In this document: positions 1-64,000 of the stretch, piece after piece
Layout of the letters: each line of letters starts with the position of its first letter
How positions within the stretch are numbered: position 1 is the first letter of the stretch
IMG/VR virus record: IMGVR_UViG_3300045988_142085
Location: 160,001 to 224,000 of that record
Strand: one strand, 5' to 3'
Source: a virus
DNA length: 64,000 nt
Made by a program: the position numbers and the translations under genes
Notes under the pieces: model-generated
Told to the model about the DNA's origin: nothing
The model's input: only the letters and a program-made list of their open reading frames with translations
Databases searched by the model: none

Positions 1-70
1 TATCATACAGCTCTTGATTTAAGAGTTGTTCAGATCCACGACCTTGTTTAAATGTTCGATTTTTCTTCAT
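1..70 (-). CDS. 5' end of an ORF that continues past the window start (MKKNRTFKQGRGSEQLLNQELYD...)
   Basis: Reverse complement of 68..70 is ATG and the frame is open to position 1; same orientation as the whole operon. Truncated, so function unknown. Confidence 0.4.
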   Translation of the reverse strand, partial: MKKNRTFKQGRGSEQLLNQELYD

Positions 71-80
71 TGACTATCCC

Positions 81-701
81 TTAACCCATATTCTTCGGAG
101 CATAAATCATATATTGAAATTCGATATTAGCAGCACCGGTATTGCCGACATAAATGAAATTAGAATCTTTTTTAACCCATATATCGCCAGCTTTTGCTGC
201 GCTATGTAATGGCTTAATTGATACAAAATCAGGAGTGACACCGACATTTCTATCGTCGTGTAAATTATGCGGAATCCTAACTTCGTTAGACTTGCCTAAA
301 AATGTAGATTGACCTACTTTATATAAAATAATGTTGCCACCAAATAATCTATATTTATTTTTATATTTTAAATAAAAGCGTTTCTCGCCATTATGGAAAT
401 AAGCGTCGTTATGATTATCGATATCAAAATGATTATCGGTCGTAACAATTTTATCTATCTTATTATTATAGTTATCTTTATTAGCTTTAGATATAAATCG
501 ATGTAGATTGTTCGTCTTAATCGCTGTCGCTAATATTTTAATCTTTTTAATTTCTTCGATACTGGCAAGTTTATCGAATAAGCCCAAGTTTTTAATCGCT
601 TGGGCTTTATCGGCTAAATCATTTAAATTATAAAATATAGATACATAAGTAGAAAATGCTAAATCTTTTATTTCGTCTTTTAATTTAATTGACCATTTCA
701 T
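81..701 (-). CDS. small tail-fibre-like protein, paralog A (206 aa)
   Basis: Long ORF. Shares motifs with the next gene (AQAIKNLGLFDKLAS vs AAITNLGLYDKFIS; DKDNYNNKIDK vs DKNNWNNKLNK). The K-A-x-A-I-x-N-L-G-L collar motif is typical of phage fibre proteins. 4-bp ATGA overlap with the upstream gene. Confidence 0.55.
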   Translation of the reverse strand: MKWSIKLKDEIKDLAFSTYVSIFYNLNDLADKAQAIKNLGLFDKLASIEEIKKIKILATAIKTNNLHRFISKANKDNYNNKIDKIVTTDNHFDIDNHNDAYFHNGEKRFYLKYKNKYRLFGGNIILYKVGQSTFLGKSNEVRIPHNLHDDRNVGVTPDFVSIKPLHSAAKAGDIWVKKDSNFIYVGNTGAANIEFQYMIYAPKNMG

Positions 702-1342
702 CGATTAACACTTCCTAACGGATATACAATCATACACTGGAATGCACCAGTAAAGGAACCAGTGTTATAAATATTAATAAGTTCAGAAGTATAAGACACA
801 GATACTTCACCGAGGTCGCCGCCAGTATATTCGACACATTGAACATCGACGAAGATCGGAGAAATTAATGTACCATCTTCTCGTGTTTTAGTGTTACGAA
901 TAATAGTCGGTTGAGAATTACCAGAGAAGAACCCGTTAACGATTTTAATGTTATCGAGAGCAGAAGCACCGCCAATAAGGACGTTTTTATTATTTAAACC
1001 GATGTAAAACTTTTCGTTTGCTTCATCGTAACCAATTTGGTTTTCTTCTAATTGCGTCTGAATTTCGACTGGCTTATTTAATTTATTATTCCAATTATTT
1101 TTATCGCTATCGCTAACGAACTGATGGTCGGCATCGGTTTGAATATTTTCTGGTGTAAATACATCTGGTAAAAATCCAGATTGAAGAGCTTCTTTCGAAA
1201 TAAACTTATCGTAAAGGCCTAAATTAGTAATTGCTGCATCTTTATCTTTTACGTCAGATAAGTTTTTATTTCGATCGAGAATTTCGTCGGATGATATCGG
1301 AACCCACTTTTTAAGTTTGTCGACATAAACACTAACTTTCAT
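698..1342 (-). CDS. small tail-fibre-like protein, paralog B (214 aa)
   Basis: Paralog of 81..701 (tandem duplication). Same NLGL-containing N-terminal motif, divergent C-terminal beta-rich domain. Confidence 0.55.
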   Translation of the reverse strand: MKVSVYVDKLKKWVPISSDEILDRNKNLSDVKDKDAAITNLGLYDKFISKEALQSGFLPDVFTPENIQTDADHQFVSDSDKNNWNNKLNKPVEIQTQLEENQIGYDEANEKFYIGLNNKNVLIGGASALDNIKIVNGFFSGNSQPTIIRNTKTREDGTLISPIFVDVQCVEYTGGDLGEVSVSYTSELINIYNTGSFTGAFQCMIVYPLGSVNR

Positions 1343-1355
1343 TTAATCGACCTCC

Positions 1356-2897
1356 TTAAACTACTGCAGGACCAGCTACACGAACAATACGACACATTTG
1401 AGGAAGACCTTCCTTACCTGTAAATGTATATGTTTCAGGAAGCATGATAGTATTAATATTATCACATGCTACAAATGCACCATCTCTAATAGTTTTTACG
1501 GACGGTAAAAATACAGAATGTAAATTAGTACAATTCTTAAATGCAGAAGCATTTACATTTGTTATAGCCGGAAACTCTAAATGCATAATTGTTTCACAGT
1601 CGTGAACAGCATTAGAAGCAATGCCGACATATGCTGTCGTTGTTTTCGCAGCATTTTCTGTATAAGAAGCAGAAATAGTATCGGCTTGAACGATAGTCGT
1701 AGAACCCGTTATGCTAAGAGTTTCGATAGAATCGTCAGACGTAATATCGTCGATTAAAGAATTACCGAGGCCAGAAATATAAGACAATGTTTTAATAACG
1801 TCGATCGCATCAAGATCTTTTAAAGATTTTGCGTAATTACTATTAACTGCCATAGAAGCAAATTGAGTATTAACGTTATTTAACTGTGCATTATTCGATG
1901 CAACAGAAATAGCGACATCTTTTAATCCTTTATATAAAGCGAATAAAGATTGAATAACGGTCGCCTTATTGTTAGTATTAACATTATCTAACAAATTTTG
2001 AATATAAGTCTGATAATCGAGATTGTTAAGTAACGTATAATCACCGACATAAGTCGTTTTTAATGTATCAACAAAACCGGCGGCTAATGCTTGATTAACG
2101 AGAGTGTTAATACGAGAATTAATATTAACATTTAATTGATCGATCGTATTAAGTTTAGCCTGAATACTAGCATCAAGATCTGCCATATTAATATCGTTAT
2201 CTAAACGACGATATTCAGATAAGTCATTTCTAACGACTACATTATCTAATTTACTATAATTAGACTGAAGAGAAATAATTGCAGGACGTAATGTATCATT
2301 AACATCGTTCACGGTAATCTTTTGATCTTGTAAACGGTATCGAGCATCGGCAAAATCTCTTGTAATAGCAGTGTTAGGTAAATCGCTGATAATACGTTTT
2401 AATTGTTCGATATCGTTAGCGACGAAATTAAGGCCAGCAAATGTCGTATTTAAAGCATTTACCTTATCTATAATATTACGGATTTGAGTTTGAAATTCTT
2501 CACTTAAATCTGTTAATTGAAGCTTTTCAGATTTAGCACGATATTTATTATCGGCATCTGAAATATTTAATTTAGTTAATAATGCATCTGCGAAATCTTG
2601 CATATCATCGATAAGAGATTGCATTTCTGCATTAAGCATTTCTTTTGTTAACTTATCAGAAGTTTTATTAAACCATCCAGTTTTCGTAGCAGAGTTTTTT
2701 TCGAGAGAAATTACTCGATTACGAATCTCGGAGTCATCATAAGAGATGACTCCTTGAGATGCGTTTCCGATATTAGTTAACAATGTTTTTAATGAAGCGT
2801 CCAATTGATCCATATGGACTTGAGTTAAATTGCTGACTTGATTGATCTTATCTTGAAGATCTTTAGACAGCATAAATTCTTCTATTTTTTTAGCCAT
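1356..2897 (-). CDS. coiled-coil fibre protein with C-terminal BspA-type leucine-rich repeat (513 aa)
   Basis: N-terminal two-thirds is heptad-rich (many L/I/N/D/Q repeats). C-terminus reads AFKNCTNLHSVFLPSVKTIRDGAFVACDNINTIMLP, the AF-x-C-x-L-x-x-[IV]-x-[IL]P-x-S[VI]-x-x-IG-x-x-AF-x-x-C pattern of BspA-type LRRs (LRR_5). Confidence 0.6.
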   Translation of the reverse strand: MAKKIEEFMLSKDLQDKINQVSNLTQVHMDQLDASLKTLLTNIGNASQGVISYDDSEIRNRVISLEKNSATKTGWFNKTSDKLTKEMLNAEMQSLIDDMQDFADALLTKLNISDADNKYRAKSEKLQLTDLSEEFQTQIRNIIDKVNALNTTFAGLNFVANDIEQLKRIISDLPNTAITRDFADARYRLQDQKITVNDVNDTLRPAIISLQSNYSKLDNVVVRNDLSEYRRLDNDINMADLDASIQAKLNTIDQLNVNINSRINTLVNQALAAGFVDTLKTTYVGDYTLLNNLDYQTYIQNLLDNVNTNNKATVIQSLFALYKGLKDVAISVASNNAQLNNVNTQFASMAVNSNYAKSLKDLDAIDVIKTLSYISGLGNSLIDDITSDDSIETLSITGSTTIVQADTISASYTENAAKTTTAYVGIASNAVHDCETIMHLEFPAITNVNASAFKNCTNLHSVFLPSVKTIRDGAFVACDNINTIMLPETYTFTGKEGLPQMCRIVRVAGPAVV

Positions 2898-2941
2898 TGA
2901 TTAACCTCTAGTACTAGAAATAATATATTATCGTTGTTATA

Positions 2942-3604
2942 TTACGGGTTTTCTTCCGTATTAACTTCTTTTTTATCGCTTAAAACAACGGCCATGGATT
3001 TATCGAACAGTTGATCTTCTGGCATATTTTTATCGATAAAAATATTATAACCAGGCTGAGTCATTTTATATATGTCATAATATTGAACATCGACCCAACA
3101 TCCAGGAACTAACACGTCGAGATCGATACCGATTCTTCGACTCGTTAATTCTTGTAGCTTATAATTCTTATCGTTACATTCGATCGTATTATTAATTGTT
3201 GCCGAAATTAAATTCTTATTTTGGATATAAGATCCTTTATCGAGTTCAAATACAGCAAACCAATCTTTTTGATAACGATAAATAAATTTATGTCGACGTT
3301 CATTTCTGTGATTTATATAAGTAATTGTATCGTTTTCTTTATCGATATCGATAACTAAAAATGGTTCTTTTATAATACGATTGCCGTGGATAATTAAATT
3401 AGAATCTTTAGTTAAGACTTCTTCAACCGGAGCCCAATCAGTTTTGCCTTCTAATTTAATTTTTACTTTACCGTTTTCTTCATCGACCAATAAAGATCCA
3501 TTAGGCAATAAATCCCATTTATAATCACTATCGCTATACACAAAAGTAGCACGACCATTACTTATTAATCGAGAAGTTATTTTTTTACTTTGTTTAACTG
3601 GCAT
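2942..3604 (-). CDS. fibre/baseplate-attached protein with shared N-terminal anchor domain (220 aa)
   Basis: N-terminal ~180 aa are homologous to the N-termini of the 603-aa and 1706-aa proteins (DLLPNGSLLVDEENGKVKIKLEGKTDWAPV; FELDKGSYIQNKNLISATINNTIECN). Confidence 0.6.
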   Translation of the reverse strand: MPVKQSKKITSRLISNGRATFVYSDSDYKWDLLPNGSLLVDEENGKVKIKLEGKTDWAPVEEVLTKDSNLIIHGNRIIKEPFLVIDIDKENDTITYINHRNERRHKFIYRYQKDWFAVFELDKGSYIQNKNLISATINNTIECNDKNYKLQELTSRRIGIDLDVLVPGCWVDVQYYDIYKMTQPGYNIFIDKNMPEDQLFDKSMAVVLSDKKEVNTEENP

Positions 3605-3615
3605 TTATTTAACTC

Positions 3616-5427
3616 CTATAAATGATCTAAACTACTACTAGGGAATTCTAATTTTTGGTCGATATAAGAATATGCCGATAATTCAAATATAGTATCTGAC
3701 TTAGTTTCCCATGGGTTATTAGGATCAGTACCAATATGATCTAATATTTGACTATATATCGGAACTAAATAAGTATATGTATTTCCGACTTGTTTAATTA
3801 AACGAACACGGCCTTGAGTTCTTGCATCAGCTATCTTAGGAATAATCTGAACATTCATTACTGTATTCGGAACGATTAAATTTAATTTCTGATACTTAAC
3901 ACCGGCAATTGTTCGAATTGGATCACTACTTAATTGAAGATATGCCCTAATTTCTTTTGTTCGCTTAGGCTGAATGCTTGTTGTCGCTACAGTTGATGCG
4001 GCATTTTCTCTTGCGTCGCTAGCCATAAAAGAAACATATTGCATATTATTAGACAATGATACATTATATTCATAATCATAATATGTTTTGCCATCTTCTT
4101 CACCGTTCGTCGATGTAACGTATCTTAAATTTTCTGGGTTATTAGAAGCCGTAATAAGAGTAAGCTCTTTATTATAAACAGTACGAACAGATAATTTAGC
4201 TGTTTGATTATAAATATCAGGAACAAGATATTCTTTAGATACGATTCTAATCGGAATTTCGACTGGATCTTTTGCTTCGATTAGAATACGTTCTAATTTA
4301 AAAGAAAGTTTTCCTTGCTTATGAGCTGTAATGTCGACATAATAAGATTTATTTTTTCTATCGAAACTAACGTCGTATCCGTTGTTTGGAATAAATCTAA
4401 CGTTAGAAGTATCAGCAGTACTATATATAGTAAACTTTAAATCAGATTCACCGATAAGATGTAAACTCGTTTTATTTTTAGATAATTGCAAATTTTGTAA
4501 TGCAATACTTACTTTAGAAGTAGAATGAATATCTCGAGTAACTTCGTTAGTTAGATAATCATTGTTCTCGCCGACAATTCTTAACGTATAAATTTCATTA
4601 TATGCCAACGGAACTTTAATTGTCGTCCAAGATCGATTACTTATTTTTGTCGCAGCTAAATCATCGCCTTTATAAATCTTAAAAGTACTATTGCTAATAG
4701 ATTTTAACAAAATAGAAAGTTGCATCGAATTATAATCGTATCGAATATATGGAGTAATCGGAAGCTTTTGCTTCATATGTTCACTACGCTTACTATTAAT
4801 CCAAAAATCACCAGGCTCAGGATTAGCAGGCTCGTCTTCTTGATTGTAGAATCGAGGGACTGGATTACCGACACGATATCGTTCGACATAATAGACATCG
4901 ATTTCACATCCTTGCTCTAACTGTGTAGAATTAAGAACAAAATGAGTACTATCAAGTTCTTTAAGAGTTTTAGTGGCCGGAGAACACTCGATCGCATTAT
5001 TAATTAATGCTTTAATATGATGATTGCCAGGAATATATTGACCTTTATCTAACTCAAATACAAAGTTGTCTTGTCGAGTTAATTTAGATTCCTTATATAC
5101 ACCATTAATAGAATAATATAACTTACCTTCTATACGATCATAGTCGATAAAGATAATTTTTTCACAAACCATCCTAGATGATTCCTCAACTATTAATGAT
5201 TCACTAGCGGGTAGCTTAAGTGCTACCCAACTAGGACCATATTTAGAAAATGGATCTTTAGGATCTTGATTATCGACATTGTATTTTAATTTAATACCGA
5301 TATTATTATCTTTAGGATCGACAACTATTGTACCGAATTTTGCGGAGTTCCAATCATATGTTTCATAGTCATGATATATAATAGGAAGACCTATTGTTTT
5401 TTCAAAATAATCATTAAGCTTAGACAT
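3616..5427 (-). CDS. tail fibre / receptor-binding protein with shared N-terminal anchor domain (603 aa)
   Basis: N-terminus (FELDKGQYIPGNHHIKALINNAIECS) is paralogous to the 220-aa and 1706-aa proteins; long divergent C-terminal region. 8-bp overlap with the upstream gene. Confidence 0.6.
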   Translation of the reverse strand: MSKLNDYFEKTIGLPIIYHDYETYDWNSAKFGTIVVDPKDNNIGIKLKYNVDNQDPKDPFSKYGPSWVALKLPASESLIVEESSRMVCEKIIFIDYDRIEGKLYYSINGVYKESKLTRQDNFVFELDKGQYIPGNHHIKALINNAIECSPATKTLKELDSTHFVLNSTQLEQGCEIDVYYVERYRVGNPVPRFYNQEDEPANPEPGDFWINSKRSEHMKQKLPITPYIRYDYNSMQLSILLKSISNSTFKIYKGDDLAATKISNRSWTTIKVPLAYNEIYTLRIVGENNDYLTNEVTRDIHSTSKVSIALQNLQLSKNKTSLHLIGESDLKFTIYSTADTSNVRFIPNNGYDVSFDRKNKSYYVDITAHKQGKLSFKLERILIEAKDPVEIPIRIVSKEYLVPDIYNQTAKLSVRTVYNKELTLITASNNPENLRYVTSTNGEEDGKTYYDYEYNVSLSNNMQYVSFMASDARENAASTVATTSIQPKRTKEIRAYLQLSSDPIRTIAGVKYQKLNLIVPNTVMNVQIIPKIADARTQGRVRLIKQVGNTYTYLVPIYSQILDHIGTDPNNPWETKSDTIFELSAYSYIDQKLEFPSSSLDHL

Positions 5428-8400
5428 ATTTAATTTTAACTCCTAAGACTGTTTCTTCGTAATTTCTACGCGCTCTTCCTTTAACGATAATTTCTTCAAG
5501 AGCAGGCCATCTCATTTTTTCAATAACTCTCTTATCGCTAATCCAATAACCATTCTTATCATTTAAATAATGAGAACCTCCGACAGCATTACTAATATCT
5601 CTTGAAGGTTTATAATAGCTATCTTCTAATGTTATTGTTAATTTCTTTATTTTTATATCGGATAAGTTTATCGATTTATCGAATAGATAGTATCGATAAT
5701 TTGGAACCAGTATTTCTAGTTCTAAATTATTTATAACGCCTTCGGACTCTTCTTTTGTAAAGTATGAATTATAATAGCCATTAGATTTACCAAGAAAATC
5801 TTCAATAAAATAACTTGTAGGTTTAATAAAATCATAATCATCATTTATCGGGAAGAATTTGAAATTATCTTTTTTCGCAAAGAAAGACATTTTAGGATTA
5901 CCGATGTCTAAATGATTTTTATCGGCGGTGTATCCATATTTTTCACAATAGAAATATTGCAAATTTGGAGCAATAACAATATAATTATCGTTATTACTTT
6001 TCATTAAATCTACATTAAAAACTTTATCTGTAAATTCTAATATTTCTAACGAAGTAGATCTTATATTGATTTTATTAAATTTCTGATAATAGAACGATGC
6101 AGCAATAAGTATATTGCTATTAATATTTAACTCTTTAATATTCTTATTATCACGGAAAGTTGAATATGGAATATTGACGAATCGATTTATTATCTTATCG
6201 ATTTCTTGTTGACTTATATTTGAATTAGCAAATACAGAATCATTTAATGTAATACCTTGATCATCTTGTGGATTTGTTAAACCAAGAAAACTTTTATCTA
6301 GATTAATTTGATTACCCAAATGATCGATGGTTATATTTCTGTTTTTGTAAACAAAAGATAGACCGTCAGAAGAATTGTAGAAAGAAGCATATCTAAAATT
6401 ATCTATATAATTTAAATTAACGTCTGCTTTTAAAAGTTTTGCTCCTCTAAAGAATTCTGCCGGGATAACATTAGTTGCGCATAAGACAAAGTCTAAATTA
6501 TCTATTGTTTTTAAGTTTTGGCAATCATCAAATGGTTCAACAGCAGTATTTCTGTATGTATTTTTTAAGTCTACAGTCGCTAAATATACACTAGGGAAAG
6601 TTATTTTTTTAACGCTTGAAGATTCAAAATCATGTGTATACAAATAATAATTTGTAAAATAAGATAAATCTATTTCTTTTAATTTTCTTGTAAATCTAAA
6701 ATGCCCGAAAAGATCATACCTGCCAATGCCGTCATTAATAATTTTATTTTTATTTAAATTATGCTTTGTAAAATAAAGATCGTAATTTATAGTTAACCCT
6801 AAATAAGTATCGTTATGCTTATTATCATATCTTATCGGATTATGATTTTCATCGACAAATGTTACGCTATCGCAATTATAATCAATTTGTTCGACGGAAG
6901 AATAATTAAAGAATACATCAGATATACCAATATCTTTAGTCGAAGTTAATAAAACCTTAAACGGATCTGAAAGATAATTTGGCAATGGACAAATTTGTTC
7001 GACAATATCTAAATCTTCTTTTATTGGATTTTTTATTGTAGTAAGTCCACTAGAATTACCTAAGAATGGATTATATTTTCTATTCCCAAATTCAAATGTA
7101 TTTGAAGTCCCAATATTAAATGCTGTTATGCCAAAATTAATTGGATACCGAAAAGCATTATCTCCAATATTGTGTAATCTACCATAATTAAAGAAAATTG
7201 AAGAATAATAAGAATTACAAAGAGCACCTTCTCCAATAGAATCTAATTTGTCAGTATAAATAAGATTATTATAAAACCAAACATTTTTATTTGAGTTAAA
7301 GTTACTCGGAATATTTTTCATCTTACAGAATAAAAGTTGATTCTTAGAAGATATTGGATATATTTCAGGATAAAATGAATGAGTCTCGTTAGGATAATAT
7401 TCTTTAAAGATCTTCTTTATTTTTTCTTTCCAATCTAAAGAATTTATCTTATTTCCAATAATGATATCGTCAATATTATCTTGTTCGATATCTAAAACAA
7501 TCGTGTCGTCAACAGTATAATAATCTTCAAAATATCCAGTAGAAAGAATAGAATAAGAAGCATTTAGATAAGCAAACATTTGTGGATACAACAATAAGTT
7601 ATGTTTAAATGTAAGAACTGGAGCTTTCCCATTATCGTCAAATATTTTATTTCCGTAATAAAGATAATTACTCCATATTTCACGAATATCGACGATATGT
7701 TTTGGCAATTCTAAATTATATTTAGTTCTAACTTTAGAAATAAATTCATCACTTTTTTGTTCTGATTCTCTTCTATCTTCTTCTGTGTTATCGCCAATAT
7801 ATTTTGTAAACTTATAAGCAGCAACTATTATTTGCAAAAATAAATTAGGATGAATATACTTTATATGGTCATTAACTTGTTTATACGTAAATAATTCTTT
7901 TAAAAGTATTCTTTGACTATTTGATTTATTAGAAGCATTATTTACATCTGAATGTTTAATCTTGACTGATCTAAGTTTATTTTGAATATCCTGATAATCA
8001 TTAGACTCCGTAGAATATTCACTAAATTTATCTATATTTTTCCAATGTAAGATAGTTGTCGGAATATTAATATCATTAGTTGCTTTATTGTTAACTTTAA
8101 TATTAATATTTCTATTTTCCATTAAGTCATAGAAATTATCGACTTTAAAAATAAAGTAATAAGATCCATTATTGCCTTCATATGCGTTAGATAAATAATC
8201 ATTAATCGTAGGCAAAACCGTTAACGTTTCTTCGTTCGATAAATCATCTTTACCATAAAATTCCAAATAAGAAGATTTGGAGCCATTAATTTTATCTAAA
8301 AGATTTGACCCAAGATATTTAATAGGCTTAGCATTAGAGCCACCATAAGATAACGTTAAGTTATTTTGAATCTCTGGATGAGTATCGAGAGTTAAGTGAA

Positions 8401-10540
8401 CCCTATCTAAATCTTCTGTTGTCTTGTATATTTTAACTTCTAATACTTGATATGCATCAGAATTATACATATCGGCATATGGATTAATAACGTAAGTATT
8501 TAATAACTCGATCTGATGTTCAGGCAGATGAGCGCCAACTACTGTTCTCGTTATTTCTTGATCGTTATATAACGGATGAGTACAAACAAATTTTACTGTA
8601 TAATCGTTATTCTTTTGTCGGAAAGAATAATAACGACCAGCAAAATAACGCATTGTTTCATTTGATGTCGTGACAATACTATCTGTATTATCTTTAGTTT
8701 TAATTATATTATTGTCTGCATCATATGCTGTAATCGTAGAACCTTTCACATAATCGAATGATACGTCCCAAATTCGGTTATTAAACGTTACGTTATTTAC
8801 ATTAAAAGGAGTCGGTGCATTTACTTTTTTATATCCTTCAACAGTAACTGTTTTAGACTCTGGAACTTTATTAGTTTTATTAGCTTCGACAGTAAAGGTT
8901 TTAACCTCGGGATAATAAAATAACGGAATTCTATAAACATGATCTTCTACAGATAAGTTGCTCGGAACTCTCGTATGAATAATTGTCCCAGACGCGTCTT
9001 TAACAACGATAGTAGAACCTGATTCTGCCTGGATGTCTAAAGCTTTCGTGCCTTCATATTCACCAGTTAAGCCATCTCTTCCGTCGACTACACTAACACT
9101 AAGAGGCGTTCTAGGAGTATGAAGTAATATTTCGATATTTTTACTAATTGTATTATCTGCTTTATCGTTAGAAACTGTTGCCGTATATGTTTCAGCTCGT
9201 TCTGCTAAAGGAATATTTACTATATATTTACCGTTATCGTCAACAACAATATCTCTAGCTATTACTCCACCAGAGCCAGGGCCAATACCCATAATAGTAA
9301 CTTTTGATCCAGGTAATGTTGTCACAGTAACTTTTGTCCCGGCAGGTGTCGTGACATAATCGATATCGGCCGTTAAAATAATTTTTCGACGATCGACAAC
9401 TAAAGTCTTTTCTTTACTTAACCCATTACTAGGATTACGAACTATAACAGTAATTTCATATTGATCTTCTTCACGAGGTAAATTATATTGAACTCCCATA
9501 CCAATATTTTGAGAAGCATATAATTTTTTACCGTCACGTTTAAATGTTACGGTATTACCGATTTGAGTTTTTACAGAAGCTCTAGCCATTAGAGAATTAG
9601 GATATAACATTTCAGCATCTAATGTTAGCTTATCTGTTTCAGTTTGAGTGCCTTTAATTAATGCTTTACTATAGTTAGTTTGATAACCAAAGTAAGTCGA
9701 GAAAAGATTTAAATAATAATCGTGTACTTTACGCGGCACTTTAAATTTAGTAATGCTACGTTTAGTAGTATCGTTAAAATATTCGTCTCGACGATGTGTC
9801 GCAATTAATCGAGATTTCTTAGTCGTGAAAACTGTAACTTCGGCATGTGCAGGATCATCGGCTGGATAAGAAACTGTGTAACTCATCGGTGTAATCGCTA
9901 AACCGTCTTCAGAAACATTTTCTGCCGTATTGATCCAAATGTCTTTATCTTCGAAGAACCAAGGGTGTCTTTCTTGAATAAAGATAAACGGATATAATTC
10001 GCTCAAACGTTCATAATTAATATATCGAACTGTAACAGTAGAACCTAATCGGATATCGTCAGCATCGATTTGGAAATACTTCATATTAATTTCTTCGAGG
10101 CTATCGTCTAAAGTGTTACATCTTACAGTATCGTTAATTAATACTTCTAATTGATTTGTTCCTGGAATATATAATCCAGAGCCAACTTTAAATTGTGCTT
10201 TACCGTCGATTAATTTACCGATACGAGTAATTTCTTCACGGTCATGATAATAAAATCGATTATGTTCTAGTTCGAATTTAACGATTGTATAATATTCGAC
10301 ATTGATTACGGCGTCTTTAACAAGCTTATCTGTACCATCTTTACGAATACCCATCGGTACCCAGTCAGATTCGCCAGTTAATTTAATACTAAGATTACCA
10401 GTCTTATCGTTTACTAATAACGATCCATCAGGAATATCGGCCCAATAATAGTTATCTTTTTCGCTATCAGTAATAATAATAGCTGTATCTTTACTTATGC
10501 TGTATTCATTTAATTTTCGAATACCCCAAGTAGGTTTCAT
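5420..10540 (-). CDS. giant tail fibre / adhesin (1706 aa): shared N-terminal anchor domain plus BspA-type LRR region
   Basis: N-terminus ADIPDGSLLVNDKTGNLSIKLTGESDWVPM / FKVGSGLYIPGTNQLEVLINDTVRCN is paralogous to the 220- and 603-aa proteins. C-terminal third has repeated IG-x-x-AF-x-x-C-like LRR motifs (LDSIGEGALCNS..., LHNIGDNAFRY..., FPSVYLATVDL...EPFDDCQNLKTIDNLDFVLCATNVIPAEFF). Confidence 0.6.
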   Translation of the reverse strand: MKPTWGIRKLNEYSISKDTAIIITDSEKDNYYWADIPDGSLLVNDKTGNLSIKLTGESDWVPMGIRKDGTDKLVKDAVINVEYYTIVKFELEHNRFYYHDREEITRIGKLIDGKAQFKVGSGLYIPGTNQLEVLINDTVRCNTLDDSLEEINMKYFQIDADDIRLGSTVTVRYINYERLSELYPFIFIQERHPWFFEDKDIWINTAENVSEDGLAITPMSYTVSYPADDPAHAEVTVFTTKKSRLIATHRRDEYFNDTTKRSITKFKVPRKVHDYYLNLFSTYFGYQTNYSKALIKGTQTETDKLTLDAEMLYPNSLMARASVKTQIGNTVTFKRDGKKLYASQNIGMGVQYNLPREEDQYEITVIVRNPSNGLSKEKTLVVDRRKIILTADIDYVTTPAGTKVTVTTLPGSKVTIMGIGPGSGGVIARDIVVDDNGKYIVNIPLAERAETYTATVSNDKADNTISKNIEILLHTPRTPLSVSVVDGRDGLTGEYEGTKALDIQAESGSTIVVKDASGTIIHTRVPSNLSVEDHVYRIPLFYYPEVKTFTVEANKTNKVPESKTVTVEGYKKVNAPTPFNVNNVTFNNRIWDVSFDYVKGSTITAYDADNNIIKTKDNTDSIVTTSNETMRYFAGRYYSFRQKNNDYTVKFVCTHPLYNDQEITRTVVGAHLPEHQIELLNTYVINPYADMYNSDAYQVLEVKIYKTTEDLDRVHLTLDTHPEIQNNLTLSYGGSNAKPIKYLGSNLLDKINGSKSSYLEFYGKDDLSNEETLTVLPTINDYLSNAYEGNNGSYYFIFKVDNFYDLMENRNINIKVNNKATNDINIPTTILHWKNIDKFSEYSTESNDYQDIQNKLRSVKIKHSDVNNASNKSNSQRILLKELFTYKQVNDHIKYIHPNLFLQIIVAAYKFTKYIGDNTEEDRRESEQKSDEFISKVRTKYNLELPKHIVDIREIWSNYLYYGNKIFDDNGKAPVLTFKHNLLLYPQMFAYLNASYSILSTGYFEDYYTVDDTIVLDIEQDNIDDIIIGNKINSLDWKEKIKKIFKEYYPNETHSFYPEIYPISSKNQLLFCKMKNIPSNFNSNKNVWFYNNLIYTDKLDSIGEGALCNSYYSSIFFNYGRLHNIGDNAFRYPINFGITAFNIGTSNTFEFGNRKYNPFLGNSSGLTTIKNPIKEDLDIVEQICPLPNYLSDPFKVLLTSTKDIGISDVFFNYSSVEQIDYNCDSVTFVDENHNPIRYDNKHNDTYLGLTINYDLYFTKHNLNKNKIINDGIGRYDLFGHFRFTRKLKEIDLSYFTNYYLYTHDFESSSVKKITFPSVYLATVDLKNTYRNTAVEPFDDCQNLKTIDNLDFVLCATNVIPAEFFRGAKLLKADVNLNYIDNFRYASFYNSSDGLSFVYKNRNITIDHLGNQINLDKSFLGLTNPQDDQGITLNDSVFANSNISQQEIDKIINRFVNIPYSTFRDNKNIKELNINSNILIAASFYYQKFNKINIRSTSLEILEFTDKVFNVDLMKSNNDNYIVIAPNLQYFYCEKYGYTADKNHLDIGNPKMSFFAKKDNFKFFPINDDYDFIKPTSYFIEDFLGKSNGYYNSYFTKEESEGVINNLELEILVPNYRYYLFDKSINLSDIKIKKLTITLEDSYYKPSRDISNAVGGSHYLNDKNGYWISDKRVIEKMRWPALEEIIVKGRARRNYEETVLGVKIKYV

Positions 10541-10555
10541 TATTTAAAGGCCTCC

Positions 10556-10990
10556 TTAATAATACACGATATCACAAGTTAATTCTTTAAGGTCGTTAAT
10601 TTTATATTTAACGTCTTTAGGTAATTCTATTACGATATTAAAATCATAATAATTATGTTCGCTATCTCCTTTATTCGGAGCGCCACTAAGTACGACTTCG
10701 TTAGTTAAGTTAACTGTTAATGTATCACTTAAACGAGTTGTCGGTAACTCAGTAGAATCTGCATTTAAGATTTTAATATAATCTAGCAATACAGAATCTT
10801 CAATATCGGTGAAATAAAAATTAACACCGAAGTTTTTTAGGTCTGGTTGTTTCTCGATACCCATATAATTATTATATAGCCGAACCGGAATTACAGTACG
10901 AGAAGCCGAAGTAATAACTCCGGCTTTATAAGTACTATAAATATTAAATTCTTGTTCGTCGAGAACCATCCATGTCAATGTATTTTGCAT
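10556..10990 (-). CDS. hypothetical structural protein (144 aa)
   Basis: ORF in operon orientation, tightly spaced; no recognisable motif. Confidence 0.5.
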   Translation of the reverse strand: MQNTLTWMVLDEQEFNIYSTYKAGVITSASRTVIPVRLYNNYMGIEKQPDLKNFGVNFYFTDIEDSVLLDYIKILNADSTELPTTRLSDTLTVNLTNEVVLSGAPNKGDSEHNYYDFNIVIELPKDVKYKINDLKELTCDIVYY

Positions 10991-10993
10991 GAA

Positions 10994-13102
10994 TTACGCT
11001 CCAAAGGAAATAACCATAAATTTAAGTTTTCTTGTATTTCTAATTAGTCCGGCCGATAATTTAATTTTATTATTATCGACATAGACATAATCAGTACCAT
11101 AATTTAAGATCGTACTAATATTAACGTTATCGATTTTATTGTTGCCGACGTATTGATCAAGCAATACAAACGATAATTGTTTATCGGTAACTGTATGCTG
11201 TAATGGGTAAATCGTGCTAGTCGGATCGATCGTGATCTCATATTGTTGAATAGTTTTAAATAAACCATTCTTAACTTCGTCATCCAGCATAGACTTAGTA
11301 ATCTTTTCACTACGTTTAATAAAGTTATCTGTATTAAGTGTCGACGTTTTAAGATCTTGAATCGTCGTTTGCATTGCCGTAATTGCAGGATCGATAGAGT
11401 CTGTAATACGACTATATTTATTGTCGACTGCCGTAATCAAATCTTTAGTTTCTTTAATACCGTTTTGAGCATTAGTAATAATAGATTCTAATTGTTCGTA
11501 AGACCAAGTGTAATGAGAAATCCGATAAATGATGCGGTCGCCATATTTTAAGTTTACGTTATTATTAATAATAAACTTATTCGTTAATGTCGGATTAGGA
11601 TTGTCTTCAGTCGGAACTGGAAGTACTTCACTAAAGTCGACTTCATCAGAAGATCCATTATGTAACTTAATTCCGTTTAAGAATACTTCGATTTGTTGTT
11701 TTCCGTATTCATAATATGTCGGCAACTTAATTACTCGAGTATTGTTAGGATAAGAATCTTCGTTATAAATAATACGTTTCTCTTCGACGAACACTGCAGC
11801 ACGTTGAAAGACACCAGATTCTTTACCTTTTTTAATTGTATGACGAACGTTAACCTGTACGACAGTCGGCTCATTTAATGCATAATTTAATTTAAAGCCG
11901 ACACCCTTTACGATATCGCTCATTTTATATTTTGCACTATCCGGCACAATTAAATGTTTACCGTTAGCATCTTGTTCTTTAAGCATGACCATTTCAATGT
12001 ATTGGTCTTTCATAATATATCCTTGATCGATATATACGTCTAAAGAATTAGATCTCGGGATAAAGAACATATTAACATCGTCTTCATCGAATATGAATGT
12101 TTGCTTTTCGTTTTCTTCGTCGGTTAAATTTTCATCTGGAATGAATAATTTAGTTTCATGAAGATCCATCGTACTGTGTTCATTTACTGGAACCCATTGA
12201 TAATCTTCGCCGTTAAATTGTCGCCAAATATATAAAATATTTGTATCGCTATCATACCATAAATCATTCGGCTCAGGTCGTTCTGGTTGGACAAAGTAAA
12301 TAAATTTACGTTGGTTCTTAGAATATAATTTACCGTAGAAATAAATATCGCCAAATTCATCGACATAAATAGCTCGAGTATTTCTATTGTCATAGAAGAA
12401 CTTAACAGAAATACCTGTTTCATCGACGATCCAATAAGCCCAACCTAATACGATATCGCCAGCGTCTTCAAAGTTTTGCATTGGCGGGAATGCCGGCGAT
12501 GCTGAGAAGATACCATAATGATATTTAGGATACAACTCTGGAGTCTTGTCGTTATAAGTAATTGTATCGATATGAGATGATGCATAGTTATATACGACAC
12601 CAACTTTTCTACCGACATTAGCTTCTGGGTCTACGACATGAATAATTTGCTTATTAATAGAGGCTATTTGTAGAGTTTCTTGAGTTTCTAAATCGTATAC
12701 TCGAAACTCTTTTAAATCTGGAAGTTCACCTTGAACTCCGGAGATATATGCTACTTGTTTTAATTGAGATGGAGCATATACTGGAAAACGTAATGTAATC
12801 TGTCCACTAGCATCGAGCGTAAATTTTTCAAAATACTGAATAGCCTGTGGAGCACCTACATTAATGGACGCAGCGTCAAGATTAATTCGATGGCCTTTTT
12901 TGTTGATTAATTCACCAGCTGCTACATCGATAATAAACTCATCGCCACGTCGAGAGCATTCAAAACCGGACACAACGCCCCAGCCAGCGGACTGAAGACG
13001 TTCTGTGTCGATCCAATCTTGAATCATTTCAAAATTGTCGTTAATAGGTTTAGCTTTTACGCCTTTGGTAAAATCAACCTTTGTTAAATAATTTTGTGCC
13101 AT
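10994..13102 (-). CDS. hypothetical baseplate/fibre-associated protein (702 aa)
   Basis: Long ORF in the structural operon; beta-rich composition; no specific motif recognised. Confidence 0.5.
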   Translation of the reverse strand: MAQNYLTKVDFTKGVKAKPINDNFEMIQDWIDTERLQSAGWGVVSGFECSRRGDEFIIDVAAGELINKKGHRINLDAASINVGAPQAIQYFEKFTLDASGQITLRFPVYAPSQLKQVAYISGVQGELPDLKEFRVYDLETQETLQIASINKQIIHVVDPEANVGRKVGVVYNYASSHIDTITYNDKTPELYPKYHYGIFSASPAFPPMQNFEDAGDIVLGWAYWIVDETGISVKFFYDNRNTRAIYVDEFGDIYFYGKLYSKNQRKFIYFVQPERPEPNDLWYDSDTNILYIWRQFNGEDYQWVPVNEHSTMDLHETKLFIPDENLTDEENEKQTFIFDEDDVNMFFIPRSNSLDVYIDQGYIMKDQYIEMVMLKEQDANGKHLIVPDSAKYKMSDIVKGVGFKLNYALNEPTVVQVNVRHTIKKGKESGVFQRAAVFVEEKRIIYNEDSYPNNTRVIKLPTYYEYGKQQIEVFLNGIKLHNGSSDEVDFSEVLPVPTEDNPNPTLTNKFIINNNVNLKYGDRIIYRISHYTWSYEQLESIITNAQNGIKETKDLITAVDNKYSRITDSIDPAITAMQTTIQDLKTSTLNTDNFIKRSEKITKSMLDDEVKNGLFKTIQQYEITIDPTSTIYPLQHTVTDKQLSFVLLDQYVGNNKIDNVNISTILNYGTDYVYVDNNKIKLSAGLIRNTRKLKFMVISFGA

Positions 13103-13105
13103 TTA

Positions 13106-14794
13106 TTAATCCTTGAATAATAATACTGCTGCTTCCGACGAAGAAATATGTTTGTCAATTTGTTCCTGTAACTGGTCTCTATAGCTTTCATATTTTTTAG
13201 GTAATGTGATTACCATAGAAGTACCAATTCTGTACGGTCTGCCAAGTATATTACCAGTATCGATATATTCGTAATTGTCGAATTTACTAGATCCGCCACC
13301 AATTATTCTGGTATCAGTTGGCTCGATTTTTGTATCGAGCTTAATAATTATATTGGCAATTTTAATATCGTTAGATGGCTCATCTGTCGGTAACACATAA
13401 AATCTTTGGTCTTTTAATATACCGGTATTCGTCATATATAAACTATAATTAGTTTTTATATTAGTAATATCGATAACGGTTTCTTCAGATTTAGCGATAT
13501 TATATTTAGAGCTATAATATTGACCGATAATCAACTGAAGTTTTTCCTTGTCATAATTATAACGTATAGTAGGTAACTGTTCAATATTAAATAAAGAATA
13601 GTCGACATTATCGATAAATTTTAATTCTTGATTTACGGTATAAATTAAAGATTCATTATTATCTTTTTTAGGTTCGTCGTCGATTATTTTTTTAAAGTAG
13701 ATGTCACGGGAAGGTGTTGCATAATCGAAGATAACATTCTCATTCGTTGTTTCGACATAAACTAATTTATAATCATGATTATCTAAAGAAGTTAGAGAAG
13801 CTATATCTTTATCTAAATTAATTTGAGGATGTTTCATATTTAATCGATTATTTAAACTATAATAATAGTCGATTAAATTATTAGAAATAAAAGTATTAAT
13901 ATAGCTGTCAGCTTTTTCTGGAGCACGATGATAACCGATGCTATAAGCATAAACAATATTTTCGGCTAAGAACTGAATTAAACGAGGCTCAGTAAAAATT
14001 TCTTTACCACACAATAAAATCGTTTTAAAATTTAATCGATCTTGCATAATCAATATCGGAGTATGATTAATAGTTAACTTAATGTAATCATATGTAGCAC
14101 GAGGGAATACCGACATTTCTAAATCATGATTAAAGATATCCCATGACGGTTCAATTACGTATTCAGATTGATTAAATAAAACAGGTCTTGCTACATCAAA
14201 TATCTTAGGTTTATTATAAAGAATCTTATTACCGTAAGTAGAGTTTACAATATAAATATTGCAATTGTCTTTATAGCCGCCAGCTTTCATTGCCTTTAAG
14301 AATTTATCTTCGCCATTATAATATTTAATATCGGGATTATCGGTTACGCTATTAAACTTAACGTTATTCGGAACAGTAATGCCTTGCAACATTGACTTTA
14401 CTTTTTCTATACCAGTAAAATCGATATTAATATTCCAGCTACGTTCAGAAGAAAACGGAATATTTCTTTGTAAGATATACTTATAACCAAATACTGTCGG
14501 GCGATAAGACGCTTTTTTAGATGTATCTTTTATTGTAATAATGCCGTCTTTATCTAAAAGGTAATCTTTTTGTTCTTTTGCCGGGACATAATTCTCTTTA
14601 AATAAAAGCAAATCTTTATCGATCTTCTGATATAAAGATACAGCTTCTTTTTTATTTAAACTCAATAAATCGTTATTGAATTTAATAACGGTATCCGCAT
14701 AAACAGAGTTATTAGCTAAATAAGATAACGGCATATCTTGATCGTCGAGTAATACAGTATTTGCTATTTTTTTCTTATTTCTATAAATTTTCAT
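13106..14794 (-). CDS. hypothetical structural protein (562 aa)
   Basis: Long ORF, 4-nt spacing to neighbours. Confidence 0.5.
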   Translation of the reverse strand: MKIYRNKKKIANTVLLDDQDMPLSYLANNSVYADTVIKFNNDLLSLNKKEAVSLYQKIDKDLLLFKENYVPAKEQKDYLLDKDGIITIKDTSKKASYRPTVFGYKYILQRNIPFSSERSWNINIDFTGIEKVKSMLQGITVPNNVKFNSVTDNPDIKYYNGEDKFLKAMKAGGYKDNCNIYIVNSTYGNKILYNKPKIFDVARPVLFNQSEYVIEPSWDIFNHDLEMSVFPRATYDYIKLTINHTPILIMQDRLNFKTILLCGKEIFTEPRLIQFLAENIVYAYSIGYHRAPEKADSYINTFISNNLIDYYYSLNNRLNMKHPQINLDKDIASLTSLDNHDYKLVYVETTNENVIFDYATPSRDIYFKKIIDDEPKKDNNESLIYTVNQELKFIDNVDYSLFNIEQLPTIRYNYDKEKLQLIIGQYYSSKYNIAKSEETVIDITNIKTNYSLYMTNTGILKDQRFYVLPTDEPSNDIKIANIIIKLDTKIEPTDTRIIGGGSSKFDNYEYIDTGNILGRPYRIGTSMVITLPKKYESYRDQLQEQIDKHISSSEAAVLLFKD

Positions 14795-14798
14795 ACCG

Positions 14799-16874
14799 TT
14801 ACCTCATAACAACATATTCATTTGGAATCATATTTAAATCTGTTATTCTATACTGATCGATAGCTTTAGTTTCTTTATTTTGATCGTAAATAATTTTAAT
14901 ATCTTTTTTATTAGAAGATACTTTTACTTCATAAAGATTAGAAGATTCTTTCCCGATTAATACATTATATTTTAAATCGTTGATACAATAACTATCTGCT
15001 TTTAAATATTCAATAATGTAATATTTATAATTATTATTATGGAGAACGATTTCGTTTCGCCCAAAATCGATATCGAATTGACTATTATCTAACACATCGT
15101 AATTAATAACTGCCATTTTTACATCGGTCGTTTCTTTTTCTTTGCGAACCCGATAGAAATATTTTTCATCGACTTCTTCGTTTGTCGCATATACAATAAT
15201 ATTATTAAACGTATCCAAGATCGGCTTTGCTAATTTTAATTCTTTTTTAGCGTTAGAGAATACTTCACGATTCCAGTTAGTAAATCGATACATATATTCT
15301 TCTGCATGCGGATATACGATAATAATATATTTATATTGTTTTCTTATCTCATTAGAGATATTAATAGAATTATGTTTAATGTCGACATCAGTATTATGAT
15401 TAAAATCTAAATATACATATCCGACATCGGAAAGAATAAACTTATCTAATGTTTTAGCTAACGGATTAACTTCGGTAAACTCTTTAATACCGACTACTTG
15501 TATATCTTCTAATTCATACACGTTAAGTTTTTTAGATAAATTGATCGGTGTATATCGATTAAACATTTCTATTTGAACAGAAGGGATAATAATTTCTCGA
15601 TAAGAAGAACTTAAATCGAGCGGCTCATCATCTTTATCTAAACATAAAATAGGAGACGTCACTTCATCGGTAACATAAGAAACAAATTCGCTAACATTAA
15701 GAATATCTTCGGTTTTATTTTCTTTATTAGTAATAAGCAACTTATATACGTAAGCATCGATATTATAGAACATATCTAAATATCGAGAAGAATATTTATT
15801 TAAATGAACATAACCGCCTAGATATGCAATAGTTAGTGATTCACGATCGTATACGATTCTAACGTCTTCATTTAGAGGAAGTTCAGGAGTATATTCACGG
15901 CCGTCATATTTAAAATAATAATATTTTAATTTGTCGGCAACAGGTAACTTCTGAATATTAATAACGAGTTCTATTCTAGAAATATTATCTAAATCGAAAT
16001 GTAAATAACTTCCTTCTTGTTTAGAACCGCTACCAGATGACGGAACATATTCACTATTTTCATATTCCTGCAATGAAATATTTTTAACGGTACCATTTCT
16101 ACCAGCAAAACGAATAGAAATATCGGCATCTTTTTCAAGAACTATTTTATTGCCGTTTAACAGTTCTTTTTTGTTTATATCTGTACTGTCGCTATTAGAC
16201 TCAAAAACATAAGCAATAATATCGCCTTCAATGTCGGCTTTTAAGTAATACGTTCCCTTTTTAAGCGAGATAAAATCAGTTTCTGTTTCCGCATCATAAG
16301 TACAGTTTTCAAATTGTATTGTATTATCATAATAATAGATCCTACCACCAACAGTACTGATAGAATTAGCAGCCCATCCAATAGGAAGACCAGTTGAGAT
16401 TTTGATAGACTTAATAGTATTTCCATATTGAGAGTAAAATCCTATTTTATAATTATCGATGTCGATTTTAAATTTCTCGATAAATACAACTTTTTCTTTT
16501 TTAGTTTCGAGATAAAAATTAACTTCGTTGTTTATTTTTTCTAAAACTAAAACAGCGTCATTATTATTGATTAAATGTTTAAATTGTACGGTAGAATATT
16601 CTTGAACAGTTTGAGAGCTCGCTCCAAGCATATCTATAATTTTATCGATAACAGAATATTCATTATCGCCAAGTTTAAACATATATTGTTTAGGAGATTT
16701 AAAGATGTCTTCGGCATCTTGAATTAACAAAATGCCGAATCCAGAATTAACATACTTCAGTTGAAGTTCAATTCTACAATCTCCAGAATATAAATAATCG
16801 GCAGTTATAATATCTTGGTCATAAAAATAACACCCATTATTTTTTGTTACACGAGCTTTATTAAAAAATATCAT
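14799..16874 (-). CDS. hypothetical structural protein (691 aa)
   Basis: Long ORF; 4-bp overlap with the 1695-aa gene. Confidence 0.5.
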   Translation of the reverse strand: MIFFNKARVTKNNGCYFYDQDIITADYLYSGDCRIELQLKYVNSGFGILLIQDAEDIFKSPKQYMFKLGDNEYSVIDKIIDMLGASSQTVQEYSTVQFKHLINNNDAVLVLEKINNEVNFYLETKKEKVVFIEKFKIDIDNYKIGFYSQYGNTIKSIKISTGLPIGWAANSISTVGGRIYYYDNTIQFENCTYDAETETDFISLKKGTYYLKADIEGDIIAYVFESNSDSTDINKKELLNGNKIVLEKDADISIRFAGRNGTVKNISLQEYENSEYVPSSGSGSKQEGSYLHFDLDNISRIELVINIQKLPVADKLKYYYFKYDGREYTPELPLNEDVRIVYDRESLTIAYLGGYVHLNKYSSRYLDMFYNIDAYVYKLLITNKENKTEDILNVSEFVSYVTDEVTSPILCLDKDDEPLDLSSSYREIIIPSVQIEMFNRYTPINLSKKLNVYELEDIQVVGIKEFTEVNPLAKTLDKFILSDVGYVYLDFNHNTDVDIKHNSINISNEIRKQYKYIIIVYPHAEEYMYRFTNWNREVFSNAKKELKLAKPILDTFNNIIVYATNEEVDEKYFYRVRKEKETTDVKMAVINYDVLDNSQFDIDFGRNEIVLHNNNYKYYIIEYLKADSYCINDLKYNVLIGKESSNLYEVKVSSNKKDIKIIYDQNKETKAIDQYRITDLNMIPNEYVVMR

Positions 16875-19800
16875 ATAGCCGTTAATCCTATTCTGTTTAA
16901 TTTAATAGTAGATTTATTATTTAACAATTCAATTTTAAACTGGAATGTATCAGTATCGGTAAACGATACCGGAGTTAGCGTACCAGATCGATATAAATCC
17001 TTCCAAGCAGTAAACTGATTATTTACACCTTGTTTCCGAAGCGATCTTACTTTAATCGATACATCACCGACTATATCGGCATCGATCGTATCTAAGTTAT
17101 AAGTACCTTTTTCAGATACCATAAATAATCGAGAGATAAAATCTCCACCAGCAACCGGTAAAGACTCAATAGCCTGGTCTTCTAATTCATCGTAAATATT
17201 ATACACATCGATAGAACTAATAGAACTATTTGCCGGAATATCGATTTCTAATCTAATATATTGTACTAGTTTATCGTTAGATAAAAGAACAAAGTCTCCA
17301 TTTTCTACAACAGCAATAGTCGCATATTTAGAATAATAATTCTCAGAACCTAATACTCTAATCGTAAATTTATCTTCACTAAGAGTATTTATCTTGGCTG
17401 CCATATATAATATATTTTTAAGGTATTTATACCAATCTTCAGATTTAGCTTTATATTGATTATGGATTAAATCAAAGATTTCTGTCGTAATTGTGCCAGG
17501 CTCATTTAACGTAATTAACTTATTGCCGCGCAATAACACTTTATCTAACTGACAACGTTTTAAGTCGGCTGTCGCTAATAGTGTAGCGTCATAATCGATT
17601 GTCGTACCATATTGAATTACGTCGTTATCATCGACATCAATATTATTATCAGTCATATAATTAAAGGTATCGAAAATGATTTCGTTAGCAACACTATTTT
17701 TCTTTTCAGTTAAATCCCAACTATATTTATCGATATTTTTACTATGAGGTTCTGTTATTAATTTATCAGATAAAACAATTTCTTCGATTGAACCAACTGT
17801 ACCAGTAACGACAATATAATAATAGAAATCTTTATCGACATCAAATTGAAAGAAAGCAAAATCGTCGTTAATAACGAAGTCTCCAATTTTTTCTAAGAGT
17901 GGCTTCTTTTGCAATCTAAATCCATTTAATTTCTTTTCTTTATAAAGACTAATTTTTAGGTTGCCGACTTTTTTAATATAACAATATGACGTAGAGTATG
18001 CATATTTATCGATTCTAAAAATAGCATATCCTTCTTTATCGAATTTAAAATTAATTACATAATTTTTATTTAATTCGATTAATGTAGGATCACAATCTTC
18101 GAATGTCCAATTATTAAATGTATTAGCCGTCGTTAAAGAATGCAACGATGAAATTTCAGAGACTTCTTTTTGTTCTTTAAAGTTGACGTAACAAAGTGGA
18201 TTCAAAACTTTCATGTCCATTAAACTATTCGGAATATAGTTTTGTCTTTCCGTTAACATTTTTACAAGACTACCTTGTTTTTTAGTATTATTTAAATCGA
18301 CATAATGTTCTTTATGATGGTCGACTTCTGTTTCGTATACTGGGAAGTAATATTCCTTACCGGCTTCATAATAATAGCCAGATTTAATAGCAATCTTATT
18401 ATCTAAACTATTACGATATACAGATACAACATTGTTTACGACGACTGCAGTAAAATTAGGATCTAGTGCTTTGGCATATACTTTGTCGATATCGTTATTA
18501 GCGATATTTAGATTTTTAGAATCCCCGTCTTTCACATCTTTAATCGTCATTAAAGTTTCTGTATCGTAAGCGTTAATATTATACTCGACTAATTCATATA
18601 ATTTATCGAGATTGGTAAATACGATTTTAGAAGGATGCTTATAAGTATATGTCGCCTGCAAACTTAATGAATCATAATCGTAAATAGAATTTACTTGAAT
18701 AATACCTGGCGTACCATACAATACATATTCATCATTAGCTAATGCAGTATTAGAAATAGATAATTCAATATTATCAGGAGATACATTAGAATATTTAAAT
18801 TTACCTAACCCATCTTCAGTTAGCTCGATTGTTTCAGTATATCTTTTTTCATTATATACGATAGTAGCATATGAAGGAACAGATAAAATATATTCAGATA
18901 AATTATAATCGATATTGTCGATTTGATATACATCTTGTAAACTCAATTCAGAAGCAAACAACGTTGTCTCTAATTTTTTATTAACAGAGATATTATAATC
19001 TGATTCATTATCGTTCCACATATTAGCGAATATAGAAATTTCTGGCGTAAGGATATTAATATTATTACCTAATAAACACCATTTAGATAATACTTCTTTA
19101 TTCTTATGTTGATATCGAATATATTGTGTCGATTGATTATACCCGTCCGGCAAATTAATTTCGACGAAATAAACTTGTTCTGTCGACAATTTAGGAACAA
19201 AGTTATCTAAAACAATCGGATACTCTTTTTGATTCTGAACAATTGTTTCAGAATGATGTAGCGTATGATTAGAAGAGTTCTTCATCGCTAATAAAATTTT
19301 ATATACTTTGTTTTCTGTCGATGCCTCAGTTGTCTTAATTAAGCCTCGAGCATCGTGAACATAGTTAACTAATAACGTAGTCGGAATCTCCGAGAGAATT
19401 TTATTATATTCAAGTTCAAAGTATGCACCAAGAATATCGACTTCCTTAAATGCCGATTGGTCCATATTTTTATTATAAATAATTACTCGGCCATCATAAG
19501 TAACAAATACAGCATCATTAGATTTATCAAAAGAATAATGGTTAGTTAAAATATTTAATAACGATAATGATTCAATTTGTTTTTCGTAATGATCGAACGT
19601 TAATGTTATATACTTAGTTTCACTATCAACGTTGATATAATCGACATTATGTTTATTTATTTGACCTGTAAGGATAGGGAATTCACTCTTAGATATATTT
19701 TGTTTATCGATGAGTAACGGGAGCCTTCCCGGGCCAATAAATGAATCATAGGTATCATAATTGTCGTCGATAATATTGTTATCTTTATATAATTTTAATA

Positions 19801-21958
19801 TTGTATCTCTCGATTTAATCTTTAAGTTAACTTGACTATTTGGAGGAACCGTAATAGATTTTTCATAGTACTTAAAATTAGCATATTCACCAGCAATAGA
19901 AATATAATTAATTACCGGATTAGAAATACCGAGATAAGAATGAAGAGATAATGTAAGTATCTTATTATCTGGATTATCGGGAATAGAATATGTATTTAAA
20001 GATTTAGATAATGGTTGCCCATTAATCGAGAACACTAAGCCGTTTGCAGTCGCATTAATATATTTAATTTTAAACCCGCGTTGTCCGATTTTAACGATCG
20101 AGATATGTTTTCGTTTCGAGTCTTCAGATTCGAAAGAGAACTTCATATTTTTAGTGTCGGTATTTAATTCTTGAGAAGCTAAAATATTGTTATTGTCGTC
20201 AGTAATTAAAATGCGACAAGAACCTGTGTGTATTTCATTATCTAACTTATCGATTTCAAATTCAAGAGAAGTAATAATCTGATCGATATTAATTTGACCT
20301 TGAACATCGGAATCGATATAAAGATAATTATCGGCTTGATTGTATTTAAAATTATTTAACTTAATTAAGTCAAAACGATTAATGATATTAACAGGAGTAT
20401 CTTTAATAGAATAATTAATCGTTTTAAAACGCATAGCATCTGTTAAAGGAATACTTAAAGTACCAACAGTTGACTTAGAAGTGTCGAGTTTAATACCGTC
20501 TTTAGTATTGATTACGTTAGAAGATGAAGAGAAATCACTAATGCGAGTGCCGTAAAAATAATTATCTAAATAAGATATAGCACCGTTTTCTTTAATAAAG
20601 TAATCATTAGTGAATTCATTATTTAACTGTTCTTGGTTATCGATCTTAAAAGAAGTTAAATAAATATTGCCGCCCTGATGTTTAGGTTGCGCAATAACTT
20701 TATATGTTACATCTTTGTTAGTATCGTTAACTAATAAGCCTTTATTTTTAATCGTAACATTTTTTACGCCGACTTCATAATCGACAAAGTCTTCTAATGG
20801 TAAACGATATTCACCGTTATACGTTTTATATGTTTTAAAATTAATCGTTGCGGGGTCGATTTTAATTGTCGAAGTCGCTTTTAAATTATATTCTACTTGA
20901 ACAGGTTTAAGTTTTAAATCATATTTTTTTAGACCGATACCAATATTAACATTCTTATTGCTATTTAATAAGTATTGACTAATTTTCTGATTAGATTTTT
21001 TATAGCCGATAATTGATACATCGGTAGTGTCGGAAGAACTAATTAAATTAGATGTCGTAACTTTTAAGCTGTCATAATAGCCGACGCCATCTAAATAATA
21101 TTCGACAGGTTGATCCCAGATATGAGGAAGATAATCGAGTTTTTTAAATTCATTTTCCCAAAATGTAATATCCCAGATCTTTTCTCTTGCTATATCTTTA
21201 TTTAGTTTAGCAATATAATCGTAAACTTTCTGATCTTTAATTACTTCTTGGATATTAATATTATTTAATTTATCGATTTTAATATCTTTAAAAGCAATAC
21301 CGGCATAAGCCGATAATAAATTTTTAATTAGATATTTTAAACCAAATTCAGTCGAATTAAATCTATGCTTATACGTATTAAGAATATTAGGATCGTCAAA
21401 TAAGATATTATTATTTTTATTATTCTTAGTTCTTAATGCGTCGTATGTTCTATTAGATAAACTTAAATTAGACTCATTAGGAAGTCGATCGATCCCGGCA
21501 AACCATGCGAACTCATCGAAGATATTCCAGACAGGTTCTTGTTTTAAATTAACTGTATAATGGAACTTGTTAATAGCATATCCGATCGGAGTACCATCTA
21601 CTTCACCGAGTTTAAAGTAAAGATTGCCATTTTCATAATAAGCATACTTTTTATTTTTATAGAACTCGTTTAAGTTTTCTGTAATAGTAAATTCATTATC
21701 TAACTTTAAATTATCTTCAAGTTTGCCAATGTTTGCTACATAGATTTGAGAGATGATAGAATCTTCTCTCCCAGCATAATTAACTAAAAAGAAATCTTTA
21801 GTATAATCATCGACCTCTTTATAGATAGAGGTCATTTCTTCGATTACAGCTCTAAGTAGATGTCCGGATGTAGACTTGTATGGTCGGCGTCTAATTTGCA
21901 TCCACTTTGGAAAATACTGCAAAGCTCTTGCAAAATTTTTATTAGTAATTGCATCCAT
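16871..21958 (-). CDS. large baseplate protein candidate (1695 aa), possibly a J/gp6-like wedge
   Basis: Position only: it follows small W-like and V-like genes, as in P2/Mu-type baseplate modules. No motif recognised, so the functional call is weak. Confidence 0.4.
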   Translation of the reverse strand: MDAITNKNFARALQYFPKWMQIRRRPYKSTSGHLLRAVIEEMTSIYKEVDDYTKDFFLVNYAGREDSIISQIYVANIGKLEDNLKLDNEFTITENLNEFYKNKKYAYYENGNLYFKLGEVDGTPIGYAINKFHYTVNLKQEPVWNIFDEFAWFAGIDRLPNESNLSLSNRTYDALRTKNNKNNNILFDDPNILNTYKHRFNSTEFGLKYLIKNLLSAYAGIAFKDIKIDKLNNINIQEVIKDQKVYDYIAKLNKDIAREKIWDITFWENEFKKLDYLPHIWDQPVEYYLDGVGYYDSLKVTTSNLISSSDTTDVSIIGYKKSNQKISQYLLNSNKNVNIGIGLKKYDLKLKPVQVEYNLKATSTIKIDPATINFKTYKTYNGEYRLPLEDFVDYEVGVKNVTIKNKGLLVNDTNKDVTYKVIAQPKHQGGNIYLTSFKIDNQEQLNNEFTNDYFIKENGAISYLDNYFYGTRISDFSSSSNVINTKDGIKLDTSKSTVGTLSIPLTDAMRFKTINYSIKDTPVNIINRFDLIKLNNFKYNQADNYLYIDSDVQGQINIDQIITSLEFEIDKLDNEIHTGSCRILITDDNNNILASQELNTDTKNMKFSFESEDSKRKHISIVKIGQRGFKIKYINATANGLVFSINGQPLSKSLNTYSIPDNPDNKILTLSLHSYLGISNPVINYISIAGEYANFKYYEKSITVPPNSQVNLKIKSRDTILKLYKDNNIIDDNYDTYDSFIGPGRLPLLIDKQNISKSEFPILTGQINKHNVDYINVDSETKYITLTFDHYEKQIESLSLLNILTNHYSFDKSNDAVFVTYDGRVIIYNKNMDQSAFKEVDILGAYFELEYNKILSEIPTTLLVNYVHDARGLIKTTEASTENKVYKILLAMKNSSNHTLHHSETIVQNQKEYPIVLDNFVPKLSTEQVYFVEINLPDGYNQSTQYIRYQHKNKEVLSKWCLLGNNINILTPEISIFANMWNDNESDYNISVNKKLETTLFASELSLQDVYQIDNIDYNLSEYILSVPSYATIVYNEKRYTETIELTEDGLGKFKYSNVSPDNIELSISNTALANDEYVLYGTPGIIQVNSIYDYDSLSLQATYTYKHPSKIVFTNLDKLYELVEYNINAYDTETLMTIKDVKDGDSKNLNIANNDIDKVYAKALDPNFTAVVVNNVVSVYRNSLDNKIAIKSGYYYEAGKEYYFPVYETEVDHHKEHYVDLNNTKKQGSLVKMLTERQNYIPNSLMDMKVLNPLCYVNFKEQKEVSEISSLHSLTTANTFNNWTFEDCDPTLIELNKNYVINFKFDKEGYAIFRIDKYAYSTSYCYIKKVGNLKISLYKEKKLNGFRLQKKPLLEKIGDFVINDDFAFFQFDVDKDFYYYIVVTGTVGSIEEIVLSDKLITEPHSKNIDKYSWDLTEKKNSVANEIIFDTFNYMTDNNIDVDDNDVIQYGTTIDYDATLLATADLKRCQLDKVLLRGNKLITLNEPGTITTEIFDLIHNQYKAKSEDWYKYLKNILYMAAKINTLSEDKFTIRVLGSENYYSKYATIAVVENGDFVLLSNDKLVQYIRLEIDIPANSSISSIDVYNIYDELEDQAIESLPVAGGDFISRLFMVSEKGTYNLDTIDADIVGDVSIKVRSLRKQGVNNQFTAWKDLYRSGTLTPVSFTDTDTFQFKIELLNNKSTIKLNRIGLTAI

Positions 21959-21961
21959 TCA

Positions 21962-22753
21962 TTAAACCTCTATCCACTGAATTGTATCGAGAATCATTTT
22001 GGATTTAATATCCTGTAATGATTTTAATGCCGTTATAGATACACCGTCGACAAATAATCCTGTAACATTAAAATAACTTACACCAGTTTCATTAATGCCC
22101 ATCTTATTAATAACTCCGATATCAAGATAAGAATCAGGAGGAATAGCATTAATATATTCTGCAATACGTTGTTCTAAATTCTTTTTAATGTCGGCTAAGT
22201 TAGAATTATCGTTAGATAAAGTAATAGATAATGTAACAGCTTTTAATGCCGGTGTCACATACTCTATATATAATGATGGACTTGTGACATTCTTTAAACG
22301 GTCTTTTGCTTCGTTTAGCGCCGCTTCAATCTTTTCGATAGTATATTCTTTAGGAATAACGTAACAAATAGCTGTACCTGTACCATACACCATCGGCACA
22401 TATGTTACGTTAGATGCATTTTGTAAATCTAATAACGCAGCATCGATTGCAATCGTATTAGATTTTTCATTAATTAAAGACCAATTAATTAATCGATATA
22501 ATAAGTTCTGATCACTTTCGCCTTCGCGACGAGTGAATCCACAGAATTTAACCATATCATCTAAATTGGAGCCTCTTAAATTTGTGTATATATGAGGATT
22601 TTTATTGGACTCAATATACAAATATGCTTCTTCCATTTCTTTGGAATTAGCTAACATAAATAAATCGACAACAGAACCACGCTCAACAGTATCGTTAGTC
22701 AGTTTCTGAAAAATATTTTTAATCGATTCATGAATTTGTGTAAATGTCTTCAT
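21962..22753 (-). CDS. hypothetical baseplate protein (263 aa)
   Basis: ORF translationally coupled (4-bp overlap) to the 179-aa gene. Confidence 0.45.
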   Translation of the reverse strand: MKTFTQIHESIKNIFQKLTNDTVERGSVVDLFMLANSKEMEEAYLYIESNKNPHIYTNLRGSNLDDMVKFCGFTRREGESDQNLLYRLINWSLINEKSNTIAIDAALLDLQNASNVTYVPMVYGTGTAICYVIPKEYTIEKIEAALNEAKDRLKNVTSPSLYIEYVTPALKAVTLSITLSNDNSNLADIKKNLEQRIAEYINAIPPDSYLDIGVINKMGINETGVSYFNVTGLFVDGVSITALKSLQDIKSKMILDTIQWIEV

Positions 22754-23289
22754 ATAACGAATCCTTTTAAAACCTTTCCAGTTCGTTTATTAATAATCTT
22801 AATATGAATATTATGCCATGCCATAATCTGATGATCATCGACATTAGGTGTAACAAATACATCGTATAATGAAGTGTCGACAATACTGTCGACGATTTCT
22901 TTTATCGCATGTAAATTTGCCTTATCGAATTTATCTTCATGACGATATTCAACGAGTCTAGATCCATAATCAGAATAAGGTTGAACTTCGCCTAATTCAG
23001 TTTTTAATCGTAACATGATTTGTTGAACTTCATAATCTTCGTTATCTTTGCATACGTCGACAGAAGATAATTTTTTATTTAAATAATCATCCTCTTTAGG
23101 CTTCACTTTAAATTTAATACTTAAAGCATTTGTCTTATGCTTTGGTCGAGTAACTGATTCAACGAAAAATTGAATTTTTAACTTGTTTGTTTTTTGACCG
23201 ATATTAAATTGAATAGCTAATGAATTAGATCGTCGACTTGGACCTAATATGATATCATCTTTATTTGTGTCTAATAAGAAATCGATCAT
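22750..23289 (-). CDS. hypothetical small baseplate protein (179 aa), possibly a gp25/W-like wedge
   Basis: Size and position only; no diagnostic motif seen. Confidence 0.35.
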   Translation of the reverse strand: MIDFLLDTNKDDIILGPSRRSNSLAIQFNIGQKTNKLKIQFFVESVTRPKHKTNALSIKFKVKPKEDDYLNKKLSSVDVCKDNEDYEVQQIMLRLKTELGEVQPYSDYGSRLVEYRHEDKFDKANLHAIKEIVDSIVDTSLYDVFVTPNVDDHQIMAWHNIHIKIINKRTGKVLKGFVI

Positions 23290-23298
23290 TTGTTATCC

Positions 23299-24294
23299 TT
23301 AAATTTTAAATTTACCAAGTGCTGATTTAGCAATCTTACCAACCTGTTTACCGATAGCACCTAAAGCTTTTGTCGCTAATTTAGTAACTTGTTCTGTCGC
23401 CCATGTCTTAGCGCGATCTAAAGCTTTTCTAGCAATCTCATTATACTTAACTAAATACTTATTAACACGTTCTACTTGTTTGCTAACATAATCGATTTTA
23501 GATAATTGCAAATTCATATTAACGACTTTTGCAAATCCACTAATCTGTGTGGTATCTAATTTAGATACAGCCGCATTTAATTTATCTTCCAAGGCTATTG
23601 CTTTATCTAAATATGTTTTACTCGTTTTATTAGCAATATCGAGATACTGAGTAGCTTTTGTATATAAATTATCTATTTGTTTTCCACTTTGCTGTTGTGC
23701 AATTAATAGATATTTCTTTTTAGCGTAGTCGACTTCTTGATCGAGTTGTTTATTAATATTAGTCGACAATTCTTTAACGAGAGTATTTGCTAACTCTGGA
23801 TTCGTATTTTTAATATGTTTATACGTTTTAATAATTGCTATAATTTGTGAACGCTTTTCACCGATTGCGGCCGGAACAGCTTGTAGGCTATCGACATGTA
23901 AAGTATCGTAAATACGTTGAGTAATTTGTTTATCTAAAAATTTGTCTAAAGCTAAATAAGCTAAATCTCTTTTATCGACATATTTAAGAATATCTTGCGC
24001 ATTGACATCCTTAGATATTTCAGGAATATTTTTAATATCCTTAAGCACTGCCTGTGCTGCCTTAAAATCTTTTTTGCTTAATGCTTCAGATAATTTAGAT
24101 TGCGTATCTTTAAGTTTCTTACGAATTGTATCGTCGATCTTTATATTTTTATCCTTGAGCAAAGTATTGATTTTATTGTTGGCGCCATTAAAATCTTCCT
24201 TTGTCGGGTTCTTTTTATAAATTTCATGATACTCTTTCGATACTTTTTGCTTAGTTTCTTCGCTAATCTTTCCTAGTATCTGATTGTAGTTCAT
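23299..24294 (-). CDS. lysine-rich coiled-coil protein (331 aa) with amphipathic C-terminus
   Basis: Highly K/E/Q-rich with heptad character; C-terminus ALGAIGKQVGKIAKSALGKFKI is amphipathic. First gene after an intrinsic terminator. Confidence 0.5.
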   Translation of the reverse strand: MNYNQILGKISEETKQKVSKEYHEIYKKNPTKEDFNGANNKINTLLKDKNIKIDDTIRKKLKDTQSKLSEALSKKDFKAAQAVLKDIKNIPEISKDVNAQDILKYVDKRDLAYLALDKFLDKQITQRIYDTLHVDSLQAVPAAIGEKRSQIIAIIKTYKHIKNTNPELANTLVKELSTNINKQLDQEVDYAKKKYLLIAQQQSGKQIDNLYTKATQYLDIANKTSKTYLDKAIALEDKLNAAVSKLDTTQISGFAKVVNMNLQLSKIDYVSKQVERVNKYLVKYNEIARKALDRAKTWATEQVTKLATKALGAIGKQVGKIAKSALGKFKI

Positions 24295-24307
24295 ATTTAT
24301 TTTTCCT

Positions 24308-24351
24308 GTAAAAAAATTAAATCTAGTACCGGTATTATTACCAGTACTAGA
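24308..24351 (-). terminator. rho-independent terminator (minus strand) after the 309-aa gene
   Basis: Minus-strand RNA reads UCUAGUACUGGUA-AUAA-UACCGGUACUAGA (13-bp stem with one G.U) followed by UUUAAUUUUUUU (plus strand 24311..24321 is aaaaaattaaa). Confidence 0.8.
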
Positions 24352-24363
24352 TTTATATTACAA

Positions 24364-25293
24364 TTACTGCTTTTTGTTAGCATAATAATTTGTTGCTGCT
24401 TTTAACAATAAATCATATGCTTGAGTAGCTTGTTCTATTGAGTTTTTAGCACTAGCATCACCTTTAGAAACTTGTTCATTAAAACCTTTAATAACGTTTT
24501 CTTTTTTGGTATCTAATGCTTTTTTAAAATCATCTATAGTCTGATAATCAGAAACTTTTAAATCATAAATATTTGATTCTAAGACTTTCTGTTCAGCAGG
24601 ATTTGCTTTAGCTAATGCTTCCTTCGCAGATTTTTCTGTGATAGGAGAATCACCGGCAAGCATTGCTGCCGTAAACGGAGCAAAATCTGTTACGAGTTTA
24701 GTCGGATCTTTTAGTTTTAATCCTTCTGCAATTTCGACAGTCGTTGTCGTTTTACCGAATAACGGCAAATAAATATCGCGGCGGATTAAAACATAACGAG
24801 CTAAATTAGGTTCCCATGATTTAACGAGAACAGTTCCTTTAACCATAAGATCACCAATGATGGAACCTTCTTGATCAGGGAGTTCTCGGAAGTCGGCAAG
24901 TTCAAAAATTCTATTATTTAATTTATGACCGTTAATAATTAACTCATCACAATCTAAATGAATTCGGTTTGCTTTAATTCTATGTGTTTGAGATATAGAA
25001 CTAATACTTCCCGAATCCAGGGACAACTTTGTATCGTTACCGATAGATAAGCCAATAGATTTACCCATCTTAATAACGATACTTGCTAAGAATCTTTTAA
25101 TCGACCAATCTTTAATCCGATGTGGATGCTTAGAAGATTCTTCCATTTCTGTAGCATTAATTTTTAAATCTTGATATACTTTCTGATTATCTATCGCAGA
25201 ACCGTCATCCGGAGTATCTTTAATTGCTTCAGATACTGCTTTATCGGTTTTAGCGATATCGACATTCTTAGACGTTTGATTGATTTCTGGCAT
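24364..25293 (-). CDS. hypothetical spike/baseplate-hub-associated protein (309 aa)
   Basis: ORF immediately downstream of the V-like gene; no motif recognised. Confidence 0.45.
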   Translation of the reverse strand: MPEINQTSKNVDIAKTDKAVSEAIKDTPDDGSAIDNQKVYQDLKINATEMEESSKHPHRIKDWSIKRFLASIVIKMGKSIGLSIGNDTKLSLDSGSISSISQTHRIKANRIHLDCDELIINGHKLNNRIFELADFRELPDQEGSIIGDLMVKGTVLVKSWEPNLARYVLIRRDIYLPLFGKTTTTVEIAEGLKLKDPTKLVTDFAPFTAAMLAGDSPITEKSAKEALAKANPAEQKVLESNIYDLKVSDYQTIDDFKKALDTKKENVIKGFNEQVSKGDASAKNSIEQATQAYDLLLKAATNYYANKKQ

Positions 25294-25659
25294 TTAATAC
25301 ACTGAGCCTCCATTATCTTGACCATTTTCATCTGGGAAGATATCGCTCTTTAGTTCGCTTTCTTGGTATATTTCAGAACCGTAATCTGCAATCCAGCGAC
25401 CAGTAACAAGAGGACGATCCCCGTATGCTTCAATTATAACATAATCTCCGCCTTTTGGGAACCAATCATCAGGTGAATTTGTTTGTACTGGCATAGCAGG
25501 CTCAGTTATTGTTTCGCCATTTTGTGAAGTATACGTTACTGTACAAGTGCAAGTTTTAGGGTCAGATCCTAAGACTGACCCTTTCAACTTTGCAAACCCG
25601 TCATTACGGATCTGTTGTCCAGCATATGTATCTTTAAATTTATTCTGTATTACTGACAT
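25294..25659 (-). CDS. baseplate spike OB-fold protein, gpV/gp5-N-like (121 aa)
   Basis: The pattern G-x-V...C-x-V-x-V...ET...LP...WFPKGGDYVIIEAYGDRPLVTGRWI matches the OB-fold of P2 gpV-type spike proteins (...P-x-vGd-x-V-x-v-x-f-x-gGd...vlG). It sits directly after the tape-measure candidate, as in P2/Mu-like modules. Confidence 0.5.
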   Translation of the reverse strand: MSVIQNKFKDTYAGQQIRNDGFAKLKGSVLGSDPKTCTCTVTYTSQNGETITEPAMPVQTNSPDDWFPKGGDYVIIEAYGDRPLVTGRWIADYGSEIYQESELKSDIFPDENGQDNGGSVY

Positions 25660-28600
25660 TATGCACCGAGCTTAGGGATATTAACATTAACTTGATATAC
25701 CTTACCATCGTCATTATCGTATACTTGATAAGTTAACTCATCTTTTTCTTTTAATGTATCCATAATAACTTTAAGATTATCTTTAGATTCACCATGAGCA
25801 ATTAATGTAAAACCAAAACCGGATCCAGGGAATATTTTTTTGGTACCGAACAAATAACAACTTGTTAACGTTATATAATCATTCGATACTTTATTGATAT
25901 ATGTATTTTGGTCGGTCGTAGTCTTATAAGATAACATTTGTTCTGCTTGGAAAATAATCTTACGAAGAGTATTTAAAGCAAATGGATGTAACAATGGAGC
26001 ATCGACGATTTCATTGCCGTCGCCGTCTTTACCTTTAATGCCGATAACCTTAACAGGTTTACCGCCTTGGTTTACAGAGAATTCGACTGTATTCTTAGAC
26101 TCTTCATTATTTAACGCTTTTTCATGGCGTACAACGAAGAATTTAAATTGTTTAAAGATATCGAATTCAGGACCAGGAACAGGAACTAAAGGATCGAGAA
26201 TAGATGTATTATCTTTCTGAACATCTTCGATATTATGCATGAATTGTTCAGCTCTCATCTTAATCTCTTGTTTATCCTTATCGTTCTCTTCGTTATTACG
26301 CATTAACAATTGTTCGACAGAACGAATGCTGCCACGTTGTAATAAGCCATCGACATAGTTTTGATTTACGAGGTACTCATAATCGCCACCCATATTGTTA
26401 GCATACATGTTGCCGTCAGCATTTAATTGATAGCGCTGAAGAGCGTCGGCAGGACCGCCACCCATCGAAGCATTTAATATAAAGCTTAATGAACCAGCGA
26501 TAGGATGATATCCTTCTTGATCTTGGAAACGATGGTTAAATACAGAGTCCATAAGATCTAATACTTGACCACGTTTCCCCCAGTTAGGGCTCATAAAGAT
26601 TGTACCACTATTACCTGCCCATGCTGGTATAAATGGCATACCGCGTTTAAGTAAAGGAGTAACACTTAATGTTTTGTAATTCTGAATAAAATCAGAAATC
26701 ATGTCGCCCCATCTACCTAAAGTATAGGCGGCAGCGACCATTAATACGTTACCACCGATTTTGCTGCCAAAATTTAACGCAGAAGATAAATATCGACCGA
26801 TCGTAGAGCCAGCAATTTTATTAAACAAAGCACCAGCTTTGCTCTTCATCAAGATATCTTTAGACGTAGCATCGATTATCTTTTTACTTATTTCAGGTTT
26901 AGCTTTTAATGCGGCAAGAGTTTCTTGACCTTTTTTAGTATTATTTATACTTTGAACATCTTTAATTAGACTTTGAGTTTCTTTACTATAAGCTTTTAAT
27001 TTATCTATTCGTTTTTTATATTCTTTATTAAATGCTTCTTCAGCCTGTTGCTTATATAAACTTTCTAAGTTAGCTTTTCCACCACGGTCAAATTTATCCA
27101 AATCTTCGACGTTAGCAAGTTCTTCAATTTTTTTCTTTACAAAGTTATCTTTATTGACTTTAAAAACATCTGCTTCATTACTTAACTTTGTAAATTCTGG
27201 CATTCTAAGATTAAAAACTTTTTTAGAAATTTCTAAATTAGCTTTTTCGAAATTAGAGCTAGCTTCTGACCAAGCATTTAATACTTTAGAGATTCCTTCT
27301 CTTCCTTGAAGCTCATATTTACTTAGCGCTAGCGAAGATTTAATAGGATCATATTTTGCTAAACGAGTTTCGACAGCTAAAAGTTTAGCTTCTAGTTCTG
27401 CAATTTTTGCTTCGTCTTTCGCTTCTTTCGCAGCATCCAATGCAGTCTTAATACCTGCTTCTCTTGTTTTTATTTTTTTATAAAAACTTTCTAATGCATT
27501 TTGGCGTTTCTTTATTCTATTTAAATCATTTGAAACTTTTTCTGCATATTCTGCCGCAGCCCAGCCTTTTGCTCGAGCAAATAAGCCCCAACCATCATCG
27601 ATAATGGCACGAACAATATAAGCTCGTTGTAAATTATAAACACCGAGAGCATATATTGCGATACGCATTAATGTAGACGTAATAGCCATATTAACAGCTT
27701 GAGTCGTCTTATCATTAAGCACATCGACAATCGCATCTGGAGTAATTGTCGTAACAAAACCTGTCGTAGCCGATAGTGTATGAACGACTTCTCGAACTCT
27801 CGCTTGACCTGTCATGCTATTAGGCTCATCGAAAATAGAAATTCGGTCATGAGGTTTTACAGTAGGATCACCATAAACTACAAGATTGCCAGAATAAATT
27901 TGTTCGACAGATTTCTTTAATCGAGATAACGTCATTAATCGAGCAGTTTGTGCATGATTATGTTCAGGACCACCATAGTTATCTGGAGCAAAATTAGATA
28001 TTGCCCAAGAAGCAACGTTCTTTAAGCCTAGCTCTATACCTGTGCCAATAGCTCCACCAATGAGAGAACCAGCACCGGCTCCGACTGAACCACCTCTGGA
28101 TCCAATTGCACCACCGACAACCGAAGTAAATGCACCTGTAACTGTCGCATAGCTATCTAAAGAGCCGATTTCACTATCGATTCCGAATGTATTTTCAGAA
28201 GAAGTATGAACTTGAGTTCTACCATGTAACCATGTATCGACTACCATAGAACGTTGATACTCAGGATAAATATCACGATCGAAATAAATATCGGGAGTCG
28301 ATTTTTTAACTTCTTCAAACTGATACATACCTTTAGCTACTGTAGCTACTTTATTAGAATTAGTTTGAATTTGGTTAGATAAAATATCGTGGTCTGACCA
28401 ATACATATGGAATTGAGAATAAGGTTTTCGTTTTTCAAGAACATTTAATTGCTTGTTGTTCTTAATATATTTATAAGCATAATACCAATTAGGTAAGCCC
28501 ATAAATACAGTACTTCTAAATCCGAAGTAATCAGTTGCGCCAATATAAGATGGATTTGCACTTGCTGCAAATTGCAACATATCCCACACTGTTCGGCCTT

Positions 28601-31600
28601 GCGTTTTAATACTAATAAATTGATGACCTTGTTCTGGGGGATCGATACCGATAACACTTCCTAGTGAACGATACCAATGTTGTTGTCCTTGTTCTGAAGC
28701 ACCATTTTCAAACTGTAGACTATCACTATTAAATAAATTAGTAATATCGGTATTTTTTCTAAAGTTATAATAATGAGCAGAAGAGTCATTAGTTACTTCA
28801 TAAATATTTTGTACTGGTTCACCATTAACGAATATATCACGATAATATGGATCGCCATAATGATAAATACCGAATGGATTATTAGAGAATACTCTCGATA
28901 GAATATTCCAATTCTTCTCACGGAATAATTGACTTGCGTAGTTTTGATCTTGACATGTTAAGAATGAACTTACTAATACACGAGGACTTACGCCACCGAA
29001 AGATAAACCATAAGGAGATTCACCTAAGTATTTTACACCACGGTTTTTAATCTTATCGCCGAAATTATCTTCACGAATAGGGTTAGATAATTCTATGCCA
29101 TCGCCTTGACCGACGATACTTACTACGTCGCCACCTTGGATCTCAGTAACAGTACCGTTAAACATAACAGGTAACTTAGCTGCATCAGCAGAATAACCCA
29201 TGCGAATATGCATACGAGCACCGGCTACTAATTTAATAGAATTTCTCTCAGGTATTAACGCTTGTTTTTCACTTAAATTACGAACATAAGTACGAGGATT
29301 AAAAATACTATCGTATAGATTTTCAAGTCCGGCAACACCATATTGTAATTGTGTCGTAAAATTGTCGCCTTGTCCGTCGTCTTCATATTCAGCTAATATA
29401 TTTTGATATAAATTATTTAACTGAATAATAGCTGTATCGGCCGCAATATTTTTAGATTTAACGACTTGAATAGAACTTACTGCATTCGTACTATAGAAGC
29501 TATCATGCATCTTCCAGAATCCCGATGAAGCACCTTCATCGATAAACATAATCTGGAATGTCGGGAATCCTCGAAGCATCCTACCACGAACATCGGTTTG
29601 AACCATGTTAAGATATGAATCTCGAATGCGTCTTGCCAATGCTTTAGGAGTCATTGCATTTGCTTCTAATTCAAGTTGCTGCATAAATTCACGTTGAATT
29701 TGAGCGATAGGATTATCGGTTGCAATATCAATACCGAGCTCTTCGATTTTTTCTACGAGACCGGAAAGAACTAAACCATATAATAGTTTTCGCAAGCTAA
29801 CTTCGTCGTTTGTTAACGGAGCTGTCGTCGTAATATTCGGTGTAATTACTTTATGAGTTAACGCATTTAATGCATTATAATCACGAGTAACGATTTTTTT
29901 AATCAAAGAAGAATCTTTACACATCAACGATAAAGCCGTTGCTACGAATAATTTACCTTTAACAAATTTATCTTGATTATCTTTAACGAAGTTTTTAAGA
30001 GTTTTAACGTTCTTTTCTTGAACGTCGTTAGCAAGTTTCATATCCTTCATGAACTCATATGCAGAAGCTTCGCTTACAGCATTTTGGAACATGATATCCG
30101 TCATATAGTTAGGATAGATATTTTTCTTAATTAAAACACATAACCAGTATAAAACATTTCGTAAGAAAGCATGTTTTGCATAATTCATATCATGCATACA
30201 ATATTTCATATATTGAATTGTTTCATCGTGGTCGGATGTTTGATAATAAGGATCCAAGAAGTAATATCGATCAGAAGCTTCGAAAGTGAAGCCTTTATCT
30301 AAAAACTTTTTACGACGTTTATTATAATCGATCGGTAAGAATTGAAGCATAGGATTTTCTTCGAATTCTTTTTGAGTAAAGCAAGGAATACCGTAAGGGC
30401 CTAATTCAGTACAAGAACCATAACTATAAAAATCAGATGTGTCGTCTAAATGACGAACATAAGTTAAACCATTAATTGTATATCGTGTCGGCTTAAAGTT
30501 TTTTACGTTAAATTCTAAATCACTTTTTTTATCTTTAGAATCATCCTTATCTTTATTATAGTTAGGATCATTAAAGATACTATTTGATTTTCCGTTAAGT
30601 TTTACAGATTGCCCCCATAAGCCATATTGACCGCCATTTTCTTGAGCACCATTAGCTAAAGCTTGACCCATATACATAATAATGCTTTTTGCTTTTTCAG
30701 GTTCAAGATCAGTAGAGAACCCAGAAGCAAGTGCAGACCAAGCAAATTTATTTAACCAATCATTAATGTCGGCATTCCATTTGGAAGTTAAAGTAGTATC
30801 GACAGATTTTGTTTCGACAATAATATTTTTAAAATATTGAATTAAAGCTTCTTCAGAACCTTCATCTTCAATAGAAGTTTCAGATAAGAACTTAAGAGCT
30901 TTATCAGCTTCCCATTGGAATGTATTAATGCTATCAACGATTACAGATTTAAGAGCGTTTTCGCCGCCCTCTTTTTTAACCTCGTTGACTTTTTTCTCAG
31001 CGCCTTCTTTTACGTCATCACCAACGACATCAAATTCTGCATTTTTTTGAATATCGTTTTTAACGACAGGTGCAGCTTCTTCTACTTTTTCTTTGGCCTT
31101 ATCTGCTTCCTTTTGGCCATCTTCTGTGTTTAAGTTATGATATAACCATGCATAATAAGGTTCTAAGAAAGTAACGCCGATAGATTTACCGACCTTCCAT
31201 TGACCGGTCGCAATACCAGATTTGAAGAGTTTCATGCGTTGTTCGTTCTCTTCTTTTTTCATCTGATTTAATTTTTCTTGCGTTAACTGCCAATCTTTAG
31301 CCGTCATTTCAGATATGCCACCATTTTGTGCAATCATACCATGACGCATAGAATATTGAGCAGCCTCACTAAGATCGGAAAGTATTTTTAATTCACCAGA
31401 TGGATTACCGTCTTCATCTGGTTTGGCAAACATTTGTAACATCTTACTATCTTGCAAAATACAGTCTCTTAATAATTCCGAGAATAAATGTTCGTGATAG
31501 AAGAAATAAAAATCAGGATCGACAAATACTTGATCTCGAGGATTTTTATAACGAATGAACTCGAAGCCTAACTCGCCAAGCTCTTTAATCGTTGGCAACT

Positions 31601-34600
31601 CTAAATCTGGATATAATTCAGCTTTAGATAAATTTTGATCGATTTCGAAGTAGCCTAATGCGGCTTGCGCAGCACGTTGAGCCGTAGCTTCTTTAGATGC
31701 AAAATTAGATTGTTCGAATTGTTTATAGATAGCAAATCGATTACGAATCGTTCTATCAGTTTGGCGCAATGTTACATTAATTTGAAATAACCCAGGATAA
31801 TTTACGACAGTCGAAATCGATACTTGTTCGACGATTACTTCGAATATACCTAATAAGCGAGTGAATTCAGAATCAATTCTGAATGGATAACTCGGTAATG
31901 CATTCGGATATTTCTTTTTAAAATAAGAAATAATCTTCGGGATCTTATCGAAGCGATCGACAGTTTCTTTATCATAAGTCATTACAGAAAATGTTAACGT
32001 AGCATCTTGTCCGCCCATAAACTGAGGAGCCTGACCATGATATGTATTCAATGTCATGTTGGCATATGTATTAGAGAAGTTTGCTGTTAAACCTTGTACT
32101 AATACATCTTCTAAATACGTTACATATTGAATAGAGCCGATACGTTCAAATTCAGAATCTTCATAATTTTCATATGTCTCTTGATTGCCAGACATTTGAA
32201 CAGAACCATCAGCATTTTGTACAGCAGCAAATTGAGATGCACAATATTCTAAGAATTTAGAATCGCCATCATAAGGAGAATATTCTAATGTGCATTGACC
32301 ATTATTTTGCTTTAACACAATTCTAAAGTTAAATGCGTTATCGGCAAACACCATATCATAATAACTAGTTTCTAAGAACATTCCAGACTGATCGGTATTC
32401 TGAATATTATCAGACATGTTCTGATTGCCACCACCAGTTAAGGTGGAAACAAACTGTTGTCTTAATAATAAAGATTCATCTCGACTATTATAATCGACAC
32501 TCGGAATGATTTTAATTTTTAAATAATCATTATCTGGGTCTTCATCGAAACTGTACTGAGGTTTAGCTTGTCCGCCGCCAGCAATTGATAGAGCATAATC
32601 CTTAGCAGCTTTAGCTACGTCGATATGTTTTTCTAAGATAGAATAATCGGACGGAATATTTAATTTTTGTAAATAATCGACAATTTCACGACCAGCTGTT
32701 GACATTACAGAAGCTTTATCGCTATAATTAAATTTATATTTTTTAAGAATATTATTAATTTGATCGCTATGAATCGTTTTATAATATTGATTTGCGATCG
32801 CAAACAATTCTTTATCTTTTTCAGATGGACGATAATAGTTAGGAGCTTTATTATTACTATGAGTAAAAGTCTGTCTAACTTTCTCCATCTTAACAAGCTT
32901 ACCTTCGTCAGGCATATAAATATTAATTCTAGGATTTAATGTGTCGACCGGCATATAAGCAGATCGATTTGCGAACAATGTTTTCTTCATAAAATCTTTA
33001 GAAGAAATATTCATCTTTCGATCGTGAAGGTCTTGTCCTAATTGCAATGGTCGTTGAATATACCAACGTAATAAATCATAGTTGATTGTCTTTGCAAAGA
33101 AGTTGCGATAAATATCGACAACGCCATCTTGTAAGTCACGCTGTTTAGGAACTTGAGGCATAAATACTTGATAATCAAATTCTTTAAGCAACAGCGTTAC
33201 TTTTAATAATTTAGGATAGTTCGGAACTGTCGCTACCGACATCGATTCAAAACAAATAGCATCGATATCGAGAACTTCATTAATATATTTATTTTCGATT
33301 GGCATATATGGAGCAAAATGGAATTCAGATAGCAACGCCCGGAATCCATTCATATGATATACGACTTTTTTCTTTTTATCACTAAGATTTGTATACCACT
33401 CTACAGGTTGTCCGTTAATACCACGGTCTTCGTTAAAGTATAATTCTAATTGTAAAAATCGTTCAGGTTTTGCATTTTCAATATTAGCAGAACCTTTCGC
33501 ACGAAGTAACGGAACAGAATTTGTATAAGCTTGTGTTACCGTATTGATAGAAATAGGTGGAACAAATAACGTTACATCTCCGATTGTACAAGTCCAATCG
33601 GAGATAGAATTTAATCCTTTAGTAATGTTATTCCAACCAAACGCTTTATTCTGAATATCGTGACGATTATCGTATTGTGATGTAGCGTTCCATACTGCAT
33701 CAGTCCAAGCTTTCGTATCGTATTGATATGCCCAAGGTTTAAGATGAGGATTCGTAAAATCAGAATACTTTAAAATAGAAGTATTACGATGGCGAGCAAT
33801 GATATATTTATTTAAATTAATCCATTGTCCATCTTTATCTTTTACGAAAATAACAGCTAAGTTACGACGATAATGTTCTAAACCATATGCGTTAATGCCT
33901 GTTTCTTGGAATACGGTAGGATCTTGTCCAGTAAAGAATTTATTAAATGTATTAAAATAGTTAGCTAATAATCCATTACCAGGAAAGCTAATCATATTCT
34001 TAGGGTATGCCGTAGTTTGATCCTGTTTAGAAGAGCCATTGATATCGATAACGGCACGAACTTCTTGTGCGTTCTTTACCATATTTACGACATCATTAGC
34101 CGCAGCATATGCTACTTCTAATGTACCGTAATTAGTTCCGTCAGCCATTAAACCAAATACAGGTTTACGTCCATTTAATAATGTAGAAGATCCGCCAAAA
34201 CGTTTTTCGGTTAAATAATCATTTACTTGGATCCATTTATTGTCGAACTCGCCGATTTGAGCAATCGTAACAGTATCGCTATCTTTATAACGTTCCCATT
34301 TAGAACCGTTCTTATTGCTACTAGAATCATAAGCTTTCGTTAAAAAAGCTTGATAATTTTGAACGGCTTCACCGTATGTAACTTGTTTAACGTCAGTTGC
34401 ATATACGATAGACCAGTGATGAACTTCTGGTGCATCGTAGAATAAGAAACGGAAGCCCATATCATAATCAAGACTTCTATTTTCGTCTTTTACTTTGTTC
34501 GCATCCAGAACATCTTCTGTCGCTTTTTTATTGCCGGCTAACCATGCTCGCATGTTTTGCTGACCGACACACAGATATTCTAACAGTTCTGGATCTTTTA

Positions 34601-35030
34601 CTTCTGCTTTTCTTAAATCGGCATATAAAGTATCACCATCGACAAAACCAGCATGTAAATCTTCATCTGTAATTCTAAAAGCAGATGGAGGAAGGCTGAC
34701 CATAGCCAGCCCTCTCAATCTATCAATACCAGTGTTTTCTAATGGAGGATTTTCTTTATAGAACAAAGCCTGTTCTTTTGAATCGCCCATCTTTTTAGCG
34801 AGCTCTTCATAAATTCTCATGTCGACTGCGCCTTCTTCAAAGTCGGCTAATTCCGGAAGGCTCATCTGAGTATCTCGAACCATTTGGTCAAGCTCTTCTT
34901 TTGATCCTTCAGTCGGATTATTAGGAATATCTTCCTTTTTTGTCTCGACTTGATCGGAAGCCTTCTTGCCGACTTTTTGACCTAAGTGTTGAGTCGCATA
35001 GTTAACACCTGGCTTTTTATCTTCCGCCAT
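25659..35030 (-). CDS. giant protein (3123 aa), best tape-measure candidate
   Basis: ATG at 35028..35030 with AGGAG 7 nt upstream. The C-terminal ~900 aa combine Gly-rich segments (GAIGSRGGSVGAGAGSLIGGAIGTGIELGL), hydrophobic membrane-like helices (STLMRIAIYALGVYNLQRAYIVRAII; GNVLMVAAAYTLGRW) and long K/E/A coiled coils, which is tape-measure-like composition. It lies between the chaperone candidates and the spike gene. Function is inferred. Confidence 0.5.
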   Translation of the reverse strand: MAEDKKPGVNYATQHLGQKVGKKASDQVETKKEDIPNNPTEGSKEELDQMVRDTQMSLPELADFEEGAVDMRIYEELAKKMGDSKEQALFYKENPPLENTGIDRLRGLAMVSLPPSAFRITDEDLHAGFVDGDTLYADLRKAEVKDPELLEYLCVGQQNMRAWLAGNKKATEDVLDANKVKDENRSLDYDMGFRFLFYDAPEVHHWSIVYATDVKQVTYGEAVQNYQAFLTKAYDSSSNKNGSKWERYKDSDTVTIAQIGEFDNKWIQVNDYLTEKRFGGSSTLLNGRKPVFGLMADGTNYGTLEVAYAAANDVVNMVKNAQEVRAVIDINGSSKQDQTTAYPKNMISFPGNGLLANYFNTFNKFFTGQDPTVFQETGINAYGLEHYRRNLAVIFVKDKDGQWINLNKYIIARHRNTSILKYSDFTNPHLKPWAYQYDTKAWTDAVWNATSQYDNRHDIQNKAFGWNNITKGLNSISDWTCTIGDVTLFVPPISINTVTQAYTNSVPLLRAKGSANIENAKPERFLQLELYFNEDRGINGQPVEWYTNLSDKKKKVVYHMNGFRALLSEFHFAPYMPIENKYINEVLDIDAICFESMSVATVPNYPKLLKVTLLLKEFDYQVFMPQVPKQRDLQDGVVDIYRNFFAKTINYDLLRWYIQRPLQLGQDLHDRKMNISSKDFMKKTLFANRSAYMPVDTLNPRINIYMPDEGKLVKMEKVRQTFTHSNNKAPNYYRPSEKDKELFAIANQYYKTIHSDQINNILKKYKFNYSDKASVMSTAGREIVDYLQKLNIPSDYSILEKHIDVAKAAKDYALSIAGGGQAKPQYSFDEDPDNDYLKIKIIPSVDYNSRDESLLLRQQFVSTLTGGGNQNMSDNIQNTDQSGMFLETSYYDMVFADNAFNFRIVLKQNNGQCTLEYSPYDGDSKFLEYCASQFAAVQNADGSVQMSGNQETYENYEDSEFERIGSIQYVTYLEDVLVQGLTANFSNTYANMTLNTYHGQAPQFMGGQDATLTFSVMTYDKETVDRFDKIPKIISYFKKKYPNALPSYPFRIDSEFTRLLGIFEVIVEQVSISTVVNYPGLFQINVTLRQTDRTIRNRFAIYKQFEQSNFASKEATAQRAAQAALGYFEIDQNLSKAELYPDLELPTIKELGELGFEFIRYKNPRDQVFVDPDFYFFYHEHLFSELLRDCILQDSKMLQMFAKPDEDGNPSGELKILSDLSEAAQYSMRHGMIAQNGGISEMTAKDWQLTQEKLNQMKKEENEQRMKLFKSGIATGQWKVGKSIGVTFLEPYYAWLYHNLNTEDGQKEADKAKEKVEEAAPVVKNDIQKNAEFDVVGDDVKEGAEKKVNEVKKEGGENALKSVIVDSINTFQWEADKALKFLSETSIEDEGSEEALIQYFKNIIVETKSVDTTLTSKWNADINDWLNKFAWSALASGFSTDLEPEKAKSIIMYMGQALANGAQENGGQYGLWGQSVKLNGKSNSIFNDPNYNKDKDDSKDKKSDLEFNVKNFKPTRYTINGLTYVRHLDDTSDFYSYGSCTELGPYGIPCFTQKEFEENPMLQFLPIDYNKRRKKFLDKGFTFEASDRYYFLDPYYQTSDHDETIQYMKYCMHDMNYAKHAFLRNVLYWLCVLIKKNIYPNYMTDIMFQNAVSEASAYEFMKDMKLANDVQEKNVKTLKNFVKDNQDKFVKGKLFVATALSLMCKDSSLIKKIVTRDYNALNALTHKVITPNITTTAPLTNDEVSLRKLLYGLVLSGLVEKIEELGIDIATDNPIAQIQREFMQQLELEANAMTPKALARRIRDSYLNMVQTDVRGRMLRGFPTFQIMFIDEGASSGFWKMHDSFYSTNAVSSIQVVKSKNIAADTAIIQLNNLYQNILAEYEDDGQGDNFTTQLQYGVAGLENLYDSIFNPRTYVRNLSEKQALIPERNSIKLVAGARMHIRMGYSADAAKLPVMFNGTVTEIQGGDVVSIVGQGDGIELSNPIREDNFGDKIKNRGVKYLGESPYGLSFGGVSPRVLVSSFLTCQDQNYASQLFREKNWNILSRVFSNNPFGIYHYGDPYYRDIFVNGEPVQNIYEVTNDSSAHYYNFRKNTDITNLFNSDSLQFENGASEQGQQHWYRSLGSVIGIDPPEQGHQFISIKTQGRTVWDMLQFAASANPSYIGATDYFGFRSTVFMGLPNWYYAYKYIKNNKQLNVLEKRKPYSQFHMYWSDHDILSNQIQTNSNKVATVAKGMYQFEEVKKSTPDIYFDRDIYPEYQRSMVVDTWLHGRTQVHTSSENTFGIDSEIGSLDSYATVTGAFTSVVGGAIGSRGGSVGAGAGSLIGGAIGTGIELGLKNVASWAISNFAPDNYGGPEHNHAQTARLMTLSRLKKSVEQIYSGNLVVYGDPTVKPHDRISIFDEPNSMTGQARVREVVHTLSATTGFVTTITPDAIVDVLNDKTTQAVNMAITSTLMRIAIYALGVYNLQRAYIVRAIIDDGWGLFARAKGWAAAEYAEKVSNDLNRIKKRQNALESFYKKIKTREAGIKTALDAAKEAKDEAKIAELEAKLLAVETRLAKYDPIKSSLALSKYELQGREGISKVLNAWSEASSNFEKANLEISKKVFNLRMPEFTKLSNEADVFKVNKDNFVKKKIEELANVEDLDKFDRGGKANLESLYKQQAEEAFNKEYKKRIDKLKAYSKETQSLIKDVQSINNTKKGQETLAALKAKPEISKKIIDATSKDILMKSKAGALFNKIAGSTIGRYLSSALNFGSKIGGNVLMVAAAYTLGRWGDMISDFIQNYKTLSVTPLLKRGMPFIPAWAGNSGTIFMSPNWGKRGQVLDLMDSVFNHRFQDQEGYHPIAGSLSFILNASMGGGPADALQRYQLNADGNMYANNMGGDYEYLVNQNYVDGLLQRGSIRSVEQLLMRNNEENDKDKQEIKMRAEQFMHNIEDVQKDNTSILDPLVPVPGPEFDIFKQFKFFVVRHEKALNNEESKNTVEFSVNQGGKPVKVIGIKGKDGDGNEIVDAPLLHPFALNTLRKIIFQAEQMLSYKTTTDQNTYINKVSNDYITLTSCYLFGTKKIFPGSGFGFTLIAHGESKDNLKVIMDTLKEKDELTYQVYDNDDGKVYQVNVNIPKLGA

Positions 35031-35044
35031 AGAATCTCCTTTAT

Positions 35045-38000
35045 TTATAATACACTATCTAAATAATTGCTAATATCGTTAGCATTCATATCTTCATATT
35101 TAGATGTAACTCTTGTCGTAACAGTTGCGCTACCGCCAGAACCTACAATATTTGGCATAGCATTTAACGCAGCAACTGCAGCTTGTGGATCTTGACTTGT
35201 CGAAGTTGCTACATTGATTATATAACCACCATTAGCAGCACCTTGTTGAGGTTGAACTAAACGAACTGACGTATTAGAATTATTAATTTGCTGAGCTGAT
35301 GTATTGTCGACATCTGGAATCGGAGAAGCCGATCCATAACCAGCAACAAGAATCGAAGAACCTAAAGCAGCCATTGCTCCTAAAACAGATTTACTTCGTG
35401 CCTTACGAACAATATCCATAGCTTTAACTTCGCCACTTCTTAATTTTGCCATACGTTCAGCAACACCAGAACCAATTAAAGACTCATTCATCTTAACAGC
35501 TTGAATTTGCTCTTCAGGATTGTTTACGATAGGGGCCATATTATTTAAAGCAGAATTATTAATAATCGCTTCTTGAGAAGCGCTATGCATATCGTTTGTA
35601 CTTCTAAACATAGAATGCCTATCACCGGTAATGCTTACACCGAGATCTAGTTGAGCTAATGTAGATCTAAGATTTAATTTGTTTTTCTCCATATAAGAAG
35701 CAATTGCTTCGGTCATATTAGATGTCTGCTGCTTAAATTGTTGTCGAACATATTCGTCGGCAGCACCTTGAATTTCTTCAGCGCTTTTACCTTGTAATCC
35801 ACTGTTCGCAATAAAATCAGAGTTATTAGCAACCGCATCGACCATAGTCGATAAAGATTCTTGTTTCCGCTTCATTTCAGACCATATAGCTTTATTATAT
35901 GTATCGTCTGTAATAAGGTTACCAATATTACGAATATCTTCAGCTGTCTGGGCATGTTTTGTCAAATCGGTAAACACATCGGCAAACTGATTCATTACGT
36001 CGGCAGTAGCACTGCCAGCATTCTTTGCCGACAAACGAGCTTCTTGAACACCGATAGCTACAGTAGAAGCCGTATGCCCTAACTTTATTCCGCCAGAATA
36101 TTGAGTCATAAACTCTTCATTGAATCCGACATCGTTAGCTAATTTTTGTAAATTCTTTAACGGGTTATATGTTTGACCAGCATAGCTTGAAGCTTTATGA
36201 GTTTTTGCAAGAGTATTACTATCTGCACCTTCTATTGTAACATCACTTACTGTTTTTGTCGATGGATCGTAACTTCTTCTTGCTGTTTCTTGGAATGTTA
36301 CGGCACTATTATCCATAGCAGATGTAAGTAATAAACTGTCGTCGGTCATACCAGAATTAGTAATAATGTCTTCATTCATCTTAATTAGCTTAATTTGGTC
36401 ACCGTCATAGTCGAGGCCTTTACCTTTAGCCATAAGCTGATTAGTTCTTACTTCATTCTCGGCAAGACCTTTATTTAAATAAATTTTACCGAAATCTACA
36501 GATGTAGGATAGTCGAATGGATAACGTCCGACGCCCATCATCATACCTTCAGTTTCAAGTTGCTTAATTTTAGCAGCTCGACCTGCAGCATCTAGTCCGT
36601 CAAATACACCTAGCTTTTCAAAGACATCGATAGAGGCTTCACCAAAGCTTGTACTTAAACCGGCCTTTTGGGCTTCTTTAATCGTCATTCCGCCAGCAAA
36701 TTTTCGAGACGAAATAAAGTTTTCATCGAAATCGAATACGTTCGTAGCAGCTGCTTGAATACTTTCACCAAGATAAGCAGAACTTGTCGATTCTAATATA
36801 TGACCCTTGCCTCTTAAGTTTTTAGTAACATTATCACGTAAACTATTGTAGGCTTGATCCATATTATCTTTTAACTTAGCAGCTTCTTCGGTATATTGAA
36901 CGCCGTCTTGAATTTCCATTTCGCCAAGTTTTTGTGCCGAATCAAAGAACGATTTAATTTGTGCTTTCGTTTCTGGACTGTGAGCACTTTGCGGAATATA
37001 CATTTCATATTTTCTGCCGCCGATTGTATCGCTAAATTTACCTGATTTATATTCACCAGTTTTCCTATAGTGATTAATCATTTCATCGATAGTAAGAGGA
37101 GAGTCTATATCGTTAAGGGCTTTTCTAAATACTTCTCTTTCTTTATCAGTGCCTTTAGTGCCAGCAATAATATCGGCGAAATCTCGAGTATCGTCTGCCA
37201 TACGACCACCTTTATTATTTCGGTAATCGGCAGCATGATGAGATAAACGTTCGGCAAATTCTTCGACATAATCTTTAGTAGCTTTAATACCTTTTTCATC
37301 GAATAAATCGTATACGAATTTCTCCAATGACGTATCGGCAAAGTCGCCAGCCTGAGCAAGTTTTTGACGAGATTTTCTAGCAGCACGAGAATAACGAGTT
37401 CCGTTCATCGCAGCATCGGATAATTTTTCACCGTAATTAATTTCACCGGTTATATTATCATATACACCAGTTGCAGCTAAAGACTCTTGCAACGTACCAG
37501 TCGGATCTATAACTTTTAATAATTCTTTAGCTGTTTTCGCACCGACTTTTAATTCTCTTACTTTCATTAATTCATTCTGATTGAATACGGCATGTTGTAG
37601 CTCACCGATGTAATCTTTTGAATAAGCCGTAACTTGTTGAGCCGTTACTTTACCAGAAACACCCATAGTTAATTTATCAACGTCACTAAGTTTTTGTACG
37701 AGTTTTTCATCCTGATCTTTAAGCATAATTTTAAAGATGTCGCCAAAATTCTTGCCGTCTTTTATTTCATATACGCCTTCGGTAAACATAACTCTATTTA
37801 ATTTCTCATCGAAATAAATAGCGCCTTTGTTAAATAATTCTATTGAACCAGACTCGTTTAAATTGTCGACGGCTTTTCTCATAAATGCACGTTTAACGTC
37901 CATAGGTTCATCGGCAATATTATCTAACCATTGTTGTGTTAAACCTGCGATATCTTTACGTTTAACCATCTCTTGTTCACCTTGAATAATATCGATCGGT

Positions 38001-41000
38001 GATCCATGGTTAACCGTTTTAGCTAATGCATTAGCGATAACATTACGTTCTGTATTAATACGTTTTTTAATTGCGGCGTAAGCCTGTTCTTTAGATGCAT
38101 CTTGAGTTAAGCCGACTTCTAAGAGTAAACTCTTACGCATTTTTCTCAAATTCTGAGTTAGCCGATTTTTATCGCCAGAATAATAATGATAAGCAATTTC
38201 GTTAAGATCGCCAGATAAGAATTTAGTAATACCTTCTGTATTAAATTTTAATCCGACCATATTGCCAAAACCTGTATCATTTAAAATTTTAGCAATATTT
38301 TTATCGACTTCACCTAAACCGAAACCTAACACCGATGTTGTTTGTTTAGCGTTCCCAACAAACAATTTACGAGCCACATCTCTAAAGTTATGCAATACCA
38401 TTCTAGTATCGATACCTTTAGATTTAAGTGCATCAATCATTCCTTTAATATCATCAGGTTTGTTTTTAACACTTAATTCTTGTAGCATCTTTGATATTTT
38501 AGATTCAGAAACAATATTATTATCGGCATCGACAAAATGAATTCGACCAAATAAATTACTTTTAGCAGTTTTAGATGTTGCACCAGAAAATTCAGTATCC
38601 ATCGAAGTCTCGACAATATCTTGACCTCTTAAGAATACCGCATCAGAAACTTCTTTTAATTCGAATTTACCGTCGGCATTTATTTTAATCGGAACATGAC
38701 GTTCGATAAATTCTTTACTGATATCTTTATTACCGGCTAAGTTAATAGCTTCACCGCCATGTAATCCATAGGTCGATTGACTTAATGCATCGGCAAGTTC
38801 TGGAGAAATCTTAGCAGAACCTTCGATATTAGATTTTAAAGCTCGAGAATACTCGCCATACAATTTATCGACTTCGTTGGAACTTAAAGTACGATGATAT
38901 TCGTTTTCTATACTCGTTACAATTTCGTTGAAAGACTTGTCGATAATTTCTTGACCTTCTTTATCGTGCTGTAACAACATAGTATTCGTATTGAGCACGG
39001 CTCTATTTGTATCGGCTTTAACCGAGCCTATCCAGGATTTATCGGTATAATAACGAGCAGGATCATCGCCATGATCGAGAGCTACTTGTTCGACACCTTC
39101 TCGTAATAACGTTCTGGATTGACCAGCAGATTGTTGATAACTACGTTCATTACCAGGGCTAATAGCAGAAGCATTAGTCGCCGTATCATATCGTTTAGCG
39201 CCTTTAAGCACTTTAGCGTTATGATTTGTTTCACTCTTCGTAATATTTTGTTCTTCGTATTTTATATCAGATAGAATAGCATATTCATTACCAGAATATC
39301 GAGTACTTGTTTTTAATGTACCATCATCGTTATAAATAATTCTGCCTTCACTATCATATTTAAAATCGTAAGTATCAATACCGACAAAATTCTTTTCGAT
39401 AAATTGTTCATCATGAAGTACTGCATCTAGTCCTTTAGAAGAATCTTTAGGATTAAGTAATGCATTAATCGCATTCTGCGATTTACTAGACGGAGTATAA
39501 TCTTTAAATAAATCTCCGCTTTTGCCATCCCATGCTGGATTAATTGTCTTAAAGAAATTAATTACGTCGTCTCGACCAGCGCCTTGTTCGACAACACCCA
39601 TCTTAACGAAATGATCGACAGTTAATACATTAGTATTAAATAATTCAGGAAGAGATCGTATAATATCTCTTTTATGGTCGGTAAGATTTTTTAGCGCGAT
39701 ATTTGAATCAGAGGTTCTTAATATTTCTGGTTTATCTAAATCGAAACCTTTATCACCAGGAGATAAACCTATTTTATTAGGGTTTGCTTGAGCATTTTTA
39801 AGAACGTTAGTTAATACTTCACCGATACTAGCATTTTTATCGGTCTTTAACCATCCTTTAACAGACGGAAGTATATGATCGAAGTTAGATAGTTCTCTCG
39901 CCACATATTGTAATGCTGGCTTAACTTTTGCCTCGCCGCCATCCATATGAATAGACCTAACAGCTCGTTGGGTGAAGCTCATATCGACAGCGCTGTTGCC
40001 ATGTTGGAAAGCAAAGTTGCCGCCATTAGTGTATACTACTCGAGATAAATATTTACTAATATCGTAGAATTTATTGCCTTCGACAATCGCGACGGTATTT
40101 CCTCGAATCGATAAGTTAGCATTGTTACCAAGACTAGCTACAATTTGATTGGCAATACTTGTCATTTGTTTATCGATCGTATTAAAACGAGCCGATAATA
40201 CTTTGTCTGGTTGAAGACCTTTATAGCGATCGATAAACATGTCTTCAGTAAGACCATTCATTAAATAGCCTTTTAATCGTTGGCTTGCATCGACTGGACT
40301 TTTGCTTAAACCGTCTGCAGCAGATTTAGCTACCGATCTTAATATAGTCTTCTGTGCATCAGAAGTAATAATTGCCTTACCCGGGGTTAAATCATAGCTT
40401 CTAAAAGCCTCATCGTGAGGATTACGTTGTTGGTATGTTTGTAACTCTCTGATAAAGAACTCAGACATATCTCTAAACGATATATCGTCTTGAGCTTTTA
40501 AATCGTTAAAACGTTTAGTAATGTTAGATAAAGCGCCACCACGCTTTTCGAGCTTATTCGCAAAATAATTAAACCGATCAATTAATTGTGTCGGCGTAAT
40601 CGTTCTATTGGTACCATACGTTCTAAGTTTTTTCTCGAGTGTAGCAGCAGCCATATTAAAATCTTTTTCTTTTAGGCTTAAACTGAATTCTACGCCACTA
40701 AGATTTTGAGGGCCAGCAAGTCCGGCCAAGAATTTATCATCAATTCTAAAACGAGAATCATAAGATACTTCGCTATTACGAATCATACGAGTGTATTCAT
40801 TCATAACAGATTGCATTACGTAGTCAGATGCAATCTTATCATGTTCTAATCCACTTGCCGCAATTTCTCTTGCTGCTGTCGAGATCAAGAAATGATTATC
40901 TTTAGAATTAATATTATTTAAAATTTCTTTAACGGCACCGAATGAAGGGATATATCCTTTTTCAGGATTATATCGCTCTTTCATGCCGGCTGCTATTTTT

Positions 41001-42802
41001 TCGATTGAACGAGCAAATGCTCCTTTATCGATACCGCCAAGATCTTCGACAGTATAACCCGACATTGCTTCAGCAACAGATTTACCTAACTCAATATGAT
41101 CTTGAAGAATTGTTGCTGCAGCCAACTGCTGTTTCTTAGTAGAGAATGTACTAACAATAGGATCGATAACAAAATTTTCTCGACTATAAGTCGCCGACTG
41201 AATTTTGTCGATAACGTTACCACGAGATTGTCGTTGATAAGAACGTACTAATAAATTATTAAAAGTATCTTCTGCCGTATTTGCCATACCAATACCTAAA
41301 GAGTTCGTCGCAATTTTCATGCCAGGCATATTATATTGCATACCGTCTTTAGTACGTTGAGCAATCGGTACAAAAGATTCCATAAATTGATTTTCTAAAT
41401 TTTCTTTTGTTCCGACAATATATCGTAATGCACCGTCTTGACCTGTTAGCTCAACCATGTGTAAATCATGGCTACCATTAATACCAAGTTGGCCAGCATT
41501 CTCTGCTATATAACGACCAAGATTAAGATCGTTATGATCGAGTTTCATTACTTTGCTTACTTCGTAAACAGCATTCGTTTTAAAAGTAGAACCTCGATAT
41601 GCCGTATAATTTTTGCCGTCGACATGACGCATATTATATTCTGGGAAAATATATTCTCCGCCATTACGTTCAAACGTTAATAAACCAGAGTTTCTTCCCC
41701 ATACAGAATTAATATTGCTTACAAATGTACCGGCTTTAATTTCTTGCATATTCGATTTATTATCGGCAATTACTTTAGCAGCCGATTCTAAATAAGATCG
41801 GAAGTATTCATTGTTATATAATTGCTCCAATACAGAAATATCGGCGCCAGCATCATGGGCCTTAGACACATCGATACCGAGCATACGAGCAAAATCTTCT
41901 TGTCGCAAACTAGAGCCCTTAATATAATAGGCTCCGAGTCGACCAGCTTTAGTTTGTTTGGCTCCGCGCAATATAGAGTCTTTATATGCTCGAGACATTG
42001 CTTCAGGATCTAAAGTAATCGCTGTTTTAATCGTTTTAAAAATATCGAAATGATTTTTAGTTGCTATTTTATTAACTGCTCTTGTCCCTAATGTTCTAGT
42101 AATATCGGGAGACTCACGTAAAGCAGTCGATACTTTATTAACGTCGAAGAACTGACTATTAAAACCAATTACTTGTGTGCCAGAAGAAATGTGCTGATCT
42201 ATTTCTCTAGCTATATTATTTAAACCGTCTTGATGATTGTTAGATAAATAATCGATACCAAGACCAATTAATTTGGTTTTATCGTCGGCATCGTTTAATG
42301 CTTCGAGTGCGCCACCGGAACTCATGTTGTTAGCATTTTTACCGATACGAGCTAATGTATCGTAAGCAACTTTTTCTTCTCGAGTTGCTGTATCATAATT
42401 GAATGTACCGTTATCAAATTTTAATCGCAACAAAGATGCTTGATCTTTTGTTAAGCCATTCATAACGACACGAGTGCCGTTCTCATCTTTTGCAGCATAT
42501 TGCCAAATAATATCTGGCGTTCTTACTGCTCTATCTTGACCGTCGACATTTACGAGTACAGACGGAATTGTTTCAATATCGAAAAAATAAGATTTCGCGT
42601 CCGAAGGCGGCAATACCTTAGCTTTATTATTTAAGGATAAAGCGGAGTCAGACGCTGACTCAATCGCCAGCGTCATATCCTTTCTTCTATTTAAATTAGC
42701 TTTTTCTAATAATTCAATAAGATGACTAGGTGCACCAAACGATTCTTTATTAAAAGCATCGTATGTCGGTCTCCTAGTTATATAAGTAAAATCTTGATCC
42801 AT
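35045..42802 (-). CDS. giant protein (2585 aa) with a DYDGDQ motif; candidate virion-associated enzyme (RNAP-like?)
   Basis: ATG at 42800..42802 with AAGGA upstream. Residues 2131-2135 are DYDGD (nt 36398..36412), followed by Q and preceded by ...GRYPFDYPTSVDFGKIYLNKG...LMAKGKG, reminiscent of the R-x-P ... NADFDGDQ double-psi beta-barrel context of two-barrel RNA polymerases. The C-terminal end has a hydrophobic/Gly segment. Function is speculative. Confidence 0.45.
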   Translation of the reverse strand: MDQDFTYITRRPTYDAFNKESFGAPSHLIELLEKANLNRRKDMTLAIESASDSALSLNNKAKVLPPSDAKSYFFDIETIPSVLVNVDGQDRAVRTPDIIWQYAAKDENGTRVVMNGLTKDQASLLRLKFDNGTFNYDTATREEKVAYDTLARIGKNANNMSSGGALEALNDADDKTKLIGLGIDYLSNNHQDGLNNIAREIDQHISSGTQVIGFNSQFFDVNKVSTALRESPDITRTLGTRAVNKIATKNHFDIFKTIKTAITLDPEAMSRAYKDSILRGAKQTKAGRLGAYYIKGSSLRQEDFARMLGIDVSKAHDAGADISVLEQLYNNEYFRSYLESAAKVIADNKSNMQEIKAGTFVSNINSVWGRNSGLLTFERNGGEYIFPEYNMRHVDGKNYTAYRGSTFKTNAVYEVSKVMKLDHNDLNLGRYIAENAGQLGINGSHDLHMVELTGQDGALRYIVGTKENLENQFMESFVPIAQRTKDGMQYNMPGMKIATNSLGIGMANTAEDTFNNLLVRSYQRQSRGNVIDKIQSATYSRENFVIDPIVSTFSTKKQQLAAATILQDHIELGKSVAEAMSGYTVEDLGGIDKGAFARSIEKIAAGMKERYNPEKGYIPSFGAVKEILNNINSKDNHFLISTAAREIAASGLEHDKIASDYVMQSVMNEYTRMIRNSEVSYDSRFRIDDKFLAGLAGPQNLSGVEFSLSLKEKDFNMAAATLEKKLRTYGTNRTITPTQLIDRFNYFANKLEKRGGALSNITKRFNDLKAQDDISFRDMSEFFIRELQTYQQRNPHDEAFRSYDLTPGKAIITSDAQKTILRSVAKSAADGLSKSPVDASQRLKGYLMNGLTEDMFIDRYKGLQPDKVLSARFNTIDKQMTSIANQIVASLGNNANLSIRGNTVAIVEGNKFYDISKYLSRVVYTNGGNFAFQHGNSAVDMSFTQRAVRSIHMDGGEAKVKPALQYVARELSNFDHILPSVKGWLKTDKNASIGEVLTNVLKNAQANPNKIGLSPGDKGFDLDKPEILRTSDSNIALKNLTDHKRDIIRSLPELFNTNVLTVDHFVKMGVVEQGAGRDDVINFFKTINPAWDGKSGDLFKDYTPSSKSQNAINALLNPKDSSKGLDAVLHDEQFIEKNFVGIDTYDFKYDSEGRIIYNDDGTLKTSTRYSGNEYAILSDIKYEEQNITKSETNHNAKVLKGAKRYDTATNASAISPGNERSYQQSAGQSRTLLREGVEQVALDHGDDPARYYTDKSWIGSVKADTNRAVLNTNTMLLQHDKEGQEIIDKSFNEIVTSIENEYHRTLSSNEVDKLYGEYSRALKSNIEGSAKISPELADALSQSTYGLHGGEAINLAGNKDISKEFIERHVPIKINADGKFELKEVSDAVFLRGQDIVETSMDTEFSGATSKTAKSNLFGRIHFVDADNNIVSESKISKMLQELSVKNKPDDIKGMIDALKSKGIDTRMVLHNFRDVARKLFVGNAKQTTSVLGFGLGEVDKNIAKILNDTGFGNMVGLKFNTEGITKFLSGDLNEIAYHYYSGDKNRLTQNLRKMRKSLLLEVGLTQDASKEQAYAAIKKRINTERNVIANALAKTVNHGSPIDIIQGEQEMVKRKDIAGLTQQWLDNIADEPMDVKRAFMRKAVDNLNESGSIELFNKGAIYFDEKLNRVMFTEGVYEIKDGKNFGDIFKIMLKDQDEKLVQKLSDVDKLTMGVSGKVTAQQVTAYSKDYIGELQHAVFNQNELMKVRELKVGAKTAKELLKVIDPTGTLQESLAATGVYDNITGEINYGEKLSDAAMNGTRYSRAARKSRQKLAQAGDFADTSLEKFVYDLFDEKGIKATKDYVEEFAERLSHHAADYRNNKGGRMADDTRDFADIIAGTKGTDKEREVFRKALNDIDSPLTIDEMINHYRKTGEYKSGKFSDTIGGRKYEMYIPQSAHSPETKAQIKSFFDSAQKLGEMEIQDGVQYTEEAAKLKDNMDQAYNSLRDNVTKNLRGKGHILESTSSAYLGESIQAAATNVFDFDENFISSRKFAGGMTIKEAQKAGLSTSFGEASIDVFEKLGVFDGLDAAGRAAKIKQLETEGMMMGVGRYPFDYPTSVDFGKIYLNKGLAENEVRTNQLMAKGKGLDYDGDQIKLIKMNEDIITNSGMTDDSLLLTSAMDNSAVTFQETARRSYDPSTKTVSDVTIEGADSNTLAKTHKASSYAGQTYNPLKNLQKLANDVGFNEEFMTQYSGGIKLGHTASTVAIGVQEARLSAKNAGSATADVMNQFADVFTDLTKHAQTAEDIRNIGNLITDDTYNKAIWSEMKRKQESLSTMVDAVANNSDFIANSGLQGKSAEEIQGAADEYVRQQFKQQTSNMTEAIASYMEKNKLNLRSTLAQLDLGVSITGDRHSMFRSTNDMHSASQEAIINNSALNNMAPIVNNPEEQIQAVKMNESLIGSGVAERMAKLRSGEVKAMDIVRKARSKSVLGAMAALGSSILVAGYGSASPIPDVDNTSAQQINNSNTSVRLVQPQQGAANGGYIINVATSTSQDPQAAVAALNAMPNIVGSGGSATVTTRVTSKYEDMNANDISNYLDSVL

Positions 42803-42814
42803 TGTTTAATCCTT

Positions 42815-45800
42815 TTATAAGAATGATAACGCTTTATCTATTTTGTAACCAATAACAGAAGTTACATTAGTTACTATATCTATTATACCATCTTGTTGCG
42901 TAGGATTCACCTGTATTTGTTTTTCAGTTAAACCGATACCACTTAATACAGTATTGATTTTAGCTCGGACAGTAATAGGATCATCGCCATTTCTAATATT
43001 TTCTATATTAGGGGCGTTGATAACTTCTGGATCTTCATAGGTCGAAGAATAAATACCGAAGTCTGCATATTGCATTCCTTCATTGTATATTACTTTCGCC
43101 TTAATATCTTCAAGGTTAGAAGATGCCTCCCAACCTTGCCATAATGGCCCAGGAAGATTGTGCGTCGTAAAGTACGATTCATTAGATTCTGTTTCAGTTT
43201 CTTCTTGATACCATACAAGTTTTAATGCTTTAGCTAATGATGGAGATACGTTACGTAAGATAGCTCGTCGTTGTTTTTCGTTAGTTACTTTAGCAAACTC
43301 GACAAAATATTCTTTTTCGGTACTAGGTAATGCACGAATAATATCGGAATATTCACTATCTTTATTTAACGCATATACAGTAGATTCAGCTACTTGATGA
43401 TACATAATAGCCTGTTCTGTCCATTCGCCAGCAGCAAGTGTCGTCATATCTTCGCTAAGACGACCGAATTTTTTATTAATCCATTGAGCTAATGGATCGT
43501 TAGACGGAGTACCAGAAGTTAATACGGATGCCATCATATCGGTAATCGATACATCGCCATCCATCTCGGCACGAAGAGCTGCTTGATGTTGATATAACTT
43601 ATCGACATCAACGCCTTCTTCAGATTTAGCTTTTTCTTTAGCAGCTTCATATAGACCCATATATTTTATATAACGGAGTCTATCGAAGTATTCTTCTGTA
43701 TCCCAACGCTTTTCTACGTTATCAGGAGTATATACATGGTCGAGACCTAACGCCTCTGTAATCGGATTATTCTTAGCTAATGCGATCGCTAAACCAGTAC
43801 CAGCAAAAGCTGCAGCTTGTAGCATACGACTAGCACGAGTTCGCTTAGCAAAATCGACTAATTTTTCAATACCTTTATTATCGACATTGCCAAAGATACC
43901 TTCGGCAAATCTACCGATAATAGATTCGTCAGAAACAAATTTATCGAATAGATTTAAATGGCTTCCAATATCATAACCCATACGTCCCCATGCATATGTC
44001 GCATACATAGGATCGTCTGTCGATGTCGCCATTGCAAATGCATTACCGGCAAATCTAAACGCACGAGAAAGTTTTTCTTTACGTTCTACGGCATTAGCAC
44101 CAACAAAAGTAAAACGACCTGTGATTTCACCGGCTAATGCTGGACCGTCTAAATATGTCGAGGCAAATTTAGCAACAGCTAATCTAGATTTAGAAGCATT
44201 ATCTAAAGCTCGACTATTTAGTCCTTTATAATAACGATATGCACTATCGGCAACCAAATCTTTTACGAACGATGTTTTACTTTGTTCGAATGTCGGAACA
44301 AGCATCGTATCGATGATATCTTCCCATGAAGCAAAGCCGCTACCGTATAATTGATCACTACGATATTCTTCTAGTGGGTCATTAATTCTCATGAATTGAC
44401 TATGCAAAATCGGAATTTGTGCATGCGTAACTAATTCGGCAGCACTACCAAAAATACGTCCAAATGTATTGTAGTTAGCATATGCACCGGCAGCAGAACT
44501 GTCGTCCATATCGTATTCAGCTAACCCGACTTCTCGCAATGTATCCGAGATATTCTCGCCGTTTAAAAATAACGCTGCACGAATCGGAGCTTGTGGTGCA
44601 TCTGGATTATCGGTACGTTCTTCATCGTCGATACGCATTGTCACTCGTTGTCCAGGTTGGATAACTTGCAATAATTGTTGTTTCGACATGAAGCCGTTTT
44701 CTTTAAATTTTACACCGGCAATTTGATATAAACGATCGTCGCCAGCAATTTTAAATTTGCCGTTAGATAATACTTCTTCGATATGCCCTTCTTGAGACAC
44801 AGTCGTTTTTCCTAAGAATTTATAATTAAAGAAATCATGTTTTTTACCCTGATGTTTAACCATCTCTTCAGTATCTTGCAATACTTTTTTGGCTTCGTCA
44901 GAGTTCATCATCTTAACGATTTGTTTCCAATATTTATACTCTGGACTATTCGGAGCAATGTCGGCTAATATTTTATAACGGTCAATAGCACCATAGCCAT
45001 CAGATGCAAATTGATCTGGATGTAAAGCATTGATAGCTTCATATCCTTTACCAGGAAGACGAGCTTCTGCATTAGGTAGAGATGTATTATGCGTAGCAAA
45101 ACCAACAACACAAAAAGAATTATTTTGATTTACTTGATAGCCATATACTTCTTTAATAGTATTTATTTCTTTAATGTCTTCAATTCTTAAATAAAGATAT
45201 CCATTATTTATATAATGATGAGAAGATTCTCTTGCTCTGTTATTTATTGGTAATAATGATTTACCGAATAATAATTCAGACAGTATAGAAGCTTTTTTGC
45301 CCCTAATATTCAAACTATAAGATATTCCAGCTGTTACAAGATATTTAGTAATTCTTATTTTTTTAGAAGTTTTATTGTGAATATTTATTGATCCAACAAT
45401 ATTAAATCTTAATAATAATTTTCTTACTTGATACAACAATTTTTTATTGCAAGATGTAATACTAATCTTTTCTGTTTCCTTGCCATATCCAGATTTCATT
45501 ACAAAGTTAGATCCATCGCCACATATATAGCCTTCTAATAATCCTAGAACGCATTCTTCTTTTGCATCCCAGAAGAATTCTGGAATCTTCTTATCATGAG
45601 CACCTTTATTAAATAATACATCTAATAAAGATGCAATTATAGATGATCCAAAACGAGAATAAGCACCATTTGTAACGCCTGATCTTTTAAAAGAAAAGTT
45701 AATATATGAATCTATTTGCTTAAATCCTAAGAATGCATTATATGCATAATCTCGCTCATTAATATTATGAGCCATTCCAATGGAGCATCCATTGTTCCAG

Positions 45801-48800
45801 CCTTCTGCAAGGTATAAACCAAATGCATAACATATTTGTTTTGTTAATACAATTTTTCTAGGAATTCTTCTTATTTTTCTATTATGCTTTATGTAAGCTT
45901 GAACACTTTCGTAAACTCTATCATTCCAGTTCATTTTTTCTAAGAGTTTTTTTCTTTCTCCTCGATTAAATTTTGGAACGCCATATTTTTCAAAATATTC
46001 ATATATTTCAACAAATTGTCTATTTTTTGTATTAATTTTATATAAATATTTTTCTGTTGAAATATATTCTGGTAATAATAATCCTAAATCTAATATTATT
46101 TCTTGATTTTTAGATTTTGGAATAGGATAAGCGACATAGTTACCAATTTTAATGTCTTTTACTTTTTTCCAAGATAATCTATTTTTCAATAAATTAATAT
46201 CATATAATTTATATTTTTTTAAATGAATATTATGTTTATCTAATTTATAATCATAAATTAAATTATCTTGGAACATTTTTTTCCATAATTGACAAACATC
46301 ATTTATAGAAATATTAACAAGATCAGCTAAATCTTTTTTAGATGTTATTCCATTCTTTAATGCATTTAATACAGTATTTGCTCTTTTGTAATATGATAAA
46401 GAATTTCCAGATAATTCTTTTGTTACATTATTAGAAGATTCAGTAACTAATAATGGATGATTTTCAGAAAATTCATAATCAAATGCAAATAAACTATTAA
46501 CTTTTAACGAATAAACTTTTTCTTTTAATTCTATTTTACGACAGACAATTTTATTTACGACTGTATTTTGACCAGTATGATCAATAATTATTGATTGATT
46601 TTCTACTACTTCATCAGCAGCTAAATAGTCAAGATTGCCTATTTCTACCATTGTATTTTTTGAAATACAGTATGCATCGCCCATATAGAATTTTTCTGGA
46701 AGCCAAGCATGTTGATCTGCCATTGTATTCATCAACGGATTAACACGTCGTCTTCTCGAAAATTCCGGTAAGAAACGACGGCTAATTTCGGCTGTTTCAC
46801 CGCCGAGACCACCTATACCAGCATCCCAGAATTGACGAGTGAATGAATCGATATCGCCAGCATTAGCAATGAATTTAGATTCGTCACGGCCGAATGCTTG
46901 AGATCCGATATAACCATAAATACCGGTTAATAATCTTGAAGTAGTTTGTAATTCATCTAAATAATCACGACCACCATTTGAATTCATTAAATTATTATAT
47001 AGGTCGGCATTATTTAAAATTTCTTCCAACGATCCTTTAGGTCTACCACGTTTAACACGTTGTTGTATATACATACCATTAGGATTAGTATAAGGAGAAC
47101 TACCAGAATAAATAGCATTATTCATAGCAGAAATAGTACTTCCTGTGCCATTAGTAACAGGCTGTAAACTTGCTACTTCAGGATTTACTGTTCCGTCAGG
47201 ATTAATATACTTAACGTAATCGGCTGCCGATGCGTACATCGGTGCTTGTGGTGCATATTGTTGATCGCCACTTTGCACATATTCATTATCAGTCGGATGA
47301 TCGAATGCCGTAAAATCATATACGCCAAGACGTCCATTTTGGAATATTAGATAACGAGTATCTTGAGACTGCTCTTGTATTTGCTGGTTCATATGGTACA
47401 TGACTGCTTTAACGTCACGACCGAACCACATTCTATCCTCATGGTATTTTTTCTTAGGCTTAATTATTTCACCTAATGTCGGATTAAGAATTAAACCTTG
47501 AAGAGTATTAGATTCAAACAAAGGACCTGATTCTAAATAAGGTCTATCTTCTGAATGCATCTCTTCTAACCAATAAGGATTAAGAGCATATATTAATGGA
47601 GATAAAGGGTTAGATAATGTCGGTATTGGACTATGCATCCATTTATTAAAGTAACCGCCATAAATACCTTCAGTCTTATAATCAGACTTAGCTAACTTTA
47701 AACTATTATCTTCCCAATATGAAATACTAGAACCACGGAATTCATTCGTAGAACCCCATACCCAATAACGACCAGCACGAATTGGATCCTTACCGTTTTG
47801 ATAATAATCTAATCGTTCCTCATAAGATTGATAAGGGCGATAATCGCCACTGATATACTGGGCCATTGGGTTAGCCATTTTAGCTAACTTAAATACATCG
47901 GTTAACCCTGTAGCATCAGTAAATTTTCTAAAGCCTAAATCGATATTCGCTAAACCAGTTTGGAAATTTTCATTTAAATTAAATGTGTCGTCTGCCCAGT
48001 CAAATTGTGTATATAAAAAACTAGCAGGCAATACACGTTTAAATAAAAGTTTGTCGATTATTTCTAAGCTGCTTCTTGAGGCATTTTCATGTAGTCCAAG
48101 ACCATGACCAAATGTAAGAACTCGAGCAACTGCTCTTGTTGCAACGTTATTTACGACACCGGTAAAAGCACCTGGATCAAGCATATTAAGGCCGCCACTT
48201 AATCGGCTAACCATCTTATATAAAGTCGACCCTGCTACAGATAAATCATTTGCTGTGCTATTATTAGAAAAATCTAAATGGCCACCAGTAACTTTACCTA
48301 ACCATGTTGTTTGACTTAATTTAGAATTCGCAAACAATCCTTTAGCCGAATCAGAAATTCCTTGCATTAATCCATTAAGATCGCCACTATTCCAAGAAGT
48401 AATTATCTTCTTAACATCGAGCGATTTTCTTGCTAAAACTGGAGCAGCAGCATTTCCCTTTTTACCGAAATCATAATGGATATCTTTGCCATTACCTAAA
48501 TAATGCCCGAGTATTCTATCGGCTTCAGGACTATCGTCTAATGTATCTTGTATTTTCTTAAATACGGCAGAACCAATATCTTGCTTATCTCGATTAAAGT
48601 TATGTCGATCTTTAATAACGTTAATACCAGATTCTTTTTTATACTTTTCTAAAGTATACATATCTTTTAGTTTTTGTTTTTCACCTGGAGATATGTTTAA
48701 AGAATCTATTTTAGCATAAGCTTCTGCTTGTGTTTTGCCTAAAGAATCGACAGCATTTTTAACGACGGCTTCATTAACTGTTTCTTCGACAGATTTAATT

Positions 48801-50554
48801 TTATATAAAGCTTCACTACCGATACCGATACCGTCATCGCGTAAACGAGCATTAATTTTTTTGCCGTCGCTAGCAGCTTTAACGACACTTAATAAATCTA
48901 AGTTATCGACCTGATCAACGTCGATATCCCGCAAGATTCTTCTTTTAGCACTTTCACTTTTTGCATGATATACATCACGTATTTTAGAAAGTGTATCTTT
49001 TTTAATGCCTTCTTTTGATGCGGCTAAATCGAGAACGATTTTCTCAGTATTTTTTTCTAAGTCGATATCGATACTTTGTACGGCACGAGCATGAGAATAG
49101 GCACGTCTGCCTAATGCTGCTAATTCTGATTCGCTTAGCTGGTCTATATTAGTATTTCTTAATGCGTATAAATTATTGCCGTCTACATCAGTTAGTCTTT
49201 TAGCGCCTTCACTTCTGCCAAGCTGAGCCCAATTAGTTTTCTCTTGTTGAACACCATATTGACTCATTATACGACCATGATGAACTATATCGTCATTAGT
49301 AGAATGCCAATTGTATCCGCTAATATCCATTTGTTCCATCTTACCGGTCGTAAGATCTTGGCGATATAATTTGTCTCGATTACGAACTAATAATGTTCCT
49401 TCCTTTTGGAAGTTAGCCATACCGAGTTTAAACTGAGCGTTAGAATAAACATCGACGCCTAACTGATTTCGAGGCGATAAATCATCGAGACCAAATAACT
49501 TACCAGCTAATGTATCGCCGACAATTCCTTTTGCTTCAGATTTTATTTTATCTAAATTAGGAGTATTTAATACTTCGCCATCGACATACTTAGTGCTATC
49601 ATTATATTTAGCATTTTCAAATAAATCTGCTAAGAAAGCTGTTCTACTATCACTGCGTATTTTATCGAGAGCATTATCGACATCGATGATATCTCGTTTA
49701 CCGTTACGAGATACGATCGGAACATCGAGAGCACCATTATCGATTGCTGCATCAGCTTGCTTTTGTTTTACAAAATCGGCTAATGCAAAATCATGAATTT
49801 CTCCAGTCTTTTTAGCTTGATGCTTTTCTAGTAGTTCTCCAATATCTCTGATTTGATTCTCGATAAAATTCTCGGTAATCTTTTCGCCGCGGCCACCAAC
49901 ACTTTGCCAATCTTCAAAACTTTGTTTTCTTGTTAAGTTTCGAATAGTTCGTAATGCTACATTTGTATCATCAAATTCTGCATACTCTGACTCGCCATCC
50001 ATAACGACGTCTCTTAATGTATTTTTAAGACGTTCAGAGAACCCGACAGTGCCGTCATATCGTTGAGATGGAACGATATTATTAATAGCGTCGACCATGT
50101 TGTCGATCGTTGCTTGATTGACGCCGGCATCTTTAAAATCGGTTGCTATCGAATCGATTACTTGAGCATGATATAATCCTTGTAAATTCTTTTCTGCATC
50201 TGCTTGTAAATTTAATGTACGATTAAGAGTGTCACGAAGAATATCGGTTTGTTTGTCGGCCGTTACTGCAGATGAAGGTTTAGGAAAATTTCCTCTTAAT
50301 GCTTGATTAGCATATCCTTCTAACTCAGATAATGTAATAGCATTAGCGCCATCATCCGTTATTTTTGAGAGTCTACGCTCTACTTGTCCTATAATAGGAT
50401 CGAGTTTAGATAAAACTCTCGCCCCTCTTTTTGTTCTAGAAAAAGCAAAAGCGGCCCCGACGAGTCCGCCGGTAGCCGCTACTGTATCAACAAAAGAGTC
50501 GGCAGGACTATCAGAAGGAGCTTCTATTCCTTTAAATAAATAATCGTCAGCCAT
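42815..50554 (-). CDS. giant protein (2579 aa) interrupted by a 528-aa intein; extein function unknown
   Basis: ATG at 50552..50554. Long uninterrupted ORF; intein at residues 1296-1823 (see the separate feature). Preceded by two small chaperone-like genes. Confidence 0.55.
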   Translation of the reverse strand: MADDYLFKGIEAPSDSPADSFVDTVAATGGLVGAAFAFSRTKRGARVLSKLDPIIGQVERRLSKITDDGANAITLSELEGYANQALRGNFPKPSSAVTADKQTDILRDTLNRTLNLQADAEKNLQGLYHAQVIDSIATDFKDAGVNQATIDNMVDAINNIVPSQRYDGTVGFSERLKNTLRDVVMDGESEYAEFDDTNVALRTIRNLTRKQSFEDWQSVGGRGEKITENFIENQIRDIGELLEKHQAKKTGEIHDFALADFVKQKQADAAIDNGALDVPIVSRNGKRDIIDVDNALDKIRSDSRTAFLADLFENAKYNDSTKYVDGEVLNTPNLDKIKSEAKGIVGDTLAGKLFGLDDLSPRNQLGVDVYSNAQFKLGMANFQKEGTLLVRNRDKLYRQDLTTGKMEQMDISGYNWHSTNDDIVHHGRIMSQYGVQQEKTNWAQLGRSEGAKRLTDVDGNNLYALRNTNIDQLSESELAALGRRAYSHARAVQSIDIDLEKNTEKIVLDLAASKEGIKKDTLSKIRDVYHAKSESAKRRILRDIDVDQVDNLDLLSVVKAASDGKKINARLRDDGIGIGSEALYKIKSVEETVNEAVVKNAVDSLGKTQAEAYAKIDSLNISPGEKQKLKDMYTLEKYKKESGINVIKDRHNFNRDKQDIGSAVFKKIQDTLDDSPEADRILGHYLGNGKDIHYDFGKKGNAAAPVLARKSLDVKKIITSWNSGDLNGLMQGISDSAKGLFANSKLSQTTWLGKVTGGHLDFSNNSTANDLSVAGSTLYKMVSRLSGGLNMLDPGAFTGVVNNVATRAVARVLTFGHGLGLHENASRSSLEIIDKLLFKRVLPASFLYTQFDWADDTFNLNENFQTGLANIDLGFRKFTDATGLTDVFKLAKMANPMAQYISGDYRPYQSYEERLDYYQNGKDPIRAGRYWVWGSTNEFRGSSISYWEDNSLKLAKSDYKTEGIYGGYFNKWMHSPIPTLSNPLSPLIYALNPYWLEEMHSEDRPYLESGPLFESNTLQGLILNPTLGEIIKPKKKYHEDRMWFGRDVKAVMYHMNQQIQEQSQDTRYLIFQNGRLGVYDFTAFDHPTDNEYVQSGDQQYAPQAPMYASAADYVKYINPDGTVNPEVASLQPVTNGTGSTISAMNNAIYSGSSPYTNPNGMYIQQRVKRGRPKGSLEEILNNADLYNNLMNSNGGRDYLDELQTTSRLLTGIYGYIGSQAFGRDESKFIANAGDIDSFTRQFWDAGIGGLGGETAEISRRFLPEFSRRRRVNPLMNTMADQHAWLPEKFYMGDAYCISKNTMVEIGNLDYLAADEVVENQSIIIDHTGQNTVVNKIVCRKIELKEKVYSLKVNSLFAFDYEFSENHPLLVTESSNNVTKELSGNSLSYYKRANTVLNALKNGITSKKDLADLVNISINDVCQLWKKMFQDNLIYDYKLDKHNIHLKKYKLYDINLLKNRLSWKKVKDIKIGNYVAYPIPKSKNQEIILDLGLLLPEYISTEKYLYKINTKNRQFVEIYEYFEKYGVPKFNRGERKKLLEKMNWNDRVYESVQAYIKHNRKIRRIPRKIVLTKQICYAFGLYLAEGWNNGCSIGMAHNINERDYAYNAFLGFKQIDSYINFSFKRSGVTNGAYSRFGSSIIASLLDVLFNKGAHDKKIPEFFWDAKEECVLGLLEGYICGDGSNFVMKSGYGKETEKISITSCNKKLLYQVRKLLLRFNIVGSINIHNKTSKKIRITKYLVTAGISYSLNIRGKKASILSELLFGKSLLPINNRARESSHHYINNGYLYLRIEDIKEINTIKEVYGYQVNQNNSFCVVGFATHNTSLPNAEARLPGKGYEAINALHPDQFASDGYGAIDRYKILADIAPNSPEYKYWKQIVKMMNSDEAKKVLQDTEEMVKHQGKKHDFFNYKFLGKTTVSQEGHIEEVLSNGKFKIAGDDRLYQIAGVKFKENGFMSKQQLLQVIQPGQRVTMRIDDEERTDNPDAPQAPIRAALFLNGENISDTLREVGLAEYDMDDSSAAGAYANYNTFGRIFGSAAELVTHAQIPILHSQFMRINDPLEEYRSDQLYGSGFASWEDIIDTMLVPTFEQSKTSFVKDLVADSAYRYYKGLNSRALDNASKSRLAVAKFASTYLDGPALAGEITGRFTFVGANAVERKEKLSRAFRFAGNAFAMATSTDDPMYATYAWGRMGYDIGSHLNLFDKFVSDESIIGRFAEGIFGNVDNKGIEKLVDFAKRTRASRMLQAAAFAGTGLAIALAKNNPITEALGLDHVYTPDNVEKRWDTEEYFDRLRYIKYMGLYEAAKEKAKSEEGVDVDKLYQHQAALRAEMDGDVSITDMMASVLTSGTPSNDPLAQWINKKFGRLSEDMTTLAAGEWTEQAIMYHQVAESTVYALNKDSEYSDIIRALPSTEKEYFVEFAKVTNEKQRRAILRNVSPSLAKALKLVWYQEETETESNESYFTTHNLPGPLWQGWEASSNLEDIKAKVIYNEGMQYADFGIYSSTYEDPEVINAPNIENIRNGDDPITVRAKINTVLSGIGLTEKQIQVNPTQQDGIIDIVTNVTSVIGYKIDKALSFL
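45086..46669 (-). mobile_element. intein with LAGLIDADG homing-endonuclease domain (528 aa) inside the 2579-aa protein
   Basis: N-terminal junction MGDAY|CISKNTMVEIG (Cys1 codon at 46667..46669). C-terminal junction ...NNSFCVVGFATHN|TSLPN (His-Asn codons at 45086..45091, +1 Thr). Two LAGLIDADG motifs (ICYAFGLYLAEGW and LLGLLEGYICGDGSN). In frame: 3885 nt from the ORF start to Cys1; intein is 1584 nt. Confidence 0.85.
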
Positions 50555-50576
50555 ATTTTTCCCTTGTTATATTAAT

Positions 50577-51380
50577 TTAATTATTATTTCTAAGTTCAGC
50601 TAACTCTGCAAGTGTCATATCATGAGGATTTTTACCGCTTAATGCTACTTCACGAATAGAGTTTTCATCGCCTTGATTTACAAATGCTTCTGGGAACATA
50701 GCTTTTAGTTCGTCTTCAGACATTTGTTGTTTACGTCTTTTTGGACGTTTAACTGTTGGTTTTGGTTTTTTAATTTCTTCCGGAGGCTTTTCTCGTTGTT
50801 CTCTTAACTTATCGAAGTATTGTTTTTCTTCGTTAAACAAACGAGGATCGTCTTGTTTAAACGATACGTTACTGCCAGCATCGAGAAGTTTTTCCATATC
50901 GAGACCGCCACGACCATGGATGTTTTTTAAGATCCATTCGCTTCTTGCTAAGAAATCCATTGTTCTAACCATATCCCAATTATCGATATCTTCGATATCG
51001 TATTCAGGGAATGCTTCATGGATTACACAAGAGATTTGTTTATCGACATTTTGCATATTATCGACAGCATTTAAATAAAGAATTTCTCGGCCTCGTTTGC
51101 TCATGAAACTAGCATCGAGAATCTTCTGTGCTAAATCGGCAATAAGACCAGCTGGCTGTGCTCCGATATCGAAATTTTCAGGATATAAGATACAGTTATA
51201 ACAAACAATATCTTCACGCTCCACATCCATAAGTTGTTCATTTTCGAATAGCTCATAGTATTGTGAACGAGTTAACGGTCGATAAATTACGATACCGTCC
51301 GGGAATCCTGTATAAGTAAAAACAGTTTTATATTTTTCTTTTAGTTGTGTAAATATTTCATCGAAACGTAATTCTTCCAT
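50577..51380 (-). CDS. hypothetical protein (267 aa), possible tail assembly chaperone
   Basis: Position upstream of the giant genes; acidic N-terminal half and strongly basic tail (KKPKPTVKRPKRRKQQ). The functional call is positional only. Confidence 0.35.
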   Translation of the reverse strand: MEELRFDEIFTQLKEKYKTVFTYTGFPDGIVIYRPLTRSQYYELFENEQLMDVEREDIVCYNCILYPENFDIGAQPAGLIADLAQKILDASFMSKRGREILYLNAVDNMQNVDKQISCVIHEAFPEYDIEDIDNWDMVRTMDFLARSEWILKNIHGRGGLDMEKLLDAGSNVSFKQDDPRLFNEEKQYFDKLREQREKPPEEIKKPKPTVKRPKRRKQQMSEDELKAMFPEAFVNQGDENSIREVALSGKNPHDMTLAELAELRNNN

Positions 51381-51391
51381 ATCAACACACC

Positions 51392-51949
51392 TTATAATGG
51401 ATTAGAAACAGTATTCTTTTCGTAACCAGAGTTTACTAAAATTTCATTTACGACAGTATCGATAAAACCACCGAATGTTTCTTTACAGTATTCAATTCGT
51501 TCTGGACGTGGGAACAAAACGAAATAACGAAGAATATTGTCGCTACGTAAATCTTCTAATTTTTGTATGCGTTCTTCATAATCTGTAATAGCATCAAATT
51601 CAGCTTGTTGTTCGAAAGACAAATTAGTCATAAGATGTTGTTCGGCACGAGTAATGATTTTATATACGATAAACTGATCGTTTAACATTCGAAAAAATCG
51701 AACATTTTTATTTTCTTTTCGAATGCGAGCAGCTTCACTGTTCATTAAATATTCTGTCTTAGAAGGATCGAAATCGTCGTCATGTTCTGTATTAGATACT
51801 TCGACTACATCGACACCACCAGTCATTTCACGATCGATATTATCGACAGGATTTGTAGTATCTTTTACGGATTGAGTTTCTTTAATATCGATACCTTTTT
51901 TATGTTGTTGATTATTAAACTTTTGTTTCTTCTTGTTATTAGTTGTCAT
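51392..51949 (-). CDS. hypothetical protein (185 aa), possible tail assembly chaperone
   Basis: Small acidic ORF between the tube-fold paralog and the 267-aa gene. Confidence 0.35.
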   Translation of the reverse strand: MTTNNKKKQKFNNQQHKKGIDIKETQSVKDTTNPVDNIDREMTGGVDVVEVSNTEHDDDFDPSKTEYLMNSEAARIRKENKNVRFFRMLNDQFIVYKIITRAEQHLMTNLSFEQQAEFDAITDYEERIQKLEDLRSDNILRYFVLFPRPERIEYCKETFGGFIDTVVNEILVNSGYEKNTVSNPL

Positions 51950-51963
51950 AAATCAGTTTGTCC

Positions 51964-52602
51964 TTAGCTATTAATTACCTTACGATCTCGAGCTAAAAAT
52001 TGATATTGCTCTAACACTGGACGACCAGAAGAATCGAGTACTGTTTGTACATTCATTATATGACAGTCTAATAAAATAACGTGTAACGGTTGACCCATTA
52101 CATCGTCATCTTGTCCATATACAATATCGATTTCAAACCCTTGTCTCCATATAGCATCATGCTCAGGATTAGATTGTACGGTTTGAGATAATCGATGTGG
52201 TTGAACAATTTCTTTATATTCGACTTCGGTTGTCTTATCCTCGGCAACTAAAGTTGCTTTCTGATATTTCTTAATCATGTTATCGATGTAAAGTGGTTCG
52301 GTAAAATTAATAGTAAACGTTCCTTGTACTAACCGATTACCGATAGCTAACTCGTCATAGATATAAGAATTATAACCGAATAATGGCATATCGTGTTGAG
52401 ATAATCCATAATTAATATTCTGGATATCGGTAACTAATTTATCACCGAACCATACATTTGCATCGATCTGAGAATAATATCTTTTATATGTCGGAGTATT
52501 TTTAGTATACCCAGACGAAGATCGAGTGATTTCTTGTTCAACGTTTTTATTTGTATAGGACAATAGACTGCTTAAATGATTATCGAAGCGCTTTCGTCTC
52601 AT
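51964..52602 (-). CDS. tail-tube-fold paralog (212 aa)
   Basis: The segment NVWFGDKLVTDIQNINYGLSQHDMPLFGYNSYIYDELAIGNRLVQGTFTINF aligns with the tube motif VFGSVQTFSYSIHQEKSPIRTLGDVNAITYVSGPRTIAGSIVF of the 414-aa protein and with the split tube gene (FG...Q..Y.[IL].Q..P[IL]...G...R..G[ST][IF][VT][FI]). Confidence 0.5.
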   Translation of the reverse strand: MRRKRFDNHLSSLLSYTNKNVEQEITRSSSGYTKNTPTYKRYYSQIDANVWFGDKLVTDIQNINYGLSQHDMPLFGYNSYIYDELAIGNRLVQGTFTINFTEPLYIDNMIKKYQKATLVAEDKTTEVEYKEIVQPHRLSQTVQSNPEHDAIWRQGFEIDIVYGQDDDVMGQPLHVILLDCHIMNVQTVLDSSGRPVLEQYQFLARDRKVINS

Positions 52603-52625
52603 AATATATTATACTCCATATTTAT

Positions 52626-54341
52626 TTAAAAGTCTATTTGGTTCTTAATTAGAACGTTCCAATTAGCCAAATAATAATCGTTACCATTTCTCCATACTGT
52701 AACTAATCCAGTATGAGTTCTAGTTTCTTTATCGTATATAGATATTACAGTATAATCGGCATCATCATATGTTATATATGCAGCATTATCTGTAACTTTT
52801 TTATATTCGAATCGATAGTTTTCTCCACGCTTAAATTTAACGGCAGATACTATCATATTCTTAATATCGTTAGGAATAATTACTCGATGAGATGATTCTT
52901 GATTATACACATACATACCGATATCTTTATGTACTTGTTTAGAATAACGATACACATTTAAATAATGAATCATGTCGAGCAATTCTTCATAAGGATTAAT
53001 TTGCACGAACCGATCGATAACTTTATCGTAATAATTAGATAATGTTACGTCGTTGTTGCCGATACAATCTGTAAAATAATGATAATATTTATTTACGTCT
53101 TCTAATTCAAACTCTTCTTTTAAGAATGCCAATAAGCCAGTCTGTTCATAACGGAGAGTTTCTTCGATATATTTATGTTCGATATCTTGATCGATATTAA
53201 ATAAACATATCGGACTTAAAATATTATTATCTTTATCGGATAAATAGCTAAAGTAATTGCCGTCATAAATAGAATTACCTTGTGTCGGCAAATCGATTAC
53301 TAAATTGTCGATTTCTTTTTTAACCAAAACTTGATCGGCTGCTAATCCTTCAACATCTGTTATGCAGAAATAAATAGGGTCAATATCTTGATATTGATTA
53401 GCACCATCGATAAGTGCCGTTATTTCACCATCTTCGACGATAATTTTAGGCATTTGTAAAATAGGATTATCGATATGTTTGCTGAGTAACATGCTAATTG
53501 CTAATTTAGTATCTTCATCGAAAGACTGATATGCTAATGGCAAATAACGAAGGCTATCTGTTAAATCGCTTATCTTAGTTGCAATAATATTTAATTTATC
53601 CCAGATAAGATTAGCCGAAGTTAAAGATGGATGAATCGTATAATAAGAATTAATAATATTCTGATCCAAGATTAAATCGATACGATATAAATAATCTTTA
53701 TCTAAAAATCCTAAATCGATATTTTCATCTTTAAAAGTTATAGTATCTTGATACTCATAAAACTTACCGGTAAATTTATATAAATTAATTTTACCTTCTA
53801 AGAATCCATTTATGATATTAGGATGCAATAAAGACTGATTATCAGAGTTTAAATAAAGAGAGCTATTATTATCGATATTATTATAAAAATTATTAGCATT
53901 ATAATGTTTAATCGCCGCTAATAATAAATAAAATAGTCGATACTTATTCTTCTCTTCTTGATTAGTCATATAAGAAAAATATAAAGTTTCGACTAAATTT
54001 AATCCGCGCTCATCAGATACTTTAATAATAAAATCCTTTAAATCTTTATTTAACTCATCGTTGAATATTAAATTATTTAAATACGTTAGCTGATATTCTA
54101 ATCCTTCTGGGTATACTTCGATATATTTATCTTCAGATTGTCCATCAGGTCCTTTACTAAATACTCGATAGATACCAGACTGTAAATCGTTAATAATAAC
54201 AGTCGGTTCTTCTAGTTCGTATTTAGTTAATTCATTTCCATCATCGACATATAGTTCTATATGACCATTAAAATAATCGTTACAATAGAGGGCAACGAAT
54301 GTCTCAAATTGCCACAAAAAAGTAATACTAGATGTGCTCAA
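52626..54341 (-). CDS. hypothetical tail protein (571 aa)
   Basis: Long ORF; 14-bp overlap with the 414-aa gene. Confidence 0.5.
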   Translation of the reverse strand: MSTSSITFLWQFETFVALYCNDYFNGHIELYVDDGNELTKYELEEPTVIINDLQSGIYRVFSKGPDGQSEDKYIEVYPEGLEYQLTYLNNLIFNDELNKDLKDFIIKVSDERGLNLVETLYFSYMTNQEEKNKYRLFYLLLAAIKHYNANNFYNNIDNNSSLYLNSDNQSLLHPNIINGFLEGKINLYKFTGKFYEYQDTITFKDENIDLGFLDKDYLYRIDLILDQNIINSYYTIHPSLTSANLIWDKLNIIATKISDLTDSLRYLPLAYQSFDEDTKLAISMLLSKHIDNPILQMPKIIVEDGEITALIDGANQYQDIDPIYFCITDVEGLAADQVLVKKEIDNLVIDLPTQGNSIYDGNYFSYLSDKDNNILSPICLFNIDQDIEHKYIEETLRYEQTGLLAFLKEEFELEDVNKYYHYFTDCIGNNDVTLSNYYDKVIDRFVQINPYEELLDMIHYLNVYRYSKQVHKDIGMYVYNQESSHRVIIPNDIKNMIVSAVKFKRGENYRFEYKKVTDNAAYITYDDADYTVISIYDKETRTHTGLVTVWRNGNDYYLANWNVLIKNQIDF

Positions 54342-55572
54342 GTCCTTCGCCGCCTCCTTCTTTTTTATCGGTAACGTTATCCGTTACAATTACAATATTG
54401 CCATTTTCATCGAGACGATATTTAGTAGCGTCTTCTTCGTCGACTGTTTTAATATCTTTTCTGAAATTAGAATAATCTGGCAACTTACTATCTTTACGTT
54501 TTTCTGTTTTTCTAAATTCATCGTAAGACGGAATATTACTATTATCTTTTTTAGGATCTAAACGATATTTACTGTAATCAGGAATATCCTTAGAATCGCG
54601 AATTTTGCCGTCTAAGCGATATTTAGAATAGTCAGGTACATCACGTCTAGACGTATACAAAGACGTTCTAAAGTTGTCATATTCTTTATTTATTTTAACT
54701 CTTTTATGTTCGAGGAATCTGACTTTCTTTTGTTTTTTAGAAAGCAATGCTTGAGATGGATAATATTGTTCAGCTTCTGTACGTAAATCGTAATAATCTT
54801 TTTTAAGCTGTGCCATCTTTTCAGATTCTTTTTCGCCCATAAATTGATCGGCTAATTTTTTATATTTACGATTAAGTGCTTCCATATAAGATTTAAAAGA
54901 ATAATATCCATCTTTAGAAAGCTCGAGCACGTGTTGCCCATATTGAATCTTAGGATTGTAACGAGAAATTTTTGCATTTGTCGTCGTTAACCATGGATTA
55001 GATTCTATGATGCTTTTTTCATTTATTTTATAATAGTCATTAGACTCTGTCATATAATCGATATCGGTCGCATAATAATGATATGTATTTTCTGTTAAGA
55101 TATCGTTAATCGACATAATCTGACCTTCGTCTATAATCGTACAGTTATAGACGCTAATAGTAGATTGATGGCCATATTCATTCGCAAAAGATAATGTTAC
55201 GTCGAATACAGGTAATTCATCCATTAAATAATGTTTATTTAAATAATTGCCTCTTTTAGTAACTTCATCAAATATTTCATAAATAACATGTTTATCTAAT
55301 ACTGCAAATACAATAGAGCCGGCGATAGTTCTTGGGCCGCTTACATACGTAATAGCATTAACATCACCTAATGTTCGTATAGGAGATTTCTCTTGATGAA
55401 TACTATAAGAGAAAGTTTGAACACTCCCGAAAACATAAGAAATCATATCTTGTCCTGGGATCGTGATATTTACAGATGCCACAATATCGCATCCACTATA
55501 GGATGTATATGTTCTTGTATATTTAGAAGTCTGAATAACTTCCTTATTCCCTAAAGAATAATCAGTTGGCAT
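54328..55572 (-). CDS. tail-tube paralog with extended repeat-containing C-terminus (414 aa), possibly a baseplate tube initiator or tube-associated protein
   Basis: ATG at 55570..55572. The N-terminal ~190 aa are homologous to both exons of the split tube gene (TSKYTRTYTSYSGCDIVAS...; LPVFDVTLSFANEYGHQSTISVYNC vs PPFDITLSFANEYGQSAVMVIYGC). The C-terminus carries a tandem [DI]PDYSKYRLD peptide repeat about four times. Confidence 0.6.
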   Translation of the reverse strand: MPTDYSLGNKEVIQTSKYTRTYTSYSGCDIVASVNITIPGQDMISYVFGSVQTFSYSIHQEKSPIRTLGDVNAITYVSGPRTIAGSIVFAVLDKHVIYEIFDEVTKRGNYLNKHYLMDELPVFDVTLSFANEYGHQSTISVYNCTIIDEGQIMSINDILTENTYHYYATDIDYMTESNDYYKINEKSIIESNPWLTTTNAKISRYNPKIQYGQHVLELSKDGYYSFKSYMEALNRKYKKLADQFMGEKESEKMAQLKKDYYDLRTEAEQYYPSQALLSKKQKKVRFLEHKRVKINKEYDNFRTSLYTSRRDVPDYSKYRLDGKIRDSKDIPDYSKYRLDPKKDNSNIPSYDEFRKTEKRKDSKLPDYSNFRKDIKTVDEEDATKYRLDENGNIVIVTDNVTDKKEGGGEGLEHI

Positions 55573-55807
55573 ATTTCACCTTTAAGTTGTATAGCTTCAT
55601 ATATTGTTTTACTCTATTATCGACTAACGTAATAATATGAGTCTTGAGCTCGATGTTGTGCTCATAAATAATGTCATAGCAAACTTTTAACATTTCTGAC
55701 TTCATATCATCAGGATATTCGCCAGAAACTAGGACATCATTTATCAATGTTTGTAAGCCACGATTTAAGTATAAAAAGATTTGATTTGTGTTTTCTTGAG
55801 GATTCAC
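55562..55807 (-). CDS. small hypothetical protein (81 aa), GTG start
   Basis: GTG at 55805..55807 with AAGGAG 8 nt upstream; it overlaps the start of the 414-aa gene by 11 bp. Confidence 0.45.
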   Translation of the reverse strand: MNPQENTNQIFLYLNRGLQTLINDVLVSGEYPDDMKSEMLKVCYDIIYEHNIELKTHIITLVDNRVKQYMKLYNLKVKYAN

Positions 55808-55821
55808 GCCTAATTCTCCTT

Positions 55822-55856
55822 AGAAAAATAAAAAGGCGAGGAAAAACTTCCTCGCC
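55822..55856 (-). terminator. rho-independent terminator (minus strand) downstream of tube exon 2
   Basis: Minus-strand RNA reads GGCGAGGAA-GUUU-UUCCUCGCC (9-bp perfect stem, plus 55835..55856) followed by UUUUUAUUUUU (plus 55823..55834 aaaaataaaaa). It lies right after the tube stop at 55864. Confidence 0.8.
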
Positions 55857-55863
55857 GAATTTA

Positions 55864-57481
55864 TTAATACTTGTTATCAAGTAAATATTTATTTTCTACT
55901 GGTTGCAAGTAATCAACAGAGCGAGCAATGTAAGTACAAGCTTTATCAGTAGTTGTGGAGTCAACAGAGAAGCTAGATGCTTCGTTCAAAATTTCGCAGC
56001 CATAGATAACCATAACTGCGGACTGACCGTATTCATTCGCAAATGACAAAGTAATGTCGAATGGAGGAATTTCATCAGAATATTTTGGCGTAGACTGAAT
56101 AGCTACGTTTTGCGTAACTTTGAATGGGTTAGTAGAAGCTACTTGGCTATCGTTACCGTTAGAACCCAAGGAGTTAACTACCATGTTAGTTAATTTTGTA
56201 TCCCATTCAGTAATTGTGTACGGTTGATAGTTAATATCGCCACCGATACGTTGGAAGTAAGCTGCTTTAGCAGCACGAACAGCAAGTGCGTCGACTAGAG
56301 CATCACGGTCGAATAATGTGAATACAATAGTACCTGCAATACCTCTTTTTGGATCTAGTCTTTAGTTTTAACTAAAGTCGAGACTATATCTTCATCCCTG
56401 GTACGATCGAATTTTCTTTTTAAACATAGGCATCCATCATAATAAATAATTTTTAATAATTCTCGCGCTGTTTTAAAATTATAAGTTATAACATAAATAT
56501 TTTCTTTGCCTTTTTTATTTACAGCGTTTGTGTTATGTGGATATAATAATTTTGTCTTTTCATTTAATTCTTTTAGAAAAATTTCATTGCCTAATATTCT
56601 TAATCTAGCGCCAATATAAATTTTATCACCTTTATAACCTTTTGTAGAATCTATATTCCCATCGCCATCAATTATTCCACGAATAAAATCACGAAGATAT
56701 TTGTTTGGAACTTTTGGAAATCTAATTTCTTCAGTTTTTTTATTGCTAGTCATTGAAAAATATTTTTTTAATTTTTTAGTCATTTTAATATTAAAAAATG
56801 ATGCTCTATAAGAATTTGTTTTTTCTCTAAAAACAACTTCTTTTTCTGGACATATGTAATCATTTAATTTTTTTACCATATATCCATCTTTTTCATTAAG
56901 CTCAAAAATGATTCCACTATTCGTTAATGAACCATCTGCTGCTAAAAAACCAAGAAAATAATATTTTTCAGGTGATTCTTTTTCTAAAATATCAAAGTTA
57001 TAATTATATATTGCCATATTTATGACCTCCTTATATATCTATTATATTACAAGAAGATAAATATAGCAATACCTATATTACCCAGGGAGCTCTGCACTTC
57101 CATCAGCTGTTATGATGTACTCCTTACGGATAGTCGTTGAGGCGCTTAAGCTGCCTGCTGATTGCCCAATCCTTTAGATTATCACACTTTGGTACTAAAG
57201 GCTCTAAGGGGTTTCCAGCATATCACAGAGTTTAATTATGCATTGCATTACTGCAAAGGAGAAGCAAAAGTGGTATTCTTACCTCTCGAAATGGAGCGAG
57301 GCTCTGCTGAACCAAATGTGTAAACCGGAGCTTTCTCACGGTTAATAGAAACTGTAATACCTTGAATTTCAGCAACTACTTCGGAACCGAATGTAGCTAC
57401 AATATCACAGCCAGAGAAAGTAGTATAACTACGAGTGTATTCAGACGCTGTAGTTACACCAGAGTTATTAGAGTAAGCCAT
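55864..57481 (-). CDS. tail tube protein gene split by a group I intron (exon 1 about 57290..57481; exon 2 about 55864..56343)
   Basis: Exon 1 (ATG 57479..57481) ends ...FGSAEPRSI. Exon 2, read in its frame from about 56343, gives ...(I)AGTIVFTLFDRDALVD...PPFDITLSFANEYGQSAVMVIYGCEILNE..., ending at stop 55864. The two together are collinear with the N-terminal domain of the 414-aa paralog (SGPRTIAGSIVF spans the junction). The exon-1 frame hits a stop 13 codons into the intron, and the exon-2 frame has a TAA at 56362..56364. Exact splice junctions are not resolved (about 10 nt either way). Confidence 0.75.
56344..57289 (-). mobile_element. group I intron (about 946 nt) with an embedded homing-endonuclease ORF
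   Basis: Minus-strand RNA contains a conserved R-like element UCAACGACUA (plus 57131..57140) and an S-like element AAGAUAUAGUC (plus 56382..56392) able to form P7. A P9-like hairpin CUUUAGUU-AAAA-CUAAAG sits just before the 3' end. Candidate omega-G lies in AAAAAGAGG at about 56344..56346. The region is GC-richer and more structured than the flanks. Confidence 0.8.
56355..57017 (-). CDS. LAGLIDADG homing endonuclease (220 aa), intron-encoded, double-motif
   Basis: Motifs YFLGFLAADGSL and FIRGIIDGDGNI; AAGGAGG 8 nt upstream of the ATG. Its 3' end overlaps the intron S/P9 elements and stops 8-12 nt before the predicted 3' splice site. Confidence 0.85.
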   Translation of the reverse strand: MAIYNYNFDILEKESPEKYYFLGFLAADGSLTNSGIIFELNEKDGYMVKKLNDYICPEKEVVFREKTNSYRASFFNIKMTKKLKKYFSMTSNKKTEEIRFPKVPNKYLRDFIRGIIDGDGNIDSTKGYKGDKIYIGARLRILGNEIFLKELNEKTKLLYPHNTNAVNKKGKENIYVITYNFKTARELLKIIYYDGCLCLKRKFDRTRDEDIVSTLVKTKD

Positions 57482-57493
57482 GTGTTAAATAAT

Positions 57494-57521
57494 GGGGCGG
57501 AAGTTATCCGCCCCCTCCTTC
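57494..57521 (-). promoter_or_regulatory. GC-rich hairpin between the SD and start codon of the tube gene (structured RBS or weak sheath-tube attenuator)
   Basis: Minus-strand RNA reads GAAGGAG-GGGGCGGA-UAACU-UCCGCCCC-AUUAUUUAACAC-AUG. The only SD-like sequence lies about 35 nt upstream of the ATG unless the 8-bp GC stem loops out. The stem is followed by a weak U-tract (AUUAUUU). Confidence 0.5.
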
Positions 57522-57536
57522 TTTATTTAAAAACTA

Positions 57537-60500
57537 TTAGGTACCAGGTTGACGAATTTGAATGTAGTTATTGATTTGACGAATTTCGTTAAATGGCATA
57601 ATAGTGTAATTGATATCAATATAAGTATATTGAAGAGCAGTTACGTCATTAGCAATATCGAAAATATAGTCATATAATAAAACACCTTTAAGTTTATTCA
57701 ACTCAGATGTCAAACCTGTGCGGATAGCATCACGAACGGAGTTTTTGTTTTGTTTGCCGATGAACGGTTCACAAACACGGCGGATAGCTCTTTCAACAGC
57801 ACCAATGATACGAACGCTGTTCAAGCGAGATAATGCATCAGTTGGATCAGCCATTGTACAGCCATCAGTTACTACATAACCACGAGTAAATGTGTTTTTA
57901 ACTGTTACGATACCTTTCTTAGTCAAATCAGAGATTTGAGTAGTAGTCAATTCGAACAATGGATTAACACCGATTTTTTGGTTAGTAGGAGATTGTTCTA
58001 CAGGCAATGCAGAAACCATACCAGCGTAAGCGCCAGCACCGTTGCCTACATAAGCGTAAGTAGAATTGTAAACAGGTACATTGTTTTGGAAGAAAGTACA
58101 AGAAATTGCGCGACCGATATCGACAGGCATACCGTCATCATCGATTACAGATTGACCGTTAGCACGTTTCAAATCGAGATGTAAATCAAGATTTTTAAGG
58201 TCTTGGAATTTTTGTTCTACACCAGACAATGTATAGTCAGAGATACGTTCCATACCAATTACGCCATGAGTATGTGCAGTTTTTAATTCTGTGTACATAC
58301 AATGTTGAGCGAATTGGCGAGCGAAGTTATCTGGAGTGCGGTAAGGAATACGCATAGTATAATCGTAATCGATTGTACGGTCAGCTTTAAGATTAGCTAA
58401 TGCTACTTTACCACCAACCAAAACTGGTTCCAATACTTCTTCGATAAGAGCGTCTTTTTCTACGATACCGTTATCTGTCATTTCAACAGCAAATGTATCG
58501 GCAAAGTTTACGTTATCTTTTAAGTCGGAAATAAATTCTGCTACAGTACGATAGTTAAAGTCTGTTACGGAAATAATAACACGGTTATCGACGCAATCAA
58601 AGTTTTCAACGTAAGCTAATACTTTATCGTCGCGAGATTCTTTATTAATAAGAATATCGTATTCACCGATTGGAGTTACTTGACCGCCGTCATATTTACC
58701 GACATAAAGAACGTCGTTTACAGACAACAATACATATTTAGCAGTGCCAGCAGTTGCAGCAGAAGCAGCAGCTGTAGTTGCATAATATGCAGCAGTAGTT
58801 GCATCAGCATCAGACAACAAACCGTTCATAGCTGTATCGTATTGAAGATCTGTAAGAGCAGTGATGTCTTTAAATGTTACTGTGTTGCCAGTAGCAGGTT
58901 CAGCTTCAATAATTTTATCGCTAGTTACAAAATGTTTGAATTTTTGATGAGCAGATACTGCAGGTTGAAGTTTGCCGTCAAATGTAATAGATTTAACTTC
59001 TTTAGTATCTTGTAAGAAGAATGTTTGACCGACTTCGTAAGTTTTATTATCTAAATCGAGAGCTGCTTCATTAGCTACAGTCGGAATAACTGTAAATACT
59101 TCATTTTGATAAATAGCATCGTCAACGATAGCATTAGCATCATCGATTTTTACGAAACTAAATTTGTAAGAACGAGGTGCGTGTTTTACGTCTTTAGTGT
59201 TAATTACTGGAGTTAATTTAAACATTTCTGTATCGACTACAGGAGCACCGGCTGCTACAGTATTAACCATAGCTACATCGATAGGGAATGCTTTTAAGAA
59301 ATCTTTTGGTTTAGGTAAACGGCCACCAATTACTGTGTCAGCACAGATTTGGGAACCCAATACACGATAAGGCATATCAGCATTTTGCAATACAGAGTAA
59401 GCACCTTCACCGATAGCAGTGATGTATTGTTTATCTTTTACTTCAGATTCTTTAACACGAGGAGTTAAATATTGACCAGTAGAGTTTGTACGAGGGAATG
59501 CAGTTGCAGTTACTGCGAAACCAGAACCTAACTTCATGTACTTTTGGAAGTTAGTCATATTAGTATCTTCATAATCTTTATCGTCTTCTTCGAACGCTAA
59601 TGCAGATGCACCAGGAGTCAAAAGATAATCGTTATGAGAATACATTTTTAAACCGACAGTAACGAAAGCTTCGTTCAAATCTTTATCCATTACAGAGTAA
59701 ATAGGGTACTCAGCATTAACGTCTGTGTTAATACGCAATGTATGGAAGTATTTACCAGTGAAGGAACTGAAAGGTTTAGGAGATTTTTTATTTTTAATTA
59801 CATGTGTACGAACTTCTGTACGACATGGAATCAAAGAACGTTTACGGCCGATGAAATATGTACCAGGGAAAATAGAGCCCATAGCCAAATCATAGGAGTC
59901 GTTGCGAAGAGTAACGTCTTGGCCTTTTTTGTTTACGATAGAAAGAGTCACTACGTTATTCAATTGGTGTTTATTGATATAACGAATTACTTCGCTAATA
60001 GTAGTGTCGGCATTAAAACCAGCACCCATCAAACCTAATTGAATATCGATTTTGATCATTTCATTTTCATCGTTAACCATTGCATTGTAACGTTCGTAAG
60101 CAGTTGCTTTGGAAACTGGTTTATACAATGTGAAAACTTCTTGACCAGGAGTATTATCGAAAGTGAAGTATACTTGTTTTGCTTTATTGGAAGGGAAACG
60201 AGATTTTACACGTAAACGAAGAGTATCGTCAGAACGCAATTTAAAATCTTTTTGAGCTTCGGAACCACCAATACGGAAACCATAAAGAGTACGGCAACCA
60301 GAGTTGTAAGCATCGGACAATGCTGCAGTTAGGTCTACTTCACGTTTAGTTGTGCGATCATAAGTATCGCCATAAGTATATTTAGCATATGTTGGATCAT
60401 AAATAGGTACTGGAACACCGTTAGGACCATCAAATGCTGTACCGATACAAAGAACTGCGTCAGTTGTACCGAATTGAGAATCGTCATAAAGTTTTTTCTT

Positions 60501-60569
60501 TACAGAATTGACTTCGACGAATACACCAGGAAGATCTCGAAGGATTTCCTCTTTAAAGGTGAAAGCCAT
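57537..60569 (-). CDS. contractile tail sheath protein (1010 aa from ATG 60567..60569; the ORF track's TTG start at 60599 is unlikely)
   Basis: N-terminus MAFTFKEEILRDLPGVFVEV has the sheath PGV[FY]VEE motif. The C-terminal ~100 aa (RIIGAVERAIRRV...GVLLYDYIFDIANDVTALQYTYIDINYTIMPFNEIRQ) follow the conserved sheath C-terminal domain pattern (compare T4 gp18 ...GGIYEYRVVCD...FYIQPARSINYITLNF). AAGAGG lies 8 nt upstream of the internal ATG. Confidence 0.8.
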   Translation of the reverse strand: MAFTFKEEILRDLPGVFVEVNSVKKKLYDDSQFGTTDAVLCIGTAFDGPNGVPVPIYDPTYAKYTYGDTYDRTTKREVDLTAALSDAYNSGCRTLYGFRIGGSEAQKDFKLRSDDTLRLRVKSRFPSNKAKQVYFTFDNTPGQEVFTLYKPVSKATAYERYNAMVNDENEMIKIDIQLGLMGAGFNADTTISEVIRYINKHQLNNVVTLSIVNKKGQDVTLRNDSYDLAMGSIFPGTYFIGRKRSLIPCRTEVRTHVIKNKKSPKPFSSFTGKYFHTLRINTDVNAEYPIYSVMDKDLNEAFVTVGLKMYSHNDYLLTPGASALAFEEDDKDYEDTNMTNFQKYMKLGSGFAVTATAFPRTNSTGQYLTPRVKESEVKDKQYITAIGEGAYSVLQNADMPYRVLGSQICADTVIGGRLPKPKDFLKAFPIDVAMVNTVAAGAPVVDTEMFKLTPVINTKDVKHAPRSYKFSFVKIDDANAIVDDAIYQNEVFTVIPTVANEAALDLDNKTYEVGQTFFLQDTKEVKSITFDGKLQPAVSAHQKFKHFVTSDKIIEAEPATGNTVTFKDITALTDLQYDTAMNGLLSDADATTAAYYATTAAASAATAGTAKYVLLSVNDVLYVGKYDGGQVTPIGEYDILINKESRDDKVLAYVENFDCVDNRVIISVTDFNYRTVAEFISDLKDNVNFADTFAVEMTDNGIVEKDALIEEVLEPVLVGGKVALANLKADRTIDYDYTMRIPYRTPDNFARQFAQHCMYTELKTAHTHGVIGMERISDYTLSGVEQKFQDLKNLDLHLDLKRANGQSVIDDDGMPVDIGRAISCTFFQNNVPVYNSTYAYVGNGAGAYAGMVSALPVEQSPTNQKIGVNPLFELTTTQISDLTKKGIVTVKNTFTRGYVVTDGCTMADPTDALSRLNSVRIIGAVERAIRRVCEPFIGKQNKNSVRDAIRTGLTSELNKLKGVLLYDYIFDIANDVTALQYTYIDINYTIMPFNEIRQINNYIQIRQPGT

Positions 60570-60588
60570 ATTTAAACCTCTTAAGAAA

Positions 60589-61296
60589 TTATTTACCAAG
60601 ATTTAGTAAACGTTCGATAAGTTTGCTAGTTACAACATACATTTTATCGATGTTTAAAGTATAGCGAACACTTCTTATGGAATATTTTTCACGATACATA
60701 ACGTAGGATTCGTCAGTTAAGCGTTGATCGTAAAGTAATTCAGATACACCACGCATTTTTAAATAACCGGTGTAGTCTACCATAAGCTCTTCAAATTCTT
60801 TAAGAACTTTATTAGCTTGGTCGTATGAAGTAGCGAAGATATCAAATTGGATGACGTATCTAAATGCATGACGATACACATCGACACCTTCTTCTTCAAT
60901 ATTTTCTTTAACAGGATATTTATCGTCGGGACGATAATCAGGATTTCCGGGAGCACGACGAATCGTCGTTTCCATCAATCTTGGTTTTAAATCCTTAGCA
61001 GGCATACCGCTAATAATTTTAAAGAAAATATAAGGATGGTTAATTTCCTGATCCCGGTCGTTAATCGTAACGCCTTCATCAGGACTCATCTTTACGTTAT
61101 CTTCACGAAATGCTTTTTCTACGAGTTCTACGAGTAACGCAATAAATTCGTCGAAACTAATGGAACTGTCAGCCCGTAATCGGTCGAGACGTTTTCGACT
61201 ATTCAGTATCCTACCGGGATTAGTGACTGCAACCAATTGTTCTTTTTGACGTCGTACTTGGTCGAGTACAAAACGTTCATTAATTTCTTGTGTCAT
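60589..61296 (-). CDS. hypothetical protein (235 aa), candidate tail completion or sheath-initiation protein
   Basis: Immediately upstream of the sheath gene; functional call is positional only. Confidence 0.4.
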   Translation of the reverse strand: MTQEINERFVLDQVRRQKEQLVAVTNPGRILNSRKRLDRLRADSSISFDEFIALLVELVEKAFREDNVKMSPDEGVTINDRDQEINHPYIFFKIISGMPAKDLKPRLMETTIRRAPGNPDYRPDDKYPVKENIEEEGVDVYRHAFRYVIQFDIFATSYDQANKVLKEFEELMVDYTGYLKMRGVSELLYDQRLTDESYVMYREKYSIRSVRYTLNIDKMYVVTSKLIERLLNLGK

Positions 61297-62279
61297 AGTC
61301 TTTGCTCCGCGGTATAAGATTCTGTTGTAAATAATGGATATAATGTATATCGTAAAATGATGTCCACACCATATCCATGATTACTAATTTGTTCTTCAAT
61401 ACTATCGATATGATAATCATAAAGAACAAAGCCAACATTATCTTTAAGTAAATTATCTAACCGTTCTTTTATTTTATTTAAATAAAATTTGCGGTAGTTC
61501 TTACCTATATATTCTTCGAAATCCATTTCTCTGATTAAGTAATTAATGATCCTCATTACCATAACAGATTTATTTGGATTTTCGTCAGATAAGTTAACTA
61601 AATTTTCAATAGTAGTACCTGTCCGATAGTTATTTTTGAAATAACAAACATTAGGAAGCATGTCTTTATAATCTATAATAAAGTCAGTATCCTCATCATC
61701 GAAATCGGGGTACTTATTGATAGGCGTGGCTGCTAATTTCGCAGCTACAACTATATTACAGAAGTGAATATATTTCAGGTTGTTGCCGACAAAAATTATA
61801 TTATCTAAGTATTTATTCTTATTATTAATAGCAGTATATTCTGTTAACTTAGAATTATAATCTTTATTAAATGCATCGATGTCTTCATATAAAGAACTAT
61901 GGTTATCTGTTACAAATATAAAACTTCTATTTCTTACACATGAAGAAGATAACAAATTTATATAATGTTCAGTTAAATTCTTATTATATCGATCAGTATA
62001 TTTATCGGAGAATTTAATCTGAGTCGGACAAATATAAGCGAAGTCGTAATCGATAAGTTGTTTTGCTATATTTTGAAAGTCAGATATCGTTCTCATATTA
62101 ACTAAATATATGGATGGCGCACCATAATTTTTAGCTATCGTATACGCTTGATATAAATCAGAATCTTTCCCATATTCTTCTTCGACTTGTGAGAGTAAAT
62201 CGAATTTTTCGATTTTACAAGTTTTATTAGTAAAGTCGGAGTTGCCGATAATTAATAAGCTAGTATGCTTATCTTCCAT
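61293..62279 (-). CDS. hypothetical protein (328 aa)
   Basis: ORF with 4-bp overlap with the downstream gene; no motif recognised. Confidence 0.45.
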   Translation of the reverse strand: MEDKHTSLLIIGNSDFTNKTCKIEKFDLLSQVEEEYGKDSDLYQAYTIAKNYGAPSIYLVNMRTISDFQNIAKQLIDYDFAYICPTQIKFSDKYTDRYNKNLTEHYINLLSSSCVRNRSFIFVTDNHSSLYEDIDAFNKDYNSKLTEYTAINNKNKYLDNIIFVGNNLKYIHFCNIVVAAKLAATPINKYPDFDDEDTDFIIDYKDMLPNVCYFKNNYRTGTTIENLVNLSDENPNKSVMVMRIINYLIREMDFEEYIGKNYRKFYLNKIKERLDNLLKDNVGFVLYDYHIDSIEEQISNHGYGVDIILRYTLYPLFTTESYTAEQRL

Positions 62280-62282
62280 TAT

Positions 62283-62729
62283 CTAAACACCTCCGATCAA
62301 TGCTTTAAAGTTTTTCATAAAGGCTTCTGGGTTTCGTTTATAGTCGACACAGTTAGCCTGATAATATACACAATCCATTGTATTAGAATGCCAATCCATA
62401 ACATAAACGACATTCATAATTTTATCTTTAAAAACGATAATATCTCCAGGGAAAACCGGGAATTCATTTCTAAGATATACATCGTAACCGCGCATTAAAA
62501 ACATTTTATTATCGCCACTATCTGTTGCAAATAATGGTTGAAAATGTGCGCGGATTTCTCGTATCGTTATTTTGTGACCAAGACCTAAACAATTTTCGCA
62601 AAATGGATCACCATGTTTTGATACAGGATCCATACAAGTGCAATTAATATGTTTATTAGGTTGGATTAGCCACATTGGCACTTCCATTAATTGGATTAAA
62701 CCATTAATACGTTCATCGAGGTTTTTCAT
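62283..62729 (-). CDS. small protein with Cys/His zinc-ribbon-like cluster (148 aa)
   Basis: Cluster C-T-C-x12-H-x4-C-x2-C (NCTCMDPVSKHGDPFCENCLG) near the N-terminus. Confidence 0.45.
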   Translation of the reverse strand: MKNLDERINGLIQLMEVPMWLIQPNKHINCTCMDPVSKHGDPFCENCLGLGHKITIREIRAHFQPLFATDSGDNKMFLMRGYDVYLRNEFPVFPGDIIVFKDKIMNVVYVMDWHSNTMDCVYYQANCVDYKRNPEAFMKNFKALIGGV

Positions 62730-63424
62730 TATGTTTTCCTCAATGCTTTAAGAGAGCGAGATAAATTATCTAACAAGTCTGTTGGGAATGTATGTAACTT
62801 ACGTGCTTCAGTATAAGAACGTTTACCAACACGAGGTTCAGCTCTACCCATAGTAAGATACGTAGGATCGACAATTAGTTTCTGGAAAATCTCCATCTCG
62901 GCTTTAATCATTTTAATTAAATCCGATAAAGATGGAGCACCACTACCACTAGAACTAGAAGAACTAGAACCACCGGACTCTGTCGAGCCAAAACTAATAT
63001 TACCGATATGACCAGATATCTTGCCAGACGTAGTAGTCATTACTGCATGTTTACTAACAAGACTTAACGTTGCTCTTAATTTACAAAATTGTTGTAAAAG
63101 ATATGGCAAGTCAGCTCTATTTTCATAACCAGGAATTTGGTCTAATAGAAACTGAGCAAACCGACTTGCTTCTTTTAACGCATATAAAACTTCTGTATCA
63201 CTAGCATCAAATACGTTGATTAGATAATTAACATCACCTAAAGTGTAAAAATTACTAATTTGTTCTGATGCTACCGTATAGACTTTATACTTTAATACTT
63301 TTTTACCATCGACGGATTCTAATTTTTTAATTCTGATTTCGTATAAAGAATCAGGTTTAGTTCCGCCAACCGGTTTTAATTCTAAACGATTACCAAATAT
63401 CGTATACTCAAAAGGTTCTGCCAT
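62729..63424 (-). CDS. hypothetical protein (231 aa) with Ser/Gly-rich linker
   Basis: Low-complexity linker ESGGSSSSSSSGSGAPS (about 62930..62985) separates two domains; 1-bp overlaps with neighbours. Confidence 0.45.
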   Translation of the reverse strand: MAEPFEYTIFGNRLELKPVGGTKPDSLYEIRIKKLESVDGKKVLKYKVYTVASEQISNFYTLGDVNYLINVFDASDTEVLYALKEASRFAQFLLDQIPGYENRADLPYLLQQFCKLRATLSLVSKHAVMTTTSGKISGHIGNISFGSTESGGSSSSSSSGSGAPSLSDLIKMIKAEMEIFQKLIVDPTYLTMGRAEPRVGKRSYTEARKLHTFPTDLLDNLSRSLKALRKT

Positions 63425-63975
63425 TAGAAATCCTTTCTGATGATTTCGATATTTTGTAGAATACCTTCATCTTTAATTTCGGCATCGAATTCAAATACAA
63501 ATCCATCATTAGTGCCTTGTCTAGGACGTTGAAGGACTTTTAATTCTTGAATAATTACTGGTCGAATATCTTGACCGGCAGGAGTTTCGTCGACAACGAC
63601 ACCAGGTTGACCGGCAGTCGCTCTTGTTATTACAGTGCCATCTGCTAATTTAATAGTAGTAGCAGCATTATTAGCATTACCATCTTTCATAATCTTTTCG
63701 ATTGTTTCAGGTGTTAATGCAGTTGTCGATGTGTTCCCAGATGCATTTGTTACTTCATTAGATAGACCAAGAGAAGTAGCATCGTTAATCTCGTCTTTTG
63801 TCATAGATCCTGGAGAAGTAGGATTTTGATCGAGATTAACTTTATTGTTATGCATATTACGTTTATAATTATATGGAGCCCAAATAGATACTGGATCTAT
63901 CTTATGAGGATTTTCTTCGGCTTTTTCAAGTCGATCTTTAATGCGCTCAGGGCCATCATATGTAAACGTAGCCAA
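63424..63975 (-). CDS. hypothetical protein (at least 183 aa); start uncertain, may extend past the window end
   Basis: The assigned start is TTG (plus 63973..63975 caa) and the frame stays open up to position 64000 (..GEFGAWSEL-ATFTYDG), so the true start may lie outside the window. Confidence 0.4.
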   Translation of the reverse strand: MATFTYDGPERIKDRLEKAEENPHKIDPVSIWAPYNYKRNMHNNKVNLDQNPTSPGSMTKDEINDATSLGLSNEVTNASGNTSTTALTPETIEKIMKDGNANNAATTIKLADGTVITRATAGQPGVVVDETPAGQDIRPVIIQELKVLQRPRQGTNDGFVFEFDAEIKDEGILQNIEIIRKDF

Positions 63976-64000
63976 TTCAGACCATGCACCAAATTCACCG

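Follow-up and report, generated by a model that had tools for sequence, protein, structure and literature searches.

The window, the whole 64,000-nucleotide stretch of viral DNA analyzed here, contains three consecutive giant ORFs, designated G1, G2, and G3, embedded in a tail module:

57537-60599, sheath (phrog_16991, 1.1e-53), upstream of the giants
50577..51380, minus strand, tail assembly chaperone homolog (gp143/gp144 type), directly upstream of G1
42815..50554, minus strand, ORF of G1, a 2579-aa giant of the gp145 family and the first gene after the tail chaperones
35045..42802, minus strand, ORF of G2, a 2585-aa giant multidomain protein in the tape-measure position
25659..35030, minus strand, G3, a 3123-aa giant homolog of the gp147 baseplate hub
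21962-22753, baseplate-wedge-like gene, downstream of the giants

As the preliminary description had reported, the three giants lie back to back and each has its own ATG start and Shine-Dalgarno sequence (AAGGG, AAGGA, and AAGGAG, located 6-9 nt 5' of the three starts), with gaps of 12 nt between G1 and G2 and 14 nt between G2 and G3. Together they span 24,896 nt (38.9% of the window). Chance cannot account for ORFs of 7.7-9.4 kb in DNA of 33-38% GC, and homologs were found for all three proteins. G1, G2, and G3 are not paralogs, BLASTP comparisons among them giving nothing below E 0.04; the paralogy that the preliminary description had named as evidence against its ejected-cargo reading was not seen. 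The flanking genes also proved to be as described in PHROG and BLASTP searches, and the order in the module is sheath, tube, chaperones, G1, G2, G3, and baseplate, with tube-like genes lying upstream of the giants. The chaperone homolog matches both gp144 (BLASTP, 6.6e-13) and gp143 (4.1e-9) of Bacillus phage 0305phi8-36, which form a two-gene tail chaperone in that phage (PMC2147016).

The resemblance to 0305phi8-36 extends to the giants themselves, and the claim that the arrangement might be undescribed does not hold. The gp145/gp146/gp147 trio of this phage was annotated in 2007 (Thomas et al. 2007; Hardies et al. 2007, PMC2147016), with the tape-measure role given to gp146 and that of baseplate hub to gp147. 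The two loci share the order and sizes of the trio, with G1 and G3 being homologs of gp145 and gp147, respectively, as well as the chaperone, tube, and sheath genes. The records for gp145, gp146, and gp147 each carry the note "identified as virion protein by mass spectrometry," and it is from such relatives that we infer the presence of the giants in the virion of the window's own phage. The trio is also found between tail chaperones and baseplate genes in the Bacillus phages Edson, vB_BceM_WH1, and vB_BauM_KLEB27-3 and in Moorella MTATph1. Annotations in WH1 name the homologs gp096, gp095, and gp094 virion structural proteins. In KLEB27-3, gp035 is labeled a putative baseplate protein, and gp031, gp033, and gp034 carry a structural-protein label. 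Distant metagenomic relatives likewise keep the trio, with proteins of 2143/3203/3676 aa in relative L003 and 2540/3191 aa in relative L002. The giant trio is a conserved tail-core module of known jumbo contractile-tailed phages related to 0305phi8-36. The proposed resemblance to the cargo blocks of crAss-like or jumbo (phiKZ-like) phages found no sequence link in PHROGs, Pfam, or tblastn searches.

G1 matches gp145 in three BLASTP segments (1.4e-40, 9.7e-29, and 3.6e-23) and also matches Edson, WH1, KLEB27-3, and MTATph1 in tblastn searches. Among its 331 homologs, the majority are 2049-2052 aa long, lack an intein, and come from contigs of ~230 kb. The additional length of G1 is accounted for by the following element, which the preliminary description had noticed in one of the giants:

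45086..46669, minus strand, class-1 intein of 528 aa with a LAGLIDADG homing endonuclease (G1 aa 1296-1823)

The intein is recognized by Pfam (LAGLIDADG_3, PF14528, 1.2e-8; Intein_splicing, PF14890, 1.2e-5) and has the borders Cys1...His-Asn|Thr+1. Its removal leaves a protein of 2051 aa that aligns without gaps, and with 97.2% identity, to the intein-free homolog P0009. The intein is present in only 2 of the 120 G1 homologs listed, and its insertion point falls within the most conserved motif of the family, between GD[AP]Y and ..GE.RLPGE.YE..LHPD. The site is conserved, and in KLEB27-3 the G1 homolog is split at the equivalent position. The intein is therefore real, precisely delimited, and mobile. 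An NCBIfam match to "RNAP A''" at G1 aa 1548-1758 falls within the intein and is an artifact. Outside the intein, G1 has no match in Pfam, PHROG, or PDB. The family contains >130 invariant columns, in dense motif blocks, among sequences that are 23-41% identical, and a hydropathy map places hydrophobic segments at aa 18-40 and aa 2241-2262 of G1. G1 is a conserved protein whose 0305phi8-36 homolog, gp145, is a virion protein; G1 is probably located in or at the tail lumen.

At the other end of the trio, G3 aligns with gp147 over three BLASTP segments (3.5e-59 for aa 1808-2441 against gp147 residues 839-1417, 1.1e-15, and 6.9e-10) and with phrog_20474 at 4.5e-149 over aa 1805-2531. Two regions can be delimited:

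27708..29618, minus strand, conserved core shared with gp147, the hub-homology region (G3 aa 1805-2441)
26706..27701, minus strand, hydrophobic helix, ~230-aa coiled-coil-like stretch, and second Gly-rich hydrophobic segment (G3 aa 2444-2775)

The core is dense in invariant columns in an alignment of seven sequences (A5). Its counterpart gp147 was placed in the T4 gp27/P2 gpD hub family (PMC2147016); a direct link between G3 and P2 gpD was not reproduced by single-sequence hhalign (E 0.58). Gly-rich/hydrophobic segments lie at aa 2291-2336 and 2444-2477 and the coiled-coil-like stretch at aa 2483-2713, whereas the equivalent C-terminal position of gp147 holds NlpC/P60 and M23 peptidase domains (PMC2147016). 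Peptidoglycan hydrolase domains of the gp147 type were not detected in G3. G3 homologs of 3191 aa and >3300 aa follow the G2 homologs in L002 and L003. G3 is, then, the baseplate hub, a gp147 homolog enlarged by a membrane-active, coiled-coil C-terminal extension.

G2 shares the position of gp146, which is annotated "hypothetical tape measure protein," an assignment that rests on correlation with tail length only. Its family is small (P0001-P0005, P0127, and P0128), and its architecture is common to the middle giants of Edson, WH1, and KLEB27-3. G2 begins with an exonuclease-like domain and continues with a long middle, a β'-like RNA polymerase (RNAP) module, a hydrophobic segment, and a C-terminal domain of very high conservation:

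41798..42625, minus strand, DnaQ-like DEDDh 3'-5' exonuclease motif set (G2 aa ~60-335)
38513..38845, minus strand, candidate second barrel (β-like, DPBB-B; G2 aa ~1320-1430)
36353..37345, minus strand, region resembling the N-terminal half of RNAP β' and ending in the catalytic double-psi β-barrel (DPBB-A; G2 aa ~1820-2150)
36398..36526, minus strand, catalytic signature R2093-Y-P2095 ... D2131-Y-D2133-G-D2135 (RxP-x35-DxDGD)
35048..35401, minus strand, hydrophobic Gly/Ala-rich segment (VLGAMAALGSSILVAGYG), Q/N-rich linker, and C-terminal domain of ~75 aa (G2 aa 2468-2585)

Profile searches of G2 against Pfam, NCBIfam, PHROGs, and PDB (hmmsearch) returned nothing significant for any RNAP, exonuclease, or tape-measure family, nor did hhalign against β', β, DnaQ, and gp96 of phage P23-45. 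The hydrophobic segment (aa 2468-2496, hydropathy peak 1.48) precedes a ~75-aa C-terminal domain that is nearly identical across homologs; in the C-terminal region 35 of 116 columns are invariant among homologs that are 21-30% identical overall. The C-terminal layouts of gp146 and Edson are comparable to that of G2, and the gp146 C terminus matches that of Edson (BLAST, 1.8e-4); beyond this layout no similarity between G2 and gp146 was detectable.

The DYDGDQ motif noted in the preliminary description is present at G2 aa 2131-2136, ~81% of the way along the protein, but was not recognized there for what it appears to be, the metal-binding signature of two-barrel RNAPs. Residues R2093, P2095, D2131, D2133, G2134, and D2135 are retained without exception among sequences of 21-30% identity, and the signature segment has 11 invariant columns out of 43, compared with 6.5% overall. 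A strict pattern, [RK].P.{30,42}D.D[GA]D, a tighter version of the filter by which the P23-45 authors listed viral two-barrel RNAPs (PMC10770324, Supplementary Data 4), matches once per protein at 78-83% of the length in seven middle giants (G2, P0002, P0005, P0127, P0128, Edson, and KLEB27-3) and once, at 78%, in WH1 gp095. It also locates the genuine active sites of Escherichia coli β' and P23-45 gp96. The catalytic loop of G2 resembles that of gp96 (TNQLMAKGKGLDYDGD versus VNQEYAKSTGVDFDGD), with no significant homology beyond the loop (hhalign, E 0.057), and a PDB profile search aligned the segment to NADFDGDQ of phiKZ gp55 at E 0.79. Between the G2 and Edson/KLEB subfamilies, the polymerase region aligns in hhalign at E 4e-3.

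Structure prediction points in the same direction. In the AlphaFold2 model the module at aa ~1820-2150 has pLDDT values of 60-87, and its top 50 Foldseek matches in PDB are all RNAP largest subunits, the best being β' of the phage AR9 nvRNAP (E 2.4e-4). The predicted structure shows a DPBB fold and a resemblance to RNAP largest subunits. For G2 as a whole, the two AlphaFold models have mean pLDDT values of 49.9 and 44.9 and a pTM of 0.30, a low confidence that is due to alignments holding only five sequences. A second, β-like barrel is a requirement of every two-barrel polymerase. In G2 a candidate is suggested by two family-conserved motifs, [ED]G[ST]A at 1327-1330 and AKxxxFG[KR] at 1413-1420, which resemble the "EDS" loop and basic pair of β/Rpb2; no profile match backs it, and pLDDT at aa ~1320-1430 is below 50 in both models. 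No partner protein of β type was found within the window. Both the polymerase activity of G2 and its second barrel are putative.

The N-terminal domain carries a complete DEDDh set, ExoI being FFDIET (D75 and E77), ExoII GFNSQFFD (N215 and D220), and ExoIII HDAGAD (H316 and D321), with all six catalytic-position residues invariant in sequences that are 21-30% identical. Edson, KLEB27-3, and WH1 have the identical motif order, the three motifs being both invariant and colinear in the two subfamilies, and the region aligns between the G2 family and Edson/KLEB at E 8e-4 over aa 174-417 in hhalign. The top hhalign match of G2 to E. coli DnaQ is at ExoII, with an E of only 0.1. Because this region has no match in Pfam or PDB profiles, the assignment depends on the motifs, and exonuclease activity is a prediction from them.

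The middle giants of Edson (GAKEdson_0920), WH1 (gp095), and KLEB27-3 (gp034) match G2 in slot and architecture, with N-terminal DEDDh motifs and RYP...D[HY]DGD at 78% of the length, and all carry a virion or structural protein annotation. Their likeness to G2 is at the profile level only, in the two colinear hhalign matches given above, and no polymerase or exonuclease annotation was found for them in the GenBank records or literature searched. In contrast to G2, gp146 lacks both the RxP...DxDGD and DEDDh motifs; 0305phi8-36 has a separate YonO-like RNAP, gp99, together with its motif-free middle giant. No gp99 homolog was detectable by tblastn in Edson, WH1, or KLEB27-3, whose middle giants carry the motif.

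The closest functional precedent is gp96 of Thermus phage P23-45 (Chaban et al. 2024, PMC10770324; PDB 8H2M/8H2N), in which an active virion RNAP forms the N-terminal part of a tape-measure protein. P23-45 is a siphovirus with an 84-kb genome, whereas the G2 group consists of contractile-tailed jumbo phages of ~180-230 kb. Moreover, the RNAP of gp96 occupies the N-terminal ~1100 aa (DFDGD at 779 of 5002), while the G2 module lies near the C terminus, which counts against the analogy, and G2 has an added exonuclease-like domain and no metallopeptidase. The split multisubunit RNAPs of phiKZ/AR9 type (PDB 7S00 and 7OGP) supply the best Foldseek matches, in their β' N-terminal halves, and the AR9 vRNAP, like G2, has DYDGD. 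Unlike G2, these enzymes are built from four to five separate polypeptides encoded outside the tail module. Their virion copy is believed to move together with what the head contains. Giant virion RNAPs of crAss-like (phi14:2 gp66) and N4-like phages share with G2 the principle of a very large packaged, ejected early-gene polymerase, but belong to podovirus-like virions and are encoded outside the tape-measure slot, and the N4 vRNAP is of the T7-like, not the two-barrel, type. Searches revealed no sequence similarity to them.

On balance we consider it probable that G2 is a tail-delivered virion polymerase analogous to gp96, belonging to a jumbo phage with a contractile tail and carrying an exonuclease-like domain in addition. 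It is possible, if doubtful, that G1 is instead the true tape measure and that G2 is an enzyme kept in the tail lumen or head for ejection; G1, G2, and G3 would then be ruler, cargo enzyme, and hub, respectively. Most long-tailed phages have the tape-measure gene right behind the chaperone genes, a position held here by G1 and not by G2, which counts against G2 as the ruler. G1 also has hydrophobic segments near both termini, and no member of the group is without it, even where the middle protein has no polymerase motif. However, its conservation is unusually high for a tape measure, and the fact that inteins and introns target one of its motifs points to a catalytic or tightly packed site and not to a ruler.

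The preliminary description had found classic tape-measure composition in G3 only; the reading that follows, with G3 as the tape measure and G1 and G2 as extra cargo extruded alongside in a new arrangement of crAss-like/phiKZ-like kind, now appears quite unlikely. The C-terminal ~800 aa of G3 do contain Gly-rich hydrophobic segments and coiled-coil-like sequence, and G2 indeed resembles an ejected enzyme. However, because G1 and G2 also contain hydrophobic segments, composition does not single out G3; G3 is homologous to a hub, lies where a hub gene is expected, immediately ahead of the baseplate genes, and leaves the tape-measure slot to the DYDGDQ protein, G2, in an arrangement in print since 2007 and with no match to a crAss-like or phiKZ-like cargo family. 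The ejected-cargo idea fits G2, a tail-module protein that looks like a tail-delivered enzyme. The DPBB of G2 could also be a degenerate relic or a cell-wall-active barrel (of RlpA, MltA, or expansin type) and not a polymerase active site, with G2 simply a large structural tape measure bearing a lytic domain, which we regard as unlikely. One may further imagine G2 as a genome-delivered two-barrel enzyme that is a DNA polymerase or primase with proofreading exonuclease (PolD-like in function) in place of an RNA polymerase, which seems very improbable.

If G2 is a tail-delivered polymerase, as we favor, it, and probably G1 too, would be loaded in extended form into the tail tube with the help of the chaperones and anchored on the hub, where G2 may also act as a length ruler. 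Sheath contraction would then expel G2 and G1 ahead of the DNA, and their hydrophobic segments would insert into the host membrane. The polymerase module would refold on the cytoplasmic side and transcribe the first-entering genes, in the way demonstrated for gp96, and the exonuclease domain would act on nucleic-acid 3' ends. At least one of the giants in this module, G2, looks like an enzyme delivered through the tail and not a plain ruler.

Transcription in the window runs almost wholly from the minus strand, and 38.9% of its length is occupied by three consecutive giant ORFs, designated G1, G2, and G3 in transcription order. Each has an ATG start preceded by a Shine-Dalgarno sequence of AAGG type, with gaps of only 12 and 14 nt between them, which bears out the preliminary description of three back-to-back giants carrying their own translation signals. 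The intein and the DYDGDQ motif that it placed in two of the giants are likewise found, in G1 and G2, respectively.

Giant ORFs and neighboring tail genes
42815-50554, minus strand: G1, ORF of 2579 aa
35045-42802, minus strand: G2, ORF of 2585 aa
25659-35030, minus strand: G3, ORF of 3123 aa
57537-60599, upstream of the trio: tail sheath gene (phrog_16991, 1.1e-53; BLASTP match to gp139 of Bacillus phage 0305phi8-36)
50577-51380, upstream of G1: tail-chaperone homologue of 267 aa (BLASTP matches to gp144 and gp143 of the same phage)

The gene order runs from the chaperone (50577-51380) through G1, G2, and the G3 hub homologue to the baseplate-like genes downstream, and tube-like ORFs with BLASTP matches to gp140 and gp141 lie upstream of the trio. 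Paralogy of the three giants was dropped as an explanation, as an all-against-all BLASTP comparison gave nothing below E 0.04. Searches of the giants against Pfam, PHROGs, NCBIfam, PADLOC, and the PDB (phmmer and hmmsearch) returned family matches limited to the G1 intein and to phrog_20474 in G3.

The arrangement, which had been regarded as potentially undescribed, is in fact published, and constitutes the hallmark tail-core module of the 0305phi8-36-type phage group. In 0305phi8-36 the order is sheath gp139, tube gp140, tube paralogue gp141, gp142, chaperones gp143 and gp144, then gp145, gp146, gp147, and the gpV-like gp148 (GenBank record annotation). The same record lists gp145 (1930 aa) as a virion structural protein, gp146 (2537 aa) as a "hypothetical tape measure protein", and gp147 (1903 aa) as a "baseplate hub protein", and notes that each was seen in virions by mass spectrometry. 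The tape-measure assignment of gp146 rests on protein length in relation to tail length, and gp147 was placed in the T4 gp27/P2 gpD hub family (Hardies et al., PMC2147016). G1 matches gp145 by BLASTP (1.4e-40), and tblastn with G1 matched six phage records. The resemblance to the cargo blocks of crAss-like and some jumbo phages that had been proposed was not borne out, there being no PHROG, Pfam, or tblastn match to crAss-like or phiKZ-like cargo or inner-body families. G1, G2, and G3 are real and are part of a known, conserved module.

Corresponding giant genes in related phages, in gene order
Bacillus phage Edson: 2025 / 2515 / 2319 aa
Bacillus phage WH1: gp096, gp095, gp094
Bacillus phage KLEB27-3: gp031 + gp033, gp034, gp035
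Moorella phage MTATph1: middle gene broken by a transposase
Metagenomic relative L003: 2143 / 3203 / 3676 aa
Metagenomic relative L002: 2540 / 3191 aa

The middle proteins of WH1 (gp095) and KLEB27-3 (gp034) bear the annotations virion structural protein and structural protein, respectively; these annotations and the mass spectrometry detection of gp146 are no more than indirect signs that G2 may be a virion component. The middle giant of MTATph1 (17669-25025 of its record) appears to have been broken by transposase gene CDS0028 into fragments of 1309, 252, 38, and 313 aa, which resemble gp146 and not G2.

Several features of the flanking genes deserve mention. The PHROGs label "major head protein" (phrog_9206) on the ORFs at 51964-52602, 54328-55572, and 55864-56184 is misleading for this phage group; because these ORFs match gp140 and gp141 by BLASTP, they represent tube or tube-paralogue proteins. 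The tail tube gene itself, on the minus strand, is apparently split in two: the ORF at 57248-57481 (77 aa) is exon-1-like, and that at 55864-56184, which matches gp140 residues 182-240 at 6.7e-18, is exon-2-like. The intervening ∼1.1 kb holds a LAGLIDADG-type endonuclease ORF (56355-57017; phrog_4645, 1.7e-30), flanked by Rfam Intron_gpI matches at 57004-57276 (E 7e-6) and 56360-56454 (E 4.5e-5), both under the gathering score. The tube gene region (55864-57481) is thus probably interrupted by a group I intron that carries a homing endonuclease gene. Farther downstream, a BspA-type leucine-rich repeat (PF13306, 9.3e-10) and a weakly matching bacterial Ig domain (Big_6) occur in large ORFs at 1356-2897 and 5420-10540; these ORFs likely encode receptor-binding or fiber proteins, and tentatively suggest a host that is gut-associated or belongs to the Firmicutes.

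G3 had been taken for the tape measure, which proves to be a misassignment: it is a homologue of the hub protein gp147 (BLASTP 3.5e-59; phrog_20474, 4.5e-149). The core that matches both gp147 and phrog_20474 (residues 1805-2441) is densely invariant in a seven-sequence alignment, and G3 adjoins the baseplate genes on their upstream side, a synteny kept in six relatives. The composition on which the earlier assignment had drawn was confirmed by a composition scan, which located a Gly-rich hydrophobic stretch (2291-2336), a hydrophobic helix (2444-2477), and ∼230 coiled-coil-like residues (2483-2713) in the C-terminal part; gp147, in contrast, carries peptidoglycan hydrolases in this place. An hhalign comparison of the G3 family with the single P2 gpD sequence gave only E 0.58, and hmmsearch of the PDB with the G3 profile yielded no hub match. 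As the gpD link was not reproduced independently, the hub assignment of G3 rests on gp147 homology, position, and the published analysis. The N-terminal region of G3 (window ∼34300-34550, profile positions 160-241) gave a weak, nonsignificant PDB profile match to staphylococcal thermonuclease (E 0.33), which recalls the nuclease domain reported at the N terminus of the BtI1 homologue of gp147.

Conservation in the G1 family is good: sequences that are 23-41% identical share more than 130 invariant columns. Outside the intein G1 matches nothing in Pfam, PHROGs, or the PDB. The insert at residues 1296-1823 (C1296 at its start, H1822-N1823 at its end, T1824 following; Pfam PF14528 and PF14890) is a class-1 intein with a LAGLIDADG homing endonuclease. 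Its excision leaves a protein of 2051 aa that aligns ungapped, at 97.2% identity, with an intein-free homologue (P0009), and the intein is present in 2 of 120 listed G1 homologues. It interrupts the most conserved block of G1, NP..N.M..W.P...GD[AP]Y / ..GE.RLPGE.YE..LHPD...DR[FY].ILADVAP.S, in which the slash marks the intein site. In KLEB27-3 the G1 homologue (13436-20589 of its record) is annotated as gp031 and gp033 with a separate 211-aa ORF, gp032, between them, and the break falls in the same motif as the window intein (45086-46669); gp145 bears an insertion of ∼230 aa just downstream of this motif. Thus, three different insertions have targeted one conserved G1 site, and the intein together with the KLEB27-3 interruption marks a functionally critical, unannotated G1 motif. 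An NCBIfam match of G1 to RNA polymerase subunit A'' (residues 1548-1758) was rejected as a sign that G1 is the β partner, since its whole extent falls within the intein and it is an artifact of intein-containing archaeal A'' sequences.

G2 occupies the tape-measure slot between chaperones and baseplate, one gene away from the chaperones, which is the position of gp146. No significant tape-measure domain was found in it with Pfam, PHROGs, or NCBIfam (Tape_meas_lam_C, E 0.57), a composition scan revealed no coiled-coil-like stretches, and the modeled part of the protein is a mixture of strands and helices. BLASTP, phmmer --max, and hhalign detected nothing between G2 and gp146, and BLAST of G2 against GenBank phages returned no relatives. 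Exhaustive phmmer searching of 1.84 billion representative sequences put the G2 family at 7 proteins, and 5 were recovered when a 5.8-billion protein set was searched with a profile; with so few homologues, the G2 alignments are shallow. Four homologues are 84-94% identical to G2 (P0001-4), and the others, P0005, P0127, and P0128 (3203 aa), are 30, 29, and 27% identical, respectively. Invariant columns make up 6.5% of the family alignment overall, with strong local peaks.

One such set of conserved residues lies near the N terminus. The canonical motif set of DEDDh (DnaQ-like) 3'-5' exonucleases comprises ExoI (DxE), ExoII (Nx3[FY]D), and ExoIII (Hx4D), and G2 contains all three in order and with typical spacing, as FFDIET (D75, E77), GFNSQFFD (N215, D220), and HDAGAD (H316, D321). 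These six residues are invariant in five divergent sequences and are also present in Edson, KLEB27-3, and WH1. Comparison with known DEDD exonucleases in Pfam, NCBIfam, and PDB hmmsearch gave no match, and hhalign of the G2 family with Escherichia coli DnaQ aligned ExoII only (E 0.1).

The second set is a polymerase signature. Two-barrel RNA polymerases universally carry, as their DPBB-A signature, an RxP motif with DxDGD ∼35 residues farther on, and G2 contains R2093-Y-P2095, 35 residues, and D2131-Y-D-G-D2135, with 11 of the 43 columns invariant. The eight invariant residues noted by Ruprich-Robert and Thuriaux (PMC2919709) include this Arg and Pro and all three Asp, and the pattern "[RK]xPx{20,100}DxDxD" was used as a filter for two-barrel RNAPs by the P23-45 authors (PMC10770324). 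We applied a stricter pattern, [RK].P.{30,42}D.D[GA]D, which recovers the true active sites of E. coli β' (R425...D460-464) and P23-45 gp96 (R741...D779-783). The G2 protein, its four divergent relatives, and the Edson and KLEB27-3 proteins each contain exactly one match, located 78-83% of the way along the sequence, and WH1 gp095 likewise contains one, at 78%. The G2 subfamily and the Edson/WH1/KLEB27-3 subfamily align colinearly by hhalign in both the exonuclease region (E 8e-4) and DPBB-A (E 4e-3). Both motif sets are absent from gp146 and from the Moorella phage protein. At the C terminus of G2, a hydrophobic segment (2468-2496) is followed by a nearly identical C-terminal domain. Proteins with 30% overall identity are nearly the same over the last ∼116 residues (2468-2585; window 35048-35401), which are far better conserved than the remainder of G2, with 30% invariant columns against 6.5% for the whole alignment, and could be a hub docking site or an assembly or ejection signal.

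Structure prediction places the polymerase signature in a recognizable fold. An AlphaFold2 model of G2 residues 1340-2340, from a five-sequence alignment, was of poor quality as a whole (mean pLDDT 49.9) but had values of 60-87 over residues ∼1820-2150. The best 50 Foldseek matches of this model in the PDB are all largest subunits of multisubunit RNAPs, led by the N-half of β' of the phage AR9 nonvirion RNAP (7s00_d, E 2.4e-4, probability 1.0) and including phiKZ gp55, bacterial β', a plastid RpoC1-type subunit, and Pol I A190. The double-psi β-barrel fold, in a β'/Rpb1-like context, is therefore secure, and the motif and the length of the Foldseek matches favor a barrel of RNAP type. A PDB profile search aligned the G2 segment on NADFDGDQ of phiKZ gp55, but at no better than E 0.79, and hhalign of the G2 family with single sequences of E. 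coli β', DnaQ, and gp96 gave best matches on the catalytic motifs expected for each, but with E values of 0.06-0.14.

In two-barrel polymerases, DPBB-B supplies two basic residues and an acidic residue. Candidate motifs for this barrel in G2 are [ED]G[ST]A (1327-1330) and AKxxxFG[KR] (1413-1420), 87 residues apart, as expected for a DPBB-B without a flap insertion; the Edson analogues are FEGMSI ... KFLTDANHR. The pLDDT in this region is below 50 in both models, and as the second model, which spans both candidate barrels (residues 1180-2330), had an even lower mean pLDDT (44.9), the second barrel is not confirmed. Downstream of DPBB-A, where two-barrel polymerases have their bridge helix and trigger loop, G2 contains two conserved blocks, AGxxYNxxKN (2208-2217) and ExxLSxKN (2254-2261), at which the models are also unreliable. 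The G2 family matched nothing in E. coli β by hhalign, and no β-like subunit was found elsewhere in the window, where the remaining large ORFs resemble baseplate or fiber proteins (Big_6, BspA-type LRR). A role for G1 as a β-like subunit, by which G1-G2 would mirror rpoB-rpoC, appears not to be supported: the G1 profile gave no match to β, and G1 homologues are present in 0305phi8-36 and MTATph1, whose middle protein is without the polymerase motif.

To our knowledge, P23-45 gp96 (2024) is the only characterized tape-measure-fused RNA polymerase, and it is the closest known system to G2. In this 5002-aa tape measure, the N-terminal ∼1100 residues make up a two-barrel virion RNAP that lacks a clamp, is active, and transcribes the pre-early genes. 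The authors of that study described this association of tape measure and RNAP as previously unsuspected, and proposed that the remainder of the protein forms a membrane pore at which the RNAP acts (PMC10770324). The slot, the catalytic loop (TNQLMAKGKGLDYDGD versus VNQEYAKSTGVDFDGD), and the concept are common to gp96 and G2. However, there are differences between the two. G2 is from a contractile jumbo phage, its polymerase module is near the C terminus (78-83% of the length) whereas that of gp96 is N-terminal, and an exonuclease-like domain has been added. In addition, the gp96 RNAP is followed by membrane and metallopeptidase domains, whereas in G2 the hydrophobic segment at 2468-2496 follows the module and no peptidase domain was found. 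We hold, with moderate confidence, that G2 is a putative tail-core-fused virion polymerase. The earlier suspicion of ejected cargo survives in part, attached to the slot protein G2 with its conserved polymerase and exonuclease signatures; the choice of G3 as tape measure and the suggestion of newness do not.

For 0305phi8-36, the YonO-like gp99 is all that was noted by Iyer et al. 2021 (PMC7824862), and in the literature searched, of which coverage was incomplete, we found no description of a polymerase or exonuclease module in the tail giants of this phage group. A tblastn search with gp99 detected no homologue in Edson, WH1, KLEB27-3, or MTATph1, a faint hint that the free-standing RNAP and the tail-borne module might, at tblastn sensitivity, be complementary in distribution. 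A far bolder reading, which we think improbable, is that G2-type proteins are the first two-barrel polymerases of contractile-tailed (jumbo) phages to be delivered through the tail lumen, and are unique in having a DnaQ-like 3'-5' exonuclease within the same polypeptide. G2 would then be injected before the genome as a polymerase that "proofreads" or processes nucleic acids; it might be a DNA polymerase of PolD type or a primase, as opposed to a plain transcriptase, and would take the place of the free-standing YonO-like RNAP in this lineage.

As Edson, WH1, and KLEB27-3 are cultivable Bacillus phages that encode G2-type proteins, direct testing is possible. If these proteins are active, the question arises of how a folded polymerase of ∼2000 aa, together with an exonuclease, would pass through a sheathed tail tube, and the different domain order relative to gp96 would mean either independent evolution or heavy rearrangement. 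Such activity would also offer a possible explanation of why 0305phi8-36 has a separate YonO-like RNAP and its relatives do not. Moreover, some of the ∼25 kb that these phages devote to "dark" giant genes would gain a function, and such activity would extend tail delivery of the first polymerase, fused to a tail-core protein, to the contractile-tailed jumbo phages of Firmicutes.

Follow-up and report, generated by a model that had tools for sequence, protein, structure and literature searches.

A beta-prime-like catalytic module, probably of an injected RNA polymerase, in a tape-measure-position protein of a jumbo myovirus

The giant gene and its neighbourhood

The stretch of viral DNA analysed here, which we call the window, is 64,000 nucleotides long and carries a tape-measure block on its minus strand. 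The block starts at 50577..51380 with a tail assembly chaperone homologue (0305phi8-36 gp143/gp144; PMC2147016), followed by a 2579-aa gene (42815..50554) that is homologous to the gene of the virion protein gp145 of 0305phi8-36 and is interrupted by a 528-aa intein. Then comes the ORF that concerns us, which covers 35045..42802 and encodes 2585 aa, and downstream of it lies a 3123-aa gene (25659..35030), the homologue of the baseplate hub / cell-wall hydrolase gp147. This order (chaperones, gp145-like gene, giant gene and hub) is that of the tape-measure position in 0305phi8-36-like phages, and it is repeated in L001, L006 and L009 as well as in phages ME3 and WH1. In 0305phi8-36, orf146 was assigned as the tape measure (PMC2147016). 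Its product gp146 is annotated as detected by mass spectrometry, and gp095 of WH1 as a virion structural protein. The 2585-aa protein has the corresponding traits in its position, its length, its largely helical nature and its C-terminal hydrophobic segment, and both length and synteny are conserved; it is the position of its gene that suggests its presence in the virion. The best explanation is that it is an internal tail protein, in tape-measure position, of a jumbo myovirus of about 230 kb related to 0305phi8-36.

Several parts of this protein can be told apart, all of them encoded on the minus strand. The N-terminal part (residues ~70-330; 41813..42595) resembles a DEDDh-type exonuclease domain, as judged from motifs and a borderline Pfam match. 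The motifs (D75-x-E77, N215..F219-D220 and H316-x4-D321) are invariant in four divergent sequences and are also present in WH1 gp095, and of the orthologues, P0126 matches the Pfam family RNase_H_2 at 22.1 bits (cutoff 22) and P0005 at E=0.011. The window protein itself gave no Pfam match to RNase_H_2, its exonuclease-like domain gave no PDB profile match, and in an hhalign comparison with E. coli DnaQ the ExoII motifs line up, though the alignment is non-significant. Towards the other end, residues 2342-2380 (35663..35779) weakly resemble Pfam Tape_meas_lam_C, at E 0.004-0.006 and 17 bits, which is below the cutoff of 23. The sequence then reads as a hydrophobic, transmembrane-like helix, SVLGAMAALGSSILVAGYG (residues ~2471-2490; 35333..35392), which is kept in P0005 and P0126 and is collinear with hydrophobic segments of ME3 gp036 and 0305phi8-36 gp146. 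According to the alignments, the extreme C-terminal domain (35048..35332) is better conserved than any other part of the protein, with about 64% identity to P0005, an orthologue that is 30% identical overall. Conservation over the full length extends to P0001-P0005 and P0126 (2540-2587 aa).

The catalytic motif, its conservation and its predicted fold

A preliminary description of this DNA had pointed to a DYDGDQ motif at residues 2131-2136, preceded at about 40 aa by an RxP-like segment. Both are present in the 2585-aa ORF; the nucleotides given for the motif, 36398..36415, carry a 3-nt offset and should read 36395..36412 (minus strand). The motif contains the putative Mg-binding Asp triad D2131/D2133/D2135, and the upstream segment, GRYPFDYPTSVDFGKIYLNKG, lies 38 residues before it. 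This segment includes R2093-Y-P2095 (36518..36526, minus strand), the counterpart of the RxP element in NRAPTLH of beta-prime, from which 35 residues lead to D2131-Y-D-G-D. Triad and RxP are each invariant in the alignments A1 and A3. The polymerase survey of Chaban et al. filtered proteins for [RK]xP, 20-100 residues and then DxDxD (PMC10770324 Supplementary Data 4), and the 2585-aa protein contains this very pattern, [RK]xPx{20,100}DxDxD. Its triad aligns with DFDGD of phiKZ gp55, with DFDGD of P23-45 gp96 and with DHDQD of ME3 gp036.

Among the 28 large ORFs of the window (20,347 aa), D.DGD is found at this site only. Of 2000 within-protein shuffles, 19% produced D.DGD in one or more of the three giant proteins and 35% produced it somewhere in the 28 ORFs; the frequency was 10% when [RK].P was required 20-100 aa upstream and 1.4% for D.DGDQ. 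Given these rates, the chance of about 0.1 first estimated for D-x-D-G-D was a fair one. The occurrence of D.DGD alone is within chance expectation; it is by its conservation and by the fold that the motif stands out from a random one.

Indeed, R2093, P2095 and the three Asp residues do not vary in any homologue found, even at 21% identity, and residues 2001-2150 belong to the most strongly conserved stretches of the protein; one distant fragment reads DADED, with E in place of G. The preliminary description had staked its proposal on the triad being kept in homologues, and this holds, for the triad and for the upstream RxP, also in two further clades of same-position proteins. These are represented by two cultured jumbo myoviruses, Bacillus phage WH1, whose gp095 reads NRYPT...DHDGD, and Acinetobacter phage ME3, whose gp036 reads REP...DHDQD, the triad being conserved in WH1 gp095 and throughout the ME3 gp036 family (alignment A7). 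RxP and triad are thereby strictly invariant across three clades at 15-30% identity. A tblastn search of 50,697 phage records, with the whole 2585-aa protein or, at E up to 10, with residues 1990-2160 alone, gave no match. DxDxD is missing from the proteins at this position in 0305phi8-36 (gp146) and Moorella phage MTATph1, so the RNAP-like module is dispensable for the tape-measure role.

The motif sits in a predicted double-psi beta-barrel of the DPBB-A type (residues ~2005-2145; 36368..36790, minus strand), a fold that the preliminary description had expected around it. Before the barrel lies a helical region (residues ~1819-1998; 36809..37348, minus strand), seen in the model and in Foldseek alignments of 320-480 columns to beta-prime, in which a long hairpin (1943-1998) resembles the beta-prime clamp helices and may correspond to them. 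These features come from two AlphaFold models built on alignments of 6-7 sequences, with a low mean pLDDT of 49-51. The best structural matches are beta-prime/RPA1-type subunits of RNA polymerase: the top 50 Foldseek matches are exclusively RNAP largest subunits, over about 290-475 aligned columns that reach past the barrel, with low TM-scores of 0.10-0.16. Proteins of crAss phages appear weakly among the BFVD matches (E 7e-3 or weaker). After the barrel, residues 2143-2420 are helical in the models at pLDDT < 40, too low for a bridge helix and a trigger loop to be made out; an E-A-R-L-S-x-K-N element is conserved at residues 2254-2261.

At the sequence level, the best PDB match is phiKZ gp55, and every match to known RNAPs is individually non-significant. 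Searches of Pfam, PHROGs and PDB sequences with the whole protein and six overlapping chunks gave no RNAP match, and the 2585-aa protein does not match the QDE-1/YonO/crAss gp66-type family (Pfam RdRP PF05183). A Pfam scan of each member of the window-family alignment at E up to 10 gave no match to RNA_pol_Rpb1_2, for which WH1 gp095 alone shows a weak one. Alignment of the window family by hhalign with E. coli beta-prime, with the YonO-like gp99 of 0305phi8-36 and with gp146 returned nothing at the catalytic region.

The preliminary description had proposed a two-barrel polymerase, and half of this stands: one barrel with the motif is predicted, and its partner was not found in the model of residues 1400-2340 or by profile searches of the candidate region. 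This candidate, a second barrel and its preceding helix at residues ~1216-1475 (38378..39157, minus strand), is suggested by motif-level conservation (ARSYQQS, EG[ST]A.IS..LADAL and K1411/K1414-x4-G-[RK]-[IV]). The 1400-2340 model begins inside it, and in the C-terminal part that is covered, at low confidence, no second barrel is seen. The profile of residues 1150-1560 yielded noise only, both in a search of PDB sequences and when aligned with E. coli beta by hhalign, and a regular-expression search for beta motifs (GDK..RHGNKG, NP..PSRM and GEME) across all ORFs of the window turned up nothing convincing. The neighbouring 2579-aa protein was also considered as a beta-like barrel, with the intein placed in a 'GD...R.PGKG' active-site loop, and was rejected. 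Its 'GKG' is not conserved, Lys being replaced by Glu in a 53%-identical orthologue and in 0305phi8-36 gp145 (motif RLPG-x-GYE), the order of the motifs is opposite to that of beta, and the spliced protein has no match in Pfam or PHROGs.

A possible injected polymerase and the competing explanations

Our best explanation is built on what the analysis shows: a motif that is present and conserved, a predicted fold that is structurally similar to beta-prime, and the position of the gene. With modest confidence, we favour the reading that the C-terminal third of the protein (residues ~1819-2145) contains a module with homology to the catalytic portion of the largest RNAP subunit, and that the protein is an injected virion polymerase acting in pre-early transcription. 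The module would consist of a clamp-helix-like hairpin and then of a double-psi beta-barrel on which RxP and the metal-binding DxDGD loop are located. The protein would be assembled inside the lumen of the tail tube, its conserved C-terminal domain lying at the hub, and contraction of the sheath would expel it into the envelope and cytoplasm of the host, where a conduit may form with the help of the hydrophobic helix. The polymerase module could then make RNA from the entering end of the genome without the host RNAP, as was shown for P23-45 gp96. We infer the ejection, the catalytic activity, its template and product, and a partner barrel that would supply the basic residues. A folded polymerase would need to pass through the tail tube or be stored in it unfolded, a point that counts against injection and raises the question of how a tail tube stores and expels a polymerase.

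A more ambitious version, which we regard as doubtful, has an active polymerase derived from beta and beta-prime with both barrels in one chain (B at ~1216-1475 and A at ~2005-2145, joined by a clamp-like connector of ~500 aa) and with a DEDDh exonuclease in cis, all within a contractile-tail tape measure. Once ejected, it might proofread or process transcripts, and it would belong to an unrecognised RNAP family common to diverse 0305phi8-36-like jumbo phages, including WH1 and ME3.

Several other explanations have to be weighed against the injected polymerase. A single barrel derived from beta-prime could have been exapted in a tape-measure or pilot protein, where it would bind metal or the incoming DNA end and dock, pull or pilot the genome with no RNA synthesis. 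This would agree with the detection of one barrel only, with the lack of a resolved bridge helix and trigger loop, with the absence of the module at the orthologous position in both 0305phi8-36 and the phage of Moorella, and with the capacity of 0305phi8-36-type phages to encode a separate YonO-like RNAP, gp99. Yet an Asp triad and RxP that are invariant over three clades at such low identity make the pattern of a catalytic site rather than of a scaffold, and P23-45 also carries both a virion and a non-virion RNAP, so that we hold exaptation to be unlikely. It is less likely still that a two-barrel polymerase of another chemistry or role is at work, be it a primer-synthesising or RNA-dependent enzyme (with dual activity as in QDE-1) or a DNA polymerase resembling PolD. 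The exonuclease-like domain at the N-terminus might serve such an enzyme, but ME3 gp036 has the barrel without it, and the top structural matches are beta-prime subunits of DNA-dependent RNAPs, not PolD or QDE-1.

Tape measure and tail tip proteins often include cell-wall-degrading enzymes with a double-psi beta-barrel. In such a reading, the acidic loop would be the catalytic centre of a lytic transglycosylase of the RlpA, MltA-3D or expansin-like type, but we consider this very improbable: none of these types is among the top 50 Foldseek matches, the RxP...DxDGD spacing and the position of the loop fit beta-prime, and Pfam gives no DPBB_1, 3D or expansin match at E up to 10. The reading that we disfavour most strongly is that of a chance motif devoid of specific function in a long, Asp/Gly-rich and mostly helical tape measure protein. 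The shuffle rate of 19% in the three giant proteins and the individual non-significance of the sequence-level RNAP similarities speak for it; against it stand the invariance of triad and RxP at 21-30% identity within one of the best conserved regions, the presence of the signature at an equal relative place in independent clades, and the specificity of the fold prediction.

Significance and comparison with known systems

A tail-module-encoded, injected RNAP had been put forward as novel for a myovirus. The myovirus setting is indeed new, but tape-measure-fused two-barrel virion RNAPs are known from the siphovirus P23-45 (PMC10770324), and giant-protein-fused ones from crAss-like podoviruses. 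The new element lies in the contractile-tailed, 0305phi8-36-like jumbo phages, in a module that is beta-prime-like and not QDE-1-like, and in a different domain order. Injection of a polymerase through the tail has so far been shown in one unrelated long-tailed phage only. If the injected polymerase is real, the strategy would be a recurring and independently assembled one that also uses the contractile tails of jumbo phages of Firmicutes and Acinetobacter, and it would account for how such phages could begin transcription without the host. A very divergent beta-prime-like branch would then join the two-barrel polymerase superfamily, one missed by Pfam, by PHROGs and by the survey of PMC10770324, whose Supplementary Data 4 contains neither ME3 nor 0305phi8-36. 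The hypothesis is directly testable, since the cultured phages WH1 (Bacillus cereus) and ME3 (Acinetobacter baumannii) carry the same signature.

The closest precedent is gp96 of the Thermus siphovirus P23-45, a tape-measure-fused two-barrel virion RNAP (PMC10770324; PDB 8H2M/8H2N), for which both barrels and the activity have been demonstrated, whereas the 2585-aa protein is known from sequence and models, with one predicted barrel. The RNAP of gp96 is N-terminal (DFDGD at 779 of 5002) and has no clamp, while our module lies within the C-terminal third, with DYDGD at residue 2131 of 2585, and its barrel follows a clamp-helix-like hairpin. The tail of P23-45 is non-contractile; ours is contractile, and our protein has an exonuclease-like N-terminal domain. 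Neither in sequence nor in structure was a relationship to gp96 found beyond the catalytic loop, and in Foldseek the module matches multisubunit beta-prime better than single-subunit enzymes. The best Foldseek matches of the module are to beta-prime, also in the split form that jumbo phages have (phiKZ gp55 and the AR9 nvRNAP), and the likeness comprises an RxP...(N)ADFDGD loop at the same position of the barrel and helices before it. The likeness does not extend to a significant similarity in sequence or to a Pfam RNA_pol_Rpb1 match of the window protein, and no beta-like partner was identified. Beta-prime is a dedicated subunit, whereas this module forms part of a structural protein of 2585 aa.

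Within its own lineage, the nearest counterpart is 0305phi8-36 gp146, which occupies the same slot between the gp145 and gp147 homologues and resembles our protein in its length (2537 aa), its C-terminal hydrophobic helix and its tail domain, but lacks DxDxD and any detectable similarity. Even at the C-terminus the architecture is alike and the alignment non-significant. The YonO-like gp99 of 0305phi8-36, though without detectable similarity to the window module, is an instance of two-barrel RNAP use in this phage lineage. Finally, the crAss-like phi14:2 gp66 and the N4-type virion RNAPs differ in kind, the former being QDE-1/YonO-like, from a podovirus, and stored in the head or as cargo, and the N4 enzyme being T7-like and not two-barrel; both are likewise polymerase modules in giant proteins that are ejected to transcribe early genes.

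Tail-module context of the 2585-aa protein

The window carries a myovirus tail module with a sheath gene (57537..60599, -), tube paralogues, baseplate wedge genes and a hub, and all of its large ORFs lie on the minus strand. BLASTP against the Bacillus phage 0305phi8-36 relates the tail tube (54328..55572, -) to gp141/gp140, a tail chaperone homologue (50577..51380, -) to gp143/gp144, which together are the two-gene chaperone of that phage, a spliced 2579-aa protein (42815-50554, -) to the virion protein gp145 (26-30% identity, in three blocks), and a 3123-aa protein (25659-35030, -) to gp147, a T4 gp27-like hub with cell-wall hydrolase domains. The 2585-aa protein (35045..42802, -) is therefore found at the exact place of orf146, a 2537-aa virion protein identified as the tape measure by means of the tail length, with homologues that can be recognised only at the extreme C-terminus (PMC2147016). 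Similarity to gp146 is not detectable in the window protein; the two have in common a hydrophobic helix about 110-130 residues before the C-terminus, followed by a small domain. In the window protein, this helix (from ~2471) and domain (~95 aa) belong to the last ~135 residues, which are its most conserved part: residues ~2471-2585 (35048-35392, -) are strongly alike in orthologues that are 23-30% identical overall (~64% identity with the metagenomic relative P0005 in the terminal domain). This would fit an anchor at the hub, and the segment probably forms the end of the tape measure that touches the hub or inserts into the membrane. A sub-threshold Tape_meas_lam_C match also lies at residues 2342-2380, and the gene order of the module is kept on the contigs of three relatives (P0005, P0002 and P0126).

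The hub is ~1200 aa longer than gp147 and matches it only in three blocks, its N-terminal ~480 and C-terminal ~680 residues having no match there. The PHROGs label "major head protein" (phrog_9206) falls on three genes (51964-52602, 52626-54341 and 54328-55572, -) that BLASTP against gp140/gp141/gp142 identifies as the tube and its paralogues; in RefSeq, 0305phi8-36 is mislabelled in the same way. Between the sheath and tube genes, a free-standing gene (56355-57017, -) encodes a 220-aa endonuclease (phrog_4645, E 2e-30; weak LAGLIDADG_3) flanked by ~500-800 nt of non-coding DNA. No gene is found at this place in 0305phi8-36, and the gene looks like a mobile homing-endonuclease insertion.

The DYDGDQ region and the RNA polymerase largest subunit

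Read from the translated ORF (...GVGRYPFDYPTSVDFGKIYLNKGLAENEVRTNQLMAKGKGLDYDGDQIKLIKMN...), the DYDGDQ motif occupies residues 2131-2136 at nt 36395..36412 (-), the preliminary description having placed it 3 bases too high. Among the 28 window ORFs of at least 150 aa (20,347 aa altogether), D.DGD occurs only this once. The protein also satisfies the signature [RK]xPx{20,100}DxDxD, the filter that Chaban et al. applied in their survey of viral two-barrel RNAPs (PMC10770324).

A word-indexed search of 5.8 billion proteins returned only five relatives, four of which are 84-94% identical and encoded on ~230 kb contigs, the fifth (P0005) being 30% identical. When 1.84 billion cluster representatives were scanned exhaustively by HMMER with a profile of residues 1750-2420, two more useful sequences came up: P0126 (2582 aa, ~23% identity, same architecture) and P0130 (493 aa, on a short contig). 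The best conserved parts are the N-terminus, a segment of 150 residues that surrounds the motif, and the extreme C-terminus. The seven-sequence alignment has no more than 15 invariant columns, and R2093, P2095, D2131, D2133 and D2135 make up five of them. The motif occurs as DYDGDQ, DYDGDK, DHDGDK and DADEDS.

The AlphaFold2 model of residues 1750-2420, computed from this alignment, is poor as a whole (mean pLDDT 51), with pLDDT of 60-89 across residues 1819-2139. It predicts several helices and a beta-hairpin; a long helical hairpin (1943-1998) leads to a double-psi beta-barrel (DPBB) pattern, barrel A, made of the strands MMMGVGRY, VDFGKIYL and EVR, the helix QLMAKG, the Asp loop, positioned as in beta-prime, and the strand QIKLIK. 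A second model (residues 1400-2340, mean pLDDT 49) again gave barrel A. In one structural match list, RNAPs alternate with DPBB domains of a generic kind (Cdc48-N, formylmethanofuran dehydrogenase D, designed DPBBs, expansins). A Foldseek comparison of the first model with 350,542 PDB chains was more specific: the best 50 matches were all RNAP largest-subunit chains, including bacterial beta-prime, its cyanobacterial and plastid homologues, phage AR9 beta-prime and yeast RPA1 (E 1e-4 to 1e-3, probability 0.87-1.0). The low TM-scores (0.10-0.16) are expected because a partly disordered query of 671 residues is compared with chains of 400-1500; these matches are therefore treated as evidence of a predicted local fold and of homology, and not as a global match.

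Profile comparisons point in the same direction. Searched against all PDB sequences, the family profile scores best with phiKZ gp55, a beta-prime N-terminal subunit (E 0.38), in an alignment that pairs eGilvgvgRyP...aDyDgDklkl with KGMGCTFHRNP...ADFDGDQLNL. hhalign against residues 1-1200 of gp96, the tape-measure-fused virion RNAP of the Thermus siphovirus P23-45, gave a single alignment, of NEVRTNQLMAKGKGLDYDGDQIKLI with NAVVVNQEYAKSTGVDFDGDTLVVL (44% identity, E 0.047). Each of these matches is non-significant alone, and all share the same register.

The signature also extends to cultured phages. In BFVD, the model matches best with fragment 2 of an uncharacterised protein from Acinetobacter phage vB_AbaM_ME3 (E 1.9e-5, 716 columns), and phage and giant-virus RNAP subunits come next. 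In ME3, gp036 (1603 aa, "hypothetical") is flanked by gp035, which is homologous to gp145, and by the hub gp037. Its sequence contains ...SLMASREPAQGT...MMGGDHDQDQAAVL, in which residues 1217, 1219 and 1221 are Asp; in its family (7 members, down to 31% identity) R1174-E-P1176 and the three Asp are invariant. hhalign aligns window-family residues 1946-2141 with ME3 1019-1230 (E 0.02-0.03), RYP pairing with REP and DYDGD with DHDQD. In tape-measure position, Bacillus phage vB_BceM_WH1 gp095 (2515 aa, "virion structural protein") reads ...GFTNRYPTINKQTNG...AKVFKADHDGDNG (residue 1996) and has a weak Pfam RNA_pol_Rpb1_2 match (1941-2013, E 0.09). DxDxD is absent from 0305phi8-36 gp146 and from the counterpart in Moorella phage MTATph1; thus, the module is widespread in the lineage and not universal. 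In MTATph1, a transposase interrupts this gene, apparently split (8383-15739 of the record) into CDS27 (1309 aa), the transposase, small ORFs and CDS31, whose C-terminus matches that of WH1 gp095; no DxDxD is left in it. WH1 and ME3 carry the signature in the tape-measure-position protein. 0305phi8-36, in which gp146 lacks it, has a separate RNAP, the 1218-aa YonO/QDE-1-like gp99 (39078-42734), adjoining the right terminal repeat.

Altogether, these data support the homology of residues ~1819-2145 with the catalytic region of RNAP beta-prime. The metal-binding triad is intact and under selective maintenance, and barrel A is very probably RNAP-derived.

The second barrel and the exonuclease-like domain

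A two-barrel enzyme requires a second barrel with basic residues. The preliminary description had proposed such an enzyme; barrel A is indeed predicted, but a second barrel is not seen in the model of residues 1400-2340, which starts inside the candidate region. That region, residues ~1216-1475, stands out by conservation among three divergent full-length sequences, with ARSY(Q/N)(Q/K)S, EG[ST]A.I....LADAL, and K1411-x2-K1414-x4-G-[RK]-[IV]-x-[FL], the last of which leads into a strand-helix-strand arrangement. The first is reminiscent of the helix that precedes DPBB-B, PRNTYQSAMGKQA in RPB2 and ANRALMGANMQRQ in its beta counterpart (Thermus thermophilus). A barrel B located here, followed by a ~500-aa connector and barrel A, would give a length like that of a beta C-terminus joined to a beta-prime N-terminus. 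For this region, neither the profile search of PDB sequences nor hhalign against E. coli beta returned anything, and we hold the placement, suggested by sequence patterns, to be tentative and somewhat doubtful.

The neighbouring 2579-aa protein, whose "GKG" resembles the DPBB-B strand of beta, PolD and gp96, was rejected as the source of a beta-like barrel, the Lys being Glu in a 53%-identical orthologue and in gp145. This protein contains a 528-aa intein with a LAGLIDADG endonuclease (45086-46669, -; ...FYMGDAY|C...HN|TSLPNAEARLPGKGYE), with the ends Cys1 ... His-Asn | Thr+1. Intein-free alleles of exactly 2051 aa (97% identity), common in metagenomes, confirm its boundaries. Its site falls within a motif strongly conserved in the orthologue and gp145, NP..NTM..W.P...F..GD.[YF] | ....GE.RLPG.GYE, and in gp145 an unrelated insertion of ~245 aa follows the matching site at a distance of 18 residues.

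Residues ~70-330 of the 2585-aa protein (41813-42595, -) carry, in order, the three motifs of DEDDh (DnaQ-like) exonucleases, FFDIET, GFNSQFFDV and AHDAGAD, which are invariant in four divergent sequences and read FFDIEN, GQNINTYDIPF and THMALQD in WH1 gp095. Pfam RNase_H_2 just passes in P0126 (22.1 bits, threshold 22), reaches E 0.011 in P0005 and has no match in the window protein; an hhalign comparison with E. coli DnaQ aligns ExoII in register, not significantly. ME3 gp036 is without this domain. We know of no obvious precedent for an exonuclease and an RNAP-like module fused in a tail protein.

Function and relation to known virion polymerases

We favour, by a modest preference, the reading of the 2585-aa protein as an active injected RNA polymerase. 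It is the most likely function by analogy with P23-45 gp96, a siphovirus protein whose activity and role in pre-early transcription were shown experimentally (PMC10770324). The beta-prime-like region lies inside the tape-measure-position protein of a contractile tail, and the injected polymerase would start phage transcription on the entering DNA.

Among the rival explanations, the likeliest is an exapted non-catalytic domain that handles DNA. In its favour, the models resolve neither bridge helix nor trigger loop; against it, the metal-binding triad is invariant in the homologues. Next comes a polymerase whose chemistry differs and which would work together with the exonuclease-like domain; against it, the PDB matches point to RNAP largest subunits. 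A cell-wall-degrading DPBB is less likely still: the best PDB matches are all RNAP largest subunits, and the ~290-475 columns aligned in them far exceed the barrel alone. Chance is the least likely. At least one of the three giant proteins gains D.DGD in 19% of shuffles (n=2000, composition of each protein kept), and D.DGD with [RK].P 20-100 aa upstream arises in some ORF in 10% (n=2000); the motif by itself thus means little, as the preliminary description had cautioned, and it is the invariance of the triad and the predicted fold that speak against chance.

As to the novelty claimed earlier for an injected RNAP in a myovirus, the fusion of a two-barrel vRNAP with a tape measure is already known from one siphovirus (PMC10770324), and crAss-like and N4-like podoviruses have vRNAPs fused into giant proteins, but the contractile-tailed jumbo setting is new. 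In a term search of the Supplementary Data 4 text (PMC10770324), ME3 and 0305phi8-36 did not come up, nor did any other Acinetobacter phage, and the literature searched, of limited coverage, did not describe an RNAP at the tape-measure position of a phage with a contractile tail. The family is recognised by no annotation resource, which is also new. With respect to the known systems, the novelty lies in the occurrence among contractile-tailed jumbo phages, where the clades number at least three, are deeply diverged and include two cultured members, in the C-terminal placement of the module, in its association with an exonuclease-like domain, and in its character, which is beta-prime-like and not QDE-1-like, with a clamp-helix-like element.

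Follow-up and report, generated by a model that had tools for sequence, protein, structure and literature searches.

The 64,000-nt stretch of viral DNA analyzed here (the window; positions 160,001 to 224,000 of IMG/VR record IMGVR_UViG_3300045988_142085) encodes on its minus strand, as with all the features described below, a giant virion (tail-module) protein as a precursor of 2579 aa (42815..50554, from the list of open reading frames and its translation). The question raised by this gene is whether the 528-aa segment in its middle (precursor residues 1296–1823; 45086..46669) is a functional intein, and what kind of protein it interrupts. Its termini, splicing blocks, fold and clean insertion of 1584 nt identify this segment as an intein, with exactly the coordinates given in a preliminary description of the sequence. 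Very probably, it is an active class 1 intein with a double-motif LAGLIDADG endonuclease, inserted in frame in a gp145-like tail-module protein of an uncultivated jumbo myophage of ca. 236 kb that is related to Bacillus phage 0305phi8-36.

A clean insertion at a recurrent site

Without the intein the precursor has 2051 aa, the predicted length of the mature host product and also that of at least 115 orthologs (115 of 120 among the matches listed). These orthologs, from contigs of ca. 230 kb, are 94–97 % identical to the spliced product and align with it without gaps: the N-extein (residues 1–1295, ending in ...NPLMNTMADQHAWLPEKFYMGDAY; 46670..50554) with their residues 1–1295, and the C-extein (residues 1824–2579 plus the stop codon; 42815..45085) with their residues 1296–2051. 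Alignment to intein-free homologs, proposed as a check in the preliminary description, thus reveals a clean insertion. The DNA is likewise collinear with L007, L008 and L004 apart from the 1584-nt insert. The site is uninterrupted in 120 close orthologs (among the matches listed) and in 16 distant homologs, and the spliced host aligns continuously over it with the homologs from phage Edson and 0305phi8-36 (gp145). The intein has a GC content of 24.6 %, compared with 37.3 % for the remainder of the gene; this contrast, the clean insertion and the match in spliced length place the intein segment far beyond chance.

Homologous inteins occupy the identical site in five representatives of 50 % clusters (P0149, P0191, P0231, P0236, and P0280). 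With 25–37 % identity, all five contain Cys1, SxxHP, THN, Thr+1 and both LAGLIDADG motifs. Homologs with this segment and no conserved Cys1, His-Asn and +1 nucleophile had been considered as indicative of an inserted endonuclease domain; since the same-site homologs all retain these residues, the comparison favors a splicing intein. The 90 % cluster of the precursor comprises 114 members, with a length of 2577–2579 aa in the 15 members listed.

Termini, splicing blocks and predicted fold

Three parts make up the intein: a HINT splicing domain of class 1, a wHTH-like module inserted into it, and a LAGLIDADG endonuclease domain with two motifs. The translation bears out the proposed termini, Cys1 after MGDAY and GFATHN followed by Thr+1: Cys1 is precursor residue 1296 (46667–46669), preceded by ...FYMGDAY, and the C-terminus, ...VGFATHN, is at residue 1823 (45086–45088), followed by Thr+1 (45083–45085), a residue that intein-free alleles have as well. 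Block A (CISKNTMVEIGNL, containing the Cys1 nucleophile; 46631..46669) pairs with CLPPNESII, CFKKGAPI and CVSKDTLVEVG from other inteins, and showed no variation among intein-bearing alleles; Cys1 is kept in the five same-site homologs and is invariant in population alleles. Block B had been assigned to IIIDHTGQNT, wrongly, because alignment with bona fide inteins places it at YEFSENHPLLV (intein residues 65–75, Ser68-x-x-His71; 46445..46477), paired with TPNHPVL, TGSHPIL and TEDHPLL. It is a variant form of the block, in which Ser takes the place of the Thr usual in TxxH, and each of the six same-site inteins has S-x-x-H-P. Blocks F and G (EVYGYQVNQNNSFCV-VGFATHN, with penultimate His527 and terminal Asn528; 45086..45151) align with VYNFSVEDDESYIA-HGIAVHN and similar sequences of other inteins; G[VF]ATHN is kept in six of six same-site inteins, with THN followed by Thr in every one. 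At position 4 of block F, where Asp is frequent, the intein has Gly, and both this Gly and the Ser of block B are common to the six same-site inteins. These deviations at commonly conserved positions count against an intein, as does the +1 residue, because, of the three residues that serve as +1 nucleophile, Thr is the rarest.

Between block B and the remainder of the HINT domain, alignments and the structural model delimit a helical, wHTH-like insertion (intein residues 86–160; 46190..46414), which in intein alignments is confined to the family of the window intein and P0018. Its Pfam wHTH match is weak (E 0.061), the model contains helices at residues 88–134 and its dN/dS is 0.30; the insertion is probably an extra DNA-binding module.

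The two LAGLIDADG motifs noted initially were recovered in the alignments, the second also by Pfam: motif 1, YAFGLYLAEGW (residues 281–291; 45797..45829), and motif 2, LGLLEGYICGDGS (residues 375–387; 45509..45547). Both end in a catalytic acid, Glu289 in GLYLAEG and Asp385 in GYICGDG. Residues G284, Y286, E289, and G290 of motif 1 are invariant in alignments A3/A4 and in population alleles, and G384, D385, and G386 of motif 2 in these and in the same-site inteins; Lys360 and Pro363 of block D and both catalytic acids are invariant across inteins that are 25–37 % identical. Pfam LAGLIDADG_3 matches residues 372–438 (E 1.5e-9; 38.5 bits vs. a cut-off of 22.5 bits). Intein_splicing reached 32.2 bits, slightly below its cut-off of 35.8 bits, and its match is limited to the C-terminal blocks, the domain being interrupted by large insertions.

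The sequence relatives of the intein are inteins of SufB, RNA polymerase and other proteins, and a phmmer search of PDB sequences with the intein found nothing. The intein was modeled by AlphaFold with a pLDDT of 81.4 and a pTM of 0.79, and a Foldseek search of the PDB with this model retrieved PI-PkoII (7e-15), the TliVMA intein (4e-14) and PI-SceI (1e-11), followed at lower rank by I-DmoI and I-SceI. A HINT fold is thus present in the predicted structure, the best matches being solved inteins with a Foldseek probability of 1.00. The alpha-beta-beta-alpha-beta-beta-alpha fold of LAGLIDADG enzymes was likewise found, by Foldseek matches to I-Tsp061I, I-DmoI and I-SceI (E 6e-6 to 1e-3).

The host protein and the insertion site

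Sequence comparison identifies the host gene as the ortholog of gp145 of 0305phi8-36 (blastp E 2.7e-41), with a closer match to the homolog from phage Edson (blastp E 4e-69); the gp145 and Edson homologs were also recovered with E about 1e-41 by tblastn and blastp. Membership in the gp145-like family is supported both by homology and by position, between tail chaperonins and the tape measure protein (TMP) and hub genes. The upstream neighbor (267 aa; 50577..51380) is, by blastp, a homolog of the split tail chaperonin gp143/gp144 (E 1.7e-14 and 8.7e-11). The downstream neighbor (2585 aa; 35045..42802) lies at the position of gp146, a hypothetical TMP, and is assigned by position only, with no detectable sequence similarity. 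It is followed by a 3123-aa homolog of gp147, a baseplate hub/tail lysin (25659..35030; blastp E 6.5e-60), that also matches PHROG 20474 "endolysin" (E 4.5e-149). The chaperonin and hub homologs confirm the proposed placement of the gene among tail genes. In 0305phi8-36, gp145 is a virion structural protein found by mass spectrometry, and Hardies et al. assigned the TMP role to gp146, the gene after gp145 (PMC2147016). The slot right after the chaperonin is TMP-like, yet position alone is insufficient to designate the host as a TMP; this candidate was rejected, as Pfam, PHROG and NCBI-style searches of the exteins and of 23 relatives found no TMP signature.

The intein splits a conserved host motif (44927..46741), defined by conservation in 147 representatives and 23 full-length members: NPxxNTMPxWLPxxFxxGDPY, the intein site, and then TxxPxGExRLPGxGYExLNxLHPDxxG..YGAFDRxKILADxAP. 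This motif is the densest near-invariant block of a family of 1736 50 % clusters, with N441 and W446 conserved in 100 % and P448 in 99 %, and the same stretch of ca. 35 codons is targeted by two group I introns in relatives. An enzymatic or conserved core had been predicted for the host from the presence of the intein. Conservation at the site is evident, whereas the enzymatic part found no support, since searches with Pfam, PHROGs and PDB profiles did not identify an enzymatic domain at the insertion site, where the AlphaFold model of the host core is of low confidence.

The sole confident part of this model, and the sole recognizable host module, is an SNase-like (OB-fold) domain situated about 95–200 residues past the splice junction (44471..44806; Foldseek, AlphaFold), so that the suggested search for a host domain around the site yielded one ca. 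95 residues downstream and none at the site itself. The top 50 Foldseek matches were all SNase or SND1 SN domains, and target-normalized TM-scores of 0.55–0.62 with SNase chains are consistent with a predicted SNase OB fold. Pfam SNase matches two of the 23 relatives (best E 8.6e-6) and did not reach a match in the window protein itself; a PDB profile match had an E of 0.046. We evaluated the catalytic set formed by the Ca2+ and phosphate ligands Asp21, Asp40, Glu43, Arg35, and Arg87. In the HMM alignment, LLVDTPEF of SNase pairs with fklagvkf and GRGLAY with asikAa, and equivalents of Asp40, Glu43, and Arg87 are therefore absent; the domain is probably non-catalytic.

Selection and mobility in the phage population

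Purifying selection acts on both the splicing and the endonuclease domains: dN/dS is 0.13 in HINT and 0.17 in LAGLIDADG, compared with 0.15–0.22 over the whole intein and 0.55 in the linker region 201–270. As many as 35 % of the intein positions vary between alleles and the catalytic positions are invariant. Non-synonymous evolution was 4–5 times faster in the intein than in the exteins. The dS is similar in both, and on this ground much of the history of the intein in the population may be vertical.

Intein-bearing exteins are interspersed with intein-free ones: the nearest neighbor is intein-free in 12 of 13 cases, with a smallest amino acid distance between the two types of 0.24 %. Additionally, the C-extein starts, from Thr+1 on, with TSLPNA (45068..45085), which is more diverged from intein-free alleles (TKVING) than any other stretch of the gene; mismatches peak at this C-side junction, with 13 per 30 nt vs. 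a gene mean of 2.4. The TSLP flank was found in none of 120 intein-free orthologs (among the matches listed) and adjoins solely an intein subtype 88–90 % identical to that of the window. In our interpretation, the TSLPNA stretch was co-converted from the donor. Presence and absence of the intein on near-identical gene backgrounds, together with this putative flank co-conversion, argue indirectly for a mobile intein. Recombinational loss could contribute to the presence/absence pattern as much as fresh homing.

Proposed splicing and homing, and alternative explanations

We infer that the intein carries out protein splicing and DNA cleavage; the splicing steps proposed here follow established intein chemistry. 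Cys1 would attack the Tyr(-1)-Cys1 peptide bond of the 2579-aa precursor in an N-S acyl shift aided by Ser68 and His71 of block B, and the hydroxyl of Thr+1 would accept the N-extein via trans-esterification. Cyclization of Asn528, assisted by His527, would release the intein, and an O-N shift would then produce the mature virion protein (2051 aa), containing the junction peptide FYMGDAYTSLPNAEAR and the motif restored as ...GDAY-TSLPNAEARLPG... The freed intein, of ca. 61 kDa, would act as a site-specific DNase that, in mixed infections, cuts intein-less alleles at ...GGCGATGCCTAT|ACAAAAGTCATAAATGGT..., and repair of the break would copy the intein, at times with a few codons of the donor C-extein flank.

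An intein that still splices and whose endonuclease is no longer active, as expected late in the homing cycle, is unlikely, being nevertheless the most plausible of the alternatives. It would persist through the rarity of precise deletion and the need of an essential virion protein for splicing. The equal dS of intein and exteins, suggesting long residence, the 4–5 times faster non-synonymous evolution of the intein and the high dN/dS of linker 201–270 are in agreement with such a loss, whereas the constraint on the LAGLIDADG domain (dN/dS 0.17), the coexistence of alleles with and without intein on nearly identical backgrounds and the flank markers linked to the intein are what ongoing homing predicts. 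The invariance of the catalytic acids and of Lys360 and Pro363 among inteins of 25–37 % identity also argues for an active endonuclease.

That the segment is a domesticated LAGLIDADG/HINT-like domain, unexcised and part of the mature virion protein, is very improbable. The sub-threshold Intein_splicing score and the lack of the common Asp in block F would fit this possibility; against it, all the residues for the four splicing steps are kept in six lineages at 25–37 % identity, at least 115 orthologs do without the segment and match the spliced product precisely in length, and the fold of the segment matches that of true inteins. Moreover, the family's most conserved motif is interrupted by the segment and would remain disrupted unless the latter were removed. 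We give the least credence, almost none, to an artifact of assembly or annotation, in which the contig would be chimeric, or a free-standing homing endonuclease gene would have been mis-joined and read as if in frame. The source data are metagenomic, but the identical 2579-aa product was found on five contigs from independent assemblies, one of them of 236,270 bp, there are 114 distinct intein-bearing allele variants, and the reading frame is unbroken across both junctions. An active, homing-competent intein is thus the preferred explanation.

Comparison with known systems

The locus is a good example of an intein in a giant tail protein, not an unprecedented one, and belongs to a kind of mobile element already known. 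The best structural matches of the window intein (E 7e-15 to 1e-9, with 11–13 % identity in structural alignments) are the bifunctional archaeal and yeast inteins PI-PkoII (2cw7), TliVMA/PhoVMA (7qsu, 7qss, 7qst) and PI-SceI (1vde, 1lws), which likewise combine a HINT domain with a nested double-motif LAGLIDADG domain and an extra DNA-recognition region, in the common block order A, B, C, D, E, H, F, G. It differs from them in the SxxH of block B, the Gly at F:4 and the Thr at +1, in the addition of ca. 75 aa, wHTH-like, after block B and of ca. 60 aa before motif 1, and in its host, a phage virion protein instead of a polymerase or ATPase. Among deposited phage genomes, the closest intein matches are those in TerL of the crAss-like phages cr118_1 and cr131_1, which align at the LAGLIDADG and C-terminal splicing region (window intein residues ca. 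280–528) with 26–28 % identity over half the intein.

The premise of the preliminary description, that inteins normally reside in enzymes, is outdated: inteins of actinobacteriophages have been reported in tape measure, portal, minor capsid and baseplate-wedge-like proteins (bioRxiv 10.1101/2025.01.02.630785). As described, these inteins resemble that of the window in their virion or morphogenesis hosts, LAGLIDADG architecture and local spread within phage populations; they occur in siphoviruses, whereas the window derives from a 0305phi8-36-like jumbo myophage, and its intein sits in another, unannotated protein family. Within this family, gp145 of 0305phi8-36 and its homologs from Edson, WH1, KLEB27-3 and Moorella MTATph1 are homologous to the host in the conserved core and C-terminus (28–31 % identity), and the gp145-type phages share with the window the gene order chaperonin, gp145, TMP-position gene and hub/lysin; unlike in the window, the site lacks an intein in these homologs, which are from cultivated phages. 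Lastly, the DNA gyrase A gene of AR9-like jumbo phages contains an intein in MarsHill and introns in AR9 (bioRxiv 10.1101/2020.12.14.422802). As occurs there, one conserved gene is hit by an intein and by group I introns in different phages; in the family studied here a stretch of ca. 35 codons contains the intein site together with two intron sites, and the target is a virion protein instead of a known enzyme.

Anatomy and fold of the intein

Window positions 45086–46669 correspond to a real and very probably active homing intein, for which both splicing and cleavage are predicted. The precursor gene (42815–50554, minus strand) codes for 2579 aa, and its residues 1296–1823 coincide exactly with the segment flagged in the preliminary description, running from window position 46669 down to 45086. 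The segment starts with a Cys after ...FYMGDAY and ends in ...VGFATHN, followed by Thr, and its GC content is 24.6 % versus 37.3 % for the remaining gene. It matched the Pfam family LAGLIDADG_3 above threshold (E 1.5e-9); Intein_splicing was matched by the C-terminal part alone, with 32.2 bits, slightly below the cut-off of 35.8 bits. Using a trimmed alignment with inteins of SufB, RNA polymerase and other hosts, found by sequence search, we located every splicing and endonuclease block: block A (CISKNTMVEIGNL, with the Cys1 nucleophile), block B (YEFSENHPLLV, Ser68-x-x-His71), the first LAGLIDADG motif (YAFGLYLAEGW, Glu289), block D (KKIP, Lys360 and Pro363), the second LAGLIDADG motif (LGLLEGYICGDGS, Asp385), block F (EVYGYQVNQNNSFCV, with Gly at position 4) and block G (VGFATHN, His527 and Asn528). 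The sequence IIIDHTGQNT, previously taken for block B, is instead a beta-strand of the N-terminal HINT lobe.

Because a phmmer search of the intein against PDB sequences gave no match, a comparison of folds was needed. The AlphaFold model obtained from the trimmed intein alignment was confident (mean pLDDT 81.4, pTM 0.79), and its best PDB matches were the bifunctional inteins PI-PkoII (2cw7, E 7e-15), TliVMA (4e-14) and PI-SceI (1e-11), followed by the free LAGLIDADG enzymes I-Tsp061I, I-DmoI and I-SceI. Compared with other inteins, that of the window has an extra helical, wHTH-like module of ca. 75 residues after block B and a second insertion, of ca. 60 residues, before the first LAGLIDADG motif. 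In gene calling and annotation, the 2579-aa product should be read as a mature protein of 2051 aa plus an endonuclease which, with its unusual additional wHTH module, is a new candidate for a rare-cutting enzyme; the tryptic peptide spanning the predicted splice junction is FYMGDAYTSLPNAEAR.

The closest sequence relative of the intein, P0018 (35 % identity over 85 %), is encoded at positions 257–1657 of a 2-kb ENA contig (L005). It has the wHTH insertion and both LAGLIDADG motifs, ends ahead of blocks F and G, and shows interrupted reading frames upstream; it could represent either an intein in decay or a free-standing derivative, although the absence of the C-terminal splicing blocks and the shortness of the contig make it too fragmentary for interpretation. 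Within the window, positions 13688–13888 (minus strand), in an ORF of 562 aa (13106–14794) with no Pfam domain, are weakly similar to the wHTH-like insertion (intein residues 86–152; 30 % over 67 aa, E 4e-4).

Intein-free orthologs and same-site inteins

Excision of residues 1296–1823 leaves 2051 aa, which is exactly the length found in at least 115 of the 120 ortholog clusters listed by a profile search. These 2051-aa orthologs are 94–97 % identical to the spliced sequence, without gaps from residue 1 to 2051, and are mostly on contigs of 200–237 kb. The intein-free loci L007, L008 and L004 are collinear with the window DNA for up to 13 kb on each side, apart from the 1584-nt insert and a diverged flank of about 12 nt. 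In L007, the empty site (within 13,800–13,970) reads ...GGCGATGCCTAT/ACAAAAGTCATAAATGGT..., where the slash, here and below, marks a junction. Distant homologs, including those from Bacillus phages 0305phi8-36 and Edson, are likewise uninterrupted at the intein site.

A HMMER search of 1.84 billion representatives defined a host protein family of 1736 clusters at 50 % identity. Among the best 150 of these, five (P0149, P0191, P0231, P0236 and P0280) contain an insert of 433–537 aa at the same position, and all five share the pattern GD[PA][YF]/C[VL][ST]...SxxHP...GLY[LIC]AEG...GDG...[AV]THN/T. The five inteins are 25–37 % identical to that of the window, and their exteins 29–40 %. According to the preliminary description, homologs retaining the segment with no conserved Cys1, His-Asn and +1 nucleophile would favor an inserted endonuclease domain over a splicing intein; the five homologs keep all of these residues, which is the opposite of what is expected for a mere inserted endonuclease domain.

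Polymorphism and selection in the phage population

The exact 2579-aa precursor occurs on five contigs, one of them of 236,270 bp, and its 90 % cluster comprises 114 distinct members, the 15 listed spanning 2577–2579 aa. Among 13 intein-bearing alleles of equal length, 35 % of the positions were variable in the intein versus 10 % in the exteins, and none of the catalytic residues varied. The dN/dS ratios, calculated by the Nei-Gojobori method between the window and two other intein-bearing loci, were 0.15–0.22 for the intein (HINT, 0.13; LAGLIDADG, 0.17; wHTH, 0.30; linker, 0.55) and 0.04–0.05 for the exteins. The values for the HINT and LAGLIDADG domains indicate that both activities are under purifying selection. 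The higher divergence of the intein might point to an older or foreign origin; nevertheless, dS was alike in intein and exteins (0.37–0.50), so we rejected this possibility and attribute the divergence to relaxed constraint and not to greater age.

In extein sequence, intein-bearing alleles are scattered among intein-free ones: the nearest extein neighbor was intein-free for 12 of the 13 intein-bearing alleles, at distances as low as 0.24 %. Comparison with one intein-free allele located the densest mismatch cluster of the 6156-nt spliced gene at the C-side junction, with 13 mismatches in 30 nt versus a mean of 2.4. After the intein, the window reads T-S-L-P-N-A, whereas nearly all of the 120 listed intein-free orthologs read T-K-(V/I)-I-N-G and none has the TSLP flank. 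Among intein-bearing alleles, TSLP-type flanks are associated with an intein subtype 88–90 % identical to that of the window, and TK(V/I)ING flanks with a subtype 80–83 % identical to it. The interspersed alleles, the mismatch peak at the junction and the intein-linked flanks are what homing with short co-conversion tracts should leave behind. The presence/absence pattern is also shaped by recombinational loss, which is not separable here from gain.

Comparison of the window with loci L010 and L011 showed two intein subtypes, with about 80 % mutual identity, in one phage population with exteins 94–97 % identical. The locus is a well-sampled natural homing-intein polymorphism: 114 variants carry the intein and more than 100 clusters lack it, the two subtypes differ in their flanks, and selection is measurable on both domains. 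It would be useful for testing how models of the homing cycle apply to viral populations.

The host protein and its gene neighborhood

The phage of the window had no near match in the deposited phage collection, and neither Pfam nor PHROGs gave a match for the exteins. A tblastn search against deposited phages found matches to the host protein solely in 0305phi8-36-like jumbo phages of Bacillus and Moorella, with 28–31 % identity; in 0305phi8-36 the matched protein is ORF145, which mass spectrometry had identified as a "virion structural protein". Gene order is also conserved between the window and this phage. The product of the upstream gene (267 aa) is similar to the split tail chaperonin gp143/gp144 (E 1.7e-14), a gene for 2585 aa stands where the proposed tape measure, gp146, would be expected, and a gene for 3123 aa resembles that of the hub/lysin gp147 (E 6.5e-60) and matches a PHROG "endolysin" family. 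The chaperonin, tape-measure and hub roles were assigned in a comparative paper on 0305phi8-36 (PMC2147016), in the consulted passages of which we found no mention of gp145. The 2585-aa product showed no detectable similarity to gp146 and no match in PHROGs or Pfam, and the 3123-aa product no Pfam domain; among the neighboring genes scanned against Pfam, none matched a family, and the 3123-aa gene was the sole neighbor with a PHROG match.

The genes for 2579, 2585 and 3123 aa lie in a row (25659–50554, minus strand), and their products have no significant similarity to one another. Three consecutive giant ORFs are suggestive of a crAss-like virion RNA polymerase, but we rejected this reading because the tblastn matches are limited to 0305phi8-36-like phages and synteny agrees with them. 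The host protein most probably lies in the tail lumen or is ejected, judging from its position and make-up: a hydrophobic N-terminal segment, an N-terminal region of ca. 800 residues with weak matches to coiled-coil or helical-bundle PDB entries, partly modeled as helical at low confidence, and a glycine-rich stretch ahead of a conserved C-terminal domain.

Elsewhere in the window, a 1020-aa ORF with a TTG start (57537–60599, minus strand) had a sub-threshold match to Pfam PF17482, the phage tail sheath C-terminal domain (E 3e-4), and probably encodes an enlarged tail sheath protein. The C-terminal region of one family member, P0165, contains an in-frame insertion, an HNH-like segment of ca. 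65 residues (EVHHIVPYSLNGSDDPSNMIMLNKEDHAWITNAH; Pfam HNH, E 2.8e-5; PHROG homing endonuclease family, E 2.8e-6), around position 1840 in the numbering of P0060 (columns 2695–2760 of alignment A5).

The insertion-site motif

Conservation calculated for 147 representatives and for 23 full-length members showed that the intein splits the densest near-invariant block of the family, FWDxxxGGxGGxxxEIxRRFxP...NPxxNTMPxWLPxxFxxGDPY/TxxPxGExRLPGxGYExLNxLHPD...YGAFDRxKILADxAP. In relatives, two group I intron sites fall in this stretch as well. In locus L003 (logan:SRR34340273_2714), an intron at 13948–14319 (RF00028, 51.1 bits, E 5.7e-12), 9 nt upstream of the intein site, splits the gene of a 35 %-identical homolog between ...FKVG and DPYTKVQKGEMRLPG; the last base is T in the 5′ exon and G in the intron, in agreement with group I introns. 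A second site follows LHPDQ[FY]G[KR], ca. 29 codons downstream from the intein site, and was confirmed with Rfam at one locus (L009, 8448–8838; 65.3 bits, E 2.9e-16). Eight representatives of 50 % clusters stop there (P0240, P0245, P0248, P0251, P0256, P0258, P0276 and P0287), seven of them with similar intron-derived read-through tails (e.g., HNCRIKNVRIAGNSLE...); the tail of P0258 is short and different. The window itself contains no intron, since Rfam found no RNA family at gathering score. In representative P0167 (2136 aa), some 35 residues are absent around the insertion site (...WLPERYQFG/SYGAFDRFKILAD), with DPY...RLPGxGYExLNxLHPD missing; an element lost imprecisely, an in-frame event missed in annotation or a faulty assembly might account for this.

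Inteins and group I introns are generally retained only at places from which they must be removed precisely, in residues where the host does not tolerate changes. One intein and two intron sites within about 35 codons single out this short motif as the critical part of the host family, and make it a concrete mutagenesis target in a virion protein family of ca. 2000 residues, widespread in jumbo phages (1736 clusters) and without functional annotation. Of the enzymatic or conserved core that the preliminary description had proposed for the host, the conservation is borne out by the position of the site in the densest near-invariant block, but searches with Pfam, PHROGs and PDB profiles gave no family match at the insertion site that would speak for an enzyme. 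In 23 relatives, family scans yielded no more than scattered SNase and HNH matches, and a search of the host family against PDB profiles yielded a marginal SNase match and otherwise coiled-coil noise.

A model of the host core from an 11-sequence alignment was poor (AlphaFold, pLDDT 41.7), being below 50 and unreliable at the insertion site. Its single confident domain, an SNase-like OB fold at 44471–44806 (minus strand), about 95–200 residues past the splice junction, had SNase or SND1 domains as top Foldseek matches, a Pfam SNase match in two of the 23 relatives (E 8.6e-6) and a PDB profile match with E 0.046. We regard it as a putative binding or structural module and not a nuclease, because the PDB-profile alignment with SNase shows no counterparts of Asp40, Glu43 and Arg87. 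It is conceivable, though rather improbable, that the motif of ca. 100 residues (FWDxxxGG...LNxLHPD) forms the active site, or some other essential site, for a so far undescribed activity. The giant protein bearing it would sit in the jumbo-phage tail or be delivered by that route, and might be an ejection protein that breaches the envelope, forms a channel or handles nucleic acids in cooperation with the SNase-like module next to the motif. If so, self-splicing elements would mark the functional core of a protein family of more than 1700 clusters without any annotation.

Comparison with known systems

Inteins that contain a LAGLIDADG endonuclease are textbook knowledge. Inteins have been catalogued in phage tape-measure, portal and minor capsid proteins (bioRxiv 10.1101/2025.01.02.630785), and genes with an intein in one jumbo phage and introns in another were already known (bioRxiv 10.1101/2020.12.14.422802). 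We found no description of an intein in a gp145-like protein family in the literature searched, and the nearest inteins in deposited phage genomes, those of crAss-like TerL proteins, are ca. 26 % identical to that of the window. The element itself is of a known kind; the novelty lies in the protein family that hosts it, in three insertion points falling within a single motif and in a polymorphism sampled in depth.
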